Shown here piece by piece: positions 1 to 64,000 of a stretch of 64,000 bases of DNA. The position numbers and the translations under genes are program-made. The first letter of the stretch is position 1, and each line of letters starts with the position of its first letter. Origin of the DNA: Roseibacillus sp. (GTDB taxonomy: Bacteria; Verrucomicrobiota; Verrucomicrobiia; Verrucomicrobiales; Akkermansiaceae); the NCBI GenBank assembly GCA_965242925.1, contig CBDEUM010000037.1, positions 32,001 to 96,000 on the forward strand, read 5' to 3'. The notes beneath the pieces were generated by a model. That model did no database searches, was not told the origin of the DNA, and saw only the letters and a list, made by a program, of their open reading frames with translations.

Positions 1-3
1 ACC

Positions 4-3000
4 ATGAAGTGGAAGTCGGCGGCCCCCCTCTTCCGTGATTTCGCCTGGGACGGAGACACGGTGTATCACCAGAGCGCGGAACGGGAGCGCTGGCGGCAGG
101 ATGCCTTCGGGAACTGGGAGGCGCAGTTGAAGCGGGCGGGGGTCACGGTCGTGATCGCGCAGTTTGGGAAAATGGAATCGCTGGATGGCGCCGGGAAGGT
201 GGGCGAATTCGCCGGGGCCTACGGGAGCTTTCTCGACAAGGTGGGCAAGGACCGGAGGTTGGTTCTCCTCGAACCCTCGCCTTTCCAGTGGGAAGGGGCG
301 GTGGAACGGTCGGCTTTGCCTGTCTACCTCGGTGCGATTCGTGAACTGGCGGCAGAGCGGAAGATTCCCTTCGTAACAGGGAATGGGGAAGACCCGGCCG
401 GGGCCTTTATCCGGGGCCTCACCGGAGGTCAGGAACCGAAGGGGGCAGCTTACGAGTTGATGTGCGTCACGGCTGGTGAGAAGCACCGCCTCTGGTGCGA
501 GTACTGGCGACCGGCCAACTGGAAGTGCATCTTCGGTGATGACAGCCGGAGGATCTTTGCCAAGGCCTCGCACGGATTGCCTTCGATCCAGGAAGAGTGG
601 GCCACCTACCCCGCCCTGATCGCCAGGGTGGAGGAGGCCATTTTCGCGGGCAAGCCCTGGAACCCGCCCGCGGCACCTGAGCTGACCGGATCAAAGGAGG
701 CCGATGTGACAAATGAGCTGGCTTCCTTCGAGGTCCTGGAGGGGTTCGAGGTGAATCTCTTTGCCGATGAGTCGCACGGGGTGCGCAATCCGCTTTCCCT
801 GCGCTGGGATGCCCGCGGCCGGATGTACGTGGCCTGCTCGGACGTCTATCCGCAGGTCGAGCCGGGGGTGCGTGGTTACGACCGGGTGATCACGCTGCGG
901 GATACCGACAACGATGGCAGGGCGGATGAGTCCGGGGTGTTCGCAGAAGGGCTGTTGATCCCGACCGGGATGGAAGTGGGGCCGGACCGGGTCTATATCG
1001 GGCAGGGTCCGGAGTTGCTGACCCTCCGTGACACCAATGGGGACGGCGTGGCGGACGAGCGCACGGTGGTCCTGACCGGCTTCGGGAATGGCGACTCGCA
1101 CCAGACAAGCAATTCCTTCGTGTGGAGTCCGGGGGGAGAGCTCTGGTGGTGCCAGGGGGACGGGATCGAGTCCCGGGTGGAAACCCCCTTCGGGGTCTCC
1201 TCGCTTTTCCAGGCCGGAGTCTATCGCCTCCGGCCGAATGAATTGCGGCTCGATCCGCTCCTCGATGACTTCATGGGGCCCGGCAATCCGTGGGGCATCG
1301 CCTTCGACGATTTCGGACAGTCGTTCGTGATCGACGGGGCCGGTGGGGTCTCCTACCTCACTCCGGCCTCCATTCCGGCCAAGCGCCGACTCCGCCTGCC
1401 GCGAATTGGTAATCCGGGAGGCTACTGCGGGATCGAATGCCTGGGGGCGGGAAATCTTCCGGACGGAATGCAGGGCCAGTTTGTCATCGGGGACTACAAG
1501 AAGAACCAGGTGAGCCGTTTCGAGACGCGGGAAGATGGAGCGGGTTTCAAGCTGGAATGGAAGAGTCCTCTCCTGCGCTCGAAGCACCGCAACTTCCGTC
1601 CTATTGACGTCAAGATGGGGCCCGACGGTGCGATTTATGTGGTGGATTGGTACAACCCGATCACCTGCCATCAGGACGACTTCTACCGTCATCCCGAGCG
1701 GGACAAGACCCATGGACGGATCTGGCGGGTGACCCCGAAGAAGGGGGCGATCAAACCGCCCGTCCTGGCAAAGGCCAGCGTGGAGAAGTTGCTGGAGGCA
1801 CTCGAGGCGCCGGAGCGTTGGACGCGTCTCAAGGCCAAGCAGGTTCTGGTGGACCGCAAGGGGACTGAAGTGCGGGAGGCGATCCGGCAATGGAGTGCAG
1901 GCCTGCAGGGCAGGGAGAACGGACGATCTTTGCTGGAAGGAGTGAGCACCCTGGAGTGGATCGAGCAACCGGACGTGGTTGTGCTGAAGCGCCTGCTGGC
2001 GTCGCCCGATCACCGGGCGCGGGCCTATGGTGCGCGGGTGGCGGGACGCTGGAGTGATCGTCTGGAGGAAGGCCATGACCTGCTGGTGGCGGCAGCCCGC
2101 GATTCGCATCCGTTGGTGCGGATGGAAGCGGTGCTGGCGGCCGGGCAATCTTCCCAGGCCCAGGCTGTTCTGGTCTCGGCTGCGGTTGCGGAATCGAAGC
2201 GTGACCGCTGGATCGAGTACGCCTTTTCGCAGGCGGTGCATCACAGTAAGAGCCACTGGTTGCCGGCCCTGCGGGCGGGCAAGCTGGATTTTTCCGGGGC
2301 CCGGCGGGGATTGGCCGCGGTTCTCGGTTCGTCGGGCTCCAAGGGTGTCCTGGAGGAGATTCGGACCTTGGTGCGGGGGGGGGAAGTGGAAGGCGAGGCG
2401 GGTGATGCCCTTGTGTTGACCCTGGTTGCAATTGGTGAGGAGGACGATCTGCGGACGGTCCTCAATGCAGACCAGCCTGGCACGAGCCTTCTGCGGATTC
2501 TGAAGGATCGCGAGCGTCCCAAGTTTGACGTCATGCCGCCGTTGGGGCGGGCCTTGTTGCATCCCGAACTGGAAGGACGCATCGCAGCGGTGGAACTGGC
2601 TGCTCACTGGAAGGTGAAGGAGCTCTATGCGCCGGTTCTCAGGATCGCGGGCGAAGTGAAGGGAGATGCGGACCTGCGTGATGCCGCATTGCGGGCGCTG
2701 GGTCCACTGGGCAGTAAGGAGACGATCGAGATCCTCAAAAAGCATGTCGGCCCGGCGGACAGAATTCATCCGGCTGCGCTGGCGGCGATCCTGGAACTGG
2801 ACGCGGCGGACGCCGCCCGGGAAGCAGCTGCCATCTTGCGCGAGTTGAAGGAGGCGGGGAGGATCGCCGTTATTCTCACTGATTTTGCCGGGCGGGAAGG
2901 TGCCCCAGCCCTGTTGGCGAAGGAACTGGTTTCCAGGCCGCTCGATTCAGGACAGGCTGAGCGGCTCCGGCAGGCCTGGGTGGCCACGGGTTTCGTGGAC

Positions 3001-3525
3001 AGGGAACTTGGGGCAGCCCTGGACAGGATGGCGGGTCTGGATGTCGGCGCGGCTTATGACGAGGAGAGAGTGAGGAAGCTGGTGGCGGCCGCCCGACTGG
3101 GGGATCGTGAGCGGGGGGCAGAAGTGTTCCGCTCGTCCCAGGCCGGCTGTGCGGCCTGTCATCAGGTTGGCGGGGCAGGAGGCGTGATCGGACCGGACCT
3201 CAGTGCGGTGGGCAGCGGCCTGCTGCCCGAGCGCATCGTGACGGAAGTTCTCTGGCCCCGGCAACAGGTGAAGGAGGGCTACGTCCTGAGCAGAATCATC
3301 ACCAGGGACGGGGGCGTGCAGCAGGGCTACGTCCAGGCCAGTCGGGACGAGGGGATCTTGTTGCTGCGCGACTTTACCACCAATTCCCTGCACGAAATTG
3401 CGCGCACCACGGTCGCAAGCCAGGAGGAAATCGGAAGCCTCATGCCGCCCACTGCCCAGGAGTTCCCGGAAAAGAAGCTGGCGGATCTTTTTGCCTACCT
3501 GTTTTCACTGAACGGGAAGCAGTAA
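4..3525 (+). CDS. PVC-type heme-binding CxxCH protein (SGNH-like region, beta-propeller dehydrogenase-like domain, HEAT repeats, C-terminal cytochrome c); probably 5'-truncated by the window edge
   Basis: LASFEVLEGFEVNLFA, FRPIDVKMGPDGAIYVVDWYN, HEAT-like helical repeats, CAACH and GPDLS...SLMP; frame is open from base 1. Confidence 0.85.
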   Translation: MKWKSAAPLFRDFAWDGDTVYHQSAERERWRQDAFGNWEAQLKRAGVTVVIAQFGKMESLDGAGKVGEFAGAYGSFLDKVGKDRRLVLLEPSPFQWEGAVERSALPVYLGAIRELAAERKIPFVTGNGEDPAGAFIRGLTGGQEPKGAAYELMCVTAGEKHRLWCEYWRPANWKCIFGDDSRRIFAKASHGLPSIQEEWATYPALIARVEEAIFAGKPWNPPAAPELTGSKEADVTNELASFEVLEGFEVNLFADESHGVRNPLSLRWDARGRMYVACSDVYPQVEPGVRGYDRVITLRDTDNDGRADESGVFAEGLLIPTGMEVGPDRVYIGQGPELLTLRDTNGDGVADERTVVLTGFGNGDSHQTSNSFVWSPGGELWWCQGDGIESRVETPFGVSSLFQAGVYRLRPNELRLDPLLDDFMGPGNPWGIAFDDFGQSFVIDGAGGVSYLTPASIPAKRRLRLPRIGNPGGYCGIECLGAGNLPDGMQGQFVIGDYKKNQVSRFETREDGAGFKLEWKSPLLRSKHRNFRPIDVKMGPDGAIYVVDWYNPITCHQDDFYRHPERDKTHGRIWRVTPKKGAIKPPVLAKASVEKLLEALEAPERWTRLKAKQVLVDRKGTEVREAIRQWSAGLQGRENGRSLLEGVSTLEWIEQPDVVVLKRLLASPDHRARAYGARVAGRWSDRLEEGHDLLVAAARDSHPLVRMEAVLAAGQSSQAQAVLVSAAVAESKRDRWIEYAFSQAVHHSKSHWLPALRAGKLDFSGARRGLAAVLGSSGSKGVLEEIRTLVRGGEVEGEAGDALVLTLVAIGEEDDLRTVLNADQPGTSLLRILKDRERPKFDVMPPLGRALLHPELEGRIAAVELAAHWKVKELYAPVLRIAGEVKGDADLRDAALRALGPLGSKETIEILKKHVGPADRIHPAALAAILELDAADAAREAAAILRELKEAGRIAVILTDFAGREGAPALLAKELVSRPLDSGQAERLRQAWVATGFVDRELGAALDRMAGLDVGAAYDEERVRKLVAAARLGDRERGAEVFRSSQAGCAACHQVGGAGGVIGPDLSAVGSGLLPERIVTEVLWPRQQVKEGYVLSRIITRDGGVQQGYVQASRDEGILLLRDFTTNSLHEIARTTVASQEEIGSLMPPTAQEFPEKKLADLFAYLFSLNGKQ

Positions 3526-3780
3526 GCTTACAGTGCGGCGAGGAGCAGAGCGTCTTTCCGGCGGGAAAGGCTGTTGAGCATGAACATCGTTTCGGGCCGG
3601 CTGATCGGGAGGCGGAGGCAGTTTTTGAACGAAGAATCGAAGAATCAACGGGTGCCAGCCAGTTCTAGCTTGTCATGGGGTAACTCCCGGCGTAACGCCC
3701 GGGTGCTCAGGAGGAGAGATTCCGAGAATAATCGTTCCGTTTGTCCCGTCCTAGTAGATATTGAAACCAACACAAACAGT

Positions 3781-4470
3781 ATGAATCATTTTAAAAGAAC
3801 GATGATGGGCCTGGTGATGGGTGCCGTGGCATTGAGTGCGCAGGCGGCTGACAAGGTTGAACTCGAAGGTGCCAAGGTGGGGATATGGACGATGGACTTT
3901 GACGCCGCGGTCAAGCTGGCGGGTGAGAAGAATCTCCCTCTCATGCTCAACTTCACCGGTTCCGACTGGTGCGGGTGGTGCAAGTTGATGGACAAGAACA
4001 TTTTTGCCGAAGAGGAGTGGAAGGCCTATGCCAAGGATAACGTTTTGCTGGTCACCCTCGACTTCCCCAATGACAAGTCGATCGTGCCCGAGAAGTACGT
4101 GAAGCGTAATGAGAAGCTCCGCGAGCAGTTTGGGGTGGGGGGCTATCCGTCCTATGTGGTGCTCGACAATGATGGAGAAACCAAGCTCGGGCAACTGGGT
4201 GCCGGAAGAGACAAGACTCCCTCGTCCTTCATCGACGAGTTCAAGGGGGTGGTGCGGATGAGTGTCGGGGCCATCGAGGCTTACGTGAAGGCCAACCCTG
4301 GCAAGGCCGACGGCTACAAGGCCGCCATTGAAGAATTCCAGACGGCCAAGAAAAGCCTCATGGACTGGCTGAAGACCGAACCGAAGAGGACGGAAGAGAA
4401 TACCAAGAAGTTCGAAGGCTTCAACAAGCGCATCGGGGAGGCGGAGACGTCTCTCAAGGCCTTTCACTGA
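3781..4470 (+). CDS. Exported thioredoxin-family protein
   Basis: Signal peptide from ATG 3781 (MNHFKRTMMGLV...AQA); FTGSDWCGWC motif; GYPS cis-Pro loop. Confidence 0.85.
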   Translation: MNHFKRTMMGLVMGAVALSAQAADKVELEGAKVGIWTMDFDAAVKLAGEKNLPLMLNFTGSDWCGWCKLMDKNIFAEEEWKAYAKDNVLLVTLDFPNDKSIVPEKYVKRNEKLREQFGVGGYPSYVVLDNDGETKLGQLGAGRDKTPSSFIDEFKGVVRMSVGAIEAYVKANPGKADGYKAAIEEFQTAKKSLMDWLKTEPKRTEENTKKFEGFNKRIGEAETSLKAFH

Positions 4471-4516
4471 TCCCGGTCACGCATTTCGCGTTTTCTCTGA
4501 TCGAGGGGCGCTGTTC

Positions 4517-4562
4517 ACGGAGGAGACTTCGCCGGAGGTTCCGGCGACCAGGTCTCCTCCGT
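4517..4562. other. Intergenic two-part hairpin
   Basis: Outer stem ACGGAGGAGAC/GTCTCCTCCGT (11 bp) around inner stem TCGCCGGA/TCCGGCGA (8 bp); no U-tract. Confidence 0.6.
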
Positions 4563-4750
4563 TGTCGTGTTCATGGGGCGTAATCCGGGATCATGAACGC
4601 CGGGATCGAAAAACCCAGGGCCTTGTGAGAGGAGGAGTGAGTCCTCCCCGGTCGCATGGAAGGGTGATCCGTCTTGGGTAAAATGTTGGAATAAAGGGCT
4701 TTTCGAGTCCCTGTTAATACGCCTTCATCGCGTAGCAAACCGAACCACTC

Positions 4751-5819
4751 ATGAAAACGACGACCTCATTCTTTACCGCTCTCTCTGCATTAATCGCCCT
4801 TTTGGCCCTGTCCGCTGCCCATGCGGCTGACAACAACAAGGTCTGGACCGATCCCGCGAAGGCGGCCAAGGAAGATCCCGATTTCGTGATCCAGGGGGAA
4901 TACGCGGCCAAGGGGGCCGGAGCCCAGGTGATCGCGCTGGGCAATGGCCACTTCCACGCGGTGCTCTACCCGGGGGGTCTTCCCGGGAGCCGGATGGGAT
5001 GGCAAGGGCAAGAGCCTGCTGGATGGCAAACTCGATGGAGGAAAGGCTGCTTTCGTTCCAGCGGCGGGTAAGAAGCGCTACATGGCCGGAGGAGGAACCG
5101 AATTCAGTGCCACCCGCAAGTTCCCGCCGGAAGGACACGAGGAATACAGCGGTGGAATTGCGGACGGTGTTTTCAATATAAAGGCCAAGAGTGGCAAGGG
5201 AATGGCTCTCAAGAAGGTGGAGCGGAAGAGCCCGACTCTTGGCGCAAAGGCCCCCGCGGGTGCGGTGGTCCTTTTTGACGGTAGTAATGTCGATCACTGG
5301 AAGAACGGCAGGATCACGGACGGGTTGCTGGGTGCCACCGGCGCGATCAGTACGAAACTTTTCCGGGACTGCACCATTCACGTGGAGTTTCGCACGCCGT
5401 ATCGCCCGCATGCACGGTCCCAGGGACGGGGCAACAGCGGAGTCTACTACCAGGGACGCTGGGAGACCCAGGTTCTCGATTCCTTCGGCTTGGAAGGCCT
5501 CATGAACGAGTGCGGGGGGATCTACTCCATCGCCGCCTCCAAGCTCAACATGTGTCTCCCGCCCCTGAGTTGGCAGACCTATGACGTGGAGTACACCCAT
5601 GCCAAGTTTGACAAGGAGGGGAAGCGCACGGCCTGGCCGCGCATGACGGTCAAGCTGAACGGGGTTACGGTTCACGAGGACCAGGAGATGGGAAAAACCC
5701 ATACCACGGCGGCTCCGGTGGGTGGCCCGCTCAAACCGGAACTCGGGGGGCCGATCTTCCTGCAGAACCACGGGAATCCGGTATTTTACCGGAACATCTG
5801 GGTGCGACCCAAGAAGTAA
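4751..5819 (+). CDS. DUF1080 (3-keto-disaccharide hydrolase family) exported protein, split by a +1 frameshift near 4982-4987
   Basis: ORF 4751 gives the signal peptide and VLYPGGLPG; ORF 4944 continues GAGWDG...HVEFRTP, GNSGVY, QVLDS, LQNHGNPVFYRNIWV; deleting one base in cccggg joins them. Confidence 0.85.
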
Positions 5820-5847
5820 CCCCTCCGGGAGCTGTCCGGAACAGGCC

Positions 5848-6447
5848 CTATGGCTCGATCAGGATCTGACAGCCGATTGCCTTGGTAACCGGAGTGGTGA
5901 CCTTCCTGCCTCCAAGGATGGCGGCGAGGGCATCCTTGAGATCGTGGGTGGTAGGCTTGGGCCTGCGCTTGCCGTAGGTGGTGTAGGTGTCGTCAATGCG
6001 TCCACGATAGACGCAAGTGCCGTGGGGGAGGTAGACGTGTGCCTCGGGAGTGACTCTCGCCTTGTGGAGTCGAGCGTAGTCCTGCCTGTTGTCGAGGATG
6101 ACCGGGCTGATCACCTCGAACTCCCTGGCGTGTCTGGCGAGATCTTCCTTTTTGCCATCCGGGTCAGGATGGATCTGAAAGAAGCGTACTCCCTTCGCTT
6201 CAAAGGTCCGTGCCAGGCGGCGCAGGGAGGGCTGATAGAAATTGGCGATGGGGCAGGTCGTGTCGACGTAGACGAAGACCACTGCAACAGTTCCCTTGGA
6301 TTTGGCAGGTTCATGAACCACGCCGGTCACGTCCATCAGGCGGAGGTTTCCCAGCTGGAGAGGTGATTGCTTCCGGGTCGACTGGGACCAGGCCGTGGGG
6401 CTGAGGAGCAGGAGGACCGTAAGGGAAATACAGGAAAGCAGTTGCAT
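5848..6447 (-). CDS. Exported redoxin/AhpC-TSA-like protein (single-Cys CP motif)
   Basis: Signal peptide, TTCPIAN, TPEA, YRGRIDD, C-terminal AIGC. Confidence 0.8.
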   Translation of the reverse strand: MQLLSCISLTVLLLLSPTAWSQSTRKQSPLQLGNLRLMDVTGVVHEPAKSKGTVAVVFVYVDTTCPIANFYQPSLRRLARTFEAKGVRFFQIHPDPDGKKEDLARHAREFEVISPVILDNRQDYARLHKARVTPEAHVYLPHGTCVYRGRIDDTYTTYGKRRPKPTTHDLKDALAAILGGRKVTTPVTKAIGCQILIEP

Positions 6448-6458
6448 CGTAGAAGTCG

Positions 6459-8006
6459 CTAGCGTCTACGGAACCCTCCGAGGAAAGAGTTGAGGTATTG
6501 CTGCACCGCAGGCTGCTCATCCTTGTCGAGGATCCTGTTTCCATTCTTGTCAAAGCGCGAGAAGATGCGGGAGCGCATCCGGCCCGGGACCTCTTCATAC
6601 TGGATGAGTCCGTCGCCGTCTTCATCGTAGTTCTTGACGTTGAGGAAGGTCCGGCTGGCCTGCTGGATGGCCTGGGCGGCGCTGGCAATGAGCTGGCCGC
6701 GCTGGGCGTCCGTGATGGCCTTGATCTTGCTGTTGTCCTCCGGCACCACGATCAGGGTGACGCTTCCCATTTCATCATCCGATTCCTGGCCCCAGGTGAT
6801 GCGGCGGGGCGGGCTGTTCGGGTTTTCCGGATTGCTGGCTGAGTTATCATAGACCAGACGGGTCTTGAGCACGGTTCCGGCCGGCAGGTCGAGGGGTTTC
6901 TTGAACTGGTAGCGGTCCTGCCAGTCGAGGTCCCAGTCCGTGATATCCATCAGGCTGATCTCCTTGCCGCCCGGGAGGGTGGCGGTCATGGACATGGAGC
7001 GGCAGATGTAGTGGGCATGACCACCGACCGAGACCGCCTTGACCGGAACAGGAAGAGTGATGCTGTCCTCCACCACGTAGTTCTGTTCTCCCGCCGGAAT
7101 ATTGATGCCTCGGGTGGCACCGAAGAAGGGCGGAATCTGGATGGGAACGAGATTCACCTCGGGGGCCTTCTTGGCAAAGTAAAGGGCCAGTTCGGCCTCC
7201 TCCACCTCCTTCTTGCCGGAGGGGTGGAAGTGGGTCTGCATCACGACGTCCGAACCCTTGGGAAGAAACATTGCGAGATCGCCGGGGAGCTTGGCCGGGG
7301 TGGCACCAGGAACGTGGCCACCCAGGCCTCCGTTGCCTCCACCGAAGGCTGCCGCCGGGTCGGTGATGCCGCCCGCCTGGCGGAGGAACCCCATTCCGCT
7401 GATCCCGGCCTTGCCGTCGCGCCCGTCCAGTTTCCGGGCCGCTCCATTGGTATCAATGAAGAAGAGGGCATGGTGGACCGCAGACTTGGCTCTGGGGCGG
7501 AGTTCCACCGCCTTGACCCACTTGTCCTCGGTGAGCTGGAGCGGGAAGACAAAAGAACGATAGATATCCCTTCCGTCGGCGGGAACTTCGAACTTCCCCT
7601 TCATCTTGACCACGAGGTCGGGTTTCCCGAGGTACCAGCCGCTGGGATACTCTGGTGCCTTCGGCGCCTTGCGGGGATCGCCCTCGGGAGTTCCTGCCTT
7701 TACCCACGCGCTGAAGAGATCGATCTCTTTCTCGCTGAGACGCCGGTCGTTGGCGTAGTGCAGGTTCTTGTTGACCGGTTTCCAGGGAGGCATGAAGCGG
7801 TCCAGGAGGACGTCTTCGATGGTGAGGGCACGCTTTTTCACGTCCCGGTAACTGATGAGCTGGAAGGGGCCGCTCTGGCTGGGGCGATGACAACCGGTGC
7901 AATTCTCATGGATGAGCGGTGCGATGTGCTCGTTGAAGGTGACCTTGGCGGACAGGGAGGGAGGGAGGACAAGGAGAAGGAGCAGGAAAGAAGAGATTCT
8001 GGTCAT
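6459..8006 (-). CDS. Cytochrome c fused to a copper type II (PHM/DBH-like) monooxygenase, with C-terminal EF-hand pair
   Basis: Signal peptide from ATG 8006; CTGCH...MPPW; VHHAL, QTHFH, GHAH, DDEMG; DEDGDGLIQYEE and DKNGNRILDKDE loops. Confidence 0.8.
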   Translation of the reverse strand: MTRISSFLLLLLVLPPSLSAKVTFNEHIAPLIHENCTGCHRPSQSGPFQLISYRDVKKRALTIEDVLLDRFMPPWKPVNKNLHYANDRRLSEKEIDLFSAWVKAGTPEGDPRKAPKAPEYPSGWYLGKPDLVVKMKGKFEVPADGRDIYRSFVFPLQLTEDKWVKAVELRPRAKSAVHHALFFIDTNGAARKLDGRDGKAGISGMGFLRQAGGITDPAAAFGGGNGGLGGHVPGATPAKLPGDLAMFLPKGSDVVMQTHFHPSGKKEVEEAELALYFAKKAPEVNLVPIQIPPFFGATRGINIPAGEQNYVVEDSITLPVPVKAVSVGGHAHYICRSMSMTATLPGGKEISLMDITDWDLDWQDRYQFKKPLDLPAGTVLKTRLVYDNSASNPENPNSPPRRITWGQESDDEMGSVTLIVVPEDNSKIKAITDAQRGQLIASAAQAIQQASRTFLNVKNYDEDGDGLIQYEEVPGRMRSRIFSRFDKNGNRILDKDEQPAVQQYLNSFLGGFRRR

Positions 8007-8250
8007 GGATGGGTGGGGCGGGGGATACCATAGAAACACCGTCGCAGGAACAGAGTTTTGGTTAATCTATTCGGCAATTCTGGCGAAGAAGCGGCAAATC
8101 GCGGTGAATTGAGGCTGGAATTTCAGGGAGGTTCCCGGAGCTGGTTGTTCTCAGGCTGGACAATTCCGCTTTCAGGGATTGGTCATTGAATGACGGGGCA
8201 AATGAGGGAAAATGGAGGAAGTTCCTTCACCCTTAGTTTTCTCACCCTTC

Positions 8251-11200
8251 ATGAGACGAGTTGCGCTTGCAGCGATCGTGCTGTACTCACTGCCCGCTTC
8301 CGCTGCGGATGGCTTGCTGGGCTACTACCGGCAGCCTGCCCTGCACGGGGACACGGTGGTCTTCTACGCCGAGAGCGATTTGTGGAAGATCCCTGTTCAG
8401 GGGGGGGTAGCCCGGCGTTTGACCACTCATCTCGAACGGGAACGTTTCCCGTGCATCAGTCCCGACGGCAAGACCGTGGCCTTCACCGCCTCCTATGACG
8501 GAACGCATGAGATCTATCTCATGCCGCTGGAGGGCGGTCGGCCAACCCGGCTGACCCATGAGGGTGTCAGTGGTCAGCGTGGTCCGCGACCGGTTTTCTG
8601 GAAATCCAACCGTGAACTGGTCTACGCCACCTGGTACTTCGCGCGACGGGATACGCACCAGCTGGCAGTCCTCGATATTGAGAGTGGAAAGAAGCGGGTC
8701 ATTCCCCTCGAGCAGGCTAGTGACGGTGAGTATGCCGGTGATGGGAAGACACTTTTCTTTGCCCGCCTGCCCCGGCAGAAAAGCTTTGCCAAGCGCTACC
8801 GGGGTGGATTGATCGAGAACCTCTGGCGGTTTCGGACTGGCGACAAGGAGGCCGTTCCGCTGACTGCCGATTATGACGGGACAAGCCGGGATCCCATGGT
8901 GTGGGAAAAGCGTCTCTATTTTTCGACCGACCGCGACGGCACGATGAACCTGTGGTCGATGAACCTGGAGGGGAAGGATCTGAAACAGCACACCGACTTT
9001 GTGGGTTGGGACGTGCTCTCTCCTTCGCTGGACGGAGGCCGGATCATCTTCCGCAACCGGGCGGATATCTGGATCTACGACGTGAAGCGGGACTCCGCGA
9101 GCAAACTCGATATCCGTCTGGCGACCGACTTCGACCAGAGGCGCGAACGCTGGGTGGGCAACCCGTTGTCCTACCTCAACTCCTGGTTCCTCTCGCACGA
9201 CGGCAAGCGGGTGGGTCTCACCATCCGCGGGCGTGGTTACGTGGTGCCGGTCAAGCCGGGTCGCGTGGTCCGTCTGAAGCAGAAAGTGGAGAGCCGCACC
9301 CGGGACCTGCGCTTTCTTCCGGGAACCAGGGACATGATCTATCTCTCCGATCAGAGTGGGGAGATGGAGTTCTGGCGGCAACCGGCGGACGGCCTGGGGG
9401 AGCCCCTGCAGGTAACGACCGGGGGCACAACCATGCGGCATGACGGTATTCCTTCTCCGAATGGCAAGCTCCTCGCCCACACCGATCGCAACCAGGTTTT
9501 GTGGATGCGGGACCTTGCCAGTGGGGTCGAATGGAAGGTGGCGCGCTCGCGGGAGGGTAACGAATGGGATTACATCGATCTCACCTGGTCGCCGGATAGT
9601 CGCTGGATCGCCTTCGCGGACATGATGGAGAATCAGACCCAGCAGATTTTTCTCTACGATACCGGGACGAAAACGAGGCCCGTTCCGGTGACCACTGCGC
9701 GGCTGGACAGCTACAGTCCGGTCTTCGGGCCGGGTGGAAAGTGGCTCTACTTCCTCTCCGACCGCACCTTTCGCTCGGTGCAGGGATCGCCCTGGGGTGC
9801 CCGGCAACCGGAGCCGCTTCTGGACAAGACCACAGGCATCTTCGCCCTCGACCTGATCGGTGGCCAGCGCTCTCCGTTCCTGGTCAAGGACGAGGGAGAG
9901 GCACCCGGATCGGGGGAGGAAGGAGCAAAGAAGGAGGAGGTCAATCTGGACGGGATCGAGAGCCGGCTGGTGGTGGTTCCGGTGGAAGCGAGCAACTACC
10001 GTTACCTTAGCAGGGCGCGGGGCAATCTCTTCTGTCTTTATTCCTCGCTTTCACTGAGCCGGAAGTCGGGACTGGTGTCGTTTCCCATCACGGCAGATGC
10101 CACCAGGCATAAGTGGACCACCGTAATGAGTGATGTCCGGGGCTTCGAGATTTCGGGAGATGGAACGACCTGTCTGGTGCGCAAGGGTGACAGCTTTTAC
10201 GTCTTTGCGGCCACCGGGAAGGCGCCCAGCAACCCGACCCAGGCCAAGCTCAATCTTGGTGGATTATCACTCAGCGTGAGTCCGGCGGAGGAATGGCGCC
10301 AGATGTTCGTGGATGCCTGGCGCATGCATCGCGACTACTTTTACGATCCGAAGATGCATCGGGTAGACTGGGAGGCAGCGCGCCGCAGGCACGAGCTTCT
10401 TCTTCCGCGTTTGACCAGTCGTTGGGAACTCGATGATCTCATTGGCCAGATGGTCGGTGAACTATCGGCCATGCACACGGACATTTATTCGGGTGACATC
10501 CGTGATGCCACCGACGGATCGAGTCTTGGTCACCTGGGCGCGCAATTCTCGAGGGCGGAGGAAGGCTTCCGGATTGACCAACTGTACGAAACCGATCCCG
10601 ACTATCCGGCGGAGGAGGGACCACTCCTCAGGGCTGGAGTGGAAATGCAGGTGGGTGATGTGATTCTCTCGGTAGATGGGGTGCCCGCTGCTTCGGTGCG
10701 GGAGATTGGGGCTCTCCTCAAGAACAAGGCGGGTCGGAAAGTGCTCCTCGAATCGCGTCGGATCGGGGTGGGAGGAACGCGCAATTCCATCGTGGTTCCT
10801 CTTACCGTGAGCGGATTCCGCAATCTGAAGACCAGTAACTGGGAATACACCCGGCGCCTGGAAACCGAGGAGAAGGGGAAGGGTGAAATCGGCTATTTCC
10901 ACATGCGTGGAATGTCAGCCTCCAACTATGCGGAGTTCGTCAAGGGATACTATCCGGTTTTCAATCGGAAGGGACTCATCATCGACATGCGCCAGAACTA
11001 TGGCGGCAATATCGACAGCTGGATCCTGGGTCGGTTGAGCCGCAAGCCCTGGATGTATTGGAAAACCCGTACCGGACGACCGTTTGCCAACATGCAGTTT
11101 GCCTTCAACGGACATATGGCTGTGTTGGTCGACGCCTATACAATCTCCGACGGAGAGGCCTTCTCGGAAGGGTTCCGGCGTCTTGGCCTGGGCCCGCTGA

Positions 11201-11505
11201 TCGGGACCAGGACCTGGGGAGGTGGAATCTGGCTGCGGAGCGCCACCCGGCTGGTTGACGGCGGCATGGCACGCAGTCCTGAGACCGGTGTCTACGCTCC
11301 CGACCGCACCTGGATCATCGAAGGGACGGGACTGCAGCCTGACATGGTGGTGGACAACCTGCCGCATGAGACTTTCCGGGGGCGGGATGCCCAGTTGGAG
11401 GCGGCCCTGGCCTACCTGCGGAAGAAGATCGAGGAGGAACCACCCAGGATTCCGACGCCGCCCGATCGACCGGACAAGTCCTTTCGTTATCCGGTCCGTC
11501 CCTGA
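8251..11505 (+). CDS. Tricorn protease homolog (peptidase S41 with beta-propellers and PDZ)
   Basis: Signal peptide from ATG 8251; SPDG repeats; EEWRQMFVDAWR, ELSAMH, IIDMRQNYGGN, TISDGEAF, GTRTWGG. Confidence 0.92.
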   Translation: MRRVALAAIVLYSLPASAADGLLGYYRQPALHGDTVVFYAESDLWKIPVQGGVARRLTTHLERERFPCISPDGKTVAFTASYDGTHEIYLMPLEGGRPTRLTHEGVSGQRGPRPVFWKSNRELVYATWYFARRDTHQLAVLDIESGKKRVIPLEQASDGEYAGDGKTLFFARLPRQKSFAKRYRGGLIENLWRFRTGDKEAVPLTADYDGTSRDPMVWEKRLYFSTDRDGTMNLWSMNLEGKDLKQHTDFVGWDVLSPSLDGGRIIFRNRADIWIYDVKRDSASKLDIRLATDFDQRRERWVGNPLSYLNSWFLSHDGKRVGLTIRGRGYVVPVKPGRVVRLKQKVESRTRDLRFLPGTRDMIYLSDQSGEMEFWRQPADGLGEPLQVTTGGTTMRHDGIPSPNGKLLAHTDRNQVLWMRDLASGVEWKVARSREGNEWDYIDLTWSPDSRWIAFADMMENQTQQIFLYDTGTKTRPVPVTTARLDSYSPVFGPGGKWLYFLSDRTFRSVQGSPWGARQPEPLLDKTTGIFALDLIGGQRSPFLVKDEGEAPGSGEEGAKKEEVNLDGIESRLVVVPVEASNYRYLSRARGNLFCLYSSLSLSRKSGLVSFPITADATRHKWTTVMSDVRGFEISGDGTTCLVRKGDSFYVFAATGKAPSNPTQAKLNLGGLSLSVSPAEEWRQMFVDAWRMHRDYFYDPKMHRVDWEAARRRHELLLPRLTSRWELDDLIGQMVGELSAMHTDIYSGDIRDATDGSSLGHLGAQFSRAEEGFRIDQLYETDPDYPAEEGPLLRAGVEMQVGDVILSVDGVPAASVREIGALLKNKAGRKVLLESRRIGVGGTRNSIVVPLTVSGFRNLKTSNWEYTRRLETEEKGKGEIGYFHMRGMSASNYAEFVKGYYPVFNRKGLIIDMRQNYGGNIDSWILGRLSRKPWMYWKTRTGRPFANMQFAFNGHMAVLVDAYTISDGEAFSEGFRRLGLGPLIGTRTWGGGIWLRSATRLVDGGMARSPETGVYAPDRTWIIEGTGLQPDMVVDNLPHETFRGRDAQLEAALAYLRKKIEEEPPRIPTPPDRPDKSFRYPVRP

Positions 11506-11574
11506 AAGGTGGGGTTGGGTTGCCGGAACCGGCAGGTGGCCCAGGGACGTGAGAAGTGGGTAACAAGAAAGCGA

Positions 11575-12405
11575 CTAGAGCTGGTAGGCACGCTGGCAGG
11601 TCTCGTGCAGGACGGCGTTCTGCTCCCCGACGCTCAGTTCAGCCACGTAGGCGCGGACGGAACTGGCCCATTGCGCGTAGGAATCGATTCGCAGGAGGCA
11701 GACCGGCCAGTCGGTGCCGAAGCAGAGTCGCCCGGCACCGAACATTTCGAGTGATTCGTCGAAGTAGTTCTTGAGAGTCGCTTCGCTGATTGTCTCGTCA
11801 GTCACCTCGGTGACCATTCCGCTGATCTTGACTGCGAGGATGTTGTCCCGTTCCGCGAGGGCGGCCATGCCCTCCCGCCACCCGCTCTCGATACGTCCAT
11901 TGTGAATCTCGGGTTTGGCGATGTGGTCGATGACGAAGGGCTGGTCGGGGTGGCGGTCGACAAACTCGATGGTGGGGGGGAGATGTTTCTGGAAGATGAG
12001 GATGTCGTAGACCAGGTCGTGGTCCCGGAGCCTCTCGATACCCCGATTGAATTCCGTGCCCAGAATGAAGCTGTCGTCCGGTTCATCCTGCACCACGTGC
12101 CGGACGGCCTTGAACTTGCGGTGATTACTCAACCGTTCGAGGTGTTCCTCCACCTTCCCGTCGGCGAGGGGCACCCAGCCTACCACGCCCTGGATGCGGT
12201 CACAGTCCTCCGCCAGCTCCAGGAGCCAGTCGGACTCCTCGATGGTCTGGCGAGCCTGAACCACCACCGTTCCGGAGACCCCGGCGGCATCGGTATTTGT
12301 GATCAGGTCGGGGATGAGGTAGTTCCGGGCAAGGACGGAGTCAGGAGTGATCCAGGGATACTGCCTCGGATCGTAATTCCAGAGGTGATGGTGGGCATCG
12401 AGCAT
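11575..12405 (-). CDS. Amidohydrolase-family sugar lactonase (L-fucono-/L-galactonolactonase-like)
   Basis: DAHHHLW, VVVQA, RHVVQDE, DHIAKP, FGTDWPV. Confidence 0.85.
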   Translation of the reverse strand: MLDAHHHLWNYDPRQYPWITPDSVLARNYLIPDLITNTDAAGVSGTVVVQARQTIEESDWLLELAEDCDRIQGVVGWVPLADGKVEEHLERLSNHRKFKAVRHVVQDEPDDSFILGTEFNRGIERLRDHDLVYDILIFQKHLPPTIEFVDRHPDQPFVIDHIAKPEIHNGRIESGWREGMAALAERDNILAVKISGMVTEVTDETISEATLKNYFDESLEMFGAGRLCFGTDWPVCLLRIDSYAQWASSVRAYVAELSVGEQNAVLHETCQRAYQL

Positions 12406-12495
12406 GGGCCGGCGTCCAGGGTGAGGGTCTGGCGGGACCTTGTTAGGCGGGGGCGCCTCTGCTGTCCAGTGCTTCCCGCGTGCTCTGGGTTCCTC

Positions 12496-13767
12496 TCATT
12501 GCCGGGGCCGGTCTTCCTCTTCAAGGAAGAGAGGCACCATGTGGCGCTGATAAATGTTTTCGGTGACGTTCTTTCCTATTACTCCGGCATTGGCCTTGAG
12601 TGCGTCGAGGTAGGTGTCGCCGAGTTGTGCGGCCACCTTGAAGCCCACATGCAGGAGCTGGCGGAAGTGCTGGTTGTAGGCCGGGTTGCTCTGGTCATGG
12701 CGAAGGGCGTCCGTGTACTGTCCACTGGTCCATTCGTTGACTTCCTCCGCGCCGGGCAGTTTTGAATCATCAACATCGATGACGGTGGCGTAGGGCTCGC
12801 AGAGGGCCTCTTTCTTCTCGAGGGCGGTGGCATAGATCTGTTTGGCAAGGGCGAGGGCTTCACCGCCGGCTTCCGCCAGGCCGATCAGTTCCTCGAGCCA
12901 GGTGGTGCCTGCGGTCTTGATGTGAAGGCCGGCGCCGGTGCGGGCCAGGGCACGCCTGATGGGCCCGTAGATGGAGAATTTGTCGGAACCGGAGTGCACG
13001 CTGAGTTTCAGTGTTCCGGGAAGGCCGTAGGCCTTGATGGCGTGGGCGATGACTGCGAGGTCGTCGTTGAATTCCTGTTCGAACCGGGCAAGGTCGCCGA
13101 CGTAGTCGACTCCCTTGTTGAAGCGACCGGTGAATTTTGGGGCGATGGTTTGGATGGGGAAACCCTGGTCGGCAATGGCGGCGAGAATGACGAGCATCTC
13201 GGGGGGTGTCTGGGGATCATCAGTTTCATCCATGGACACCTCGGCGATGAAGTCCTCGCCGTCCTTTGCCCCGGCAATGTGGCGATAAATGCGTCCGGCG
13301 AGTTCGCAGGCCTTGAGGAACTGTCTGGCGGTCTTTTCAACGTCTTCTCGTGTGATCCGGAGGGGAGCCGCGATGCCTTCGATCTCGATGGTTCCGATCA
13401 ACTCGGGGTGCCGGTCGATGAAGGTCGCGATTTCCTCGGGAGCGGCTGGCGTGCCGATGTCGTCCGCAACGTCGATGGTATAGAAATCACAGTGGGGCAG
13501 ATAGCGGTCAACGGTTCCGAGATTGATATGATCCGCGTCCAGGAGGTAGTCGGAGGTCCAGCCGAGGCTGGACACTGCGGCATCGGCGGCGGCACGCGTG
13601 CCCGCCGGGTCGGAATCGACGATGAGGTGTTCGCGATTGGACTTGTTCCAGACCGGGGTAACCGGAATGCCCCGGTCGGCGAGCTGCTGGAAGGCCCGGA
13701 GTTGGGCCTCCGCCTGGTGGGCGAAGCGGTCGCCGACTCCGAAAGTGAATTTATCGATGGTTTTCAT
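12496..13767 (-). CDS. uxaE: Tagaturonate/fructuronate epimerase family protein
   Basis: GVGDRF, LDADH, EVSMDET, LSVHSGSDKFS, HIKTAGTTWLEE; ATG at 13767. Confidence 0.85.
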   Translation of the reverse strand: MKTIDKFTFGVGDRFAHQAEAQLRAFQQLADRGIPVTPVWNKSNREHLIVDSDPAGTRAAADAAVSSLGWTSDYLLDADHINLGTVDRYLPHCDFYTIDVADDIGTPAAPEEIATFIDRHPELIGTIEIEGIAAPLRITREDVEKTARQFLKACELAGRIYRHIAGAKDGEDFIAEVSMDETDDPQTPPEMLVILAAIADQGFPIQTIAPKFTGRFNKGVDYVGDLARFEQEFNDDLAVIAHAIKAYGLPGTLKLSVHSGSDKFSIYGPIRRALARTGAGLHIKTAGTTWLEELIGLAEAGGEALALAKQIYATALEKKEALCEPYATVIDVDDSKLPGAEEVNEWTSGQYTDALRHDQSNPAYNQHFRQLLHVGFKVAAQLGDTYLDALKANAGVIGKNVTENIYQRHMVPLFLEEEDRPRQ

Positions 13768-13863
13768 TGGTAGATTGTCGAATCGCCAGGGCAATGAAGC
13801 CCGTTAAGAATCATCCTTTGGTGAGTGCGATCTGGCAGAGCGGTTCCCGGGGTTCCGGAAGGC

Positions 13864-14802
13864 TTAGTTATTTTCAGGGAGGCCCTCGAGATGGCCGATG
13901 TTCCTGACGGGTTCAAAGATCCTGAGGACGGCGGCAAGAAGGTCTTCGGGGATGGGTTTCTCGAGCCACTCGGCCCACTTGCGCACATTTTCAGGATTGG
14001 CCGACCCCGCCACGCAGGTGGCGATGTCTTCGTGGGCACAGGAAAACTGGAGGGCGAGTTGGGCGATATCAACTCCCTCGCCTTCGCAGAGTTTCGCGGC
14101 TTCACGCGCAGCGTCCTTCACTTCCTCCGGTTCTTTGAGCCAGTCGGGAAGCGGGGCGTTGGTGAGCAGGCGGGCGGAGAACGGCCCCGCGTTTATCACT
14201 CCGAGGTCTTTCTCCAGGAGGCGCGGGAGCAGACTGTCGGCCAGGGCCGTGTTCTGCAGGGTGTACTGGTTGTAGGAGAGGATGCAGTCGAGTTGATCCC
14301 CGGCGTGGTCGAGGACCTTGTGAAAGGTTTTCATGGGGTAGCAGGAAAATCCCACCGCCCGCACGAGTCCCTTCTCCTTCAGGGCAAGGGCGGCGGGGAT
14401 GGTCTCTTCCCAGATCTGCGGAAGTTCGACGAACTCGACATCATGGAGAAGGAGAATGTCGAGGTGGTCGGTGCCGAGACGGTGAAGGGAAACATGCACG
14501 CTCTCCTCGACGCGGCGGGCAGAGAAGTCGAAGTGAGTGAGTGAATAGCGACCCAGTTTCGTGCCGAGCAGGTAGGAGTCCCGCGGAACATCCCGGAGTG
14601 CAATGCCAAGCAGGACCTCCGACACGCCGCGGCCGTAGAAGGGTGAGGTGTCGATGAAATTGATCCCCAGGTCGAGGGCCATCCGGACCGAGGCGAGCGC
14701 TTCCTCCAGGCGTACGGGCCGGAACTCCTGGCCGAGCGAGGATGCCCCGAAGCCGAGGATGGGGAGGTCGAGGCCGGTTTTGCCGAGAGGGCGTGATTTC
14801 AT
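13864..14802 (-). CDS. Aldo/keto reductase (L-galactose/L-fucose dehydrogenase-like)
   Basis: LGFGASSLG, IDTSPFYG, TKLGRY, LLLHDVEF. Confidence 0.85.
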   Translation of the reverse strand: MKSRPLGKTGLDLPILGFGASSLGQEFRPVRLEEALASVRMALDLGINFIDTSPFYGRGVSEVLLGIALRDVPRDSYLLGTKLGRYSLTHFDFSARRVEESVHVSLHRLGTDHLDILLLHDVEFVELPQIWEETIPAALALKEKGLVRAVGFSCYPMKTFHKVLDHAGDQLDCILSYNQYTLQNTALADSLLPRLLEKDLGVINAGPFSARLLTNAPLPDWLKEPEEVKDAAREAAKLCEGEGVDIAQLALQFSCAHEDIATCVAGSANPENVRKWAEWLEKPIPEDLLAAVLRIFEPVRNIGHLEGLPENN

Positions 14803-14840
14803 CACTGGAGTTTCTGACTTTCAGTCACAGGTGATGGTCT

Positions 14841-15653
14841 TCAACTGGTCAGGTCGTGGAAGGCCCTGATGGTTTGGCGGGCGGCGGTGTCCGGATCAGG
14901 AAGAGGGAAAATCTCGGCGGAGAGATAACCGTCGTAGCCGATCTCCCGCAGGGCGGTGAGGACGGAGGTCATTTCGGTGTGACCAGATCCGATGGCCTGA
15001 CGGTTGGAATCGGCAAAGTGGACGTGTCCCACTTTCGATCCGGCGGCACGCAGAGCCTCCCCGAGGTCGGGTTCCTCGATATTCATGTGGAAGAGGTCGG
15101 CGAGGAGGACAGTGTGATCCAGTTTGTGCTGATCGAGGTAGGCTGCTGCAGGGGCGAGTTGATTGAACTGGTTGGTTTCGTAACGATTGAGAGGTTCGTA
15201 GATGAAGGTCACCCCGTGCCGTGCAGCGCGCTCATCGGCAGCTTGCAGGGCTTCAGTGAGCCAGACCAGCGATTGATCCCGTGAAACTTCTCCTCCCCAC
15301 TTGCCCTGCATCGATCCGAGAATGGCGGGGGCTCCCAGTTGTCCGCCGAAGTCGATCATGGAGAGGACGAAATCAAGGGCTTCCGTGCGTCGTCCGGGGT
15401 CCGGGTCGGTGAGGGAGAGTCCGTGCTGGACCATGCCGGCCCCGGTGCCAACCGCCGCGATGCCAAGGTCGTGTTCGGTGGCCATGGATTTCACGGATTC
15501 CAGATCGATGAATTCCGGACCCGGGAGGAAGAGTTCGACGGCGTCAAAGCCCAGTTTGCCTGCCCGCGCAAAGCCGTCGGGGAGGGATTGGTGAAAGACG
15601 AAGGGGCCAGCCTTGGCCTCCGGAACCTGCGCGAGGGTTATGGCGGACTTCAT
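14841..15653 (-). CDS. Xylose-isomerase-like TIM-barrel sugar epimerase (IolO-like)
   Basis: GFDAVELF, YEPLNRYET, DLFHMNIEE, HVHFADSNR, YLSAEIFPLPD. Confidence 0.8.
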   Translation of the reverse strand: MKSAITLAQVPEAKAGPFVFHQSLPDGFARAGKLGFDAVELFLPGPEFIDLESVKSMATEHDLGIAAVGTGAGMVQHGLSLTDPDPGRRTEALDFVLSMIDFGGQLGAPAILGSMQGKWGGEVSRDQSLVWLTEALQAADERAARHGVTFIYEPLNRYETNQFNQLAPAAAYLDQHKLDHTVLLADLFHMNIEEPDLGEALRAAGSKVGHVHFADSNRQAIGSGHTEMTSVLTALREIGYDGYLSAEIFPLPDPDTAARQTIRAFHDLTS

Positions 15654-15814
15654 GATGCGGCGGAGGGGGAGGGGTGGATCTTGGATGCAGGGGAGTCAAG
15701 GGATTTCCGGAAGGATCGCGATGGTGCTCGACGGTCGGGTTTGACAGAGTAGAAGAAGGCCGTGGCATCTGCCTGTGAAATGGACAGGCTTCGCATCGTA
15801 GGAGAGGTATCCAG

Positions 15815-18157
15815 ATGAGATCATCGAGATTGACCATGGCTGCGGTGCTCGCCTTGGCGGGGACAGCCTCCGCGGAGGATGTGAAGGAGTTTGAGAAGAA
15901 GATCGAACCCCTTCTGCAGGACTATTGTTACGACTGCCATGGAGATGGCTCCAAGAAGGGGGAAGTCTCGCTCGACGCGTTTAAGGACCTGTCCAGCCAT
16001 CTCGAGGACCGCGATCTGTGGCTGCGCGTATGGAAAAACGTGCGAAGCGAACTCATGCCGCCCCCCGAGGAGGACTTCCAACCGACGTCCGAGGAACGCA
16101 GGGTCCTCACCTCGTGGATCGAGAAGCGGGTTCTGAAGCTTGATCCGGAGAACCCTGACCCAGGGCGGGTGACCATTCGGCGCCTGAATCGCGAGGAGTA
16201 TCGCAATACAATCGGGGATCTGGTCGGTGTTCGCTACAACGTGGACGATAATTTTCCTCCTGACGATACCGGGTTCGGATTCGATACGATTGGGGACGTT
16301 CTCACGATTTCCCCCCTGCTCCTTGAAAAGTATCTGATGGCGGCAGAGGGGATCGCCGAGCTTGCCCTTCCCTCCACGCAGATCCGGAGACGGCCGATTG
16401 TAATTGATCCCGGGAACTTCCGACAACGGGATAACAGGGAGCAGAGCGCACGCTTCATGGAGGCCGACAAGATGCACACGGTGGGGGTGGACCGTCGCTT
16501 CAGCAAAGCAGGAAAATACGATCTGGAAGTGACCTACCGGATTGAAAATGAGCGGGGGCGACCGCAGGGGCAGACGGCCAACTGGAGAATCCTTGTCGAT
16601 GGAAGGGAGCTTGAGCGGGTAGACGTGAGTGGTGCCCGTCGTTCAGGTGGGGTCTTCAGGAAAGAGATTGATTTGAGTGAAGGAGGCCATCGCTTTGAGT
16701 TTTCCATCGTCCCGGGTAAACCTGGGGAGGGGGAAGGGACCTGGGGGGTGCGGGTGGAGGACTACAGACTGATCCGCCAGGCCGGCAGCGAATGGGCATT
16801 ATATCCTGAGAGCTATCGACGGATCTTCTTCAAGGGACTGCCTCCGGACGGAGAGCAGGAGAGGGAAACCTACATGAGAGAGATCGTGGAACGCTTCGCC
16901 ACCAGAGTATTCCGGCGGCCAGCGGAAAAGAGGACGGTGGACGGTCTGACCCGGATGGCGCTGAACCGGACCAGGGAGGAGAATGCCAAGTTTGTTGATG
17001 GAGTGAAACTGGCGGTCACGGCGGCCCTGACGTCGCCGCGCTTTCTTTTCCGCAGTGAGGTGCAGGCCGAGCCTGACAACCCGGGCAAGGTTGTGGCGGT
17101 GGACGAGCTTGCTCTGGCCTCTCGCCTCTCCTACTTCCTTTGGAGTTCGGCGCCCGACGAGGATTTATTTGCGCTGGCTGTAAAAGGTGAACTGCGTGAC
17201 AACCTGCGGACTCAGGTTGATCGCATGCTGGCCGACAGGAAGGCCGACCGCATGGTGCGAAACTTCGTAGGCCAGTGGCTGCAGGCGCGGGACCTGGGAG
17301 GCTTGAACATTGATGTGCGGCGCATCCTCGGGGAACGTAACAAGCGGTTCGCGGAGCGGATCTTCGACCAGGAGATACGGCGCGACATGAAGCTTGAGAC
17401 TGAGCTCTTTTTCCAGCATATGGTGCGCGAGAATCGGCCGGTGCTGGAATTGCTCAACGCGAAGTATTCCTTCCTCAACGAAAGTCTGGCCAAGTTCTAT
17501 GGCGTGCCCGGGGTGAAAGGGCGAGTGCATCGCCGGGTGGAATTCGGAGAGGACCTGTGGGCGCGTGGGGGCATTCTTACACAGGGAACGTTTCTGATCG
17601 TGACTTCGCAGCCGACCCGCACTTCGCCGGTCAAGCGTGGGCTCTTTGTGCTTGAGAATATCCTCGGGACGCCCGCGCCGCCGGCTCCACCCGATGTGCC
17701 AGAGTTGGAAGAGGCGCGGAAGGAAGTCAGCAGCGGAACGATGCGGGAACTGATGGTCGAGCACCGCCAGAAGGCCTTGTGCAAATCGTGCCATGAGCGC
17801 ATGGATCCGATCGGGCTGGCGCTCGAGAATTTCAACGCAATTGGGCAGTGGAGAGAGGAAGAGGGGGGAACCCCCATTGACAGTGCAGGCCAGCTCGTGA
17901 CGGGGGAAAAGTTCTCAAACGTAATGGAGCTGAAAGAGATCCTGGCCAGCTCCCGGAAGCAGGACTTCTATCGGTGCCTGACGGAGAAGATGCTCACTTA
18001 TGCCCTGGGACGAGGGGTGGAATACTACGACGCTCCCACGGTGGATTCCATTGTCGCTCTCCTGAACCGTAATGACGGGACGATGGTGGATCTGATCAAA
18101 GGAATCGTGGAGAGTACGCCCTTCCAGAAGCGGCGGGGAGATGGTGACCGGCTGTAA
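15815..18157 (+). CDS. DUF1592-family planctomycete cytochrome c protein (PSCyt1, DUF1587/1595/1592/1588/1585)
   Basis: CYDCH, RRLNREEYRNT, ELALASRLSYFLWSSAPD, TSPVKRG, CKSCH, LTYALGRG. Confidence 0.9.
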   Translation: MRSSRLTMAAVLALAGTASAEDVKEFEKKIEPLLQDYCYDCHGDGSKKGEVSLDAFKDLSSHLEDRDLWLRVWKNVRSELMPPPEEDFQPTSEERRVLTSWIEKRVLKLDPENPDPGRVTIRRLNREEYRNTIGDLVGVRYNVDDNFPPDDTGFGFDTIGDVLTISPLLLEKYLMAAEGIAELALPSTQIRRRPIVIDPGNFRQRDNREQSARFMEADKMHTVGVDRRFSKAGKYDLEVTYRIENERGRPQGQTANWRILVDGRELERVDVSGARRSGGVFRKEIDLSEGGHRFEFSIVPGKPGEGEGTWGVRVEDYRLIRQAGSEWALYPESYRRIFFKGLPPDGEQERETYMREIVERFATRVFRRPAEKRTVDGLTRMALNRTREENAKFVDGVKLAVTAALTSPRFLFRSEVQAEPDNPGKVVAVDELALASRLSYFLWSSAPDEDLFALAVKGELRDNLRTQVDRMLADRKADRMVRNFVGQWLQARDLGGLNIDVRRILGERNKRFAERIFDQEIRRDMKLETELFFQHMVRENRPVLELLNAKYSFLNESLAKFYGVPGVKGRVHRRVEFGEDLWARGGILTQGTFLIVTSQPTRTSPVKRGLFVLENILGTPAPPAPPDVPELEEARKEVSSGTMRELMVEHRQKALCKSCHERMDPIGLALENFNAIGQWREEEGGTPIDSAGQLVTGEKFSNVMELKEILASSRKQDFYRCLTEKMLTYALGRGVEYYDAPTVDSIVALLNRNDGTMVDLIKGIVESTPFQKRRGDGDRL

Positions 18158-18237
18158 AAGCAGGGGTTCGTGGTGTCATTTCTTCGGGTGACGATTTCTG
18201 TACGAAGTTCCTGAGGAATGGCGTATACTCGGGCTAG

Positions 18238-19599
18238 ATGAGTGAAGAGCAAATCCTTCCGGGCCGCCGGACCTTCCTCCGTGGACTGGGAGCGAGTGTC
18301 GCCCTCCCCGGGCTGGGTTCTGTGGGATTGGCCCGGGCTGCAGCGGGTGCCCGGGGGGTGACCGCCAGCGGAGCGCCGCTGCGGATGGCCTATCTCTGCC
18401 TTCCCAATGGAGTCATCATGAACAAATGGCGTCCCCAGGGTGTGGGGAAGGAGTTTGTGTTTAATGAGTCAATGAAGCCGTTGGAGAAGTTCCGGAACGA
18501 TCTCCAGATCTTGAAGGGACTCGAGCAGGCCAACGGCTGGGGTGGTCGCGATGGAGCAGGTGATCACGCGCGCGGGAATGCTACTTTCCTGACGGGGTCC
18601 CGCCCGAGGAAAACGTCGGGGTCGGACATCCGGCTGGGGATTTCAGTCGATCAGATGGCCGCCAATCATCTCGGCAGGGAGACTCGCCTGCCCTCCCTGG
18701 AGCTTTCCTGTGACGGCGTGCGAAAGTCTGGCAACTGCGACTCGGGGTATTCCTGTGCTTACCAGTTTAATATCTCCTGGCGGTCCGCGACCCAGCCGAT
18801 GACCCCCGAGTCAAATCCGCGGCTTGTCTTTGAGCGTCTGTTCGGGGGCGGGTCCCGGGCGGAGCGGGAGGAGAACCGCGCCAGGCGTCGGGCCGAGCAG
18901 CGTTCCATACTCGACTTTGTCCTCGAGGATGCCAAGGCCATGGAGAAACGCCTTGGCGGGAATGATCAGCAGAAGCTTGACGAGTACATGACCGGTGTCC
19001 GCGAGATTGAGCAACAGCTCGAAAAGGCGGAAAGGATGGGACCACCTCCTGAGCCGGGGGTGCCGGCACCTGAGAATGGAGTGCCCCGGCACTACCATGA
19101 GCATATCAAGATCATGTTTGATATGATGATCCTGGCCTTCCGCAGCGACCAGACCCGGATCGCCAGTTTCCTGCTCGCGCATGATGGGAGTAATCGTACT
19201 TTTCCAACCCATGGAGTGACTGAGGGGCATCATGGCCTCTCCCATCACCAGGGTAACGGGTCCAAGATCGACAAGATTACCCGGATCGACACCTTTTACC
19301 TCGAGCAGCTCGCCTATTTCCTGGATCGCATGCGCAACACCAAGGATGTTGATGGAAAACCGCTGTTATACAACTCGATGATCGTGTGGGGAGGCGGACT
19401 TTCCGATGGGAATAGCCACAGCCACAACGACCTGCCCGTTATCCTGGCGGGACATGCGGGCGGCAAGTTCCGGACGGGTCGGCATGTTGATCTCAAGACG
19501 GATGTGCCCTTAAACAATCTTTACCTGCGGATGCTCGGAGAGGTTGGCGCGCCAACGGGACGCCTCGGTGATTCGACCGGGATCCTGAAGGAGGTGTAG
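18238..19599 (+). CDS. DUF1552 (HXXSHH) Tat-exported protein
   Basis: GRRTFLRG Tat motif, GYSCAY, PRLVFERLF, HHGLSHH; usual partner of DUF1592. Confidence 0.9.
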   Translation: MSEEQILPGRRTFLRGLGASVALPGLGSVGLARAAAGARGVTASGAPLRMAYLCLPNGVIMNKWRPQGVGKEFVFNESMKPLEKFRNDLQILKGLEQANGWGGRDGAGDHARGNATFLTGSRPRKTSGSDIRLGISVDQMAANHLGRETRLPSLELSCDGVRKSGNCDSGYSCAYQFNISWRSATQPMTPESNPRLVFERLFGGGSRAEREENRARRRAEQRSILDFVLEDAKAMEKRLGGNDQQKLDEYMTGVREIEQQLEKAERMGPPPEPGVPAPENGVPRHYHEHIKIMFDMMILAFRSDQTRIASFLLAHDGSNRTFPTHGVTEGHHGLSHHQGNGSKIDKITRIDTFYLEQLAYFLDRMRNTKDVDGKPLLYNSMIVWGGGLSDGNSHSHNDLPVILAGHAGGKFRTGRHVDLKTDVPLNNLYLRMLGEVGAPTGRLGDSTGILKEV

Positions 19600-19684
19600 A
19601 CTCTCTGGTTCCAGTCGGGAGGGAAGTCGGCGTTTTGCTGGCGCAGGGTGAACTGCGTGGGTATACAGGGTTGATCCGATCCCG

Positions 19685-22600
19685 ATGAGGCTTTCAACCA
19701 AGTTGCTTCTCACCACCTGCATTTCGCCGGCTCTGATCTGGCTGGTGGGTGTCTATGTGGTGAAGGCTTCGCAGGACCAGCTTCGCGCAGCCATCCAGAC
19801 CGCTGCCATGGCGGAGGTTCGCTCCATGCAGGAGGAGATCGACCGCCTGCTCAGGGCGCGCACCAACACCTGGGAGAAGTTCTCCAAGGACGAGGAGGTG
19901 ATTGCCACTCTGGTCAAGTCGAACGAGATGCTGCGCAAAAAGGAGGGCCTCGTGGAGGAGATTGCGCTGGTTTGGAGTGACGAGGAGAGGCGAAGGAACC
20001 TTCCGGACGGGGTCCTGGACCGCTCCCTCTCACGTGAGCTCGGCTCCACCGTCGACAAGATGACCGAGTTGAGCGGGGGCACGGAGATCTTCCATGGGGT
20101 GATGCTGACCAATGCCTTCGGCGGGATCGTGGCCCAGAGCAGTCCCACTGCCGGGTATCTGCACGATGGCAGCGTCTGGTGGCAGGAGGCAAAGGCCAGC
20201 AGTCCCTACATAGGAGATGTGACCGTAGGCCGGGATGGGAACCGCCAGGAGGAGGTTTCCATCTCCTTCTGCCTCAGGATCAATGACCAGGAGGGCGAGT
20301 TCGTGGGGATCATGCGCGTGGAGATCAACCTGCAGGAGGTGCTGGATGTAGTCGACTCTTACGCGCGACGGGGGGGACGGGATCAAGGCATGGTGCTTCT
20401 GAACAGTGAAGGTCAGTTGATCCGGATCGGTGGCAGGGGAAGAACCCGGACCCTGTCTGATGGGCGTCGATATCTTGTGCCCAACGAGAGCGGCAGACTG
20501 GAGGGGACACAGGTTCTCGAGAAGGATGCATCCGGTCGGGAACAGGTTTACACCTATGCGGTTCCCCCGGAAGAGGGGATAGTGAGCAGTCTTGGCTGGC
20601 TGGCGGTCCACACTGCGGAGGCGGACACCCTGCTCGCTCCGGTCCGACAGTTGCGGAACAATGTCATTCTGGCTGCCGCAATGGCAACCATTCTGGGAGT
20701 GGCGGTAATGCTCTGGGTTGTTTTTCCTGTCTCCCGGAGGATGAAGAGGTTGGTGGAAGCCACCAAGCAAATCGGGAAGGGAACGACCGAGGCGCCCATC
20801 TCGGTGGCCGGGCGCGATGAGCTATCCGAGCTCAGCCACGAGTTCAATCAGATGAGGGCTCGGCTGGGGGAGGCGCAGAAAAAACTGAGGGAGGCCATGG
20901 AGCGGGCCAAGGAGGCCAGCAAGGCGAAGGGTGATTTCCTTGCCAACATGAGCCATGAAATACGCACCCCCATGAACGCCATCATGGGGATCACGGAGCT
21001 GACTTTGGGAACGAATCTCACCGAGGAGCAACGCCATTACCAGATTCTTGTGGAGCAGTCGGCCCAGGCACTCCTCATGCTGCTGAACGACATTCTCGAT
21101 TACTCCAAGATCGAGGCGGGCAAACTGGAACTGGAGCGTCGGGAGTTTGATCTGCGTGGCTCAGTGGGCGACATGCTCCATACCCTTTTTCCCCGTGCGG
21201 CCGAGAAGGATCTGGAGTTGGCCTTCCGGGTGGATCCTGCGGTTCCCAGGATTCTGGCAGGCGATCTGACCCGGTTGCGTCAGGTGGTTGTCAACCTGGT
21301 GGGTAATGCTCTGAAGTTCACCGACCAGGGGGAGGTTCTGGTAAGTGTGGAGGCTGGGAAGAAACTGGATGGGCAGATCGAACTTCTGTTCAAGGTGAGG
21401 GATACGGGGGTCGGAGTGCGGGCTGACCGGACGGAAACGATCTTCGAGATGTTTGAACAGGCTGACAGTTCCACTACGAGGGAGTTTGGAGGTTCTGGAC
21501 TGGGATTGGCTATCTCGAGGCGCATCGTGAAGAAGATGGGAGGCGAGATCTGGGTGGAGAGCGTGGAGGGAGAGGGCAGCACCTTTTATTTCACGGGAAT
21601 CTTTGATGTGGGGGCGACGGAGAAGAGCAGCGAGGCCGACATCCTGCGGTCGCTGGATGGACTCCCCGTCCTGGTGGTCGAAGACAATACAACCCAACGG
21701 GAGATCGTGGGCGAAATGCTCAACAACTGGCGAATGACCGGCATCCTCTGTCCGGATGCGGAAAGCGCCCTGGCCAAGCTGGAGGAGCTGGAGAGGGAAG
21801 GACAGGAGGTGAAACTGGGGATCATCGATCGCGCCATGCCGGGTACGGATGGACTTCAGCTGGCGAGGCGCATCCGGGGACAGTCGCGTTGGTCTGACCT
21901 GCCAATGATCCTGCTCGGCTCAGTGAGCGAGGGCACCCCGGACCGGGAGATCGGTGAACTGGGAATTATGAAGGTCGTGAACAAGCCGATCAAGCACTCG
22001 ATGTTGCTCGATGCCATCATGCTCACCATGGGAATGGGGAACAGATTGCCGCGGCTGAGGGATGGCGAGGCCGGGGAGCATCAGAGCGGGGTGGCTCCGA
22101 TGGAAATTCTCCTGGCGGAGGACGGGAAGGTCAATCAACTGGTCGCGGTTCGCCTGCTTGAAAGGCGGGGACACCGGGTCACGGTGGTCGAGAACGGACT
22201 GGAAGCGGTGGACCGTGCAAGAAAGGAGGACTTCGACGTGATCCTGATGGACATACAGATGCCGCTGATGAGTGGATTCGAGGCCTCCCAGGAAATCCGG
22301 GCACGGGAACAGAAGACGGGTGGGCACGTTCCCATCATCGCCATGACTGCGTATGCCATGCCCGGGGACAGCGAGGAGTGCCTGAACGCCGGAATGGACG
22401 ATTACATCTCCAAACCTATCGAATCGGACGAATTCTACGGGGTGGTGGAGCGCTTTGGATCTGGAACCGCGGCCGTGGGCGAGCCCATCGGGGTGGAGGT
22501 GGTTTCCGAGTCCGAAACGGAAGAGATACAGTGCGACGGGAAGGAACCGGATGAGAAGGTCTTTGATCCGGACGGGTTTCGAAGTCGTATCGGGGATGAG

Positions 22601-22912
22601 TTGTTGATGTGTGAACTCATCCGCATTTTCGAGGAAGAATCGGGAGCAATGCGGGAGAGTCTCATGGAGGCCGAGCGGAAGGGTGATGCCGGGGCTCTGC
22701 ACGAAGCAGCCCACCGCCTGAAGGGCCTGGTGGGGAACTACTGCGCCAGTCGCACATGGGATTGCGTGACGGAACTGGATGAACGGGTTGCCGCGGGTGA
22801 CCTCGTGGCGGCGAGCGAACTGGTGTTCGCGTTCGAACGGGAGCTCAGATTCCTGGAAGATGCCCTGCGGGAGTTCCGTGAACTGCTGGAGACCAAGCTG
22901 CAGCCTTCCTGA
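19685..22912 (+). CDS. Hybrid sensor histidine kinase (periplasmic Cache-like, HAMP, HisKA, HATPase, two REC, Hpt)
   Basis: FLANMSHEIRTPMN, NLVGNALKFT, GGSGLGL, two receiver domains (DRAMP, DIQMP), AHRLKG. Confidence 0.95.
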   Translation: MRLSTKLLLTTCISPALIWLVGVYVVKASQDQLRAAIQTAAMAEVRSMQEEIDRLLRARTNTWEKFSKDEEVIATLVKSNEMLRKKEGLVEEIALVWSDEERRRNLPDGVLDRSLSRELGSTVDKMTELSGGTEIFHGVMLTNAFGGIVAQSSPTAGYLHDGSVWWQEAKASSPYIGDVTVGRDGNRQEEVSISFCLRINDQEGEFVGIMRVEINLQEVLDVVDSYARRGGRDQGMVLLNSEGQLIRIGGRGRTRTLSDGRRYLVPNESGRLEGTQVLEKDASGREQVYTYAVPPEEGIVSSLGWLAVHTAEADTLLAPVRQLRNNVILAAAMATILGVAVMLWVVFPVSRRMKRLVEATKQIGKGTTEAPISVAGRDELSELSHEFNQMRARLGEAQKKLREAMERAKEASKAKGDFLANMSHEIRTPMNAIMGITELTLGTNLTEEQRHYQILVEQSAQALLMLLNDILDYSKIEAGKLELERREFDLRGSVGDMLHTLFPRAAEKDLELAFRVDPAVPRILAGDLTRLRQVVVNLVGNALKFTDQGEVLVSVEAGKKLDGQIELLFKVRDTGVGVRADRTETIFEMFEQADSSTTREFGGSGLGLAISRRIVKKMGGEIWVESVEGEGSTFYFTGIFDVGATEKSSEADILRSLDGLPVLVVEDNTTQREIVGEMLNNWRMTGILCPDAESALAKLEELEREGQEVKLGIIDRAMPGTDGLQLARRIRGQSRWSDLPMILLGSVSEGTPDREIGELGIMKVVNKPIKHSMLLDAIMLTMGMGNRLPRLRDGEAGEHQSGVAPMEILLAEDGKVNQLVAVRLLERRGHRVTVVENGLEAVDRARKEDFDVILMDIQMPLMSGFEASQEIRAREQKTGGHVPIIAMTAYAMPGDSEECLNAGMDDYISKPIESDEFYGVVERFGSGTAAVGEPIGVEVVSESETEEIQCDGKEPDEKVFDPDGFRSRIGDELLMCELIRIFEEESGAMRESLMEAERKGDAGALHEAAHRLKGLVGNYCASRTWDCVTELDERVAAGDLVAASELVFAFERELRFLEDALREFRELLETKLQPS

Positions 22913-22936
22913 AGGGGATGCCCGTCTGGAGAACTG

Positions 22937-23521
22937 TCAGAGAAGAGTGGCCGCAAAGGCGCGGGCGTCCGGGAAAAAGCGGAGGAAGGTTTCTTCAAAG
23001 GTGTTGTATTTCCCCAAGAGGTCCTCGATCGAGTCCTTGATGGGCGCTATACGGGGAGAGCGCCGGGCGACCCGTTCCAGGGTAAGGGTAATGCCCTCCG
23101 GGGAGCCGTAACGATGAAGCCAGTTTTCCGAGCGCAGGCGAGGAGCCACGGCGGCTAGTTTCGGGCTGAGCCAGTCGGGATGGCGTTGCAGCGAGGCATG
23201 AACCGCCTCGATGAAGAGGGGAAGTGGTTGCACGGAATACTCGTGCCAGTGCCGGGACAGGAAGTGGTCGAAAAAGATATCGACCACGATTCCAGCAAAA
23301 CGCCTTCGTTCCGGGGCGAGCAGGCTGCGAGCTCGGAGGAACTGCTCGTGGCGGTCCGTGAAGCGGTCGAGTTTGCGGTGCATGACGATGCCTGCGATGA
23401 CTTCCACGGGATAGTCCCCCTCCAGGGAGGTGGGGGTGCCCTTCACAAAGTCGCCCAGGAGATTTCCGATGCGGGAGGCATCGGTGGGTCCGGCGAGGTA
23501 GAGATGGGCGAGGTAGTTCAA
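22937..23521 (-). CDS. acpH: Acyl carrier protein phosphodiesterase
   Basis: NYLAHLYLA, GNLLGDFVKG, HRKLDRFTDRH, DIFFDHFL; TTG start. Confidence 0.88.
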   Translation of the reverse strand: MNYLAHLYLAGPTDASRIGNLLGDFVKGTPTSLEGDYPVEVIAGIVMHRKLDRFTDRHEQFLRARSLLAPERRRFAGIVVDIFFDHFLSRHWHEYSVQPLPLFIEAVHASLQRHPDWLSPKLAAVAPRLRSENWLHRYGSPEGITLTLERVARRSPRIAPIKDSIEDLLGKYNTFEETFLRFFPDARAFAATLL

Positions 23522-23590
23522 GACTGAAAGCGATCATCGGTGTTTGGGTCGGGGTTGCAAACCTTCCCAGGATACGATGTGCTCCGGTTC

Positions 23591-24439
23591 ATGGAAGCGA
23601 CGGTCTGGATCAATGGCTCCCTGCGAGACGCGGCCGAGGGAGGGATTTCGCCTTTCGATCATGGAATTACGGTTGGCAACGGAGTGTTTGAAACGATGCT
23701 TTCCTGCGCGGGGACTCCCTTTGCCTTCACTCGTCATCACCAGCGGTTGCAACGATCGGCTGGAACGATGGGGCTTTCAGTGGGCTCACTGGAGGAGCTC
23801 CGGAGCGCCTGCCTCGAGGTCCTGCGGGCCAACGGATTGGTTGAGTGCCGGGCGCGCCTTCGCATCACGGTGACGGGAGGGCTGGCGCCCCTGGGCAGCG
23901 AGCGAGGCGAGGCGGGGGAGACCACTCTGGTGGCCGCTTCTCCCACGGTGGAGTGGGGCGAGACCGAGGATGTCTCCGTGGTTCCCTATTCCCGAAATGA
24001 AAACGGGGCTCTGGCGGGGGTGAAGACGACCTCCTATGGAGAAAACGTGGTGGCTCTGGCGGCGGCCAGGGCGAAGGGAGCAGGGGAGGCCATCTTTGCC
24101 AACACAAAGGGGGAACTGTGTGAAGGGACTGGTTCCAATGTGTTTCTCGTCAGCGAGGGTCTATTAGTAACGCCACCTCTGGAGAGCGGGTGCCTGGCTG
24201 GCGTAACGAGGGCCCTCGTCATCGAGTTGTGCGAAAAGGAAGGGCTTGAGGTCCGGGAGAAGGAGCTACCGGTGAGTGCCCTCGCCCGGGCGAGGGAGGC
24301 CTTTCTTACTTCAACAACGCGTGAGGTGCAGGCCATCAGGGCTGTGGATGGCGTAGTTCTGCCCGATGCTCCGGGTGAAGTGACGTTCCGGCTCCGGTCC
24401 GCCTTCCGTGCCTTGGCGGAGGGAGAAATCGATCCCTGA
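23591..24439 (+). CDS. Class IV PLP aminotransferase (IlvE/PabC-like)
   Basis: DHGITVGNGVFET, KTTSY, EGTGSNVF, LAGVTR, EAFLTSTTRE. Confidence 0.88.
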   Translation: MEATVWINGSLRDAAEGGISPFDHGITVGNGVFETMLSCAGTPFAFTRHHQRLQRSAGTMGLSVGSLEELRSACLEVLRANGLVECRARLRITVTGGLAPLGSERGEAGETTLVAASPTVEWGETEDVSVVPYSRNENGALAGVKTTSYGENVVALAAARAKGAGEAIFANTKGELCEGTGSNVFLVSEGLLVTPPLESGCLAGVTRALVIELCEKEGLEVREKELPVSALARAREAFLTSTTREVQAIRAVDGVVLPDAPGEVTFRLRSAFRALAEGEIDP

Positions 24440-24448
24440 TCGAGGGTG

Positions 24449-24835
24449 TCACCAGATGCGGTTGACGCCGTAATCGTCAAGGATCTCGTTGGGACTGACG
24501 AGGGCCGCGCTCTGTTCGAGGGCTTCGGCAACCAGAAGGCGGTCGAATGGATCACGGTGGTGACCGGGGAGGCGTGCGGTGCGCTCAAGGGCAGCCTGGC
24601 TCAGGGGGAGGAGTTCGAAACCCATTGATTGCAGGGTGGAATCGAACTCCTCGCCAAGACTGTAGGGAAGACGCAGCTTGCCCAGGCCGGTTTTTACCGC
24701 AAGCTCCCATGGAGTAACGGAACTAATGAGGGAGCGGGAGTCGAGGCTCTCAATGAGCCCGGCTGCAGTTTCGGAAAGTTCGGAGGCTCCTTCGAGAAAC
24801 CAGACCACCGTATTGGAGTCGAGCAGGAGGTTCAT
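24449..24835 (-). CDS. vapC: VapC-family PIN-domain toxin
   Basis: LLLDSN, SSVTPWE, HRDPFDRLLVAEA; the last conserved acidic position reads N (LVSPN). Confidence 0.85.
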   Translation of the reverse strand: MNLLLDSNTVVWFLEGASELSETAAGLIESLDSRSLISSVTPWELAVKTGLGKLRLPYSLGEEFDSTLQSMGFELLPLSQAALERTARLPGHHRDPFDRLLVAEALEQSAALVSPNEILDDYGVNRIW

Positions 24836-24883
24836 GGGGAGGGGGAACGGGTGGAGGGAGAGGACTCAGTACTCCTGAAGCAA

Positions 24884-25112
24884 CCAGACCCCGGGACGAG
24901 TCCCGGGGTCCGGCAGGGCAGGGGGTTTGCAGGGTAGCAGTAAAGGGAGGGGACAGTGTGAACTCTGGACGGGGGATTGCTCTAAGGGTGGGTCAGGTAG
25001 GGGCAGGGGTAATCTTGTGCCAAGGGTTGAACGGTTAAGGGGTGAACAGTCTTGTCCCGCGTCTGCTTTGGAAGGGGCGAGGCAGGAAAGGTGGGCAGTT
25101 AAAAGGTAGTTA
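24884..25112. other. 229-bp G-rich segment between antitoxin and toxin; possible non-autonomous insertion
   Basis: Flanked by CAA at 24881-24883 and 25113-25115; perfect 11-bp inverted repeat at 24887-24910; strong G skew. Confidence 0.45.
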
Positions 25113-25319
25113 CAAAGGTTCGTCGAAGTCGGCGGCCATCCAGAAACCGGGACCACTGGCGGTGCCCCGCTGAGGGGAGACTGGTTGCCCGGTGGGGGGA
25201 CGAAGTTCGGCTACTGTGCGGCCATGCTTGGTGATCTGGAACACCTCACCTTCGGACATGATCTGTGCCACGATGGCACTGAGCTTGGTCTTGGCCTCAA
25301 AGATTCCAATTCGTCTCAC
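25110..25319 (-). CDS. Phd/YefM-family antitoxin
   Basis: IGIFEAKTKLSAIV...ITKHGRTVAEL and C-terminal MAADFDEPL; GTG start; upstream of a PIN toxin. Confidence 0.85.
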   Translation of the reverse strand: MRRIGIFEAKTKLSAIVAQIMSEGEVFQITKHGRTVAELRPPTGQPVSPQRGTASGPGFWMAADFDEPL

Positions 25320-25325
25320 CAGATA

Positions 25326-25346
25326 TAAACTAGTCTAACTAGTTTA
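25326..25346. promoter_or_regulatory. Probable toxin-antitoxin autorepression operator
   Basis: Perfect inverted repeat TAAACTAGT-CTA-ACTAGTTTA 6 bp upstream of the antitoxin start, in AT-rich DNA. Confidence 0.7.
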
Positions 25347-25502
25347 AAATGGAAAGACCAAAATAGGCAGAGAGTTGATTTTTCTTAAACAACTTAATGT
25401 CAGCAGCTTGCTCCAAAAGAGGGCGATTTCGAAGAGACGGGGCATTGACCCGCCCTCCGGACGGCAGGTGGGGGTGCCTTGAAGCCAGGAGACCGGCTTG
25501 GC

Positions 25503-25649
25503 TCAGAACTTCAGGAACTTCCGCAGGCGTTCCAGCTGGTTCTGGCAGGGGGCCTTGACGAGGAAGGGCTCCTTGCAAAGCCAGCGCCGGGTGACCGGCC
25601 GCTGACAGGTAAAGCTCTCGAAGCCAAAACGACCGCGATAGCGGTCTTC
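25503..25649 (-). pseudogene. 3' remnant of an ALDH3-like aldehyde dehydrogenase gene
   Basis: Manual translation EDRYRGRFGFESFTCQRPVTRRWLCKEPFLVKAPCQNQLERLRKFLKF*; preceded by an in-frame TAG and no start codon. Confidence 0.55.
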
Positions 25650-25829
25650 CTACCATTTACGAGTCGGCTCGCATCAGTTCCAACCTGATCTGCGAGCAGG
25701 TTGGTTCCATTTATGAACCGGTGATCTTACTACGCCCCTCCTGGCGGAGAGGGAGTGAAGGGCCAGAAGGCAGGCAGGGGAGAGGGGGAGCCCCTTCTGG
25801 GGACAACCATGCCGGGGTGGAGGAGACCG

Positions 25830-26070
25830 GAACTGCTGGCGCCAGGGGTTCACCCTGTAGAACTTCCGGTAGGCCATGGGACTCATGTGCCTCACGCTGG
25901 TGAAGACGCGCGTGCAGGAAGACGAAGCGGCTTTGGCGGTTTTTGATCCAGAAGAGAACATCGGGCAGAGCCTCAAGGAGTCCCAGTGCGATTTGACCGG
26001 GGCGCAGTGTTCTCACAAAGTGCTCAAGTCCGGATACCGGTGGAATCGATGTAGATGCCGGGTTCGGCAC
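25830..26070 (-). pseudogene. Internally deleted PAS-AraC transcriptional regulator; 3' limit approximate
   Basis: PAS start LLEALPDVLFWIKNRQSRFVF joined out of frame near 25915 to the AraC tail TRVFTSVRHMSPMAYRK. Confidence 0.7.
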
Positions 26071-26275
26071 TTAGAATTCGCAGGTCCTGAGGAAATTCGT
26101 CCCTGCGGAGTTGAGTTAAATCAGATCCGGGAGGAGTTGGCTTCTTCCGACGATGGCGCAACGATTTTCAACAAGAAGATCCCGGATTTATTTCTGGTCG
26201 GAGAAGAGGCTGCTTTGTAGCGTCTCGTCGCCCTGAACTATCGTGGTTCAGGGCGCCAGACAGTCTTCGCACATC

Positions 26276-27595
26276 ATGTCAGACTACTTCCCCAACGTCT
26301 CCAGGATCGAGTTTGAAGGGCCGGATTCGGACAATCCGCTCTCGTTCCGCCACTACAATCCTGACGAACTGGTCGCCGGGAAAAGCATGAAGGATCACCT
26401 GCGCTTCGGTGCCGCCTATTGGCACTGCATGCGTAACCCCCTGGGGGATCCCTTCGGTGCGGGCACGGCCCTCATGCCATGGGACGACGGGAGCGAGTCG
26501 CTGGACAATGCGCTGGTGCGGGTGCCTGTCTTCTTCGAGTTTCTGGAGAAGTCCCAGATCGATTACTATTGCTTCCACGATCGCGATGTCTCCCCGGAGG
26601 GCGCGACCTGGGCTGAGACGCACGCAAATCTGGAGCGGGTGACGCAGGAATTGAAAGGGGCCCAGGAGCACAGTGGCAAGAAACTGCTCTGGGGGACGGC
26701 CTGCCTGTTTGCCCATCCGCGCTACGCGCAGGGGGCTGCAACCTCGCCGAGTGCTGATGTCTTTGCTTATGCCGCAAGCCAGGTAAAGCATGCTCTTGAG
26801 GCGACCCATGCCCTCGGAGGGGCCGGCTATGTGTTCTGGGGAGGGCGGGAAGGATACGCCTCGCTCATCAACACCGACATGAAGCGCGAACTGGATCACC
26901 TCGCCCAGCTCCTGCACATGGCCGTTGACCACGCCAGGAAGATCGGGTTTACAGGTCAATTTTACATTGAGCCCAAGCCCCGTGAACCCTCCACTCACCA
27001 ATACGATTCGGATGCCGCAGCCTGCCTCAATTTCCTGCGGGAGTATGACCTGCTGGACCACCTGAAGCTCAATATCGAGACTAATCATGCGGAGCTGGCG
27101 GGACACACGATGGAGCATGAGCTTGACGTGGCTTCCGCCGCCGGGGCGCTCGGATCGATCGATGCGAACCGCGGGGACCAGCTGATCGGGTGGGACACCG
27201 ACCAGTTTCCAACCAATATCTATCTCTGCGCCAACATCATGCTGCGGGTCCTCAAGTTGAATGGGGGGCAGGGCTTTACCACGGGGGGCCTGAACTTTGA
27301 TGCCAAGCGGCGCCGCGAATCGCACCTTCCGGAGGATCTCTTCCACGCCCACGTGGGGGGCATGGATGCCTTTGCCCGCGGGCTCAAGATAGCGGCCAGG
27401 ATTATCGAGGACGGACGCTTCGAAGAGTTCGTGAGATCTCGTTATGCGTCCTTCGACAGTGGAGTCGGAGCGGAAATCGAGGCGGGAGCCACTGATCTCG
27501 ATGCGCTGGATTCCCATGCTCTGGGCATTGAGCCCCCACTACTGGCCAGTGGTCGCCAGGAAATGCTTGAAAATCTTCTCAACGATTACCTCTAG
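26276..27595 (+). CDS. xylA: Xylose isomerase (class II)
   Basis: [48 protein letters not shown]. Confidence 0.97.
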
Positions 27596-27721
27596 GAATC
27601 AGACGGGGAGGAAAATGTTCTCCGCATTGAGTGGGGCGGATGGCCCACACGGGAAAAACCAGAAATCACCGGGAAATCTTCTGCGCCACTACGAGCGACG
27701 CGGCGCCCTACTATCAGCACG

Positions 27722-29296
27722 ATGCCAACGGTCCTCGGTATAGATTCTTCGACACAGAGCGTGTCGGCGGTGATCCTGGATACCGTCGCGGGAACGATCC
27801 TCCATGAGGAATCAATCAGTTTCGGGGATGATTTGCCTGACTATGGCCAGCCCTCGGGATTTATCCCGGGGGGAGAGAATGGCGAGGTGCACAGTGATCC
27901 GCTCATGTGGCTGGATGCCCTTGAGCTTGTATTTGAGCGTCTGGCTGGGAGCGGAGTTGATCTGTCGCAGATCGAGGCCATTGCGGGGTCCGGTCAACAG
28001 CACGGGAGTGTCTATCTCGATGAGGGCTTTGCGGACACCGTGCAGGCCCTTGACCCGGGAAAACCCCTCAAGTCGCAGATCCTTTCGCATCTCACCCGGC
28101 AGACCGCGCCGATCTGGATGGACACCTCCACCAGTCCGGAGTGTGGCGAAATAGCGAAGGCGGTGGGCGGTGATGCCGAGGTTTGCAGCCGGAGCGGCTC
28201 CATTACGATCGAGCGTTTCACCGGACCTCAGATCCGTCGTTTCGCGAAGATGAGTTACGACAGCTGGGAACTCACCGGGGTGATCCACCTCGTCAGTTCC
28301 TTCATGGCCTCAATCCTGGCGGGGCAGAGCGTGGCGATTGATCACGGCGATGGGGCGGGCATGAACCTGTTGAATCTCGTGTCGGGTGACTGGGATCAAG
28401 ACCTGTTGGAAGCCACCGCTCCGGACCTGCGCGGGAAGCTTCCCCCCGCCCAACCGTCTGCGACGGTGGCAGGGAAGGTGAGCGCGTTCTTTGTTGAAAA
28501 ATACGGGCTTAACCCGGCGTGCGAGGTGGTCCTTTTTTCCGGGGACAATCCCTGCAGTCTGGTGGGAATGGGGGCCTCCAGGCCGGGGAAGGTGGTCATC
28601 AGCCTGGGAACGAGCGACACCCTCTTTGCCGCCATGCCCGAACCGCGGACCGACCCGAACGGATTTGGGCATGTCTTCGGGAATCCCATGGGCGGATTCA
28701 TGAGTCTGATCTGTTTTCTGAATGGCTCGCTCGCGCGTGAGCGGGTGAAGGAGGATCTCGGGCTGGGCTGGTCGGACTTCGATCGGGAAGGCCTGGCCCG
28801 GACACCGGCGGGGAACGAGGGCCGCCTGATGCTTCCGTTCTTTGGTCCGGAAATCACCCCACGGGTGGAGTCCGGTGATGCGGTGTACCGGGGATGGGCG
28901 GACGGGCAGCGCGACCCAGCGTCGGTGGTCCGCGCCCTGCTGGAGGGGCAGTTCCTCAATATGAAGGTCCACTCCCGCTGGCTGGGAGTGGCCCCGGAGA
29001 CGATTTACCTCACCGGTGGCGCCTCGCAGAACGACGGCATCGCCCAGACTGTGGCCAATGTCTTCGGCGTTCCGGTCTCTCGATTGAGCGTGGCGGGGTC
29101 GGCGGCCCTGGGGGCGGGCATGCGGGCAGCCCAGGCGGCCTGCGGCGTCTCGTTGGAATCCCTGGAGGAAGCCTTCTGTCAGCCCGAGGAGGGCTCGACC
29201 GTGGTTCCCGAGGAGGGGACAGGAGAAATCTATGAGGAATTGGAGCAAAAGTGGGTCGCAGCCTTGCACGAGGCCTTTTCGCTCCCTAATGACTGA
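27722..29296 (+). CDS. xylB: Xylulokinase (FGGY family)
   Basis: [46 protein letters not shown]; follows xylA. Confidence 0.9.
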
Positions 29297-29321
29297 ACGC
29301 AATACGCAACCAGACACTCAG

Positions 29322-30374
29322 ATGGCACGACCAGTAACACTCTTCACCGGCCAGTGGGCCGATCTTTCTCTCGCTGACCTTCTACCGAAGGTCAAGGACA
29401 TGGGCTACGATGGAGTTGAACTCGCCTGCTGGGGTGATCATTTCGACGTCCAGCAAGCGCTCAATGAGGACGGCTACGTGGAAGGGCGCTGGGAGCTTCT
29501 CCAGCAGAACGACATGGTCTGTTACGCCATCTCAAACCATCTGGTGGGTCAGGCGGTGTGCGACAATATCGATGAGCGCCACCAGTCCATCCTTTCGCCC
29601 GTGGTCTGGGGTGATGGTGACCCGGAAGGGGTGCGCCAGCGCGCGGCTCAGGAGATGATCGATACCGCCAAGGCCTGCCGGAAGTTCGTCGATGCCGGGG
29701 CCTCCTACATGGCGGACAAGCCTGCCGGTTCGGGGCGGGCGGTGGTCAACGGATTCACCGGTTCCAGTATCTGGCATTCCATCTACGCGTTCCCGCCGAC
29801 CAGCCAGGAGTACTACCAGAAGGGATTTGATGATTTCGCGGCGCGCTGGAAGCCGATCCTCGATGAGTTCGATGCGGTCAATGTCGACTTCGGACTGGAG
29901 GTGCATCCGACCGAAATCGCCTTTGACATCGCTTCCGCCGCACGGGCCATCGAGGCCGTGGGTGGCCACAGCCGCTTCGGGTTCAACTACGATCCGAGCC
30001 ACCTTGGCTATCAGGGTGTCGACTACGTGAAGTTCATTCGTGATTTCCCGGAGCGCATCTTCCACGTGCATATGAAGGATGCGTGGTGGGGCCATGGCGA
30101 CGGCACGGTGGGCGTCTTTGGCGGACACACCGACTTCACCGACCCCCGCCGCTTCTGGGATTTCCGCTCGGTGGGACGGGGTGACACGGATTTCGAGGAA
30201 ATCATCGTGGCGCTGAACGACATCGCCTATGCCGGGCCACTCTCAGTGGAGTGGGAGGACGGTCGCATGGACCGCATCCACGGGGCGGCTGAGAGCTGTG
30301 CCTTCACGAGGGATCTCGATTTCGCACCCAGCGACGTGATCTTTGACTCGGCCTTCGACAAGGAGAACCAGTAA
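29322..30374 (+). CDS. IolE/MocC-like TIM-barrel sugar isomerase/dehydratase
   Basis: [41 protein letters not shown]. Confidence 0.88.
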
Positions 30375-30394
30375 TCCGTAATCCGGAGCGAATC

Positions 30395-31471
30395 ATGGCA
30401 ACCAAGGTAGGGGTTATCGGTGCCGGCGGGATGCTGCAGTATCACGCACCCGGCTTCCGGCAGGGTGGTGGTGAACTGGTCGCCATCGCGGACGTGAACC
30501 GGGACGCTGCGCAGGCTTCGGCGGACAGCTGGGAGATTCCCCATGTCTTCGGGGATACCGCCGAGTTTCTCCGGTCTGATATCGATGCGGTGAGCATCAT
30601 CGTCCCCAACAAGTTTCATGCTCCCCTTGCCATCCAGGCACTGGAAGCCGGGAAGCATGTCTTCTGCGAGAAGCCGCCTGCGTTGAATGCGGGCGAGGTG
30701 GAGCAGATGATTGCCGCCGCCGAACAGGCGGGGAAGGTGCTCATGTTCAATTTCAACAATCGGGCCCGGCCCGAGGCGCAGGCCATGATGAAACACATCG
30801 CGGATGGCACGGTGGGCACGATCAACTCCGCGCAGTCGCAATGGATTCGCCGCACCGGTATTCCCGGGTTTGGCGGCTGGTTCACGACCAAGGAGCTGTC
30901 GGGTGGCGGACCGGTCATCGATTTGCTGCACATGATCGATCTGGCCCTCTACTTCATGGGGTATCCCGATCCGGACCATGTGCTGGGGCAGACCTTCGAC
31001 GACTTTATCACTGACAAGTCCTTCAAGGGTCCCTGGGGAATTCCTGACAATGCCGATGGCAAGACCGATGTGGAGGCAGCGGCTCATGGGCTGGTGACCT
31101 TCAAGAGCGGGCAGGTTCTCAGCCTGCGGAATTCCTGGGCGGAGATGAACGAGCGGGAAGTGGTCTCGGTTGTCTTCCAGGGAAGCAGGGCCGGAGGGAA
31201 GGTTGAACGCCTCTTTGGAACCGATGGGCTCGACGAAACTGCCATCGACTCCTGCGAGCTCTACGTGCAGGAAGATGGAGAATCAGTGAACCGGAGCATT
31301 GAGACTGAACCCTGTGAAGACATGGGCCGGATTGGCTCCGCGGCGAATTTCGTGGAGACCATCGAGGGCACGGCTGAACCTCTCAACACGCCTGACGAGG
31401 CTCTCAAGCTCATGAAGATTATTGATGCGCTCTACGAGTCGGCTGACTCGGGGGTGCCGGTTTCACTCTAA
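30395..31471 (+). CDS. Gfo/Idh/MocA-family oxidoreductase
   Basis: VGVIGAGG, HVFCEKP, GGGPVIDLLHMID. Confidence 0.92.
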   Translation: MATKVGVIGAGGMLQYHAPGFRQGGGELVAIADVNRDAAQASADSWEIPHVFGDTAEFLRSDIDAVSIIVPNKFHAPLAIQALEAGKHVFCEKPPALNAGEVEQMIAAAEQAGKVLMFNFNNRARPEAQAMMKHIADGTVGTINSAQSQWIRRTGIPGFGGWFTTKELSGGGPVIDLLHMIDLALYFMGYPDPDHVLGQTFDDFITDKSFKGPWGIPDNADGKTDVEAAAHGLVTFKSGQVLSLRNSWAEMNEREVVSVVFQGSRAGGKVERLFGTDGLDETAIDSCELYVQEDGESVNRSIETEPCEDMGRIGSAANFVETIEGTAEPLNTPDEALKLMKIIDALYESADSGVPVSL

Positions 31472-31508
31472 GTTAAATTCCGGGAAGCGGGGCGCTTGCC
31501 CGGCATAT

Positions 31509-31581
31509 CTCACAACTCACGACTCACGACTCACGACTCACGACTCACGACTCACGACTCACGACTCACGACTCACGACTC
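31509..31581 (+). repeat. Heptamer tandem repeat (CTCACGA)n
   Basis: One CTCACAA, nine perfect CTCACGA units (31516-31578), then a partial unit running into ATG 31582. Confidence 0.97.
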
Positions 31582-32742
31582 ATGGCACTCAACAGAAAAC
31601 TCCGCATGGGAATGGTTGGTGGTGGACGCGGTGCGTTCATTGGCGCGGTACACCGCATGGCAGCCAACCTGGATGGCAAGATCGAACTGGTGGCAGGGGC
31701 CTTCTCGTCCGATCCCGAGAAATCAAAGCTCAGCGGCGAGGATTTCTTCCTGGATCCTGATCGTGTCTACGGTTCCTACCAGGAGATGGCCGAGAAGGAG
31801 GCCGCGCGGGAGGACCGGATCGATTTTGTAACGATCGTGGTGCAGAACCACCTGCACGTCCCGGTAGCCCGGACCTTCCTGGAAGCGGGTTTCAACGTGA
31901 TCTGCGACAAGCCACTTTCCAGCAACCTCGATGATGCCAAGGAACTGCAGCAGTTGGTGCACTCCAGTGGCAAGGTCTTTTGCCTCACCCACAACTACAC
32001 CGGCTACCCGATGGTGAAGGAGGCTCGTCGGATGGTGCAGGACGGTGAACTGGGGCGACTTCTCAAGGTGGTGGCGGAATACCCGCAGGGCTATGCGGTG
32101 GGAGATGTGGAGGGCGACGGGCAGGGCCAGATTTCAAACTGGCGGGCGGATCCGGCCATTGCCGGGGCCTCCAACTGCATGGGGGATATCGGTACTCACG
32201 CCCATAATCTCGTGCGCTATATCTGCGGGGTGGAAGTGGATGAGCTGGCCGCTGAACTGTCAGCTTTCATTCCGGGACGCGAACTCGATGATGACGGCAA
32301 CTGCCTGGTTCGTTTCACCGATGGGGTCAAGGGGATCATCTACGCCTCCCAGATATCGAATGGAGATGAGAACAACCTCAACATTCGCGCCTATGGGACG
32401 AAGGCCTCCATCGAGTGGCACCAGGAGGATCCCAATGAGCTGGTCGTGAAATACGCCAATGCTCCCCGGAAAACCTACCGTCGTGGTAACGACTACGTCG
32501 GAGAAGCGGCATCCTCCAACTCACGGACGCCCTTCGCGCACCCGGAAGGCTTTATTGAGGCCTTTGCCAATGTTTACCTTGCGGCCGCAGGCGCGATCGC
32601 AGATCAGATCGAGGGCAATGATCCGCCCGCGGGAGGCTACGATTTCCCGACCGTTGATGACGGAGTGGCGGGCAATGCCTTCATCAAGGCCTGTGTGGAG
32701 TCCTCAGGGAACAATGCAGCCTGGACCAGGCTGGACCTGTAG
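31582..32742 (+). CDS. Gfo/Idh/MocA-family oxidoreductase
   Basis: MVGGGRGAFIGAVHR, VICDKP, HNYTGYPMV, GDIGTHA, HPEGFIEAFAN. Confidence 0.92.
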   Translation: MALNRKLRMGMVGGGRGAFIGAVHRMAANLDGKIELVAGAFSSDPEKSKLSGEDFFLDPDRVYGSYQEMAEKEAAREDRIDFVTIVVQNHLHVPVARTFLEAGFNVICDKPLSSNLDDAKELQQLVHSSGKVFCLTHNYTGYPMVKEARRMVQDGELGRLLKVVAEYPQGYAVGDVEGDGQGQISNWRADPAIAGASNCMGDIGTHAHNLVRYICGVEVDELAAELSAFIPGRELDDDGNCLVRFTDGVKGIIYASQISNGDENNLNIRAYGTKASIEWHQEDPNELVVKYANAPRKTYRRGNDYVGEAASSNSRTPFAHPEGFIEAFANVYLAAAGAIADQIEGNDPPAGGYDFPTVDDGVAGNAFIKACVESSGNNAAWTRLDL

Positions 32743-32849
32743 GGCAGAGAGCGTGAATTTTTCCGGAAATTACGCCGGGATCCTCCTGTGATTGAAGGGT
32801 TGCCGTTGCTTCCCGCATCCTCTAGCGTGCAACTAATTCGAAGATCATC

Positions 32850-33749
32850 ATGAAACAGCGACTGTCCCTCATCCTCCCCGTCGCCCTTGTGGCGGCCATG
32901 ATCCCGCTGGCGATTGGCCAGAAAGACGGCAAGCCCCAGGGCAAGAATGCCGACAAGATTGCGCCCAGCCTGCCTGAGAAGGCTTTCGCTGAGTCCAAGA
33001 AGAAGCGCAAGCTCCTCGTCTTCTCGCGCACCAATGGATTCCGCCACGGATCGATTCCCACCGGTTTGACTGCGGTCAGGATGATGGGGGAGAAGACAGG
33101 TGCGTTCGAGGCCATCCTCAGTGACGACCTGGGTAACTTTGAGAGCGACAGGATCAACGAGTTCGATGCCATTCTCTTCCTCAATACCACCGGGGATCCC
33201 TTCTTCGAGAAGGGCAAGCCCGATGCCCAGGCGCGCTCGGAGCGCCTGCAGAAGAACCTGCAGGATTTTGTGAAGAGCGGGAAAGGCTTCGCGGGCTTCC
33301 ACTCCGCCACCGACACCCTCAAGCCCAGGGGAGACAGCATTCCGGAATACTCCAAGATGATCAACGGTGCTTTCGACGGCCACCCGTGGGGCGGCGGCAG
33401 TAATGTGACCATTGCGGTGGAGAAGGGTCAGGAAAAGCACCCGATCGTGGCCCACCTGAAGGGCGGGAGCATGAGCTTCAAGGAGGAAATCTACCAGCTG
33501 CGTGATCCCTACGATTCCAGCAAGGTGCAGATGCTCCTGCGCCTCGATCTGGAGAAGAGCGATAAGAAGGGCCTCAAGCGTACGGACCGTGATTACGGGG
33601 TGGGCTGGGTGCGCAAGTGGGGTGAGGGCCGCGTCTTTTACTGCTCACTCGGTCACAACGATGCCATGTACTGGCACCCGGATGTGCTCAAGATCTACCT
33701 GGGCGGCCTGCAGTATGCCCTGGGGGACTTTGATGTGCCGTCGAAATAG
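32850..33749 (+). CDS. Exported ThuA-like domain protein
   Basis: Signal peptide, FSRTNGFRHGSI, FLNTTG, GFHSATDT, GRVFYCSLGH. Confidence 0.88.
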   Translation: MKQRLSLILPVALVAAMIPLAIGQKDGKPQGKNADKIAPSLPEKAFAESKKKRKLLVFSRTNGFRHGSIPTGLTAVRMMGEKTGAFEAILSDDLGNFESDRINEFDAILFLNTTGDPFFEKGKPDAQARSERLQKNLQDFVKSGKGFAGFHSATDTLKPRGDSIPEYSKMINGAFDGHPWGGGSNVTIAVEKGQEKHPIVAHLKGGSMSFKEEIYQLRDPYDSSKVQMLLRLDLEKSDKKGLKRTDRDYGVGWVRKWGEGRVFYCSLGHNDAMYWHPDVLKIYLGGLQYALGDFDVPSK

Positions 33750-33794
33750 GTGTCGAGTGGAGTTCCAATACATCTGGATTTCATACCTCAAGTC

Positions 33795-33825
33795 GCCCGT
33801 GGCTCCGGTCACGGGCTCTTTTTTT
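33795..33825 (+). terminator. Intrinsic terminator after the ThuA gene
   Basis: GCCCGTGGC-TCCG-GTCACGGGC stem (one G-U pair) followed by TCTTTTTTT. Confidence 0.8.
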
Positions 33826-34139
33826 GGCGAGAGGAGCCAGTTCTGATCGTCATGAGGGACGGCACGGGTTGCATCGGGTCGGTCCCCGATTTGCTGGCAG
33901 CTTGAGACGCGATCCGGGAGGAGAGAGGTGAAGGTTGGCTTGAGTAGATCCTGTTTCCGGTGAACGAACGAACTCATGTGCCCAGTCCCCCTCCTTCCCG
34001 TAGAGGCCTGGGTCCATGCCCGGGGGGCTTCCCAGGGCCTGAGACTTCTTGGGGGCGTGAGAAGCCAATTGGGTTACCTGCAATCAGGGCGGCGGCAACA
34101 CACCATTTCGTTCTGCCTGAACCAATTGAATTCGGACGC

Positions 34140-34180
34140 TTGTGAAAAATTTCACAAAGCCCTTGTGAAAAATTTCACAA
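34140..34180. promoter_or_regulatory. Two tandem palindromic operators matching the Rex box (also fit the CRP-type core)
   Basis: TTGTGAA-AAAT-TTCACAA at 34140-34157 and 34163-34180, upstream of actA. Confidence 0.8.
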
Positions 34181-34191
34181 ATTGTTACGGT

Positions 34192-34222
34192 TCCCCAAGG
34201 AAAGCCCTCCCCAAGGAAAGCC
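34192..34222 (+). repeat. 15-bp direct repeat just before the actA start
   Basis: TCCCCAAGGAAAGCC at 34192-34206 and 34208-34222. Confidence 0.9.
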
Positions 34223-34223
34223 A

Positions 34224-34940
34224 ATGGCCAATTTCTTCCCGCGTTGGACGAACATTTTGCCGCTTAAGATAGCGGTTTGCCTTGGAGTTGCCGGGGCCGG
34301 AGTGGTGGTGGGATTTACCTACTACGCCACCCCGAAGGCACAGCGGGTTGGTTACATGCCGGCCCAACCCATTCCCTACGATCACTCATTGCACGTGAAT
34401 CAGTTGGGGATGGACTGCCGCTACTGCCACAGCTTCGTGGAGCATTCGAGCCATGCCAACGTTCCATCCGCCAATACCTGCTGGAATTGCCACCAGCATA
34501 TTCGCAAGGACAGCGAGAAGCTCAGGCCTCTGCGCCGGGCCTTCGACAAGGACTACGCGGAGTACGATGGTGAGCCCATCAAGTGGGTAAGGGTGCACAA
34601 GAATCCTGACTACGTCTTCTTTAACCACTCGGCTCACGTGAACCGTGGGGTGTCCTGCAAGTCCTGTCACGGGAAGGTGAACGAGATGGAGGTTGTCTAC
34701 CAGGCCGAGCCGCACTCGATGGGATGGTGTCTCGACTGCCACCGCAACCCGGAGAACCACCTTCGTCCGCTGGAAGAGGTCTTCAACCTCGACTACGACG
34801 CGGAGGAATGGCTGGCCGAAAACAAACTTCTGCATCCCGAGTCCGGCAAGGAGCTCAAGACTCAGAAGGACCTCGGCCTCTACCTCAAGGAGCACTGGAA
34901 CATCAAGGCCAAGGAGAGCTGTTCGACTTGTCATCGTTAG
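34224..34940 (+). CDS. actA: Alternative complex III pentaheme cytochrome c
   Basis: N-terminal TM helix; CRYCH, CWNCH, CKSCH, CLDCH, CSTCH. Confidence 0.92.
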   Translation: MANFFPRWTNILPLKIAVCLGVAGAGVVVGFTYYATPKAQRVGYMPAQPIPYDHSLHVNQLGMDCRYCHSFVEHSSHANVPSANTCWNCHQHIRKDSEKLRPLRRAFDKDYAEYDGEPIKWVRVHKNPDYVFFNHSAHVNRGVSCKSCHGKVNEMEVVYQAEPHSMGWCLDCHRNPENHLRPLEEVFNLDYDAEEWLAENKLLHPESGKELKTQKDLGLYLKEHWNIKAKESCSTCHR

Positions 34941-34943
34941 ACC

Positions 34944-37900
34944 ATGAGTAAACGGACCTGGCATCATCCGGAGATTCCCGCAGACGACGCGGGCATCGTG
35001 TCGTGGCGCAGTGTGGGTGAACTCGAGCGCAGTTCGGCCTTCCAAGCGCACCTGGAGCGTGAATTCCCGGAGGGCTCCGGCTACCTGAGCGAGGAAGACC
35101 GGCAGGCCACGCGGCGCAGCTTCCTCAAGCTCATGGGTGCGTCCTCGGCCCTGGGTGGGTTGACGCTGGTGTCGTGTCGACGGCCGGAATCCTATATCGT
35201 GCCCTACAAGAAGGCGCCGGAGTGGGTCATACCCGGAAAGCCACTCTACTATGCTTCCAGCCGTCCCCGGGCGGAGGGTTCCGTGCCCCTGGTAGTGACC
35301 ACCTTTGAGGGTCGACCCACCAAGCTGGCGCCCAATGGCGACCACAACGATGGGTGCGGCGCTGACGCCCTGACCCAGGCATCCGTTCTCAACCTTTACG
35401 ATCCCAAGCGCTCCCGTGACTTTCTGAAGGGTGGGAAGAAGGCTTCGCAGAAGGAATTTGAGGGCGTGTTTGCCTCCGTCGCGAGGGAGGGAGGCAAGCT
35501 TGCCGTCCTGGTGGGTGAAGACGACTGTCCGACCCGCAATCGCCTGAAGGGTGAGGTTGAGGCAGCATTTCCGGGTTCAAAGTTCTACAGCTACGAGGCC
35601 CTGCGGGGCGAGGCGCGCCGCAGGGTGCACGCCGAGGTGTTCGGAGACGGAACGGAGACCGTGGTCGACTTCTCGAAGGCGGATCGCATCCTTTCGCTGG
35701 ACTGCGACTTCCTCGGGATCGATCCGATGGGGAAGGCATCGGAGTTTTCCAGGAAACGGCAGGGAGGGGGAGAAGATTACCGGCAGGGTATCGATGCGGA
35801 GGCCATGAACCGGCTCTACGCGGTGGAGACGGCCTACAGCCTGACCGGCGGGATGGCCGATCATCGCCTGCGGGCCAGGCCGAGTCAGGTTGCGAGGATT
35901 GCGGCACAGCTTGCAGCGGAGCTTGGGGTAGCGGTGGATGGTTACGAGGCGGGCAGGATGTCTGCCGAAGAGAAGGCAGGCCTGTTAGGAGACGCGAAGA
36001 CCTTTGACGAGTGGATCAGGGGTTGCGTGGATGATCTCAGGGCGAGTGAGGGCAAGGCCGTGGTTCTGGCCGGAAGTCGTCACGGCGAGGAACTGCAGCG
36101 CATTGTCATCGCCATCAACAAAAAGATCGGGGCCTATGGGGGTCCGCTGGTGGTTTACCAAACGGGACGGGAGGGCTACGGCACGATTGAGGAGTTTGAA
36201 AAGGACATCGATTCCGACACCACCATCCTTCTCCTGGGATCAGCCAACCCGGTCTATGATCGTCCGGGTGGAAGATTCGCCGATCTGCTTAATCGGGCCA
36301 AACTGAGCATCCATCTGGGCTTGCGCACGGATGCCACCGCATTGGCCAGCGACTGGCATATTCCGGCCGCGCACTATCTTGAGACTTGGGGGGACACCCG
36401 CACCGCGAGCGGAATCTACTCGCTGGTGCAACCGATGATCCTGCCGCTCTACGGAGGACACTCGGAGCTCGAGATTCTCTCGCAGCTCCTTTCCTGGAAG
36501 GCGTTTGACTGGGCCAAGGTCGAGAGTGAGGACCCGGAGAAAAGGATCGCAGCTCCTGCGCTTATCGCGGGGGAGGGGTCGGGAGGGGAGCCCTCGCCGG
36601 CCCTGGCCGAAGTGCGCAGGACCTTCGCCCTGCCCGGGAATGCCAATGACGAGGGAGAGGTCGAATGGAAGGAGGCGCTCAGGGACGGCTACCTTCGCAG
36701 TAGTTCCTACCAGAGCATCGATGCCGAGAAGGCAGAGGACGCCGCGCCTGTGCTCAGTGCAGTCAAGTCGGACGGGATCGAGATCAATTTCCTCGCCGAT
36801 GCTTCAGTGTGGGACGGTCGCTATATCGACAACGGCTGGCTACAGGAGGCCCCGGATCCCATTTCAAAACTTTCCTGGGATAACGCGGCGCTCGTTTCGC
36901 CCAAGACAGCCAAGGCTCTCGGGGTTTACGATGCGGTCCAGGAACTGGAGCCTGAAAGCGAAATCCCGCTCCTGGGCAAGGTCAAGAATGCACCCAAACC
37001 GCTCATTGATGAGGGAAAGAATGCGCGGGCGCCCATGGCGCTTATCAAGACCGTGGCGGGACGGATGGAAATTCCGGTCCTGGTGGCTTTCGGTCATGCT
37101 GACGACTGCATCTCGATTGCGCTTGGCTATGGACAGGGAGCTTCCGATAAGCGTGACGGGGTGGACGTGGCCAGCGAGGATGATCCATACGCCCCCGTTG
37201 GGCTCGTGGGGATTAACACCGGGTTCAATGCCAACCAGTTGCGCGGGAATGCTTCTTTCAGTGCGGTGGCCATGGAGGTCACGAAGGTGAAGGAACGGTA
37301 TCACGTCGCCCTGGTGCAGGAGCATAACGCCATGAATGGCCGGGCATTGGCCCGCGAGGTTTCCACGAAGGATGTCGCACATCACGGACACAAGCTCTCC
37401 TTTGAAAAGCAGGTTTCCAAGGTGCGTGTGCAGGGGCCCGTTGATTCACACGCTCCCGAAAATATTTCACTCTATAAACGTCGTGGATCGACGACCTGGG
37501 AGAGTGACAGTGACAAGCAGGAGGATCTCATCAGTGACAAGATCCACCAGTGGGGCATGTCGATCGACCTCAACACGTGTATCGGGTGCAACGCGTGTCT
37601 GATCGCCTGTCAGGCGGAGAACAACATTCCGATCGTGGGCAAGGAACAGGTTGCGATGGGGCGCGAGATGCACTGGATCCGCATGGACCGCTACTTTGCA
37701 GCTCCCATGGCTGAAACGGACGAAAAGACCCACAAGAAAGTGTCCACCCCCGAATGGATACAGGAAAACCCTGAGATGATTCCCCAGCCGGTTGCCTGCA
37801 TGCAGTGCGAAAACGCGCCCTGCGAGACCGTCTGCCCCGTCAATGCCACCGTGCACACCGAGGAAGGCCTCAATGCAATGGCCTACAACCGTTGTATCGG

Positions 37901-38504
37901 CACCCGCTATTGCGCCAACAACTGCCCCTACAAGGCGCGGCGCTTTAACTATTTCGACTATAATAAACGCAACCCACTCATCGACCACAACCTCTACAAG
38001 GGGCCCTTCGGCGAGACGCAGGTGGGCAAGGCTCCTCATCTCCAGCGGAATCCCAACGTCTCGGTCCGTATGCGCGGGGTGATGGAAAAGTGCACCTACT
38101 GCGTGCAGCGCTTGGAAAGTGCCAAGATCAAGCAGAAGCAGATCGGGCGTCACAAGACGCTGCGGGCGGGAACCGAGTCCACCGCGGTATCGATCAGTGC
38201 GGAGGACCTGCGGATCAAGGCGGACTCAGTCAAGGTGGCGTGCCAGGAGGCGTGCGAAGCCAACGCCATCAGCTTCGGCAACCTCCTCGACAAGGAGGAC
38301 GCGCAAGTCTGGCGTTCCAAGTACAAGGGAGAGAAAAAGAACAAGGACGGGATAATTGAAGTCATCCACAACCCGCGCAACTACGATGTCCTGCAGTATA
38401 TCGGGACTGCTCCGCGCACCAGCTATCTCGCCCGCGTGAAGAACCCCAACCCGGCCATGCCCGATGCCGCCTACCGCGGCCTGGCCACGATCCACACTGC
38501 CTGA
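34944..38504 (+). CDS. actB: Alternative complex III subunit B (molybdopterin-oxidoreductase-like fold plus Fe-S domain)
   Basis: TRRSFLKLMG Tat motif, EGRPTK, CIGCNACLIAC, CMQCENAPCETVCP, CIGTRYCANNCP, EKCTYC. Confidence 0.93.
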   Translation: MSKRTWHHPEIPADDAGIVSWRSVGELERSSAFQAHLEREFPEGSGYLSEEDRQATRRSFLKLMGASSALGGLTLVSCRRPESYIVPYKKAPEWVIPGKPLYYASSRPRAEGSVPLVVTTFEGRPTKLAPNGDHNDGCGADALTQASVLNLYDPKRSRDFLKGGKKASQKEFEGVFASVAREGGKLAVLVGEDDCPTRNRLKGEVEAAFPGSKFYSYEALRGEARRRVHAEVFGDGTETVVDFSKADRILSLDCDFLGIDPMGKASEFSRKRQGGGEDYRQGIDAEAMNRLYAVETAYSLTGGMADHRLRARPSQVARIAAQLAAELGVAVDGYEAGRMSAEEKAGLLGDAKTFDEWIRGCVDDLRASEGKAVVLAGSRHGEELQRIVIAINKKIGAYGGPLVVYQTGREGYGTIEEFEKDIDSDTTILLLGSANPVYDRPGGRFADLLNRAKLSIHLGLRTDATALASDWHIPAAHYLETWGDTRTASGIYSLVQPMILPLYGGHSELEILSQLLSWKAFDWAKVESEDPEKRIAAPALIAGEGSGGEPSPALAEVRRTFALPGNANDEGEVEWKEALRDGYLRSSSYQSIDAEKAEDAAPVLSAVKSDGIEINFLADASVWDGRYIDNGWLQEAPDPISKLSWDNAALVSPKTAKALGVYDAVQELEPESEIPLLGKVKNAPKPLIDEGKNARAPMALIKTVAGRMEIPVLVAFGHADDCISIALGYGQGASDKRDGVDVASEDDPYAPVGLVGINTGFNANQLRGNASFSAVAMEVTKVKERYHVALVQEHNAMNGRALAREVSTKDVAHHGHKLSFEKQVSKVRVQGPVDSHAPENISLYKRRGSTTWESDSDKQEDLISDKIHQWGMSIDLNTCIGCNACLIACQAENNIPIVGKEQVAMGREMHWIRMDRYFAAPMAETDEKTHKKVSTPEWIQENPEMIPQPVACMQCENAPCETVCPVNATVHTEEGLNAMAYNRCIGTRYCANNCPYKARRFNYFDYNKRNPLIDHNLYKGPFGETQVGKAPHLQRNPNVSVRMRGVMEKCTYCVQRLESAKIKQKQIGRHKTLRAGTESTAVSISAEDLRIKADSVKVACQEACEANAISFGNLLDKEDAQVWRSKYKGEKKNKDGIIEVIHNPRNYDVLQYIGTAPRTSYLARVKNPNPAMPDAAYRGLATIHTA

Positions 38505-38523
38505 ACGAGGGCTCTGAAAACTC

Positions 38524-40017
38524 ATGGCAGACACCGCTACCAAGACTACGGGTGAGGCGCCCGCGCCCCGGGAGGTAAAACTTCCGGTGCTGGAGCGTGA
38601 GAAGCTCGTTCTCAACAAGCGCTCCTACCATTGGATCACGGAACGTGTGTGCGGTGTGGTCGAGAACAAGCAGCCCATGGTCTGGTGGGCACTCTTTATT
38701 CCCACCATCCTCATGGCCATCATCGGGGTGGGTGGCGGCCTGATCTACCTGGTCACCACCGGGGTGGGGGTGTGGGGTAACACCAACCGGGTGATGTGGG
38801 GCTGGCCCATCGTGAACTTCGTGTTCTGGATTGGAATCGGCCATGCCGGAACACTCATTTCCGCCATTCTCTTCCTCACCCGGCAGAACTGGCGGACGTC
38901 CATCAACCGCGCGGCGGAAGCGATGACGATCTTTGCCGTGATTTGTGCCGGTATTTTTCCGGCCTTCCACGTGGGAAGGGTCTGGATGGCCTGGTACCTC
39001 GCGCCCATTCCCAACGCCAACGCGGTGTGGCAGAATTTCAAGTCCCCACTCCTCTGGGATGTTTTCGCGGTCTCAACCTACTTCTCAATTTCGCTGGTGT
39101 TCTGGTTCCTCGGGATGGTGCCCGACCTGGCCACCATCCGGGACCGCTGTAAGCGGGGAGTGAAGAAGGCGCTCTACGGCATCTTCTCGCTGGGCTGGCG
39201 GGGCAGCAATCGCCACTGGAGCCACTATGAGATGGCCTACCTCATCCTGGCGGCTCTTTCTACCCCTCTCGTGCTTTCCGTGCACTCGGTGGTGAGTTTC
39301 GACTTTGCCACTTCGATAGTTCCCGGCTGGCATACCACTATCTTCCCGCCCTATTTCGTGGCGGGTGCCATTTTCGGCGGCTTCGCCATGGTGCTGACCA
39401 TCATGATCCCGGCCCGGTTTTTCTATGGCTTGGATGACATGATCACCATGAAGCACATCGACAACATGGCCAAGATCATCCTGCTGACGGGAACAATCGT
39501 TGGCTATGCCTACCTGATGGAGCTTTTCGTAGCCTTCTACTCGGGTGCCAAGTATGAGATGGCCGCTTTCACCTACCGCATTACCGGACCCTACTGGTGG
39601 GCTTACGTGGCCATGATGAGTTGCAACGTGCTATCTCCCCAACTCTTCTGGTTCAAGCGGTGTCGCGAAAACCTCTGGGTCGTGATGGGCGTCTGCATGG
39701 CAGTCAATGCCGGGATGTGGTTCGAGCGCTTTGTCATCATCGTCACGACTCTGGCCCGCGACTTCATGCCCGCCAACTGGAAGTACTACAATCCGAGCTG
39801 GGTGGACATTGGTCTCTTTCTTGGCACAATTGGGCTGTTCACGTCGCTCTTCCTGCTCTTCCTGCGCTTCCTGCCGTGTATCAATATCGCGGAGGTCAAG
39901 TGGGCCAAGCAAGAGAGTGACGTTCACTTTGACGACAAGAAGGCGCACCCGGATGAGGGCACGGTGGTGGAGGCCTCTTACCAACACGAACTTGATAACG
40001 GAACTGCCGAAGTCTGA
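38524..40017 (+). CDS. actC: Alternative complex III NrfD-like quinol-oxidising subunit
   Basis: [55 protein letters not shown]. Confidence 0.95.
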
Positions 40018-40574
40018 TGAGTACCTCCGTCAAACGTGTCTATTGCTACCTGGCCGAGTTTGAAAGCGCTTCCGCGCTCTACAAGGCTGCCCAGAAGGTG
40101 CGTGATGCCGGCTTCAGCAAGTGGGACTGTTACACTCCCTACCCGATGCACGGGCTCGATGCTGCCATGGGTCTGAAGCGTTCCATCCTGCCCTACTTTG
40201 TATTCTTCGGGGGGGTGATCGGCCTTCTCACCGCCTTCCTGCTGGCCTACGTCACGCAGGTGGGAATCTATCCCACGGTAGTGCAGGGTAAACCGGCCAA
40301 CATCTTCACTGTGCCCGCTTTCTTCCCCATCATGTTTGAGCTCACCGTGCTTTTTTCCGGATTTACGGCGCTCTTTGCCTGTCTGGGTCTCTGCCAATTG
40401 CCGCGCTGGAATCACCCGCTCTTTGCGAGTCGGCAGGCGCACCGGATAACTGATGACGGGTTCTTCATCGCTATCGAGGCTCGGGATCCCAAGTTTTCGA
40501 AGGAGGGAACGAAGGGGTTCCTTGGTGGGATCGGGGGCGACAACATCGAACTGGTCGAAGAGGATGGAAAGTAA
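40017..40574 (+). CDS. actD: Alternative complex III subunit D (DUF3341)
   Basis: YTPYPMHGLD, two TM helices, PIMFELTVLF. Confidence 0.92.
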   Translation: MSTSVKRVYCYLAEFESASALYKAAQKVRDAGFSKWDCYTPYPMHGLDAAMGLKRSILPYFVFFGGVIGLLTAFLLAYVTQVGIYPTVVQGKPANIFTVPAFFPIMFELTVLFSGFTALFACLGLCQLPRWNHPLFASRQAHRITDDGFFIAIEARDPKFSKEGTKGFLGGIGGDNIELVEEDGK

Positions 40575-40583
40575 GGTGATATC

Positions 40584-41282
40584 ATGAAGTACTTTTTCCT
40601 CGCCTTTATCGGACTGATTGTCCTTACGGTCGGAGTATTCGGCTTGCGTGGGGCCAAGACGACCAGAACCCCCATTGAAATTTTCCCCGACATGGACCGC
40701 ATGGATTTCGTGAAGGGACAGAAGGGCAGTGATTTCTTCCATGATGGCATGGGCTCCCGCCTCCCGGTGACGGGGACGGTGCCGCACTCGAGCGATGACG
40801 GAATTTTTCCGGTCGAGTTTGGAGCAGGCCGTAATGGGCACTACTATACCGGGGCTATCAATGATTACTTCGCCGCTGGCCTGCCCCTTGAAGAACTCGG
40901 TCTCATCGGGGACGACGGAGCCTCCGAAATGCAGGCTCTCCTCCGTCGTGGGCAGGGTCGGTTCTCGATTTTCTGTGCGATTTGCCATGGAGATGCCGGA
41001 GATGGCACTGGACTGATCAGCAACTACATGGCGGCCAAAATCGCTAACCTGCACGAACCACGTTTTGGCAGCGACCAGTATCCTGAGGGCAAACTTTATC
41101 ACGTGATCACCCACGGTCAGGGCCTCATGAGCGGTTATGGCGCCAACATCCCGGTGCGTGATCGTTGGGCCATCGTAGCCTACGTGCGCGCCCTGCAGGA
41201 CTCAAAGAAGGCCCCGGACGGTCCGGTGCCGGCCCCCGCCCCGGGGGAGAATGAAAACCCGCCAGGAGGCTCCGCTAACTGA
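40584..41282 (+). CDS. actE: Alternative complex III monoheme cytochrome c
   Basis: FPDMD, CAICHG, MSGY, DRWAIVAYVRALQ. Confidence 0.9.
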   Translation: MKYFFLAFIGLIVLTVGVFGLRGAKTTRTPIEIFPDMDRMDFVKGQKGSDFFHDGMGSRLPVTGTVPHSSDDGIFPVEFGAGRNGHYYTGAINDYFAAGLPLEELGLIGDDGASEMQALLRRGQGRFSIFCAICHGDAGDGTGLISNYMAAKIANLHEPRFGSDQYPEGKLYHVITHGQGLMSGYGANIPVRDRWAIVAYVRALQDSKKAPDGPVPAPAPGENENPPGGSAN

Positions 41283-41290
41283 TTTCCGGC

Positions 41291-42628
41291 ATGGCACATC
41301 ATCTAGTCACATCGGCAGATATCCCCGTCGACGGCGAAAAGCTGGCAGTCGACAAGGTGAGCCGCATCAGGCTGATCTGCCTGATGGTGGCGATTGCCGG
41401 GGCGTTGGTGAGCGTGCCGGCCCTTCTTGGTGTCTTCGGCCGTGGGGTGCAGGGATCCTACAGCTTCTCGTGGCTCTACGGCTTCTTCTTCTTCACCACT
41501 CTGGCTCTGGGTGGCTGCTTCTGGACCCTCCTCCACAATATCACCAACTCCGGGTGGGGTGTTTCGGTGCGCCGTGTGATGGAAAACGTGGGCTACGTCT
41601 TTCCCTGGATGTTGATCCCGGTTCTGCCGATTCTCCTATTGCCGCAGGTTCAGGAGTTTCTCTACGAGTGGATGGAGAAGCACCGGATGGCCAAGGACGT
41701 CGCCGGCTCAGTCAAGGAGGGCCTGCACCACGGCGAAACTGCCGACCACCTTCTCTCCAGCAAGTACTGGTATCTAAACCTCAACTTCTGGTACTTCCGT
41801 GTCATCGCCTATTTTGCCGTCCTCGGGTTCGTTATCCACTTCCTGCGCAAGCTCTCGATTGACCAGGATAATGATCCCGAACCGGGAACGAGCCGTCTCC
41901 TGCGGGCGCGCTTTCATTCCTGTTGGGGCGTGCCTGTATTTGCCGTGGTGCTGACTTTCCTGGCCATTGATCTTGTCAAGGGGCTCGACTACAAGTGGTT
42001 TTCCACCATGTGGGGTGTCTACGTCTTTGCTGGCAGCGCCCTCAATGCGATGGCGGTGATCATCCTGGTCACTATCGCGCTGCGCGGGATGGGCTATTTC
42101 AGGAACGTGGTTGGTCCTGAGCATGACCACCTGATGGGGAAACTGGCTTTTGCCTTCACGGTTTTCTGGGCCTACATCTCCTTTGACCAGTATTTCCTCT
42201 ACTGGTACGCCAACATTACCGAGGAGACCCGTTACTTCGTCCTGCGCAATACCGGGGGCTGGAACTATGTCAGTATCATCCTGGTGTTTGGACACTTTGC
42301 GGCACCCTTCCTTCTCCTCATCCGTCAGGATCTCAAGCGCAGGAACGGTTACATGATTGTGGTGGCGGGCTACCTGCTCTTCATGCACATGATCGATGTT
42401 TATCACATGATCATTCCTGAGCGTGGTCCTTCCGTGACCAAGATCCTTAATCCGGAGAATCCCGAGAAGTGGCAGCTCTGGCTCAATGGCTCCTTTATGG
42501 GGGACGTCATCGCCTTTGTCACAATCGGGTGCTTTTTCCTCTTCGTTCTCCTGCGTAATATCGGATCGGCCGCGCTTTACCCACACCGGGATCCGCGCAT
42601 TCTTGAGTCAGCCAATGTGCACAACTGA
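41291..42628 (+). CDS. actF: Alternative complex III subunit F
   Basis: About ten TM helices, SGWGVSVRR, WFSTMWG, FWAYISFDQYFLYWYANITEET. Confidence 0.9.
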   Translation: MAHHLVTSADIPVDGEKLAVDKVSRIRLICLMVAIAGALVSVPALLGVFGRGVQGSYSFSWLYGFFFFTTLALGGCFWTLLHNITNSGWGVSVRRVMENVGYVFPWMLIPVLPILLLPQVQEFLYEWMEKHRMAKDVAGSVKEGLHHGETADHLLSSKYWYLNLNFWYFRVIAYFAVLGFVIHFLRKLSIDQDNDPEPGTSRLLRARFHSCWGVPVFAVVLTFLAIDLVKGLDYKWFSTMWGVYVFAGSALNAMAVIILVTIALRGMGYFRNVVGPEHDHLMGKLAFAFTVFWAYISFDQYFLYWYANITEETRYFVLRNTGGWNYVSIILVFGHFAAPFLLLIRQDLKRRNGYMIVVAGYLLFMHMIDVYHMIIPERGPSVTKILNPENPEKWQLWLNGSFMGDVIAFVTIGCFFLFVLLRNIGSAALYPHRDPRILESANVHN

Positions 42629-43419
42629 TGGATCCGGCGAACGACAATCCTCTAAAGCGGTTTTCCAACTTCTGGTTGGGTCTGGTTCTTTTTGCGGCCT
42701 TTGGTCTGGCCAGTCTTGTCCTCGGAATTGGATTCAAGAGACCAATTGAAAACAGTTTCGACAAGATCAACGAGGAACGCCGGGTCAAGATCAAGCGGGA
42801 GGCTGACAAGGCCCATGCCGGCACATTGGAAGCAGCGCAGGGAGGCTTCTCCAAGGTTGGTGCCCGGTTTCTTGAGACAGCGCCAGCGGCGGTGGAAAAA
42901 CCCGAGTTTGTTTTGCCCGGTTCGGCTACTCAGAAAGCGAAGGCTGCAGGGGGTTTAGGGGTGGTTGTTCCGAAGGGTTTTCCAGTAGTGGCGGCCGATG
43001 CCGCGGTAGAGCAGGCCGTGATGGAAAAAGGGAAGTTGATCTATGTCGTGTGCTCAGCCTGCCACGGACCCGAGGGGGAGGGGATGTATCATATCAACAA
43101 GACCGGGCCTCCGTTGGCAGGATCCGAGTGGGTGACGGGTCCGGTAGCAAACCTCATAGCAATTCAGTTTCGTGGCATGAACGGGACAATCGAGGTAAAG
43201 GGTGAAAAGTATACCCCGGTGGCCCCGATGGCTCCGCTGCCCCTGGATAACGAGTCGATCGCCTCCGTGTTGACCTATGTCCGGAACAGCTTCGGGAACA
43301 AGGCCTCTCCGGTAACGCCTGAGCAGGTTGAAGCGATGCGGGGGGAATTGGGAAAACCAATGCTGAGTCCGGCGGACCTCATTCCCCCGGATGCAGGACC
43401 GGGGCCAAAGCCCAACTAA
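42628..43419 (+). CDS. Membrane-anchored monoheme cytochrome c
   Basis: N-terminal TM helix; CSACHG, PPLAGSEWV, PMAP, VLTYVRNSFGN. Confidence 0.88.
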   Translation: MDPANDNPLKRFSNFWLGLVLFAAFGLASLVLGIGFKRPIENSFDKINEERRVKIKREADKAHAGTLEAAQGGFSKVGARFLETAPAAVEKPEFVLPGSATQKAKAAGGLGVVVPKGFPVVAADAAVEQAVMEKGKLIYVVCSACHGPEGEGMYHINKTGPPLAGSEWVTGPVANLIAIQFRGMNGTIEVKGEKYTPVAPMAPLPLDNESIASVLTYVRNSFGNKASPVTPEQVEAMRGELGKPMLSPADLIPPDAGPGPKPN

Positions 43420-43437
43420 CTTAACGGATGTTTTTTC

Positions 43438-44934
43438 ATGGCCTCTGATAGTAATAGCGAGACGACGAATCCTGAGGATCTGGAGTTGTGTGCGCGGATT
43501 GACCGCTCGCTGCGGCAGCCCGTCATGTTCTTCTTTGCCAGTGGGGCGGTATGGTTGGCGGTGGCGCTCATCCTTGGCTTCATTTCCTCCTACCAGTCAC
43601 ATGACACCGGGTTCCTTGCGGAATCCGGAATTTTCAATTACGGAAGGGTTTATCCAGCCCACGTGAATGTTCTCGTTTATGGGTGGGGATGCCAGGCGGC
43701 CTTCGGGCTCATCGTCTGGCTCATGGCACGGCTTTCGCGTAAGGAGTGCAGTTCGGTTGGAATAATCCTGACGGCGGGACACGTTTGGAATTTCGGGGTC
43801 CTGGTCGGGATGCTGGGTATTTTGGGAGGTTACGGATCCGGTAAACCCTGGATGGAATTCCCCGTCGCGATCTGGCCGCTCCTTCTGGTGAGCTACTTCT
43901 TTATAACAGTGTGGTCCTTTATCCAGTTCCGTTGCAGTGAAGGAGGTAAGACCTATGTGGCTCAGTGGTATCTGGTGGCCAGTCTCTTCTGGTTTCCGTG
44001 GGTCTATCTGACCGCGCATCTTTTTGTCTTTGCTTTCAACGGTCATCCGGTGATGGCAGCCGGGGTCAATGCCTGGTTTAAATATGCCCTCATCTTTCTC
44101 TTCTTCACTCCGGTCGCACTGGGCACGGCGTATTACCTTGCGCCCAAGATCACGGGCCGCCCGATATATAGCTATTCCCTGGCTCTCTTCGGTTTCTGGG
44201 CCCTGGCGGTAATCGGCCCCTGGGCCGGCATGCAGAAGTTGGCAGGCGGACCGCTTCCACAGTTTATGCCATACGTCGGAGCTGCGGCTACGGTCCTCAT
44301 TCTCATCCCGGCCCTTGCGGTAGGGGTTAACATCCTGATGACCGTGCGTGGGCATGAATCGGAGGTGGCGGCCAGTCCTTCCCTGCGCTTTACCATCGCC
44401 GGGATCGTGGCCTTTGTTGTGCTCGGCCTGATGGGGATGGGACTGAACACGCCCGGGGTGCTCAAGATGACGCAGTTTACTCTTACCGGCTACGGGTTTG
44501 AGATCCTGGCAGTTTACGGGTTCTTCAGCATGTGTGCCTTCGGGGGCATTTATTTTATCGTGCCGCGGATCACCCGTCGCGAGTGGCTCTCGCGACGTTT
44601 TATTGCCTGGCACTTCTGGCTCACCACCTACGGTATTGGCACGGTGGTAGTCTGCTCGATCATGGGGGGATTCTTCCAGGGGGCCGCTCAAGAGGCCTAT
44701 AACCACGCCTGGCACGAGGTTGCCACCCTGAACTATGCCTATACCGTGGGGACCACCGTGGCGTGGAGCTTGATTATTCTCGGCAGTCTTTTCTTCCTTC
44801 TGCATCTCCTTCTGATGTGGGCCCGACTCGGTCGGCGTAGCCAGCATCCCACCCTCCTCAAGGGCAGTCATCACGGGGGATCTCCCCACGGTCCAGACGG
44901 CGATCTCGACGAACTCCAAACCTCGGAAGCCTGA
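43438..44934 (+). CDS. cbb3-type oxidase subunit I (CcoN)-like membrane protein lacking the active-site histidines
   Basis: CcoN landmarks YGRVYPAH, YVAQWY, PKITGRPIYSYSL, WAG, HFWL are present; WYGH, GPHH and GHVH read WFKY, GMQK and GFEI. Confidence 0.85.
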   Translation: MASDSNSETTNPEDLELCARIDRSLRQPVMFFFASGAVWLAVALILGFISSYQSHDTGFLAESGIFNYGRVYPAHVNVLVYGWGCQAAFGLIVWLMARLSRKECSSVGIILTAGHVWNFGVLVGMLGILGGYGSGKPWMEFPVAIWPLLLVSYFFITVWSFIQFRCSEGGKTYVAQWYLVASLFWFPWVYLTAHLFVFAFNGHPVMAAGVNAWFKYALIFLFFTPVALGTAYYLAPKITGRPIYSYSLALFGFWALAVIGPWAGMQKLAGGPLPQFMPYVGAAATVLILIPALAVGVNILMTVRGHESEVAASPSLRFTIAGIVAFVVLGLMGMGLNTPGVLKMTQFTLTGYGFEILAVYGFFSMCAFGGIYFIVPRITRREWLSRRFIAWHFWLTTYGIGTVVVCSIMGGFFQGAAQEAYNHAWHEVATLNYAYTVGTTVAWSLIILGSLFFLLHLLLMWARLGRRSQHPTLLKGSHHGGSPHGPDGDLDELQTSEA

Positions 44935-44939
44935 TCCTG

Positions 44940-45671
44940 ATGACCTTCAAAGCATTCATATCGGCGTTGGCAGCAAGCTTCGGTGTCCCGTGGTTGCTCA
45001 TCATCGTGGTGCCCTTCGGCAAGATGCGGAACCTTGACGCCGTCCATTTCGAAATGGCGGTTGATGGCAAGGACGAGGTCTACGTCCCGCGTCGGTCGGG
45101 ACGGATTACCACTGGCTCTGCCCTCTACGGGGCCAACGGGTGCTACGTATGCCATAGCCAGCTTATCCGGGCGGGCTATGCGGGCTCGGAATTGGGGCGT
45201 CCTGACTGGGCCGGATTCCGGGTCAAGGATGAGAACGGAGTGAGTATTAACACAGCCCGCGAAACCACGCCTTATGACTATGTGGGAGAACCTTTTGCCC
45301 ACATTGGCATCATGCGGATTGGCCCTGATCTGACCAATGTGGCCGGTCGGATTCAGGGCTACCTGGAAGATCCGCTTACCAAGGCGGAATCACCTGAGAA
45401 CTGGCTTTATCTTCATCTATATAACTCCACCCTCAAGACGAGGACTCTTAATAACACGTCGGGATGCCCTCGTCAGACCCACCTTTTTGACGAGCGGGTG
45501 ACATACGGAGAGGGGAGCCCCGAGGCAGTGCCTGGGGTTACCAGGAATGGAGTGGAAGTATTGCCGACCTCGGAGGCCAAGGCTCTCGTAAGTTATCTGC
45601 TTTCTCTCAAAAAAGATGACCCGGTACCCTATTCGATTAATTACAGCCGGGAGAGGAAGAAGGCCGAGTAA
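44940..45671 (+). CDS. cbb3-type oxidase subunit II (CcoO)-like monoheme cytochrome
   Basis: TM anchor, GCYVCHSQLIR, RIGPDLTNV, WLYLHLYN, EAKALVSYLLSL. Confidence 0.85.
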   Translation: MTFKAFISALAASFGVPWLLIIVVPFGKMRNLDAVHFEMAVDGKDEVYVPRRSGRITTGSALYGANGCYVCHSQLIRAGYAGSELGRPDWAGFRVKDENGVSINTARETTPYDYVGEPFAHIGIMRIGPDLTNVAGRIQGYLEDPLTKAESPENWLYLHLYNSTLKTRTLNNTSGCPRQTHLFDERVTYGEGSPEAVPGVTRNGVEVLPTSEAKALVSYLLSLKKDDPVPYSINYSRERKKAE

Positions 45672-45691
45672 CGGACCCAACTAATGCAGTA

Positions 45692-46459
45692 ATGGCTCAT
45701 TCCAAGCAACCAGCTGATTCCAAGCGACCAGACCTTGAGGAAACCACCAACGTGGTGGAGGCCCATGCGGCCCTCCTGAAAACGGGCACGGCCCAGGCTC
45801 GCGAAAAACAAATTGCCGAAACCGGCATGGAACCGGTCTCGCTCTGGGTGTTTCTTGCCAGCGCAGTCGTCCTGCTGGTGGGCGGGGGAGTGCTTGGAGC
45901 AGGGGGAAAACTTTTCGATTACAACCCCCATCCCCAGAACTATACCCGTCCGGAATTTATCAGCGATGCAGACACTGGTCCGACGATTGGTCCCATCCTG
46001 GAAGCACTCACAAAGCGCGGAAAGAACATCTATGCCAAGTGCAGTGGTTGCCACGGGTCGACAGGGAGCGGTGATGGCAATCAGTTCCCGCCCCTTGCAG
46101 GGTCCGACTGGGTGACTGGTAATACCGAGCGTCTTTCGCAGATTATCCTCAACGGACTGAGCGGACCCATTGATGTGGACGGTAAGACCTACAACGGCAA
46201 TATGCCGGCACAGTCTCCGTTGACGGCCGCGGAACTTGCCGCCGTCATGACCTTCGTTCGTAACGAGTTCAACGACGTAGGCGACCTTGTCTCCATCGAG
46301 CAGGCGGCCAATGCGATCAAGATTTACGAGGCCCGGCCCCGGGGGCAAATCACTGTCAAGGAATTGAATTCCAACCACGACAAGATGCTTGAGGGCGAAT
46401 CGATCGATCCTGCCACTACCGTGGACTTTGAAACGCTCAAACCTGCAGCGGCTGAATAA
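45692..46459 (+). CDS. Membrane-anchored monoheme cytochrome c
   Basis: TM helix; CSGCHG, FPPLAGSDWV, YNGNMPAQ. Confidence 0.88.
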   Translation: MAHSKQPADSKRPDLEETTNVVEAHAALLKTGTAQAREKQIAETGMEPVSLWVFLASAVVLLVGGGVLGAGGKLFDYNPHPQNYTRPEFISDADTGPTIGPILEALTKRGKNIYAKCSGCHGSTGSGDGNQFPPLAGSDWVTGNTERLSQIILNGLSGPIDVDGKTYNGNMPAQSPLTAAELAAVMTFVRNEFNDVGDLVSIEQAANAIKIYEARPRGQITVKELNSNHDKMLEGESIDPATTVDFETLKPAAAE

Positions 46460-46477
46460 CGAACCCTAACTTCAAGG

Positions 46478-48355
46478 ATGATGAGCGCAGAAGCGGCAAC
46501 AGATCACGGGCACGATCACCATCACGATCTCCCGTTCTACAAAAAATATATTTGGTCCACTGATCATAAGGTGATTGGGATCCAGTATGGGATAACGGCC
46601 CTGTTGTTCCTTGCCTTCGGCTTCTTTCTCATGATGGTGATGCGCTGGAGCATTGCCTATCCCGAAGAACCCCTCCCGGGCTATCTCAGCTGGGTATTCA
46701 GCGATGAGTGGAAGGCTCGCTGGTTGCAGGACGGGCGGGTCACCGGCGATACCTATAACATGTTCGGTGCCATGCATGGCACCATCATGGTGTTCCTCGG
46801 TATCGTGCCCCTGGGCTTCGCGGCGTTCGGAAATTTTGTCACGCCGCTTCAGATCGGAACGGTGGACATGGCCTTCCCACGCCTCAACATGGTCAGTTAC
46901 TGGTGCTATCTCGCCGGGGGCTTGATCATGTGCGCGAGTTTCTTCATGGAGTCCGGGGCCGCTAAGTCAGGATGGACCAACTACTCACCTCTGGCCAACT
47001 TCGCCGACGGACAGATTGTGAACCAGTTTCTGGCCGGACAGACCCAGTGGCTCCTGGGGATGGTTTTTCTCATCAGCTCATCATTGTTAGGGGCGGTCAA
47101 CTTCCTTACAACCATCATCAACCTGCGAACCAAGGGGATGACCTGGATGCGGATGCCATTCTTCTGCTGGGCCATGCTGGTGACCGGTTTCCTTCTCCTT
47201 CTGGCTTTCCCGCCACTGGAGGTAGCTGCCCTGATGCAGTTAATGGATCGTACGGTAGGATCCAGCTTTTACATGCCCAGCGGTCTCTACACCTCCACCG
47301 CCGGAGTGATCGAGGCTTCCGGAGGAGGCAGCCCGCTCCTGTATCAGCACCTCTTCTGGTTCCTGGGACATCCGGAGGTTTACGTCCTGCTCCTGCCCGC
47401 TATCGCCTGTGTGGCCGAGATCATTCCGGTCAACACACGAAGGCCGCTGTGGGGCTACAGGCCCATGGTCTGGTCGATCGTGATCCTTGGCTTTCTGAGT
47501 TTCGTCGTCTGGGCCCACCATATGTATCTCACCGGTATGGGACCGGTGATTTCCACCTGGTTCCAGACCACCACCGTGATCATCTCGGTGCCATCAGTCA
47601 TCCTCCTGACCTCTATGATCGTATCCCTGTGGGGTGGTTCCATCCGTTTCAACGTTCCCATGCTCTGGGCGATATCCTTCCTGCCCATGTTCGGGATTGG
47701 CGGCCTGACCGGACTGCCGCTGGCCTTCAATCTAGTGGATCTCCACCTGCACGATACCTACTACGTGATCGGCCACTTCCACTACGTCGTGGCGCCCGGG
47801 GTTCTCTTCGGACTCTTCGCCGGCATCTATCACTGGTATCCCAAGATCACGGGGCGACATATGAACACTTTCCTGGGGCATCTTCATTTCTGGCCCTCCC
47901 TCGTGTTCATGAATGTTCTCTTCTTCCCCATGCTTATCCAGGGGATGGCCGGATTCCACCGCCGTTGGTATAACGGAGGAGACGCCTACCTGTCCAAGGC
48001 CGCCGACAGCGAAAATATCTTCGGCAATACCGTGGCGGAGTGGATCCATCTCAACCCTCTCATGACTTTTGGAGCCCTCATGCTGGCCCTGGCCCAGATC
48101 CCCTTCATCATCAACTTCTGGACCAGCCTCTTCATGGGCGAGAAGATTAAGAACGATAATCCCTACGACGCAACGACCCTGGAGTGGGCCACGCCCACGC
48201 CGCCGCCTCACGGCAACTTTACCTTCGACGTGGGAGCCTATCGCGGGCCTTACGAATACAGCCGTGAGGACCATGAGGGTGACTTCTATCCCCAGTGGGA
48301 GGAACCGAGGAGGGACAAGCCCGCCAAGGAACCCGAACCGGAGCCTACTCAGTAA
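46478..48355 (+). CDS. coxA: A1-type heme-copper oxidase subunit I
   Basis: STDHKVIG, MHGTIM, DMAFPRLN, FWFLGHPEVY, WAHHM, HDTYYVIGHFH; all six His ligands present. Confidence 0.95.
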   Translation: MMSAEAATDHGHDHHHDLPFYKKYIWSTDHKVIGIQYGITALLFLAFGFFLMMVMRWSIAYPEEPLPGYLSWVFSDEWKARWLQDGRVTGDTYNMFGAMHGTIMVFLGIVPLGFAAFGNFVTPLQIGTVDMAFPRLNMVSYWCYLAGGLIMCASFFMESGAAKSGWTNYSPLANFADGQIVNQFLAGQTQWLLGMVFLISSSLLGAVNFLTTIINLRTKGMTWMRMPFFCWAMLVTGFLLLLAFPPLEVAALMQLMDRTVGSSFYMPSGLYTSTAGVIEASGGGSPLLYQHLFWFLGHPEVYVLLLPAIACVAEIIPVNTRRPLWGYRPMVWSIVILGFLSFVVWAHHMYLTGMGPVISTWFQTTTVIISVPSVILLTSMIVSLWGGSIRFNVPMLWAISFLPMFGIGGLTGLPLAFNLVDLHLHDTYYVIGHFHYVVAPGVLFGLFAGIYHWYPKITGRHMNTFLGHLHFWPSLVFMNVLFFPMLIQGMAGFHRRWYNGGDAYLSKAADSENIFGNTVAEWIHLNPLMTFGALMLALAQIPFIINFWTSLFMGEKIKNDNPYDATTLEWATPTPPPHGNFTFDVGAYRGPYEYSREDHEGDFYPQWEEPRRDKPAKEPEPEPTQ

Positions 48356-48376
48356 CACTCCTCTAATCCCTGAATT

Positions 48377-50341
48377 ATGGAGATTCCCCATACTGTTACC
48401 GCCCGGAAGGATACCGGCCTTTTTAACGCGAAGGTCGGCATCTGGCTCTTTCTTGCTTCCGAAGTGATGCTGTTCGGTGGGCTGTTCTCGGCTTACGTTT
48501 TCCTGAGGATCTACGCCGACTACCCGTGGCCGGAGCGCGCCCTGCCCATTGTTCCGGGGCTCATAAACACCTTCGTGCTTATCGGTTCGTCCGTCACGGT
48601 GGTCTTTGCCTGGGCATCGCTCAAGATGCGACAGTGGCGGCGCTTCCAGATTTTCATGGCGATCACCATTGGCTGTGCGGCCGTGTTCATGGTTCTCAAA
48701 ACCATTGAGTATAAGGCCAAATGGGGGCACCAGGCCGTGCGCATGGATGACTTCACAATCATCGAAGGGCACGCCCACTACGCCACCATTCTGAGTGACG
48801 GAAAAGTCGAACACTTCCACACAAAGAAGGAAGCAAAGAAGGCGGGAGAAAAGGATGCGGAGGTCGCAAACAAGGCCGCTGCCGCGGCGAAAGGAAAGGA
48901 CGAGGAATCTGGTGGGTCGGGGAAGGCGAATCTCTGGAAGGCCGGGAAGCCCTTCAAGGCCAATGCGCTTCTTTTCAAGCCGGAGACCATCGATTTCTCG
49001 ATGGTGCGGGCACACGAGTCATGGGTCAACGCCATGCTTGAGCAGACCGGGAAGAGAAATTCCAGACTGATCACTGCCGAGGACATCTTCCTCTACGGGC
49101 ACATCGAGGATTACTCGGGAACAAAGAGTGACCCGAGGTCGAGCAAGGAACGCGCCCAGAAGGAGGCCGAGATCGTAAAGGACTACGCCACGGCGGAGGA
49201 AAAGAGGGATCACAAGTTCGGAGAGAACTCCCTCTTCATCCCGGCGGGCACTCCCCTGAGCTATGCTCTTCTTGAGAAATCCCGCCAGGTCTTCGTCGCA
49301 GGCCGTGCCCACAACGCGGAAACCCGGACGGCCATCCTTCGGGAAAAGTGGAAGAGCGTCAGAAGGGATCTGCCGGACGAAAAATACTGGGATCAGGCTC
49401 CCGAGGCCAGGATTGACTCAGCCACCGACCTTGCCGAGCAAGTCGATGAGGAGGGCAATTGCACTGCCGGGAGCAAGGTGGTGTCGCTGGTATCCACCCT
49501 CTCCTTCAGGATGGATCCTCCCCAGCCGATCATCATCAAACGGAGCTGGATCAAGCGCCCCGTCAAGGGACAGGATGGGAGGGCTGAACTCAGGGACGAC
49601 ACATCCCTCAACGCGGGAGACGGAGAGGGTGGGTCCACCGGACTCCTTGAGAGCCCCCTTGCTCTCTCCGTGGATGCCATCGATTTCCGCTGGATGGCCC
49701 AGAAGGCCGAGGAAGCCGGGAATGTTCCGATGGAAGTGATTGAGCAGAGCTGGATCTTCTCGAAGGCCAACAAGAACGGATCGACCTACAAGAAAATCTG
49801 GAAGGTTCACAAGAAGCGCATCGCTGAGCTTGAGCAGCGCCTGATCGACAAATACGGCAAGGACGAGGAAGGGAAACCCAGACGCGTGGCCACCGAGACC
49901 GATCGCTACCGGGTGACCTGGCAGGACTTTATGCACTATGCCCGGGCCGAGCACGACAGGCTCATGCCGGGGGACTCTGGGTTTGACGACCTCCGACCCA
50001 AGTTCTGGAACGGGTTTGCAGGACCGAACCACAAGAACGAGGAAATCCACAAGCTTCACGCCTTCCCCGAATTGGAGATTCCCCATCATAAAGTCTCCCT
50101 GCAGTCGATGTTCACTCCCAAGTGGAATACCTACTACGCGATCTATTTTACCCTGACCGGCCTGCACGGTCTGCACGTGGTGGGTGGAGCCCTTGTCCTG
50201 GGATACTACCTCTTCTTCAGCAAGGGACTCTACCGCAGCGACCCGGAGTGGCTTGCCAACCGGGTGGAGATAGGTGGTCTCTTCTGGCACTTTGTCGATC
50301 TCGTCTGGATCTTCCTCTTCCCGATCCTCTACCTCATGTAA
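48377..50341 (+). CDS. coxC: Heme-copper oxidase subunit III with a large soluble insertion
   Basis: WLFLASEVMLF, NTFVLIGSS, then after ~460 aa YFTLTGLHGLHV and FWHFVDLVWIFLFP. Confidence 0.9.
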   Translation: MEIPHTVTARKDTGLFNAKVGIWLFLASEVMLFGGLFSAYVFLRIYADYPWPERALPIVPGLINTFVLIGSSVTVVFAWASLKMRQWRRFQIFMAITIGCAAVFMVLKTIEYKAKWGHQAVRMDDFTIIEGHAHYATILSDGKVEHFHTKKEAKKAGEKDAEVANKAAAAAKGKDEESGGSGKANLWKAGKPFKANALLFKPETIDFSMVRAHESWVNAMLEQTGKRNSRLITAEDIFLYGHIEDYSGTKSDPRSSKERAQKEAEIVKDYATAEEKRDHKFGENSLFIPAGTPLSYALLEKSRQVFVAGRAHNAETRTAILREKWKSVRRDLPDEKYWDQAPEARIDSATDLAEQVDEEGNCTAGSKVVSLVSTLSFRMDPPQPIIIKRSWIKRPVKGQDGRAELRDDTSLNAGDGEGGSTGLLESPLALSVDAIDFRWMAQKAEEAGNVPMEVIEQSWIFSKANKNGSTYKKIWKVHKKRIAELEQRLIDKYGKDEEGKPRRVATETDRYRVTWQDFMHYARAEHDRLMPGDSGFDDLRPKFWNGFAGPNHKNEEIHKLHAFPELEIPHHKVSLQSMFTPKWNTYYAIYFTLTGLHGLHVVGGALVLGYYLFFSKGLYRSDPEWLANRVEIGGLFWHFVDLVWIFLFPILYLM

Positions 50342-50356
50342 TCATTCTCACCGGCC

Positions 50357-50734
50357 ATGGCTGACACACCCGAAGAAATCAAGAAGGCACAGAAGAAGTA
50401 CCTCCTCATTGGGCTCATCCTCTTTGTCTTCACCGTGGTCACGGTGGCGGTCGCGACCGTGCCGTGGCTTGATTTTGGTGAGCACGGCTTTGACGCCCAG
50501 GACGCCACCATCGGCCTGATCATTGCCACCATCAAGGCCGGCCTGGTGGGCGCAATCTTCATGCACCTCAGTCACGAGAAGAAGACGATCTACGTTCTGA
50601 TCGTAATTGGTATTCTGATGGGGATTTCCCTCATGGGTCTGACTGGCTGGGCCTTTGAGGACCCCATCGAGTACGGGAACAGTGTGGAAGGGGACGGCTT
50701 CTTTAACCCGGAGGTAAAGGCAGAACAGCATTAG
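50357..50734 (+). CDS. coxD: Cytochrome c oxidase subunit IV family protein
   Basis: Three TM helices, IATIKAGLVGAIFMHL. Confidence 0.85.
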   Translation: MADTPEEIKKAQKKYLLIGLILFVFTVVTVAVATVPWLDFGEHGFDAQDATIGLIIATIKAGLVGAIFMHLSHEKKTIYVLIVIGILMGISLMGLTGWAFEDPIEYGNSVEGDGFFNPEVKAEQH

Positions 50735-50743
50735 GGATACGAT

Positions 50744-50947
50744 ATGTCACTGCGCGGCTTCCATATAGTATTCATCATCGTTACGACGTTCCTCAGTCTC
50801 TTTCTGGTGGGGTGGGCATTCTTTCTTGCTCCTGTCAGCGCCGGGGTGATGAGGACCCTGCTCATGGTGGCCGGGATCGTCGGTTCGATCGGGTTTCCCA
50901 TCTACGGGGTCTATTTTTATCGTAAAGCCAGGAAGTTGATTCTCTAG
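50744..50947 (+). CDS. Small two-TM hypothetical protein in the oxidase operon
   Basis: 67 aa, MSLRGFHIVFI, tight spacing to both neighbours. Confidence 0.7.
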   Translation: MSLRGFHIVFIIVTTFLSLFLVGWAFFLAPVSAGVMRTLLMVAGIVGSIGFPIYGVYFYRKARKLIL

Positions 50948-50968
50948 CCAAGCAACCGCGAACAGACC

Positions 50969-51163
50969 ATGCTCCTCGACACACTCCATCTTGCCTGCAG
51001 CACCTGCGCAAAATCCTTCCAGGAGGGCGGTGGTGATGCGGCTGGCTGGTCGATTATTTTCCTGCTGGCCACCATTGTACCCGTTCTCGGAGCGACCGGC
51101 ATCTGCATGGTGCGCATGGTGCGTCGCGAGCGGGAGGCCCTCGATCCGAAATATGTTGAATAG
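50969..51163 (+). CDS. Small single-TM protein with N-terminal CxxC
   Basis: 64 aa, HLACSTC, one TM helix, basic tail; operonic position. Confidence 0.65.
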   Translation: MLLDTLHLACSTCAKSFQEGGGDAAGWSIIFLLATIVPVLGATGICMVRMVRREREALDPKYVE

Positions 51164-51209
51164 GACCAACCTGGTTCGTCCCCTCTCTTACTCTTTTCTC
51201 TGACTAGTT

Positions 51210-52082
51210 ATGCATTTCCTCGCTGACACTCTTGTCGAACACCTGGGTATTCCTGAGAACTACGCCGAGCACGGAGGCAGTGTGGATCACCTGATCGACG
51301 TGGTGCACTGGTTCATGCTCGTGCTCTTCGTGGGTTGGACTGGGTTTTTTCTGGTTGCCTGCTGGAAGTTCTGGCAGCGCCGTCATCCCAAGGCCTCCTA
51401 TCGTGGTGTGCAGAATCATGTGACGACCCATCTTGAGATCGGGGTGGCTATTTTTGAGGCGGTTCTCCTTCTTGGGTTCGCCTTTCCTCTCTGGGCGGAG
51501 CGGACGGACCGTTTCGAGGACATCCAGGCGCAGGATCCCGTGCGAGTGCGCGCCATCGGTTACCAGTTTGGCTGGAATTACCATTATCCGGGTATGGACG
51601 GAAAATTCGGGCGGATCGATCGTCACCTCGTGGAGAAGGCCGGGGATCCGTGTATCGACCCGGAAGATCCCAATGGCTGGGATGACTTTGTCTCTCCCAT
51701 CCTGAGACTTCCCGTGGCTGAACCGGCTATTCTGCAGGTGTCCTCCACGGATGTGATTCATGGCTATGCCATCGTGCCGATGCGGATTCAGCAGGACGCC
51801 ATTCCGGGGACGGACATCCCCATGTGGTTCCGTCCCCTCAAGGAACTCGAAACCAGTGTGGTCTGTGCCCAGCTCTGCGGGGAGGGCCATGGTGACATGG
51901 TGGGAGTGATGCAGGTGGTCAGCAGGGGGGCATACACTTCCTGGATGGAGGAGCAGAGCACCGCGGCCTACGGCCGGAACTCCGAGGAGGCCGGGACTGG
52001 TGGTAAGGTGGAAGAAGAGGACGAGGGTGAACCGGCTGGCGAATCCGAACCAGCTGATGAGCCGAAAGCTGCTGCCGAGTAA
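51210..52082 (+). CDS. coxB: Cytochrome c oxidase subunit II (CuA)
   Basis: Two TM helices, GYQFGW, DVIH, DAIPG, CAQLCGEGHGDM; acidic tail and no fused cytochrome c. Confidence 0.92.
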   Translation: MHFLADTLVEHLGIPENYAEHGGSVDHLIDVVHWFMLVLFVGWTGFFLVACWKFWQRRHPKASYRGVQNHVTTHLEIGVAIFEAVLLLGFAFPLWAERTDRFEDIQAQDPVRVRAIGYQFGWNYHYPGMDGKFGRIDRHLVEKAGDPCIDPEDPNGWDDFVSPILRLPVAEPAILQVSSTDVIHGYAIVPMRIQQDAIPGTDIPMWFRPLKELETSVVCAQLCGEGHGDMVGVMQVVSRGAYTSWMEEQSTAAYGRNSEEAGTGGKVEEEDEGEPAGESEPADEPKAAAE

Positions 52083-52201
52083 TCGAAATTGATCCCACCC
52101 CTCAACCGGGGGATAAGGAGCCCGGGAGGCCCTGTTTTGCGGCTTCTGACAAGGATCAGAAAAAGCTGTTCAAGTGAACAGAACCGGCATCTGCTGAAGT
52201 C

Positions 52202-52888
52202 ATGATCATTCGTGACCTGCCGGATCAGAAGCGGCCCAGGGAGAAAATGGCACAGGAAGGAGCGGTCGCCTTGAGCGATGCGGAGTTGCTCGCCATCTTC
52301 CTGCGGGTCGGAGTGAGGGGGGAAAGTGCGATCGCAGTGGGCCAGCGTCTCCTTGAGAAGCACGGGGGGCTCGCGGCCCTGGGTGGCTTGGAGATTGCCC
52401 AACTCGTCCGGGAACATGGTCTGGGCCTGGCGAAGGCAACGCAACTGGTGGCGTCCTTCGAACTGGGTGTGCGGGTGGCACGGGAGAAGGCGATGCTCCT
52501 GAGCCTGGACTGTCCGCAGGCAGCCTTTGAGGTGTTCGCTCCCCAGATGCGCCACCTCAGGCATGAGTCCCTCCGGATCGCCCTGCTCGATACGCGCCTG
52601 AGAGCCACCCGGTTCCTCACTCTCTCGGAGGGTAGCTTGAATGAAACGGTGGCCCACCCGAGGGATATTCTTCATCCCGTGGTCCTGCATAAGTCCCATG
52701 GATTCCTCCTCGTGCACAACCATCCCTCCGGGGATCCCTCACCCAGTCGGGCGGATCGTGAACTGACCAGACGGCTGGCCAGTGCGGCTGCGCTCCTCCG
52801 AATCGAGTTCCTTGATCATGTTATCATCGGGCGGGCATCGGACCGTCATGAGGGCTGCTTTTCCTTCAGGGAAGCGGGTTTATTGTGA
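52202..52888 (+). CDS. radC: RadC/JAB-domain protein
   Basis: RPREK...LSDAELLAI, HPRDI, HNHPSGDPSPSRAD, LDHVII. Confidence 0.93.
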   Translation: MIIRDLPDQKRPREKMAQEGAVALSDAELLAIFLRVGVRGESAIAVGQRLLEKHGGLAALGGLEIAQLVREHGLGLAKATQLVASFELGVRVAREKAMLLSLDCPQAAFEVFAPQMRHLRHESLRIALLDTRLRATRFLTLSEGSLNETVAHPRDILHPVVLHKSHGFLLVHNHPSGDPSPSRADRELTRRLASAAALLRIEFLDHVIIGRASDRHEGCFSFREAGLL

Positions 52889-53056
52889 GGAGTGTTTATC
52901 GGGCGGCTCCCCCCGGGGAGCCCGGCACACCAGCCAGGGATCATGGCAGGGTCCCTTCCTCACCTGGCTTTAACTCACTGGGGAGCGGCATCTGCGGACC
53001 GGGATTTTTCTGGGAATTGGCTTGTTGAGTTTTGAGCAATCAAGTGGTCTTCCCCT

Positions 53057-53839
53057 GTGGCTCAAATTCATCCCACCGCCCAGATCTCTCCGGACGCCAG
53101 GCTTGCGGAGGATGTCACGATCGGGCCCTACGCCATTATTGATGGCCCGGCAGTGATTGGTCCGGGGTGCGAGATTGGAGCGCAGGTGTGGATTCACGGC
53201 GAGGTGAGCATGGGAGCCATGAACAAGGTGGGCTACGGATCGATTCTCGGGGCGGATCCCCAGGATCTGGCCTTCGAGCCTGCTACCACGACCGGGGTGG
53301 TTCTGGGGGAGAAAAATGTTCTTCGTGAATACGTCACCATCCACCGGGCCACGGAGCAGGAGAGGAGCACGACGATCGGCAACGGCAATTTTCTCATGAC
53401 CGGAGTGCACCTTGGGCACGATGTGGTCATGGGAGACAGGAACACCCTGGCCAACAATGCCCTGCTGGCGGGTTTCGTGGAAATGGGGGACCAGGTGGTG
53501 GTGGGCGGAGGATGTGCCTTTCACCAGTTTATCATGATCGGGGATCATGCGATGGTCCAGGGTTTGACGGGGGCCTCAAAGGACATCGCTCCGTTCTGTA
53601 CGGTTGGCCAGTTCAACCGCCTTGCGGGTATTAATTCGATCGGGATGCGGCGTGGGGGGATCGGGCCGGAAGACCGGAGGGAGATCAAGGCAGCTTACAA
53701 GCTCCTCTTCCGGGAGGGGTTGGCCCTGGGTAAGGCGGTGGCGGAGGCGGATTCCCGGGAGTGGGGGAGTGCGGCGCAGAAGCTTATTGAGGCAGTGCGG
53801 AACCCGAGTCGGAAGGGCGTGGTCACGCGGGAGGGGTAG
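53057..53839 (+). CDS. lpxA: Acyl-ACP--UDP-GlcNAc O-acyltransferase
   Basis: Hexapeptide repeats IHPTAQI, PQDL, REYVTIHRAT, HLGHD, HQF, GINSIGMRR; GTG start. Confidence 0.9.
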   Translation: MAQIHPTAQISPDARLAEDVTIGPYAIIDGPAVIGPGCEIGAQVWIHGEVSMGAMNKVGYGSILGADPQDLAFEPATTTGVVLGEKNVLREYVTIHRATEQERSTTIGNGNFLMTGVHLGHDVVMGDRNTLANNALLAGFVEMGDQVVVGGGCAFHQFIMIGDHAMVQGLTGASKDIAPFCTVGQFNRLAGINSIGMRRGGIGPEDRREIKAAYKLLFREGLALGKAVAEADSREWGSAAQKLIEAVRNPSRKGVVTREG

Positions 53840-53895
53840 GGACTACGTTCGCAGGTCTTTTCCAGGAAGACAGGAACCAACGTTTCGCCCCGAGC

Positions 53896-54882
53896 TCAGT
53901 CCTTGGCGGCCTTGGGATCCAGCGCATCACGCAGTCCGTCCCCGAGGAAGTTCAAGGCGAAGAGGGTCAGGGTGAAGAAAAGGCCGGGCAGGATGAGCAG
54001 TTGCGGGTTGGTCTCCAGGTAATTTGCCCCCTCCTTGATGAGAATTCCCCAGGAACTATTGGGCGATTCCACACCGAGGCCCAGGTAGGAAAGGGTTGCC
54101 TCATACATGATGAATCCGGGTACGGTGAGGGTAGCATAGACCACGGTCGGTCCGAGCGTGTTGGGAATGATGTGACGAAAGAGCACACGGAGCCTGGACA
54201 GGCCGAGTGAGGTAGCGGCCTCGACAAATTCCCGTTCCTTAAGGCTTAATACCTGGGCACGGACAATGCGGGCTAGCGTCAGCCAGCCGAACAGGCCGAG
54301 GGCAAAGAAGAGCGGTAGGACATTGGTTGCCCTGTCGGTTAAGTCCTTGTTCCACCCCCAGGTATCAACAATCCATTTTGAGGTGGTTGCCGACCACTCC
54401 GAGAGCACCGCTTGAAGGACGATTACCACCATCAGGAAAGGAATGGATAGCAGGGTGTCTACGGTGCGCATCATGATTGCATCGATGCGACCCCCATAGA
54501 AGCCGGAGATGGCGCCGTAGGCGACACCAATGGTCACGGCCACAAAGGTGGCGACGAGGCCGACGAGGATGGATACCTGCCCGCCGTAGAGGATGCGGGA
54601 AAACAGGTCCCGTCCCATGGCGTCGGTTCCTAGCCAGTGTTCGCCGGAGGGGGAGGCGAACTTATTGGTCAAATCCTGCTGGATAGGGTCCTTGCAGAAC
54701 CATGCAAACCCGAAGCAGAGCAGGCAGGTGATGATGAAGACAACCAGGCTGACAATGGCGGCCTTGTTCTTGCCCATGCGAACCCAGGCATCACGCCATA
54801 GTGACGAACCGCGCTCCGCATGTAACAACGAGTTGACGCGTTGCCTTTCTGCGCTTTCTGTGTCCTGGGTTGCGGAAGTCAT
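53896..54882 (-). CDS. oppC: Oligopeptide ABC permease
   Basis: HWLGTDAMGRD, ARIVRAQVLSLKEREFVEAA, LNFLGDGLRDALDP. Confidence 0.92.
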   Translation of the reverse strand: MTSATQDTESAERQRVNSLLHAERGSSLWRDAWVRMGKNKAAIVSLVVFIITCLLCFGFAWFCKDPIQQDLTNKFASPSGEHWLGTDAMGRDLFSRILYGGQVSILVGLVATFVAVTIGVAYGAISGFYGGRIDAIMMRTVDTLLSIPFLMVVIVLQAVLSEWSATTSKWIVDTWGWNKDLTDRATNVLPLFFALGLFGWLTLARIVRAQVLSLKEREFVEAATSLGLSRLRVLFRHIIPNTLGPTVVYATLTVPGFIMYEATLSYLGLGVESPNSSWGILIKEGANYLETNPQLLILPGLFFTLTLFALNFLGDGLRDALDPKAAKD

Positions 54883-54885
54883 TAT

Positions 54886-55818
54886 TTATCTGGAAGAATC
54901 TCCGGTAATACGTACCCGCGGGTCGAGGATGCCGGTCAGGAGGTCGGCGGCAAGGTTCATGATCACGATTAAAAAACCGAAGAAGAGGGCCACGCCCAAG
55001 AGCAGGAACTCATCTCGTGAGATGACGGCATTAACAAAATGCTGCCCCATGCCCGGCACCTGGAAGATGGTCTCGACGATGAATGATCCGCTGATTAGTG
55101 CGGCAAAGGCCGGCCCAATAAAGGCGACGGAGGGCAGGATTCCTCCGCGCAGGGCGTGGCGTATGATGACCTTGCTGGCTGGAATTCCCTTGGCGTGTGC
55201 GGTGCGGATGTAGTCCTGGGAAAGGATCTCAAGCATCCCGCCGCGGGTCAGGCGGGCCAGATAGGCCGCCGTGGAGAGTCCCAGGGTGATGGCCGGCAGC
55301 AGGATGTCCTGCGGGTTGCCCCAGCCGGCGACTTTGATTCCCGGGAGATTGGCGGCAATGAAAATCTGCAACAGGGGGCCAATGGTGAATGCTGGCACAC
55401 AGATGCCGATCATGGCAACGGCCATGCCCCCCCAGTCCACCCAGGTGTTCTTGCGCATAGCGGAGATGACGCCGATCGGCACACCAATGCAGATGGCGAT
55501 GCCAAGGGCGCTAAGGCCGAGGATGACTGACACCTTGAAGGACTGGGAGATGATGTCCTTGACCGGTCGGCCCTTGCTGGTGGAGACGGCCAATGAGCCC
55601 TCGGTAATGATGTTTTTCGGGTAGATGAGATACTGGTGAAGAAGCGGTTTATCCAGGCCGTAGAGGGCGCGCTGGTAGGCCTTGGATTCCTCGGAGAGGT
55701 TTTTCTCCGTAGTGAAGGGTTCTCCCGGCATGGCCTTGGCCAAAAAGAACGTGATCGTGTAGAGGGCGAAGAGGACAAACAGGCCCTGCAGGAGTCGGCT
55801 GGCAATAAAACGAAGCAT
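54886..55818 (-). CDS. oppB: Oligopeptide ABC permease
   Basis: MPGEPF, QDYIRTAHAKG, VETIFQVPGMG, LDPRVR. Confidence 0.92.
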   Translation of the reverse strand: MLRFIASRLLQGLFVLFALYTITFFLAKAMPGEPFTTEKNLSEESKAYQRALYGLDKPLLHQYLIYPKNIITEGSLAVSTSKGRPVKDIISQSFKVSVILGLSALGIAICIGVPIGVISAMRKNTWVDWGGMAVAMIGICVPAFTIGPLLQIFIAANLPGIKVAGWGNPQDILLPAITLGLSTAAYLARLTRGGMLEILSQDYIRTAHAKGIPASKVIIRHALRGGILPSVAFIGPAFAALISGSFIVETIFQVPGMGQHFVNAVISRDEFLLLGVALFFGFLIVIMNLAADLLTGILDPRVRITGDSSR

Positions 55819-57719
55819 CAGCGATCGGGGTTCTGCAGTGAGAGGTTCGGGCTTCGTTCAAGCCGGAGGAACTTGTAGGGATGGTTGTCCAGGATCAGCG
55901 GATCCCATCCCTTGACGTCGGGGTGGATGAGGTAATTGCGCGTATACCAGTAGAGGGGAAGGATGGGGCTCTCAGAGAGGAATAGCGCCTCGGCCTCCTC
56001 CAGCACCCTGTAGCGCAACTGTGGATCGCCGGTGTTGCTGGCTTTTTTCAGGAGGGATTCAAACTCCTCGTTATGCCAGCCGGTGCGGTTGTTGCCGCCG
56101 TTCTTCATCCACATGTCCAAAAATGTCAGCGGGTCCATGTAATCGCCGATCCAGCCCCCCGCGGCCAGGCCGTAATCCTTCTCAAACATGGTGGTAATAT
56201 AGGAGGTCCATTCCATTTGCCTGATCCTGATGCTCACGCCGAGGTTGTCCTTCCACATCGCCTGCAGCGCCTCGGCATTGGCCTTGGAGGTTTCCTTGTC
56301 GGTGGTGAGAAACTCAATCTCGGGAATTCCTTTCCCACCGGGATAGCCGGCCTCGGCAAGCAGCTGGCGGGCTCCCTCCGGGTCGAAGCCGATGGTCTTG
56401 GCGGGCCGGTAATCACCAAAGGGAGGGACCAGCCCTCCTGCCGGTTTCTGGCCGCCTTTCAGGACGTTGGTGATCAGGGATTGCTGGTCAATTGCCTTGG
56501 AGAAGGCGATGCGCACGCGCGGGTCGGTGAAGGGCTCACGGGTGACATTGGCACGGATAAAGTAGGTGCCCAGGTAGAGCTCGTTACGGACCTGGTTGGG
56601 ATAGCGGTCACGGGAATATTCAATCAACTCAGGCGCCAGCGTGTAGGTGATGTGCATCTGCCCGTCAAAATACATCCGGTCCTCGGTGTAGAGGTTTGAG
56701 ATCGGCAGGTAGCGGATACCGTTGATGCCAACATTAGAACTGTCCCAGTAGCGGGGATTACGCTCCACCTGGATATGATCATTGAATTTCCAGGAAGTGA
56801 GGATGAAGGCCCCGTTGCTGACGATATTCTTTGGCTTGGTCCAATCGGTAAAGCGGTCACCGATTCTTCCGTGTTCAAGGATACTGTGTTTGGGTACCGG
56901 ATACCAGGTGTAGTGCTTGGTGATCTCGGGAAGAAAGGCAATTGGAGAGTTGAGTTTTACCTTCAGGGTGTGGGGATCGGGGGCCGTAGCACCGAAATCA
57001 ATCAACTCCCAGAGGTCTTTTCCGCTTTCTGCAAATTCCAGGTTTTTTTGAATCAGGATTTCACGCGCCTCCCGGCTCACGTCTTCCGGCCATTGGAACA
57101 GCCCCGGGTCTGATTGCAGTTCCCTGATCTGCTCCGCCTTGAGGTGGTCGAGTCCTTTTCGATTGAATTTCGTTTCTCCCTTTTCATTCGGGCCGAAGTC
57201 GACTTTTTTCAGCGTCTCCCACTCCACCGGAAAGGATTCATCATTGCGGCAGGTGAGGTAGGAGCGCTGTGACTTGTGGTAGGGTTCCGCATCCCTGATG
57301 TAGTAGAGCATGAAAGAATAATCCGAGGCCAGTGACGGGCTGAGGATGCGGCGGTAGGAGAAGAGAAAATCCTCGGCAGTCAGCGGGGTGCCGTCTGACC
57401 ATCTGGCGTCTTTGCGCAACTCAAAGACCCACTCATCAGGTTTTTGCGGGTCAGTCGGATACCATTTTTCTGCCACTCCCGGCAATGCCACTCCGTCTTT
57501 CGAGGGATGACCGACCACCAGTCCCTCGAAAAGGGCTCTGATGATGTTGCTCTCAAGGACCCCGCTGACAATGTGCGGATCCAGGCCCTTTGGCTCAGAG
57601 GTGTTGCCCATGATCAGGATGCCCTCCCGGGTAGCACGATCAACCGCGGTCTCACCTTGCTTGCACGCGCCTGTAAAAAGGGCAGCTGCCAGGAGGCAAA
57701 GGATGTTGATGATACGCAT
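55818..57719 (-). CDS. oppA: Oligopeptide ABC substrate-binding lipoprotein
   Basis: Lipobox TGAC, EPKGLDPH, ARWSDGTPLTAEDF, SNGAF, GWIGDYMDP. Confidence 0.92.
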   Translation of the reverse strand: MRIINILCLLAAALFTGACKQGETAVDRATREGILIMGNTSEPKGLDPHIVSGVLESNIIRALFEGLVVGHPSKDGVALPGVAEKWYPTDPQKPDEWVFELRKDARWSDGTPLTAEDFLFSYRRILSPSLASDYSFMLYYIRDAEPYHKSQRSYLTCRNDESFPVEWETLKKVDFGPNEKGETKFNRKGLDHLKAEQIRELQSDPGLFQWPEDVSREAREILIQKNLEFAESGKDLWELIDFGATAPDPHTLKVKLNSPIAFLPEITKHYTWYPVPKHSILEHGRIGDRFTDWTKPKNIVSNGAFILTSWKFNDHIQVERNPRYWDSSNVGINGIRYLPISNLYTEDRMYFDGQMHITYTLAPELIEYSRDRYPNQVRNELYLGTYFIRANVTREPFTDPRVRIAFSKAIDQQSLITNVLKGGQKPAGGLVPPFGDYRPAKTIGFDPEGARQLLAEAGYPGGKGIPEIEFLTTDKETSKANAEALQAMWKDNLGVSIRIRQMEWTSYITTMFEKDYGLAAGGWIGDYMDPLTFLDMWMKNGGNNRTGWHNEEFESLLKKASNTGDPQLRYRVLEEAEALFLSESPILPLYWYTRNYLIHPDVKGWDPLILDNHPYKFLRLERSPNLSLQNPDR

Positions 57720-57989
57720 TGTCAGTTACTTTCAACCGGGTTTGACGGCAGTGGTCTGGGCTCCACATGGGGTCATGAGCGCACCCAGCAGGACAAGGAC
57801 GTAGGGAGCGAGCGCCCGCATCGGGGAATACGTTGCGACAGATACCGTGGCCTTGGCAAAGCTCTTTGCCGGATTGGTCGTTTTTTGCGGGAATATGTTC
57901 CCGTTCCCGGGATGAATTTTCCGCAGGCTTGATTCGTCCCATCGGGAGGCTAGAACCGGGAAGGTTCCTGCTCTCCGAGGCCCTTTTCC

Positions 57990-59687
57990 ATGAAGGTATA
58001 TTTTCTCCGGCGTCTCCTTCTTGTGCCTGTGACGCTGTTCGGGATTACGCTTCTGGTCTTCATGTTGATGAGGGCAGCCCCGGGTGGGCCGGTGCAGAGG
58101 GACTTGCAGGAAATGATGGGGGCTGCAGCTAGTGAGCAGGGTGGAAGCTCAGGGATGAGGGAATCGGAGGGGAATGCGATTACTCCGGAGGCCCTTTTTG
58201 AGATCGAGGAGAAGTATCAGCGGGACAAAGGGGTCTGGCGCTCCTACGTGGAGTGGTTGGGAGTGGTTCCTCGGGATGTGGTTCGGGCGGCCAAAAGTTT
58301 CGAGAGAGGGAAGGACTGGGTGACGATCACGATGCCCAGGGTCAATATCGATGTTGACCTCGTCAAGGAGGACTCAGGAATTCGGATCGAACTCCCCACG
58401 CAAACAGTCACTCGGAAAACAAGGAAAGAAAAAAATGATATCCTCGATGACGAGGCACTTTCAGAGGAGGAAAAAGAAGTTCGCTTAAAGGCGGTCGAGG
58501 AGAAAAAAGGCCGCCTTCTGGAGGAGGCAGAGGATGATGACAGGATAATCAATGAGCGAATCGAGAAGTATGAATGGAAGGCCCGCCTTGTCACCGTCGA
58601 GGAGTTGAAACACCGATGGGAAAAAAACTTCAGGGGTAAAAGTGCAGCCCACAAAGTGAGGATTCCGGATTCCGGGACCACTGTTAATGACTCGCCGGAG
58701 AAGTCGGTGGTATTGCGGTCATGGAGTCGAGAGGAGGGAGACGAAGTCGAGAAGGGAGATGTTCTTGCAACGATTGAAGTCGGCGCTGTCTCCAGTGAAC
58801 TGAAAGCGGCGGTAGATGGGGTGATGGGGAGGATCCTGGTCAAGGAGGGGGAGGAAGTTGTGGATGGAAAGGTGGTGGCAGAAATTGATGTCCTGCAGGA
58901 GCGGGCGGTGCTCTACCGGGCCCAGCGTGATGGTCTCCTGCAGGGGAGTCTCGGGGATTCAGAGAGGTATGGAGACCCGGTGATCAGCATGGTAAGGAAA
59001 CGGATGCCTATTTCGCTCTTCTACGGAGTGATCTCGATGATCCTGATCTATGGGATCTGTATTCCCCTCGGCATCGTTAAGGCGATCAAGCATCGCACCT
59101 GGCTGGATAATGTTTCTTCGATTGCGGTCTTTTCCGGATATGCGATTCCTGGCTATGTCCTGGGGTCTTTTCTCCTCGTGTTCCTCGGAGCCCGCCTTGA
59201 TCTTTTCCCGCTCTCTGGATTTGTCTCGGAGAATTTCAGTGAACTCCCCCTCGGGGCCAAGATTTTCGATCTCTTTCACCATGCGGTCATGCCTCTCTCC
59301 TGTTACCTGGTAGGGAGCTTTGCCTTCATGACCTTCATGATGAAGAATAACCTGATGGATAATCTGGCGGCGGATTACGTGAGGACTGCGACGGCCAAGG
59401 GGGTATCTTACGGATCGGCGGTATTCAGGCATGCATTCCGGAATTCCATCATTCCCATCGCTACCACGGTAGGGCAGAACATCACCCTGTTGGTAGGTGG
59501 GAGCTTCCTCATTGAAAAGATCTTCGATATCGATGGCTTCGGGCTTCTCCAATTTAATGCCATCCTGGATAAGGATGAGCCCGTGGTGCTGGGGGTGCTG
59601 ACGATCTCGGCGACCTTGATGCTCCTCGGAAATGTCATTTCCGACCTCTGCGTGGCGTTCGTGGACCCACGGATTCGTTTCAGATAG
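57990..59687 (+). CDS. YejB/OppB-like ABC permease with an inserted lipoyl-like domain
   Basis: YFLRRLLL, APGGPV, DYVRTATAKG, IEKIFDIDGFG, DPRIRF; lipoyl-fold segment at 58650-58889. Confidence 0.9.
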   Translation: MKVYFLRRLLLVPVTLFGITLLVFMLMRAAPGGPVQRDLQEMMGAAASEQGGSSGMRESEGNAITPEALFEIEEKYQRDKGVWRSYVEWLGVVPRDVVRAAKSFERGKDWVTITMPRVNIDVDLVKEDSGIRIELPTQTVTRKTRKEKNDILDDEALSEEEKEVRLKAVEEKKGRLLEEAEDDDRIINERIEKYEWKARLVTVEELKHRWEKNFRGKSAAHKVRIPDSGTTVNDSPEKSVVLRSWSREEGDEVEKGDVLATIEVGAVSSELKAAVDGVMGRILVKEGEEVVDGKVVAEIDVLQERAVLYRAQRDGLLQGSLGDSERYGDPVISMVRKRMPISLFYGVISMILIYGICIPLGIVKAIKHRTWLDNVSSIAVFSGYAIPGYVLGSFLLVFLGARLDLFPLSGFVSENFSELPLGAKIFDLFHHAVMPLSCYLVGSFAFMTFMMKNNLMDNLAADYVRTATAKGVSYGSAVFRHAFRNSIIPIATTVGQNITLLVGGSFLIEKIFDIDGFGLLQFNAILDKDEPVVLGVLTISATLMLLGNVISDLCVAFVDPRIRFR

Positions 59688-61283
59688 ATGCTCATCCGTC
59701 TTACAGGTATTTTTCTGATTGTGATCAGCGTGGGTGCGGTGATCGCTCATCACTTTGAATTGTCCCTGCCTACCATCGACTGGTTCTTCTCTTTTGATTC
59801 CAAGGAGAAGGAGCTTGTCGAGGCCTCGTGGTGGGCAAAGAATCAGGCCGGTGTTATTGGGCATGCCCTATGTAGTGTCCCACTGGTGATTGGGGTGCTT
59901 GCCCTGCTGGTCTCCCTGCGGACGAAGTCCCGGAAAGTGAACTGGAATCCCCAGACGCTCCGTAAGCTGAAGCGCTTCAAGTCGATCACCCGGGGCTATG
60001 TCTCCCTCTGGATCCTTGCAGGATTGCTCTTCCTCACCTTGCTCGACCACGCCCTGGTCGGAAAGAAGGCTCTCCTGGTGAAGTATGATGGGAAGCTTTA
60101 CAGCCCGGCCTTTGTGCAACGAAGCTATATGGGAGAGGACTTCGGGCAGGAGGGGCAAAGCGAGGTCGACTACCGGGATCTCAAGGAGGTGTTCGCAAAG
60201 GAGAAAGGCGGAGAGAACTGGGTCCTGCTCCCCCTGGTCCCCTTTGATGCCACCTTTGACTCTGCAGAGCCGCTCAAGGAGGTGTTAACGGAGCGGGATG
60301 GAGTGTTTTACCGGGAGAGTGAACAGAAGCCCTATTCGGGCCTGGGCTATCGTTATTATGCCGATGAAATGGACAAAAGGCACTCCATGGTGCGTTTCCG
60401 CAAGGGGGTTCGGCAGGGGCGCGAGGAGTACTACGGACGGTCCGGTGGCGATATGATCGGACACTATGGATGGACGGATGGGGTGCGTAGCGCCGATCCG
60501 GCGATGGGGGAGGATCAGGTCCGGGCGGCCGAGAAGGAGGAGACCACGGAGTGGCAGTCGGTGCGCTATCCGCCTCTTCCCCCCAGTCTCAAGACCCGGC
60601 ACTATCTCGGAACGGATTCACGGGGATGGGATGTCCTGGCCCAGATTTACGGGGGCCTGCAATTGGTCTTCCAGGCGGCCATCATCTACCTGTTGGTGAC
60701 CTATGCGATCGGGATCACCCTGGGAAGCCTGATGGGCTATCTGGGGGGGGGCTTTGATATCGTGGTGCAGCGGTTCATTGAAATCCTGGCCAATGTGCCT
60801 TTCCTATACGTAGTCATCATCATTGCCGACAGGATCGGGCGGGAGGATGTGACCCTTGTGACGATCCTGCTGGTGCTCTGTATCTTCTCCTGGATCGGGA
60901 TCACGTATTACATGAGGACCGCAGCCTACCGGGAGAAGGCGAGGGATTACGTGGCCGCCGCCCGGGTCCTGGGAGCCGGTCCAATCCGGGTGATTTTCCG
61001 CCACGTTCTGCCCAACGCGATCTCGATCGTGGTGACCCTGCTGCCCTTCAGTGTGGTAGGAGTCATCACGGCCCTGACAGCTCTCGACTTCATTGGGTTC
61101 GGACTTCCTGATACCTATCCCAGTTGGGGCCGAATTCTGGGGGACGGAGTTAGCAATCTCGACTACCCTTGGATCGTGGCCTCGGTCTTCGGGGGAATGG
61201 TGACTGTCCTGCTTCTCGTGACCTTTGTGGGAGAGGCCGTGCGGGAGGCCTTCGATCCTAAGAAATTCACCACCTACCGTTGA
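59688..61283 (+). CDS. YejE/OppC-like ABC permease with a MORN-like insertion
   Basis: HYLGTDSRGWDV, DYVAAARVLG, FVGEAVREAFDP. Confidence 0.9.
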   Translation: MLIRLTGIFLIVISVGAVIAHHFELSLPTIDWFFSFDSKEKELVEASWWAKNQAGVIGHALCSVPLVIGVLALLVSLRTKSRKVNWNPQTLRKLKRFKSITRGYVSLWILAGLLFLTLLDHALVGKKALLVKYDGKLYSPAFVQRSYMGEDFGQEGQSEVDYRDLKEVFAKEKGGENWVLLPLVPFDATFDSAEPLKEVLTERDGVFYRESEQKPYSGLGYRYYADEMDKRHSMVRFRKGVRQGREEYYGRSGGDMIGHYGWTDGVRSADPAMGEDQVRAAEKEETTEWQSVRYPPLPPSLKTRHYLGTDSRGWDVLAQIYGGLQLVFQAAIIYLLVTYAIGITLGSLMGYLGGGFDIVVQRFIEILANVPFLYVVIIIADRIGREDVTLVTILLVLCIFSWIGITYYMRTAAYREKARDYVAAARVLGAGPIRVIFRHVLPNAISIVVTLLPFSVVGVITALTALDFIGFGLPDTYPSWGRILGDGVSNLDYPWIVASVFGGMVTVLLLVTFVGEAVREAFDPKKFTTYR

Positions 61284-61285
61284 TC

Positions 61286-63323
61286 ATGAATCCGTTGCAC
61301 CTGGTTTTCCTGTTGCTTGTGGTAGCCCTTGCGGGCTGCGACAGCAGGAAGGATTTTTTAGACTATGATAATGATAAGGATGTAACTGGATTCAGGGAGA
61401 TTCAGAACGAGAAGGTCCTGGGGAAGCTTGAGGAGAAGAAGGAGGAGTTGACCAAGCAGCTGGCAGAGCCCGGGGAGGAGGACCGGGACAAGCTGGAAGA
61501 AGATCTCGCCAATACCAACCGTCGTCTCGGTTACCCGGAATTCTTTACATATGACGCCACCATGGAGGATCTGCCGGAGGATCTCACCTGGGAGGAGGGG
61601 CTCGACCAGCCTGAGCTGGGATCCTCCCGCGCGAAGAAGGGGGGAACCTTCAACACCTATTTCTCAGGCCTTTCCTTTCCTCCCACCATTCGCCCCATCG
61701 GCAGGAATGCGAATAACAGTTTTCGTTCCGAACACTGGGATAATGTCGAGATGGCCCTGGTTTCCCTGCATCCCAACACGATGGAAACGATCCCGGGCTT
61801 GGCCGATCGCTGGGCGGTGGGGACAGATGGAAGAACGGTCTACTTCCGGATCAACAAGGAAGGCGAAATGGTCAGATGGTAACCCAGTCACAGTGGACGA
61901 CTTTTTCATGACCTTCCACGTGTGTCTCTCGGAGTATATCACCGGTCCCTGGTACCGGGATTATTATGGGACGATGTTCGAGAACATCACCCGCTATGAT
62001 GATCGGCATCTCTCGGTGCGACTGGCCAACAAGAAGCCCAAGCCGGAGTATTACGCCTCCCTGACCCCGTATTCCCGGGTATTCTATAGTGAGTTTGGCA
62101 TAGATTTCGAGGAGCGCTACAACTGGAGAGTGCGCCCAACCACGGGAGCATACCAGATCCTCAAGGAAGACGTGGTGAAGGGGCGGAGCATCACCCTCTC
62201 CCGGGTGAGGAACTGGTGGGCGGGAGACCAGAAGTATTATCGCTACCGCTTTAATGTAGACCGGATTAAATACAAAGTGGTTCGAACCGATGATAAGGTC
62301 TTTGAGCTCTTCAAGAAGGGAGAGATCGACATGTTTCACCTGGGTCTTCCCAAGAGGTGGTATGAGCAGATGGAAATCCCGGAGGTGTTCAACGGCTATC
62401 TTGAGAAGAAGACCTTCTACAACGTCTACCCGCGGGTGCCCCGGGGCCTTTATATCAATCACTCCCGGCCCTTTCTGGGAGATGTGAATGTGCGGATGGG
62501 CCTGCAGCATGCTACCAACTGGCAGAAAGTGATCGATATCGACCTGCGGGGAGACGCGGGCCGATTGAATATCTACAACGAGGGTTACGGTCAGTTCAGC
62601 AACCCGGAGATCACGGCCCGGAAATATTCCCCGGAGAAAGCCCGGGAGGCCTTTGCCAAGGCGGGCTTCACGAAGCAGGGAAACGATGGAGTGCTCCAGA
62701 ACGAGAAAGGAGAAAAGCTCAGTTTCTCCATCACCCACACCGCCAGCCCGGTGGTGGGCAAGATGTTACAGCGGCTCAAGGAAGAGGCTCTCAAGGCCGG
62801 GCTGGAGTATCGGCTCGATGGCATAGAAGGCACGGCGAGCTACCAGAAGGTAATGGAGAAAAAGCATGACCTGACCTTCTGGGGGTGGGGGACCCAGCCG
62901 CCCTTTCCACGGTATTTCGAGGGAATTCACTCCTCCAATGCCTACGATCCTGGGACCACGACCCCGCGGATGCAGACCAACAATATTTCGGTTTATGCCA
63001 ATCCAGAGGCCGATCCGCTGGCGCAGGGAATCCGGTTTGCGACCTCGGAGAAGGAGATTCGGGAGATGTCGTGGGAACTGGAGCAGATCCTGCATGACAC
63101 AGCGTTCTGGATTCCGGGCTACAAGAGGGAGAGCTACCGGCTTGGGCATTGGCGGTGGATGCAGTGGCCGGACGACTTCAATGTGAAAATGACCCGGGAG
63201 GCCCAGGAGAGCTACGTCTACTGGATTGATGTGGAGGAGCAGGAGAAGACCCTGCGGGCCAGGAGCCGGGATGAGGCCTATCCCGAGGTGGATGAAGTGT
63301 ATGACCAATACCGGGTAAAGTAA
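61286..63323 (+). CDS. YejA-like substrate-binding lipoprotein, split by a +1 frameshift near 61859-61863
   Basis: Lipobox LAGC, AKKGG; deleting one base joins YFRINKE to [14 protein letters not shown]. Confidence 0.85.
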
Positions 63324-64000
63324 TGACGGAGGAGGATCCAGCGAAGGCAGCCGATCGCGAGATCGACGAGAAGCACGACCCGAAGTCGCAGGAGCTCCTC
63401 CGGGTGCGAGGGCTGGAGAGTGCCTTCGATACCGAGCGGGGTCTGTTGAAGGCGGTGGACGGGGTCTCCTTTTCAGTGGATCGTGGGCAGACTCTCGGGA
63501 TCGTGGGAGAATCCGGGTGCGGGAAGAGCGTCACTGCGATGTCGTTGATCAGCCTGCTGCCGCGGCCGGCGGGGAAGGTGCTGGCGGGAGAGGTAATCTT
63601 CAAGGGAGAGGACTTGCAGAAGGTCTCCGAGAAGCGGTTGCATGAAGTGCGGGGCGGGGAGATTGGGACGATTTTCCAGGAACCCATGACGGCCCTGAAC
63701 CCGGTGCACCGGATTGGGCGCCAGGTCAGCGAGGTGTTCAGGCTGCACAAGAAGATGGACAAGAAGGAGGCCTGGGAGGCGGCGATTGAAGCCCTGCGTA
63801 TGACCCGGATTCCCTCTCCGGAGGTCCGGGTGGGGGACTATCCCCACCAGTTGTCGGGAGGCATGCGACAGCGGGTGGTGATTGCGATGGCGCTGGCCTG
63901 TCAGCCTGATCTACTCATTGCTGATGAGCCCACCACGGCGCTGGATGTCACGGTGCAGGCCCAGATTCTTGACCTGATCCAGGGCCTGCAGGCAGAGATG
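63323..64000 (+). CDS. Peptide ABC ATP-binding protein (OppD/DppD-like), truncated by the window end
   Basis: Manual translation from ATG 63323: [48 protein letters not shown]. Confidence 0.93.

Follow-up and report, generated by a model that had tools for sequence, protein, structure and literature searches.

A Verrucomicrobiales operon encoding a complete ACIII, a non-catalytic C-type oxidase remnant and a complete A-type oxidase

In R. marinus and F. johnsoniae, ACIII has an A-type oxidase docked to it, and direct electron transfer from ACIII to the oxidase, without a soluble carrier, is reported as established for the supercomplexes of both organisms (PMC5928083, PMC8552683). According to the same two sources, ActF is peripheral in these assemblies and its membrane face is free. 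In the F. johnsoniae ACIII-aa3 (6BTM) and R. marinus ACIII-caa3 (6F0K) systems, actABCDEF are followed by oxidase genes, as in the locus analyzed here, but neither system places a live or a dead C-type module between ACIII and its A-type oxidase.

The locus occupies positions 34224..52082 of a 64,000-nt stretch of Roseibacillus sp. DNA (the window), which derives from a marine Roseibacillus-like member of Verrucomicrobiales. It is one 16-gene operon comprising a complete ACIII (ActABCDEF), a non-catalytic C-type oxidase remnant and a complete A-type oxidase. The remnant is made up of a degenerate CcoN-like protein (pseudo-CcoN), a haem c subunit resembling CcoO and a cytochrome c resembling CcoP; an additional cytochrome c accompanies them. 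The gene order, actABCDEF, cyt c1, CcoN-like, CcoO-like, cyt c2, coxA, coxC, coxD, small membrane ORFs 1 and 2, and coxB, is shared by the cultured relatives Rubritalea marina DSM 17716, Rubritalea tangerina KCTC 12907 and Haloferula rosea KCTC 22201.

An earlier note on this DNA had described this gene content and order, gaps below 50 bp, nine CxxCH motifs in total and the lack of ctaA, ctaB and sco in the cluster. All of these observations were reproduced. The checked coordinates place all 16 ORFs on the + strand, with family matches in agreement and intergenic distances of at most 46 bp throughout. The translations contain five CxxCH motifs in ActA and one each in ActE, cyt c1, the CcoO-like protein and cyt c2, while ctaA, ctaB and sco were all found on other contigs of the assembly. 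The features are listed below.

33795..33816, + strand: terminator-like hairpin (9-pair stem, 7 GC pairs) and T-run, TCTTTTTTTG
34224..34940, + strand: actA, pentahaem cytochrome c, membrane helix at the N terminus (five CxxCH; Cytochrome_C7 and c3 matches; QrcA-like)
34944..38504, + strand: actB, fused B1 (molybdopterin-like) and B2 (4Fe-4S) with a TAT-variant signal (Fer4, TIGR04519; QrcC/QrcB-like)
38524..40017, + strand: actC, NrfD-type quinol-binding membrane subunit (PF03916, 90.7 bits)
40017..40574, + strand: actD (PF11821, 194 bits; the sole ActD in the genome)
40584..41282, + strand: actE, monohaem cytochrome c (one CxxCH; PF13442)
41291..42628, + strand: actF, NrfD-like paralogue of ActC (profile match to ActC; same position in 20/20 loci)
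42628..43419, + strand: cyt c1, membrane-anchored monohaem cytochrome c (one CxxCH; PF00034)
43438..44934, + strand: pseudo-CcoN, full-length C-family haem-copper oxidase subunit I homologue (PF00115, 155 bits)
44940..45671, + strand: CcoO-like monohaem cytochrome c (CxxCH kept; axial Met replaced by Cys176)
45692..46459, + strand: cyt c2, membrane-anchored monohaem cytochrome c, CcoP-like (TIGR00782 ccoP, 40 bits, under the cut-off)
46478..48355, + strand: coxA, A-type (HPEVY) subunit I (PF00115, 435 bits)
48377..50341, + strand: coxC, subunit III interrupted by a soluble insert that is conserved (two COX3 stretches)
50357..50734, + strand: coxD, subunit IV, caa3-type subunit IV family (PF03626, COX4_pro; TIGR02229, 39.7 bits, cut-off 37.25)
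50744..50947, + strand: small membrane ORF 1, 67 aa (most full-length loci have a homologue here)
50969..51163, + strand: small membrane ORF 2, 64 aa (most full-length loci have a homologue here)
51210..52082, + strand: coxB, subunit II (COX2 match; alignment to 1m56_B)

The operon is flanked by a ThuA-like gene upstream and a RadC-like gene downstream, and the hairpin, located 3' of the ThuA-like gene, sets its upstream limit. Four marine metatranscriptome runs, from as many studies, yielded contigs that cover the operon with its pseudo-CcoN bins, and none of these contigs covers the 630 bases upstream of it (depth 0 in bin 33500-34133 in all four runs); these are assembled RNA-library contigs, which can hold DNA, and the uncovered upstream stretch is the sole control. 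Expression of the CcoNO-like genes, on which the earlier note had made its reading depend, is to this extent in line with the RNA libraries. For actA, which has an alternative TTG start at 34182, the contigs from two runs begin at 34207 and 34212, with a loose end at 34208 in a third, so ATG 34224 is the better start.

Among the ACIII subunits, ActA belongs to a c7/c3-type multihaem cytochrome family, and ActB matches Fer4 families at residues 870-1002 and TIGR04519 at residues 21-62. A Pfam search with ActF gave no match; profile comparison with ActC (hhalign) yielded a probability of 94% and an E-value of 1e-7 over 337 columns.

CoxA has all six His together with the equivalents of E286, Y288 and D132; Leu376 occupies the K-channel lysine position, and a 13-residue insert precedes helix VI. 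CoxB retains the His, Cys, Cys, His and Met side chains that bind CuA, with Gln in place of the Glu between the two cysteines. The CoxC insert measures about 460 residues (roughly 117-580) and contains conserved columns; a CoxC model reached a pLDDT of 82.2, and a PDB search with the insert gave no match. Small membrane ORF 2 carries an N-terminal CxxC ahead of its hydrophobic stretch. The assembly, which is 89.9% complete, holds two PF00115 genes, both within the operon, and a search of it for bd oxidase found none. The A-type oxidase is the sole intact haem-copper oxidase found there, as expected from the proposal that it has the only intact O2-reducing site.

Pseudo-CcoN was aligned with the solved CcoN 9g6b_A (E 2.9e-27), and 6xkw_n served as a second residue-level reference. 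Only one of the six metal-ligand histidines is kept, namely H75, the helix II haem b ligand. In the alignment to both references the CuB histidine positions are Y216, Q266 and K267; the helix X histidine positions are F354 and I356, the cross-link Tyr position is G260, and the Glu position of TFEGP is M332. Against TIGR00780 the protein scores 108 bits, the curated ccoN cut-off being 583. With five of six ligand His and the cross-link Tyr gone, the description of the protein as degenerate stands, and pseudo-CcoN is, as judged from this alignment, unable to hold a binuclear centre.

It is barely credible that the protein is still an oxidoreductase whose cofactors are bound via other residues. 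An H75 equivalent is kept across Verrucomicrobiales, Tyr, Lys and Gln at the CuB positions could in principle bind metal, and changed ligands are described as tolerated in gNOR, and in nNOR with His/Met (PMC11214002). However, Phe and Ile/Val occupy the positions of the two helix X histidines, one of which serves the catalytic haem as axial ligand, the cross-link Tyr and active-site Glu are missing, and the replacements themselves vary. All six ligand columns were highly variable across 135 sequences (the window protein and 134 representatives of at least 430 aa from the best 150 matches, 16 shorter ones being dropped): 65 had none of the six His, 49 had one, and only 4 had all six.

Among the named relatives, full-length degenerate CcoN-like copies were found in 78 of 79. 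Relatives carry the source name 'cbb3-type cytochrome c oxidase subunit I', which agrees with the earlier expectation that automated annotation would name a working oxidase. Pseudo-CcoN is wrongly counted as a working oxidase by genome surveys. A literature search found no published description of a dead cbb3 module in an ACIII operon.

The idea that the CcoNO module had been recruited was not upheld. In a class-wide sample of 20 loci of 20 kb from 20 genomes, the CcoN-like/CcoO-like/cyt c trio lies directly behind actF in 20/20, and all six His are kept in 8 of these loci; the dead form therefore arose in place from an ACIII-linked C-type oxidase. Of the 66 named loci whose flank was long enough, 65 had ActF upstream of the CcoN-like gene. 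In a 401-genome sample of the phylum, 91 genomes had a CcoN-like match of at least 169 bits (our own count), all within the 96 class genomes with a strong ActD match. Of 29 other genomes, 18 retain six His together with the Tyr.

On an 80-row tree of CcoN-like proteins, the ACIII-linked clade received an SH-aLRT of 99, with ligand-complete sequences in its basal rows. At least four changes between complete and degenerate forms are needed, and one degenerate locus, L038 (AAVNQQ), is sister to the complete L042 (HHHHHH) with a support of 98. Judged by this tree, the C-type oxidase behind actF lost its ligands several times independently, once in the Verrucomicrobiales ancestor.

Pseudo-CcoN is conserved under purifying selection (dN/dS 0.06-0.16). 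The values for three Verrucomicrobiales pairs, obtained from stop-to-stop ORFs and with dS partly saturated, were 0.156, 0.058 and 0.145, near those of CoxA (0.112, 0.061 and 0.080) and below those of ActF in all three pairs (0.212, 0.086 and 0.246). One family f6 pair of degenerate ccoN genes gave 0.59, indicating weak constraint, so that some degenerate members may lack a function.

That f6 pair, and degenerate branches longer than those of complete sisters (0.48 for L038 versus 0.12 for L042), are what would be expected if pseudo-CcoN were a functionless, decaying relic carried within an essential operon. Such a relic is nevertheless very improbable: all matches listed have intact frames free of internal stops, the copies of nearly all named relatives are full-length, constraint in Verrucomicrobiales is as strong as on CoxA, and 24 columns are invariant and 55 nearly invariant across 41 sequences. 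Over such distances, operon relics are normally broken or deleted. With all but one of its ligand histidines gone, yet conserved and found in RNA libraries, pseudo-CcoN appears to be a repurposed part.

The synteny survey proposed in the earlier note gave a divided answer. The association of CcoNO with ACIII was conserved in all 20 loci of the class sample, whereas cox genes followed downstream on the same strand in only 7, and 7 of the 12 degenerate loci had no adjacent cox genes. The constant partner of the module is ACIII, not the A-type oxidase. Of the named Verrucomicrobiales loci, 37 of the 42 with complete flanks contained the 13 core genes, and coxA followed in 59 of the 64 with enough flank, being absent in 5. 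Family f2 keeps actE-actF beside the pseudo-CcoN and cox genes but has actD on a different contig, so the module is not invariably tied to the entire ACIII in one operon. Gene adjacency does not equal binding, and contact of pseudo-CcoN with ACIII or the oxidase is something we infer.

We lean, with modest confidence, towards the view that the C-type oxidase remnant has been kept, in place, as an ACIII-docked structural subunit and that the A-type oxidase reduces O2. After ligand loss, the 12-helix CcoN protein would have been kept as a structural membrane subunit. It would stay docked to ACIII, holding c-type cytochromes at ACIII's electron exit, and all O2 reduction would pass to the A-type oxidase encoded downstream, electrons moving from ActA/ActE through cyt c1 or cyt c2 to CuA.

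Possible, though rather doubtful, is the strict form of the earlier note's reading, an obligate three-part supercomplex of ACIII, pseudo-CcoNO and the A-type oxidase, in which the dead module would be the bridge and electron relay to CuA. ACIII-oxidase supercomplexes are reported as established (PMC5928083), but the R. marinus oxidase is described in that source as docking beside ActC, bridge-free. The Verrucomicrobiales core-gene and coxA counts favor such an assembly, as does the A-type oxidase being the only oxidase found in the assembly, and the loss of the K-channel lysine from CoxA (63/63 of the lineage) and the CoxC insert could be adaptations to fixed partners. The frequent absence of neighboring cox genes in the class sample speaks against it. 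Moreover, in locus L039 a K-less CoxA occurs together with a ligand-complete CcoN, so the two losses are not tied.

The relay part of that proposal bears on the CcoO-like protein, which matches solved CcoO chains (profile E 7e-24) and carries exactly one CxxCH in 20/20 class loci and 77/77 named loci. In alignment with solved CcoO chains, its Cys176 falls on the Met of their S.MP.Y motif. Cys replaces this axial Met in 68 of 73 Verrucomicrobiales loci; Met is kept in f2, seven other degenerate and eight complete loci of the 20-locus sample. The haem in this lineage thus probably has His/Cys ligation. His/Cys-ligated c-type haems occur in SoxAX, TsdA and DsrJ, which the CcoO-like CxxCH haem would resemble if, as aligned, its sixth ligand is cysteine. 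Such haems typically have catalytic or sensing roles and are not relays, and a His/Cys haem here would have too low a potential for a menaquinol-to-CuA relay. Of the two roles suggested in the earlier note, scaffold or relay, an ordinary relay through the CcoO-like haem is therefore disfavored, also within a three-part supercomplex, and this haem is unlikely to lie on the ActA/ActE-to-CuA route.

Of the flanking cytochromes, cyt c1 is additional and is encoded between actF and the gene for the CcoN-like protein. The three f1 loci of the 20-locus sample have an ORF at its position, as does L052, where the ORF matches cyt c2 better; among 80 named loci, cyt c1-matching ORFs longer than 450 nt carried a single CxxCH in 42 loci, two in 4 and none in 7. 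Cyt c2 had one CxxCH in 20/20 class loci and 74 of 75 named loci.

The Met-to-Cys change points to a new property of the haem, which a pure scaffold model would leave unexplained. It is conceivable, but unlikely, that the module has acquired a new function in this lineage, the dead CcoN carrying the Cys haem as a sensing or catalytic site in the periplasm. Candidate roles would be sensing of redox state or of a gas, or oxidation of sulfur compounds as in TsdA/SoxAX, with the neighboring His/Met cytochrome c passing electrons on. The position of Cys176, the usual roles of His/Cys haems and the presence of Met in every other lineage examined would suit this, as would the occurrence of cyt c1 in the three f1 loci and its absence from two Met-keeping f2 loci. 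However, cyt c1 is also present in two of the five Met-type named loci, no sulfur-oxidation or signaling genes were seen in the operon or flanks, and the Cys ligation is read from alignment alone. A new haem function would explain the CcoO-like subunit but not the conservation of the 12-helix CcoN body.

Compared with cbb3 CcoN-CcoO-CcoP (PDB 3mk7/5djq, 9g6b, 6xkw), the module has the same three-gene order, with homologous N and O, the CxxCH of CcoO retained and a CcoP-like cytochrome c third. In contrast to cbb3, its CcoN lacks five of six His, the cross-link Tyr and the TFEGP Glu, the axial Met of the CcoO-like protein is Cys, and the CcoP-like protein has one haem instead of two; scores are far under curated cut-offs. 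The module is encoded behind actF and not with ccoGHIS-type assembly genes, none of which was seen within the operon in family searches.

Ligand-complete C-type oxidases of other Verrucomicrobiota, the planctomycete Telmatocola sphagniphila and Burkholderiales (Ottowia, Alicycliphilus, Diaphorobacter) share the tree clade of the window protein (SH-aLRT 99), with 31-39% identity to it. The Verrucomicrobiota members occupy the same place behind actF. Unlike pseudo-CcoN, these relatives keep six His and the Tyr and are therefore presumably working oxidases. The gNOR family likewise comprises superfamily members with a changed active-site histidine, but gNOR replaces one His and is thought catalytic, whereas pseudo-CcoN lacks five of six.

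Electron delivery relies on an additional ActA haem domain in F. johnsoniae and on a subunit II with a fused cytochrome c domain in R. marinus, whereas the window's CoxB has no cytochrome c domain fused to it and separate membrane-anchored cytochromes c are encoded. In actinobacterial bcc-aa3, a built-in membrane-bound cytochrome c replaces the soluble carrier between quinol oxidase and aa3. This system (6adq, 6hwh; both entries appear as CoxA relatives) works alike in principle, but has no dead oxidase subunit and a bc-type complex III in place of ACIII.

The operon consists of 16 ORFs on the + strand, extending from 34182/34224 to 52082 with gaps of no more than 46 bp and carrying nine CxxCH motifs, in agreement with the gene number, tight spacing and motif count of the earlier note.

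Genes of the operon in order, all on the + strand
actA: five CxxCH, pentahaem
actB: Fe-S (B2) domain(s) and a TAT-variant signal (Pfam, NCBIfam)
actC: NrfD family (Pfam)
actD: PF11821, 194 bits
actE: one CxxCH, monohaem cytochrome c
actF: no Pfam match; NrfD-like only through profile comparison with ActC (probability 94%)
cyt c1: membrane-anchored cytochrome c, after actF
43438..44934: CcoN-like gene (pseudo-CcoN), 498 aa, COX1 family (PF00115, 155 bits; TIGR00780, 108.4 bits)
CcoO-like gene: 243 aa
cyt c2: second cytochrome c, weak resemblance to CcoP
46478-48355: coxA, PF00115, 435 bits
48377-50341: coxC, followed by coxD, two small membrane ORFs and coxB
50969-51163: one small ORF, 64 aa, N-terminal CxxC (CSTC) ahead of a hydrophobic stretch, no family match

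The six genes actA-F, the gene content expected of ACIII, stand in order on a single strand. Upstream lie a ThuA-like gene and then a terminator-like hairpin (33795-33816), and downstream a RadC-like gene. A scan for sigma-70-like promoters returned none upstream of actA, and three sites in the region against 6.6 expected. As had been claimed, ctaA, ctaB and sco are absent from the cluster; ctaA, ctaB and three SCO-family genes are located on other contigs. The position of the 64-aa CxxC ORF between coxD and coxB is kept in most full-length loci. According to PMC5928083, ACIII gene clusters often have oxidase clusters next in line.

The CcoN-like protein shows full-length COX1/CcoN homology (PF00115, model positions 2-435 of 436), and it aligns with the solved CcoN chain 9g6b_A at E 2.9e-27; 6xkw_n was also used for reading the ligands. 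Of the six histidines that bind haem b, haem b3 and CuB, only one remains, H75 of helix II. In the alignment to solved CcoN, Y216, Q266 and K267 occupy the three CuB positions, and F354 and I356 those of the helix X pair. The helix VII cross-link tyrosine (Y.WAG.HH) has become G260, and M332 takes the place of the Glu in the TFEGP motif. The score against TIGR00780, 108.4 bits, falls short of the cut-off of 583.15 bits. Judged by these residues, the protein cannot be an oxidase, and its description as a degenerate, non-catalytic CcoN-like subunit was borne out. In PMC11214002, the active-site histidines of the haem-copper superfamily are called "completely conserved".

Membership in one of the new NOR families was also considered, and it was rejected because the window protein has lost the ligands that nNOR, which is related to the B family, retains.

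Selection on the gene was estimated as dN/dS by the Nei-Gojobori method for three Verrucomicrobiales pairs, using stop-to-stop ORFs with partly saturated dS. For pairs 1, 2 and 3, the values were 0.156, 0.058 and 0.145 for the dead CcoN-like gene, 0.112, 0.061 and 0.080 for coxA, and 0.212, 0.086 and 0.246 for actF. A degenerate pair of family f6 yielded 0.59, likewise with stop-to-stop ORFs and partly saturated dS. The dead CcoN-like gene is maintained in Verrucomicrobiales.

Four marine metatranscriptome runs, each from a different study, supplied contigs (95-99% identity) that were mapped on 33500-52500 and covered 29, 29, 28 and 22 of 30 bins. The bins of the CcoN-like gene were covered, with a depth of about 4-5.5 in two runs. 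Bin 33500-34133 had no contig coverage in any of the four runs, and contigs of two runs started at 34207 and 34212. The dead CcoN-like gene appears in RNA, where it should be considered that such libraries can hold DNA and that the silent upstream bin is the sole control. In the spacer between cyt c2 and coxA (46469-46472), contigs of two runs each carried one extra C, probably a difference between strains outside the coding sequence.

Relatives of the CcoN-like protein amounted to 1662 cluster representatives at E ≤0.001 and 307 at ≤1e-30. The ligand alignment comprised 135 sequences, namely the window protein and those 134 of the best 150 representatives that reached 430 aa (16 shorter ones were dropped). 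None of the six histidines was present in 65 of these, one in 49, two in 13, three in 3, four in 1 and all six in 4. The four complete representatives include the planctomycete Telmatocola sphagniphila and one Ottowia/Alicycliphilus/Diaphorobacter cluster.

When a sample of 401 genomes of the phylum was searched with the CcoN-like protein, 121 matched at E ≤1e-10, and the scores fell in two groups. The upper group held 92 matches in 91 genomes, all at 169 bits or more and every genome in the class of the window; the next match scored 124 bits. The lower group consisted mostly of ordinary fused ccoNO genes, with ORFs of about 720-920 aa, and all six of those fetched had six histidines. A strong ActD match was observed in 96 genomes of the class among the same 401, including all 91 with the CcoN-like gene. 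The five remaining ActD genomes all belong to family f8, and in three of them a more diverged CcoN-like gene lies at a distance of 3-4 kb from actD, one with SESHFV at the six ligand columns.

Several further observations concern these families. In the f8 genomes G093, G111, G132 and G279, a second ActD-like match lies within ORFs of 702-724 aa, and the ACIII-adjacent CcoN-like gene is very diverged, at about 25% identity, with SESHFV read at locus L064. Genus g2 of the window's family (13 of 28 genomes) has small genomes without a CcoN match; its weak ActD-like matches of 34-68 bits are mostly within ORFs of about 400 aa.

Gene neighborhoods were compared in 20 genomes of the class, with one 20-kb locus from each. 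The CcoN-like gene, the CcoO-like gene and a cytochrome c gene lay directly 3' of actF in all 20. Complete actA-F was visible in 18, both exceptions being genomes of family f2 with only actE-actF ahead of the module. ActA carried five CxxCH in 18/18 loci and ActE one CxxCH in 20/20. A-type cox genes followed the module on the same strand in 7/20 loci, five with degenerate and two with complete CcoN, and seven degenerate loci had no adjoining cox genes. The constant partner of the module is ACIII, not the A-type oxidase. In the f2 loci (L036 and L037, from G354 and G342; L148, L149), actD is on another contig and an aminotransferase gene occupies the place of actA-D; ActE and ActF travel there with the module and not with the remainder of ACIII.

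The second set comprised 80 named genome loci of Verrucomicrobiales, including Luteolibacter, Haloferula, Rubritalea and Oceaniferula, with the best match in Roseibacillus sp. (76% identity). Among named loci with enough flank, actF was upstream in 65/66 and coxA downstream in 59/64; all 13 core genes were present in 37 of 42, and 78 of 79 CcoN-like genes were degenerate. The full gene order was found in the cultured strains Rubritalea marina DSM 17716, R. tangerina KCTC 12907 and Haloferula rosea KCTC 22201. The conservation of the arrangement, on which the earlier note had made its proposal depend, was confirmed within Verrucomicrobiales, whereas it did not extend across the class with its 7/20 loci. 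These surveys bear on the strict version of the supercomplex proposal, in which the module would be a bridge within one three-part supercomplex. Such a bridge suits the coxA genes that follow the module in the named set and sits poorly with the degenerate loci that have no cox neighbor; it is a narrower version of the role as an ACIII subunit and is regarded as rather unlikely.

The module had been described as recruited, as a scaffold or relay between ACIII and the sole intact oxidase. All six histidines were present in 8 loci of the 20-locus sample and incomplete in 12; in 29 other genomes (L004-L032, partly overlapping the 20), six His and Tyr were found in 18 and not in 11. A tree of 80 rows was calculated with an IQ-TREE quick search (LG+G4) from the window protein, every third representative (two thirds were left out), those with at least three His, the 20 loci and seven reference genes. 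The ACIII-linked clade was split from ordinary verrucomicrobial cbb3 genes with SH-aLRT 99, its basal rows being ligand-complete, and at least four changes between complete and degenerate states were required. L038 (AAVNQQ) was sister to L042 (HHHHHH) of the same family with support 98 and branches of 0.48 and 0.12, respectively, and its ligand loss is, by this placement, recent. The window protein fell within an all-degenerate clade of 14 rows (support 100) together with f1 and f2 loci. Its members share two replacements, Gln for the second CuB histidine and Phe for the first of the helix X pair, which would fit a single loss in the ancestor of the order. By alignment and tree, the dead form originated in situ and did so repeatedly. 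Recruitment was not borne out, given the position of the module behind actF in 20/20 loci, the six His kept in 8/20 and the four or more changes.

The ligand-complete members L012 and L015-L032 keep six His and Tyr, and in one alignment none of them has Glu at the canonical CcoN TFEGP Glu column. PMC5492636 cites Muntyan et al. 2015 when it mentions C-type sequences of an "unknown group" and the "mandatory Glu" of authentic cbb3. The ACIII-linked clade may be this group, because its ligand-complete members are without the Glu cited as mandatory, and the 2015 paper may already show the clade. In the full-text literature search, neither a CcoN without its ligands nor this operon was found described.

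CoxA of the A-type oxidase retains the six His ligands, the HPEVY Glu and the cross-link Tyr, as do 63/63 relatives, and the D-channel Asp (D132, conserved in 63/63) and Asn residues are present. The enzyme had been called an atypical A1 oxidase, which proved correct: its ligands are complete, but the position of the R. sphaeroides K-channel Lys362 is Leu376. This column is Ile or Leu in 63/63 relatives, while nine other checked positions are invariant. The TIGR02891 (CtaD_CoxA) score was 552 bits against a cut-off of 670.75. Lysine-less CoxA stands beside a ligand-complete CcoN in L039, and L040 and L044 have the ordinary Lys. A 13-residue insert ahead of helix VI, between FYMPSG and GGGSPLLY, is common to the lysine-less clade and missing from the ordinary CoxA genes of L040 and L044.

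The CuA ligands are retained in CoxB: alignment with 1m56_B places His, Cys, Cys, His and Met at their positions, and the Glu that lies between the two Cys is Gln. CoxC is a subunit III of the five-helix type interrupted by a soluble insert of about 460 residues (residues ~117-580), which contains invariant Trp, Asp, Tyr and Arg columns and was predicted to fold confidently (pLDDT 82.2, pTM 0.75). In a Foldseek search of the CoxC model against the PDB, the insert was unmatched, only the membrane helices of subunit III being recovered (best E 0.077). From the topology of five-helix subunits III, the insert would presumably face the periplasm.

No PF00115 gene beyond the two of this operon and no bd oxidase was found in the 89.9%-complete assembly, and the A-type enzyme therefore appears to be the organism's only terminal oxidase. 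Within that assembly, its standing as the only intact O2-reducing site was upheld. A cytochrome b (PF00033, 141 bits) was noted inside a 680-aa frame of the same assembly (G000 contig C12:215871-216407, L146), a possible second route from quinol to cytochrome c besides ACIII.

The cytochrome subunits of the module were examined for their haem c sites. The CcoO-like protein carries a single CxxCH throughout (20/20 and 77/77 loci), as for the haem c site of CcoO, and the downstream cyt c2 has one in 20/20 and 74/75. The CcoO-like protein scored 27.6 bits against the TIGR00781 cut-off of 200.65. The Met of its S.MP.Y motif, the axial haem ligand in CcoO, is Cys176 in the window protein, in the column that holds this Met in solved CcoO chains. 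Of the 73 Verrucomicrobiales sequences, 68 have Cys in this column and five more distant ones have Met, as do all other lineages of the 20-locus sample. A haem with His/Cys ligation would be of low potential and would carry electrons poorly between menaquinol and CuA.

The change from Met to Cys176 is left unexplained by the scaffold model. A bolder reading, in which the Cys-bearing haem of the CcoO-like protein has a new sensing or catalytic role, takes up this change and is considered improbable. In full, the dead cbb3 oxidase of the Verrucomicrobiales would have become a respiratory accessory of a new kind: a haem-less CcoN would be docked on ACIII, with the His/Cys haem as a periplasmic sensor or catalytic site wired via cytochromes c to the lysine-less oxidase, a combination to which we likewise give little chance; the site could act on a reduced sulfur compound or gas. 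If this reading were true, a respiratory enzyme would have been turned in place into a different module of a supercomplex.

These results have several consequences. The expectation that automated annotation would report the dead gene as an oxidase was borne out, since sources for the relatives name it "cbb3-type cytochrome c oxidase subunit I". Because of this labeling, surveys that infer high-affinity respiration at low oxygen from the presence of ccoN will over-count it in Verrucomicrobiota. In a catalytic subunit of a haem-copper oxidase, the cofactor ligands have repeatedly all been lost while selection persists, and the pseudo-CcoN is a natural experiment on the role of a respiratory subunit apart from catalysis. 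The lysine-less enzyme, apparently the only oxidase of the organism, is relevant to the ways in which protons can be delivered to the active site in A-type oxidases. Cultured strains would allow tests of all three oddities of the operon: the C-type module built into ACIII, the Cys at the axial position of the CcoO-like haem and the A-type oxidase without the K-channel lysine.

Most likely, ACIII ancestrally came with a C-type oxidase of its own, encoded behind actF, a state still seen in many relatives; in several lineages the catalytic centre was lost and the protein retained. The pseudo-CcoN may be required within the ACIII assembly, as a membrane subunit placing c-type cytochromes at the electron exit; electrons would pass here from ActA/ActE to cyt c1 or cyt c2 and on to CuA of the A-type oxidase. 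For this joint reading, with pseudo-CcoN as an ACIII membrane subunit and the route through cyt c1 or cyt c2, we put the chances slightly above even. A complex prediction for ActF (alignment A1) and pseudo-CcoN (alignment A2) scored 0.00 in two runs without controls and weighs on neither side. The ancestral ACIII and C-type oxidase were probably docked, by analogy with the ACIII-caa3 and ACIII-aa3 supercomplexes described in PMC5928083 and PMC8552683. In R. marinus, according to PMC5928083, ActF lies at the periphery with a membrane face left free, and the docking place of the A-type oxidase is next to ActC.

Follow-up and report, generated by a model that had tools for sequence, protein, structure and literature searches.

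Studies of genomes and metagenomes commonly take ccoN as a marker of high-affinity (microoxic) respiration, and its product, CcoN or FixN, is known from several solved structures (3MK7/5DJQ, 6XKW, 8SMR, 9G6B, 9G83) as a 12-helix protein. A 2024 survey of the superfamily states, in the excerpts available, that the active-site histidines are fully conserved except in one family, where a single one is replaced, and names gNOR as the first family to replace even one of them (PMC11214002). The same excerpts describe redox subunits that were structurally retained after the loss of a cofactor site: subunit II of bo3 and gNOR, which lacks CuA, and the NorC-like domain of qNOR, which has no haem (PMC11214002). 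'cbb3 next to ACIII' has been mentioned for Verrucomicrobiota (parts of PMC8498564 and PMC6688271), and an ACIII-aa3 supercomplex has been described in Flavobacterium johnsoniae (Sun et al. 2018, as cited in PMC8498564; also PMC8552683), where ACIII and an A-type oxidase are co-encoded and form one menaquinol:O2 path. The available parts of PMC8498564 and PMC8552683 mention no CcoN- or CcoO-like subunit there.

Here, we describe psN, a ligand-depleted CcoN homologue encoded in a 64,000-nucleotide stretch of a Roseibacillus sp. contig (the window). Like CcoN/FixN, psN has the 12-helix fold and clear sequence homology, its gene is immediately followed by that of a CcoO-type haem-c subunit (here Olike), and residues W39, R98, W117, W213, Y232, K237, Y246, N298, Y372 and H392 are common to both. 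Unlike CcoN, psN lacks five ligand histidines, the cross-link tyrosine and a further histidine, replaced by Gln346, that is conserved in true CcoN and in intact ACIII-linked forms; its own features are residues that are invariant and specific to its clade, a conserved C-terminal tail rich in His and Arg, and a gene position between ACIII and an aa3 oxidase. The loss is reminiscent of bo3, gNOR and qNOR, although there a secondary subunit is affected and here the catalytic one. The intact ACIII-linked C-type subunits of Verrucomicrobiota occupy the operon position of psN (ActABCDEF - CcoN-like - CcoO-like - cytochrome c) and have in common with it an N-terminal I-D-x-S and a C-terminal P-T-L-[LF], both missing from true CcoN; in contrast to psN, they hold all six histidines and the tyrosine in 6/6 examined, score 210-258 bits on TIGR00780 (psN, 108.4), and have a partner that keeps its distal methionine, unlike Olike. 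As in F. johnsoniae, ACIII and an A-type oxidase are co-encoded at the psN locus, which differs from that system, as far as the excerpts cited above describe it, in having psN and three extra membrane-anchored monohaem cytochromes between the two gene sets and a CoxII without a fused haem-c domain.

Searches of the literature, with subscription papers (e.g., Refojo et al. 2010; Ducluzeau et al. 2008) and supplements outside their scope, turned up neither a ligand-less CcoN family nor a Cys-bearing CcoO; an 'unknown group' of PF00115 is mentioned in PMC5492636. We lean towards the view that psN is a membrane core without catalytic activity, within a cytochrome-c module that connects ACIII to the aa3 oxidase.

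The locus between ACIII and the aa3 oxidase

The locus reads ActABCDEF - cytochrome c - psN - CcoO-like - cytochrome c - CoxI-III-(IV)-II, with the following genes:

34182..34940, + strand: ActA, pentahaem cytochrome c of ACIII (five CXXCH; PF14522, 6.5e-12; QrcA-like, 82 bits)
34944..38504, + strand: ActB, Fe-S/molybdopterin-like ACIII subunit, 1186 aa (4Fe-4S dicluster domains, residues 870-1002)
38524..40017, + strand: ActC, NrfD-type quinol-binding membrane subunit (PF03916 NrfD, 1.8e-25)
40017..40574, + strand: ActD (PF11821, 194 bits vs cut-off 25.7)
40584..41282, + strand: ActE, monohaem cytochrome c (one CXXCH; PF13442, 7.9e-12)
41291..42628, + strand: ActF (phmmer against PDB: 6f0k_F 'ActF', 1.7e-49; also 8k9e_F, 6lod_F and 6btm_F)
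42628..43419, + strand: cyc263, monohaem cytochrome c, 263 aa, with an N-terminal hydrophobic stretch (PF00034, 2.9e-8; CXXCH at residue 142)
43438..44934, + strand: psN, ligand-depleted CcoN homologue, 498 aa (ORF, PF00115, AF2 model, ligand alignment)
44940..45671, + strand: Olike, CcoO-like monohaem cytochrome c, 243 aa (N-terminal TM helix; CXXCH, residues 68-72)
45692..46459, + strand: cyc255, monohaem cytochrome c, 255 aa (PF00034, 1.2e-12; CXXCH at residue 117)
46478..48355, + strand: CoxI, A-family haem-copper oxidase subunit I (PF00115, 435 bits; TIGR02891 CtaD, 552 bits)
48377..50341, + strand: CoxIII, 654 aa (PF00510 and NCBIfam subunit-III models, residues 19-116 and 565-654 only)
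50357..50734, + strand: CoxIV-like small subunit (PF03626 COX4_pro, 5.6e-10)
51210..52082, + strand: CoxII, CuA motif (PF00116, 9.3e-10; TIGR02866 CoxB, 112 bits)

All six ACIII core subunits thus stand in order upstream of psN, with ActF matched in the PDB and without a match in Pfam. Related loci in Verrucomicrobiales, which are 57-93% identical and not assembly duplicates of one strain, are colinear in 80/80 cases. ActA is the first gene of the conserved order. All 13 genes are present in 42/80 loci, and the incomplete ones are cut by contig ends or, in four cases, miss only a detectable cyc263 (found in 71/80); the position of ActB is conserved in 57/80, the remainder again being cut by contig ends. 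The two cytochromes flanking psN and Olike look ordinary: in cyc263 the CXXCH cysteines, their histidine and Met201 are each conserved in 72/72 sequences, while cyc255 has a hydrophobic stretch at about residues 49-72, a Met171 conserved in 76/76, and a weak likeness to CcoP (TIGR00782, 40 bits, far under the cut-off of 180).

In the downstream oxidase, the usual ligand motifs are readable in the CoxI translation, and CoxIII carries an insertion of about 445 aa between two COX3-like ends. CoxII shows a readable C-x3-C-x3-H-x2-M motif and no CXXCH, and so lacks a cytochrome c domain; this combination of CuA with no haem-c domain was counted as pointing to the need for a carrier. The genome itself, 89.9% complete, holds only two PF00115 genes, with no TIGR00780-grade CcoN and no cytochrome bd found in it, and the sole O2 reductase found is of the A-type (aa3). 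This context, the intact sister group and the Met-to-Cys change described below go beyond the first-pass annotation of this DNA, which had dealt with psN.

psN, a conserved subunit I without the ligands of a binuclear centre

That annotation, made from the letters alone, read the 498-aa frame as a full-length CcoN homologue, and both profiles and structure bear it out. psN scores 155.3 bits on PF00115 (cut-off 34.8), which places it at the superfamily level, and 108.4 on the ccoN equivalog TIGR00780, whose cut-off is 583.15. Its AF2 model (pLDDT 92.7, pTM 0.93) finds only CcoN chains as best Foldseek matches (TM 0.83-0.89, rmsd 2.1-2.6 Å, about 450 columns), and the twelve-helix subunit-I fold is present. 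The six invariant histidines of CcoN bind, as we take from the P. stutzeri structure, haem b (two), haem b3 (one) and CuB (three). Columns were set by phmmer alignment of psN to solved CcoN chains (9g6b_A, 2.9e-27; 6xkw_n; 3mk7_A): H75 falls in the helix-II histidine column, WFKY (Y216) aligns to WYGH, GMQK (Q266, K267) to GPHH and GFEI (F354, I356) to GHVH. Five of six haem/CuB ligand histidines are therefore replaced, with H75 the sole survivor, just as had been claimed, and each of the six residues named was verified in the ORF translation. The same alignment confirms the two further losses proposed: Gly260 stands in the cross-link Tyr column, two residues before the W of WAG, where true and intact forms have Tyr, and the CcoN stretch YGMSTFEG has no counterpart in psN. 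Without the ligands of CuB, of haem b3 and of one side of haem b, psN should be unable to reduce O2 or NO at such a centre, which is binuclear in CcoN.

The substitutions are a property of the family. An alignment of 120 close homologues (57-91% identity) with the psN of the window (121 rows) has S, Y, G or A in column 216 (H in 2), Q in 117/121 rows in column 266 (H in 1), K or R in 116/121 in column 267 (H in 2), F, Y, L or M in column 354 and I, V or M in column 356 (H in none of either). H75 is kept in 121/121, column 355 is E or D in 121/121, and 132 of the 498 psN columns are at least 98% conserved. The recurrence of these substitutions across the alignment argues against chance or sequencing error. 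Selection on psN is strongly purifying: dN/dS (NG86) is 0.124 against locus L011 (dS 0.28) and 0.086 against L014, and lies between 0.05 and 0.12 in every pair with finite dS. Against L011, psN is similar to ActF (0.107) and ActE (0.132) and below CoxIII (0.152) and CoxII (0.182); in distant loci, with psN at about 58% identity, it is conserved above ActB, ActE, ActF, Olike and CoxIII. Its frame is intact in 80/80 loci and in 541 tblastn-confirmed genome stretches. With catalytic residues lost and purifying selection acting across species, psN is a pseudoenzyme, and the proposal that it is a maintained one is supported by the family-wide ligand loss, the dN/dS range and the colinearity of the loci. 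Neither neutral evolution nor close orthologues with the histidines, which would have spoken against that proposal, were seen, the full set being restored in 0/120 homologues. Marine metatranscriptome contigs from 4 runs in 4 studies span psN and both its junctions at 95% identity or more; DNA carry-over is possible, and these contigs, which show presence and not strand, level or operon structure, are a weak sign of transcription.

Descent of the family and its cysteine-bearing partner

In a tree of 166 sequences, the 147 proteins with three or fewer ligand histidines form a single clade (support 0.988), whose sister group consists of intact C-type subunits encoded beside ACIII (L116-L119, L121, L122 and P0141). 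This topology makes an ACIII-linked cbb3-type oxidase the ancestor of the psN family. Measured from the node they share, branches average 1.70 in the ligand-less clade vs 0.61 in the intact sister, a 2.8-fold difference. H75 is kept by 19/23 members of the wider psN subclade, with four losses (P0137, P0124, P0126, P0147), and by just 23/147 ligand-less sequences; some relatives have lost all six ligand histidines. Carriers of the family include the isolates Luteolibacter algae KCTC 22040 (L086), Luteolibacter pohnpeiensis (P0113) and Roseibacillus ishigakijimensis (P0040). In a sample of the phylum, 68/78 sub-cut-off CcoN-like matches lie at most 8 kb from ActD, and 17/20 regions retrieved have the order ActABCDEF - CcoN-like - CcoO-like - cytochrome c.

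Olike scores under the cut-offs as a single sequence (PF02433, 24.6 vs 29.6; TIGR00781, 27.6 vs 200.65), while its alignment matches true CcoO domains in hhalign with a probability of 98.0% (E 2.2e-13, 158 columns). C68, C71 and H72 are invariant in 33/33 sequences, and both CXXCH cysteines are present in 76/76. The distal methionine of CcoO, in an S-x-M-P motif, is presumably an axial ligand of its haem. At this invariant position Olike has Cys176, with C176-P177 invariant in 33/33, and the rest of this Verrucomicrobiales clade follows: Cys in 77/77 of its CcoO-like partners vs Met in 23/23 others. The column was assigned by MAFFT and hhalign, since HMMER searches of Olike against the PDB, as single sequence or profile, aligned the CXXCH region alone. 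The monomer model of Olike (pLDDT 65) had no Foldseek match at E ≤ 0.001; its top three matches were CcoO chains at E 0.55-1.4, too weak to count as evidence. The Met-to-Cys change may be new. A conserved disulfide between C176 and psN, cyc263 or cyc255 was considered and rejected, as no conserved periplasmic cysteine partner exists: cyc263 and cyc255 have CXXCH cysteines only, and psN has only one conserved cysteine, C104 (78/81), placed in the loop that joins helix II to helix III and is cytoplasmic by the topology of CcoN.

A complex model of psN with Olike reached an ipSAE of 0.89 vs 0.00 for the best control, a mark reached by 116/157 solved complexes and 2/215 mismatched pairs. Across three runs, at least 92% of the contacts recur, and the pLDDT of the partner is at least 78. 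The model supports binding of the two proteins, although the pass may reflect mere likeness because solved cbb3 structures exist. In it, the CXXCH region of Olike (residues 63-71) would contact psN residues 67-73, adjoining H75. The interface had been expected to be the more conserved part of psN. Close homologues did not show this, with a mean column entropy of 0.98 bits at the interface vs 0.97 elsewhere in psN; across the wide ligand-less set, the interface is slightly more conserved (2.16 vs 2.36, permutation p 0.03). Selection therefore acts on the whole of psN, which a pure docking role would not require.

Possible roles of psN

Database labels make psN a high-affinity oxidase, but it is probably a component of a respiratory assembly that has no catalytic role. 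With the 12-helix CcoN fold kept but no ligands left for CuB, for haem b3 or on one side of haem b, it would serve as a membrane core that holds the CcoO-like haem-c subunit and probably also the neighbouring membrane-anchored cytochromes c. Encoded between ACIII, which would oxidize menaquinol, and the A-type cytochrome oxidase, this module would most likely be a physical link between the two and may be an electronic one as well. We infer a single assembly with ACIII and aa3, in which electrons pass through the c haems of the module and psN itself carries no cofactor. Of the roles that the first-pass annotation had proposed (scaffold, single-haem or quinone binder, ion conduit, assembly factor), that of a scaffold is favoured by genomic context and the predicted complex. 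Among the observations counted on the other side, the invariant H75 (121/121; 19/23 in the wider subclade) could mean a residual haem b, and the potential of a haem c with Cys/His ligation should be very low. Haems of this type in TsdA lie several hundred mV below +198 mV, according to excerpts of PMC9562282. For this reason, Olike fits poorly as a simple relay to CuA.

Another role for H75 would make psN a single-haem cytochrome b, its haem five-coordinate or with an unrecognised sixth ligand. Electrons would reach it from the haem c of Olike, just above, in the service of a new redox role. Pointing this way are the persistence of H75 in the close family and the wider subclade against a drift of the other five ligand positions, the G69/R70 motif kept around it, and the predicted contact of the Olike CXXCH with the adjoining residues. 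However, the second axial histidine column holds I, V, M, T or L with no conserved replacement, and H75 was lost four times within its own subclade and is rare across the ligand-less clade. H115, the other clade-specific invariant histidine, is in the cytoplasmic part of helix III, whereas H75 is near the periplasmic end of helix II. Being at opposite membrane ends, by the AF2 helix limits and CcoN topology, the two could hardly sit on one haem, and this pairing was rejected. We consider a single-haem psN unlikely.

Alternatively, a Cys-ligated or Cys-adjacent Olike haem could act as a sensor of, or catalyst for, redox state, gases or sulfur compounds, with psN as its anchor and the pair outside the main electron path. 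The invariance of the change across the clade and the lack of a periplasmic cysteine partner in psN, cyc263 and cyc255 agree with this, as does the flanking of the pair by two ordinary His/Met cytochromes c able to carry the main current. The Cys/His c haems known so far either are catalytic or have a very low potential (excerpts of PMC9562282 and PMC4423706). Ligation by Cys176, however, is a prediction from alignment, and a ligand-less psN with a Met-bearing CcoO-like partner is common elsewhere in the phylum, so the cysteine does not explain why psN was retained. A sensing or thiol-reactive role appears distinctly improbable to us.

Conservation that is spread over psN rather than centred on its interface would also suit an ion or proton conduit, in which the emptied oxidase core serves as a transmembrane channel or conformational pump element adding charge translocation to ACIII. 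A polar set of Q266 (117/121), K/R267 (116/121) and E/D355 (121/121) fills the former binuclear site, and buried polar residues common to real CcoN are kept, including Y232, K237, Y246, N298, T302 and H392. Yet the polar set is not conserved in the wider ligand-less family, the Lys/Arg with Glu/Asp may be a salt bridge in place of the lost metal site, and psN without redox chemistry lacks an energy source. We regard such a conduit as very doubtful. A decaying pseudogene or functionless neutral relic, to which the lost catalytic residues and the branches 2.8 times as long as those of the intact sister might point, is refuted by the selection data, the intact frames, the 132 near-invariant columns and the high-confidence model, and has a negligible chance of being right.

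Returning to the non-catalytic core that we favour, a bolder and rather unlikely extension is that the emptied oxidase shell and a Cys-ligated CcoO haem form a new functional unit between ACIII and aa3 in this Verrucomicrobiales clade. Acting as a thiol/haem redox switch, or as a site reactive towards sulfur or gases, this unit could gate or sense electron flow, with the Q266 - K/R267 - E/D355 pocket set and the His/Arg-rich cytoplasmic tail taking part.

Genes of the psN family are labelled 'cbb3-type cytochrome c oxidase subunit I' by NCBI and JGI. The gene so labelled here, and in hundreds of Verrucomicrobiota species, should not encode a working oxidase. A large family under selection that has lost five or six of these histidines widens the known uses of the subunit-I fold, and its members and relatives, from an intact ACIII-linked oxidase through ligand-less forms with a Met partner to ligand-less forms with a Cys partner beside aa3, offer a natural series for the study of non-catalytic roles.

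The respiratory gene cluster and its setting

A single unbroken respiratory cluster runs on the + strand of the window from 34182 to 52082, leading from alternative complex III (ACIII) to an aa3 oxidase.

Gene 1, + strand: ActA, five CXXCH motifs
Gene 2, + strand: ActB, Fe-S domains
Gene 3, + strand: ActC, NrfD type
Gene 4, + strand: ActD (PF11821, 194 bits)
Gene 5, + strand: ActE, monohaem cytochrome
Gene 6, + strand: ActF (match to 6f0k_F, 1.7e-49)
Gene 7, + strand: cyc263, a 263-aa monohaem cytochrome c
Gene 8, 43438-44934, + strand: psN, a 498-aa CcoN homologue
Gene 9, + strand: Olike, a 243-aa CcoO-like cytochrome c
Gene 10, + strand: cyc255, a 255-aa monohaem cytochrome c
Last four genes, + strand, in this order: CoxI, CoxIII, CoxIV-like protein and CoxII of an A-type oxidase

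CoxII has the CuA motif and lacks a haem-c domain; electrons from ACIII must therefore get to aa3 via separate cytochromes c. Exactly between the ACIII and aa3 genes, three membrane-anchored cytochromes c are encoded, and the two flanking the psN-Olike pair, cyc263 and cyc255, keep CXXCH and a conserved Met. The genome itself (89.9% complete) holds just two PF00115 genes, CoxI and psN, and in it we found neither a TIGR00780-grade CcoN nor cytochrome bd. Metatranscriptome contigs from four runs in four studies span the psN gene and both junctions at no less than 95% identity, indicating presence in RNA libraries only. Reviews of verrucomicrobial methanotrophs describe ACIII genes adjoining a "cbb3-type" oxidase and attribute the pairing of ACIII with a C-type enzyme only to these methanotrophs and Opitutaceae (PMC8498564, PMC6688271).

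COX3 models match CoxIII (48377-50341, + strand, 654 aa) only at residues 19-116 and 565-654, the middle, about 445 aa long, being a hydrophilic insert without any family match. Orthologous frames are shorter from stop to stop, 539 aa in locus L103 and 485 aa in locus L104; the insert is thus of variable length. Directly 3' of the cluster lies a RadC-like JAB domain protein unrelated to psN (52202-52888, + strand, PF04002 at 2.2e-36).

Ligand loss and selection on psN

In a phmmer search of all PDB chains, psN matched cbb3 subunit I chains only (2.9e-27 to 1.8e-21). The first-pass annotation had described a CcoN homologue that keeps the helix-II His and has lost its other ligand motifs, and the alignments to solved CcoN agree, placing H75 on the helix-II His, WFKY on WYGH, GMQK on GPHH and GFEI on GHVH; its residue numbers proved exact. 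The cross-linking Tyr is gone, as it had also claimed: Gly260 occupies the column two positions ahead of the WAG Trp, which is Tyr in true and intact forms. Gln346 replaces a further His common to true CcoN and intact ACIII-linked forms. We take the assignment of each His to haem b, haem b3 or CuB to follow the P. stutzeri structure. In its AF2 model (pLDDT 92.7, pTM 0.93), psN keeps the CcoN fold: Foldseek places CcoN chains in the first seven ranks (TM 0.83-0.89, rmsd 2.1-3.0 Å, the five best 2.1-2.6 Å), followed by NorB.

At E <= 1e-10, a word-index search with psN returned 1004 proteins. Among them, the top 120 are 57-91% identical to psN; those with a taxon name are all labelled Verrucomicrobiota or plain "bacterium", and the product name, where one is given, is cbb3-type subunit I. 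When these 120 are aligned with psN, H75 is invariant and 0/121 sequences restore the ligand set, stray His occurring twice at column 216, once at 266, twice at 267 and never at 354 or 356. At least 98% conservation is seen at 132 columns, and the former binuclear site is filled by a conserved polar set (Q266, K/R267, E/D355). Among the residues that are invariant specifically in this clade are H27, H115, H456 and the tail R463-H470.

Across nine Roseibacillus-group loci, pairwise NG86 dN/dS for psN is 0.124 against L011 (at dS 0.28) and 0.05-0.11 against the remaining loci with finite dS, dS being saturated in four of the nine pairs; these values fall within the range of ActE, ActF and CoxII. 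This comparison among orthologues (0.05-0.124), which the first-pass annotation had proposed, places psN under selection. Scanning genome contigs, we confirmed 541 relatives, the nearest being Roseibacillus MAGs (93% protein identity for psN). The best 80 of these loci are all colinear with the window: 42 have all 13 genes, four are without only a detectable cyc263, and the remainder stop at contig edges. Every one of them that carries a taxon label belongs to Verrucomicrobiota (Roseibacillus, Luteolibacter, Haloferula, Prosthecobacter, Akkermansiaceae); one further locus is listed simply as "uncultured bacterium". Ligand loss throughout the 121 rows, low dN/dS and colinear loci bear out the proposal of a maintained pseudo-enzyme: psN is held under selection and is not a decaying copy. 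According to a 2024 HCO survey, active-site His are fully conserved bar one replacement, in gNOR (PMC11214002), and our search of openly accessible main texts returned no description of a ligand-less CcoN family or a Cys-bearing CcoO.

Origin of the ligand-less family

In an exhaustive representative search, psN matched 1662 clusters at E <= 1e-3, of which 307 reached E <= 1e-30, and the best 150 of the 1662 scored at least 187 bits; solved CcoN chains score 80-99 bits in a separate PDB search. Only 4 of 134 full-length representatives aligned with psN keep all six His, one of them labelled Telmatocola, a planctomycete, and most have lost the helix-II His itself. Where cluster members carry names, these are of Opitutaceae, Pedosphaera, Limisphaerales and Verrucomicrobiales. 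Outside the phylum, the closest annotated relatives are "cbb3 subunit I" genes in Paraburkholderia, Ralstonia and Cupriavidus (33-37% identity), and both that were translated (Paraburkholderia, Cupriavidus) keep all six His. On a Paraburkholderia fungorum plasmid (L009; NZ_CP099624.1, 28272-35137), intact "cbb3 subunit I/II + cytochrome c" genes are followed 3' by a P-type ATPase, a molybdopterin-dependent oxidoreductase and another cytochrome c, an unusual setting for a C-type oxidase.

We screened 301 genomes of the phylum for CcoN (TIGR00780) and ActD. True CcoN above the cut-off occurs in 60, in long open frames of 716-919 aa that also held a CcoO domain in 12/12 examined. A further 78 CcoN-like matches fall under the cut-off; 68 have an ActD gene within 8 kb, 40 at 200-290 bits and 28 at <160 bits. 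The order ActABCDEF - CcoN-like - CcoO-like - cytochrome c recurs in 17 of 20 inspected regions. In the six ACIII-linked proteins that score 210-258 bits, the Tyr and the full set of six His are present; eleven of <160 bits have 0-2 His left, and the three away from ACIII are intact. Some genomes (G189, G060) hold three CcoN kinds: true fused CcoNO, an intact CcoN-like protein away from ACIII (L120 in G060) and a ligand-less one beside ACIII (L108, L110).

In a FastTree phylogeny of 166 sequences rooted on true CcoN, one clade (SH-like support 0.988) unites 147 sequences, all with three or fewer His and none with four or more. Its sister group comprises six intact ACIII-linked subunits and P0141. 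Measured from the node that the two groups share, branches average 1.70 substitutions per site in the ligand-less clade versus 0.61 in the intact sister. It follows that the ligand-less family descends from a working ACIII-linked C-type oxidase. Outside the main clade, P0175, beside its intact relative P0183, represents a separate, independent loss (2/6 His left).

Two motifs, I-D-x-S-x-[RK] at the N-terminus and P-T-L-[LF] at the C-terminus, are common to intact and ligand-less ACIII-linked proteins (psN residues 20-32 and 463-484, and among L103-L122), whereas true CcoN has neither motif; the query clade adds an invariant tail, R-L-G-R-R-S-x-H-P-T-L-L. ACIII or other partners may bind at these segments. 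Of 22 small genomes (1.7-3.3 Mb) from a sister genus in the window's family (g2), 11 match ActD only weakly, at 37-68 bits, and seven of these matches fall in frames about 400 aa long; those 11 genomes yielded no CcoN-like gene, and ACIII appears reduced or remodelled there.

The Olike partner and the role of psN

FixO/CcoO models match Olike only around CXXCH. Profile-profile comparison with the CcoO domains of the phylum's true fused CcoNO aligns 158 columns (probability 98.0%, E 2.2e-13) and, together with a MAFFT alignment including 23 Met-bearing relatives, puts Cys176 at the exact position of the invariant Met of CcoO S-x-M-P. That Met is the distal haem ligand. Throughout the query clade this column is Cys (77/77 sequences, from 75 loci, the window and also L103, of the same family), and C176-P177 is invariant in a 33-row Olike alignment. 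Met occupies it in 23/23 sequences outside: true CcoO, Paraburkholderia CcoO, partners of intact ACIII-linked subunits and partners of other-lineage ligand-less subunits, among them L104, from the same order as the window. No conserved periplasmic Cys able to pair with Cys176 was found in psN, cyc263 or cyc255. From this positional match, Cys176 would ligate the haem. A Cys/His haem would be of low potential (PMC9562282), which would fit poorly with Olike relaying electrons from ACIII to CuA.

We modelled psN and Olike together with two haems, using an alignment of closer psN homologues and the 33-row Olike alignment. ipSAE was 0.89 in 3/3 runs versus 0.00 for the best of three controls, above a pass mark reached by 116/157 solved complexes and 2/215 mismatched pairs, counts that are only approximate with our own alignments and a ligand present. 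Contact agreement was at least 92% and partner pLDDT at least 78. Because cbb3 structures have been solved, this pass may reflect likeness rather than binding. In the model, the Olike CXXCH loop (63-71) is predicted to lie on psN 67-73, beside H75, and the C176 loop (173-181) is also at the interface. Within the close family, the 79 modelled interface residues show no more conservation than the remaining 367 of the core (mean column entropy 0.98 vs 0.97 bits); across the wide ligand-less set they are only slightly better conserved (2.16 vs 2.36 bits, p 0.03).

Taken together, our findings show that psN is a selected derivative of an ACIII-linked cbb3 subunit I, presumably depleted of cofactor. 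Flat interface conservation, the polar set, the clade-specific invariants, the putative low-potential Cys haem and the kept H75 (retained in 19/23 members of the query subclade and lost four times there) count against a plain scaffold. For these reasons we keep alive three other roles: psN as a single-haem cytochrome, psN as an ion conduit, and psN-Olike as a sensor or switch. The most likely role, held with moderate confidence, is that psN forms a catalytically inactive core for a cytochrome-c module placed between ACIII and aa3.
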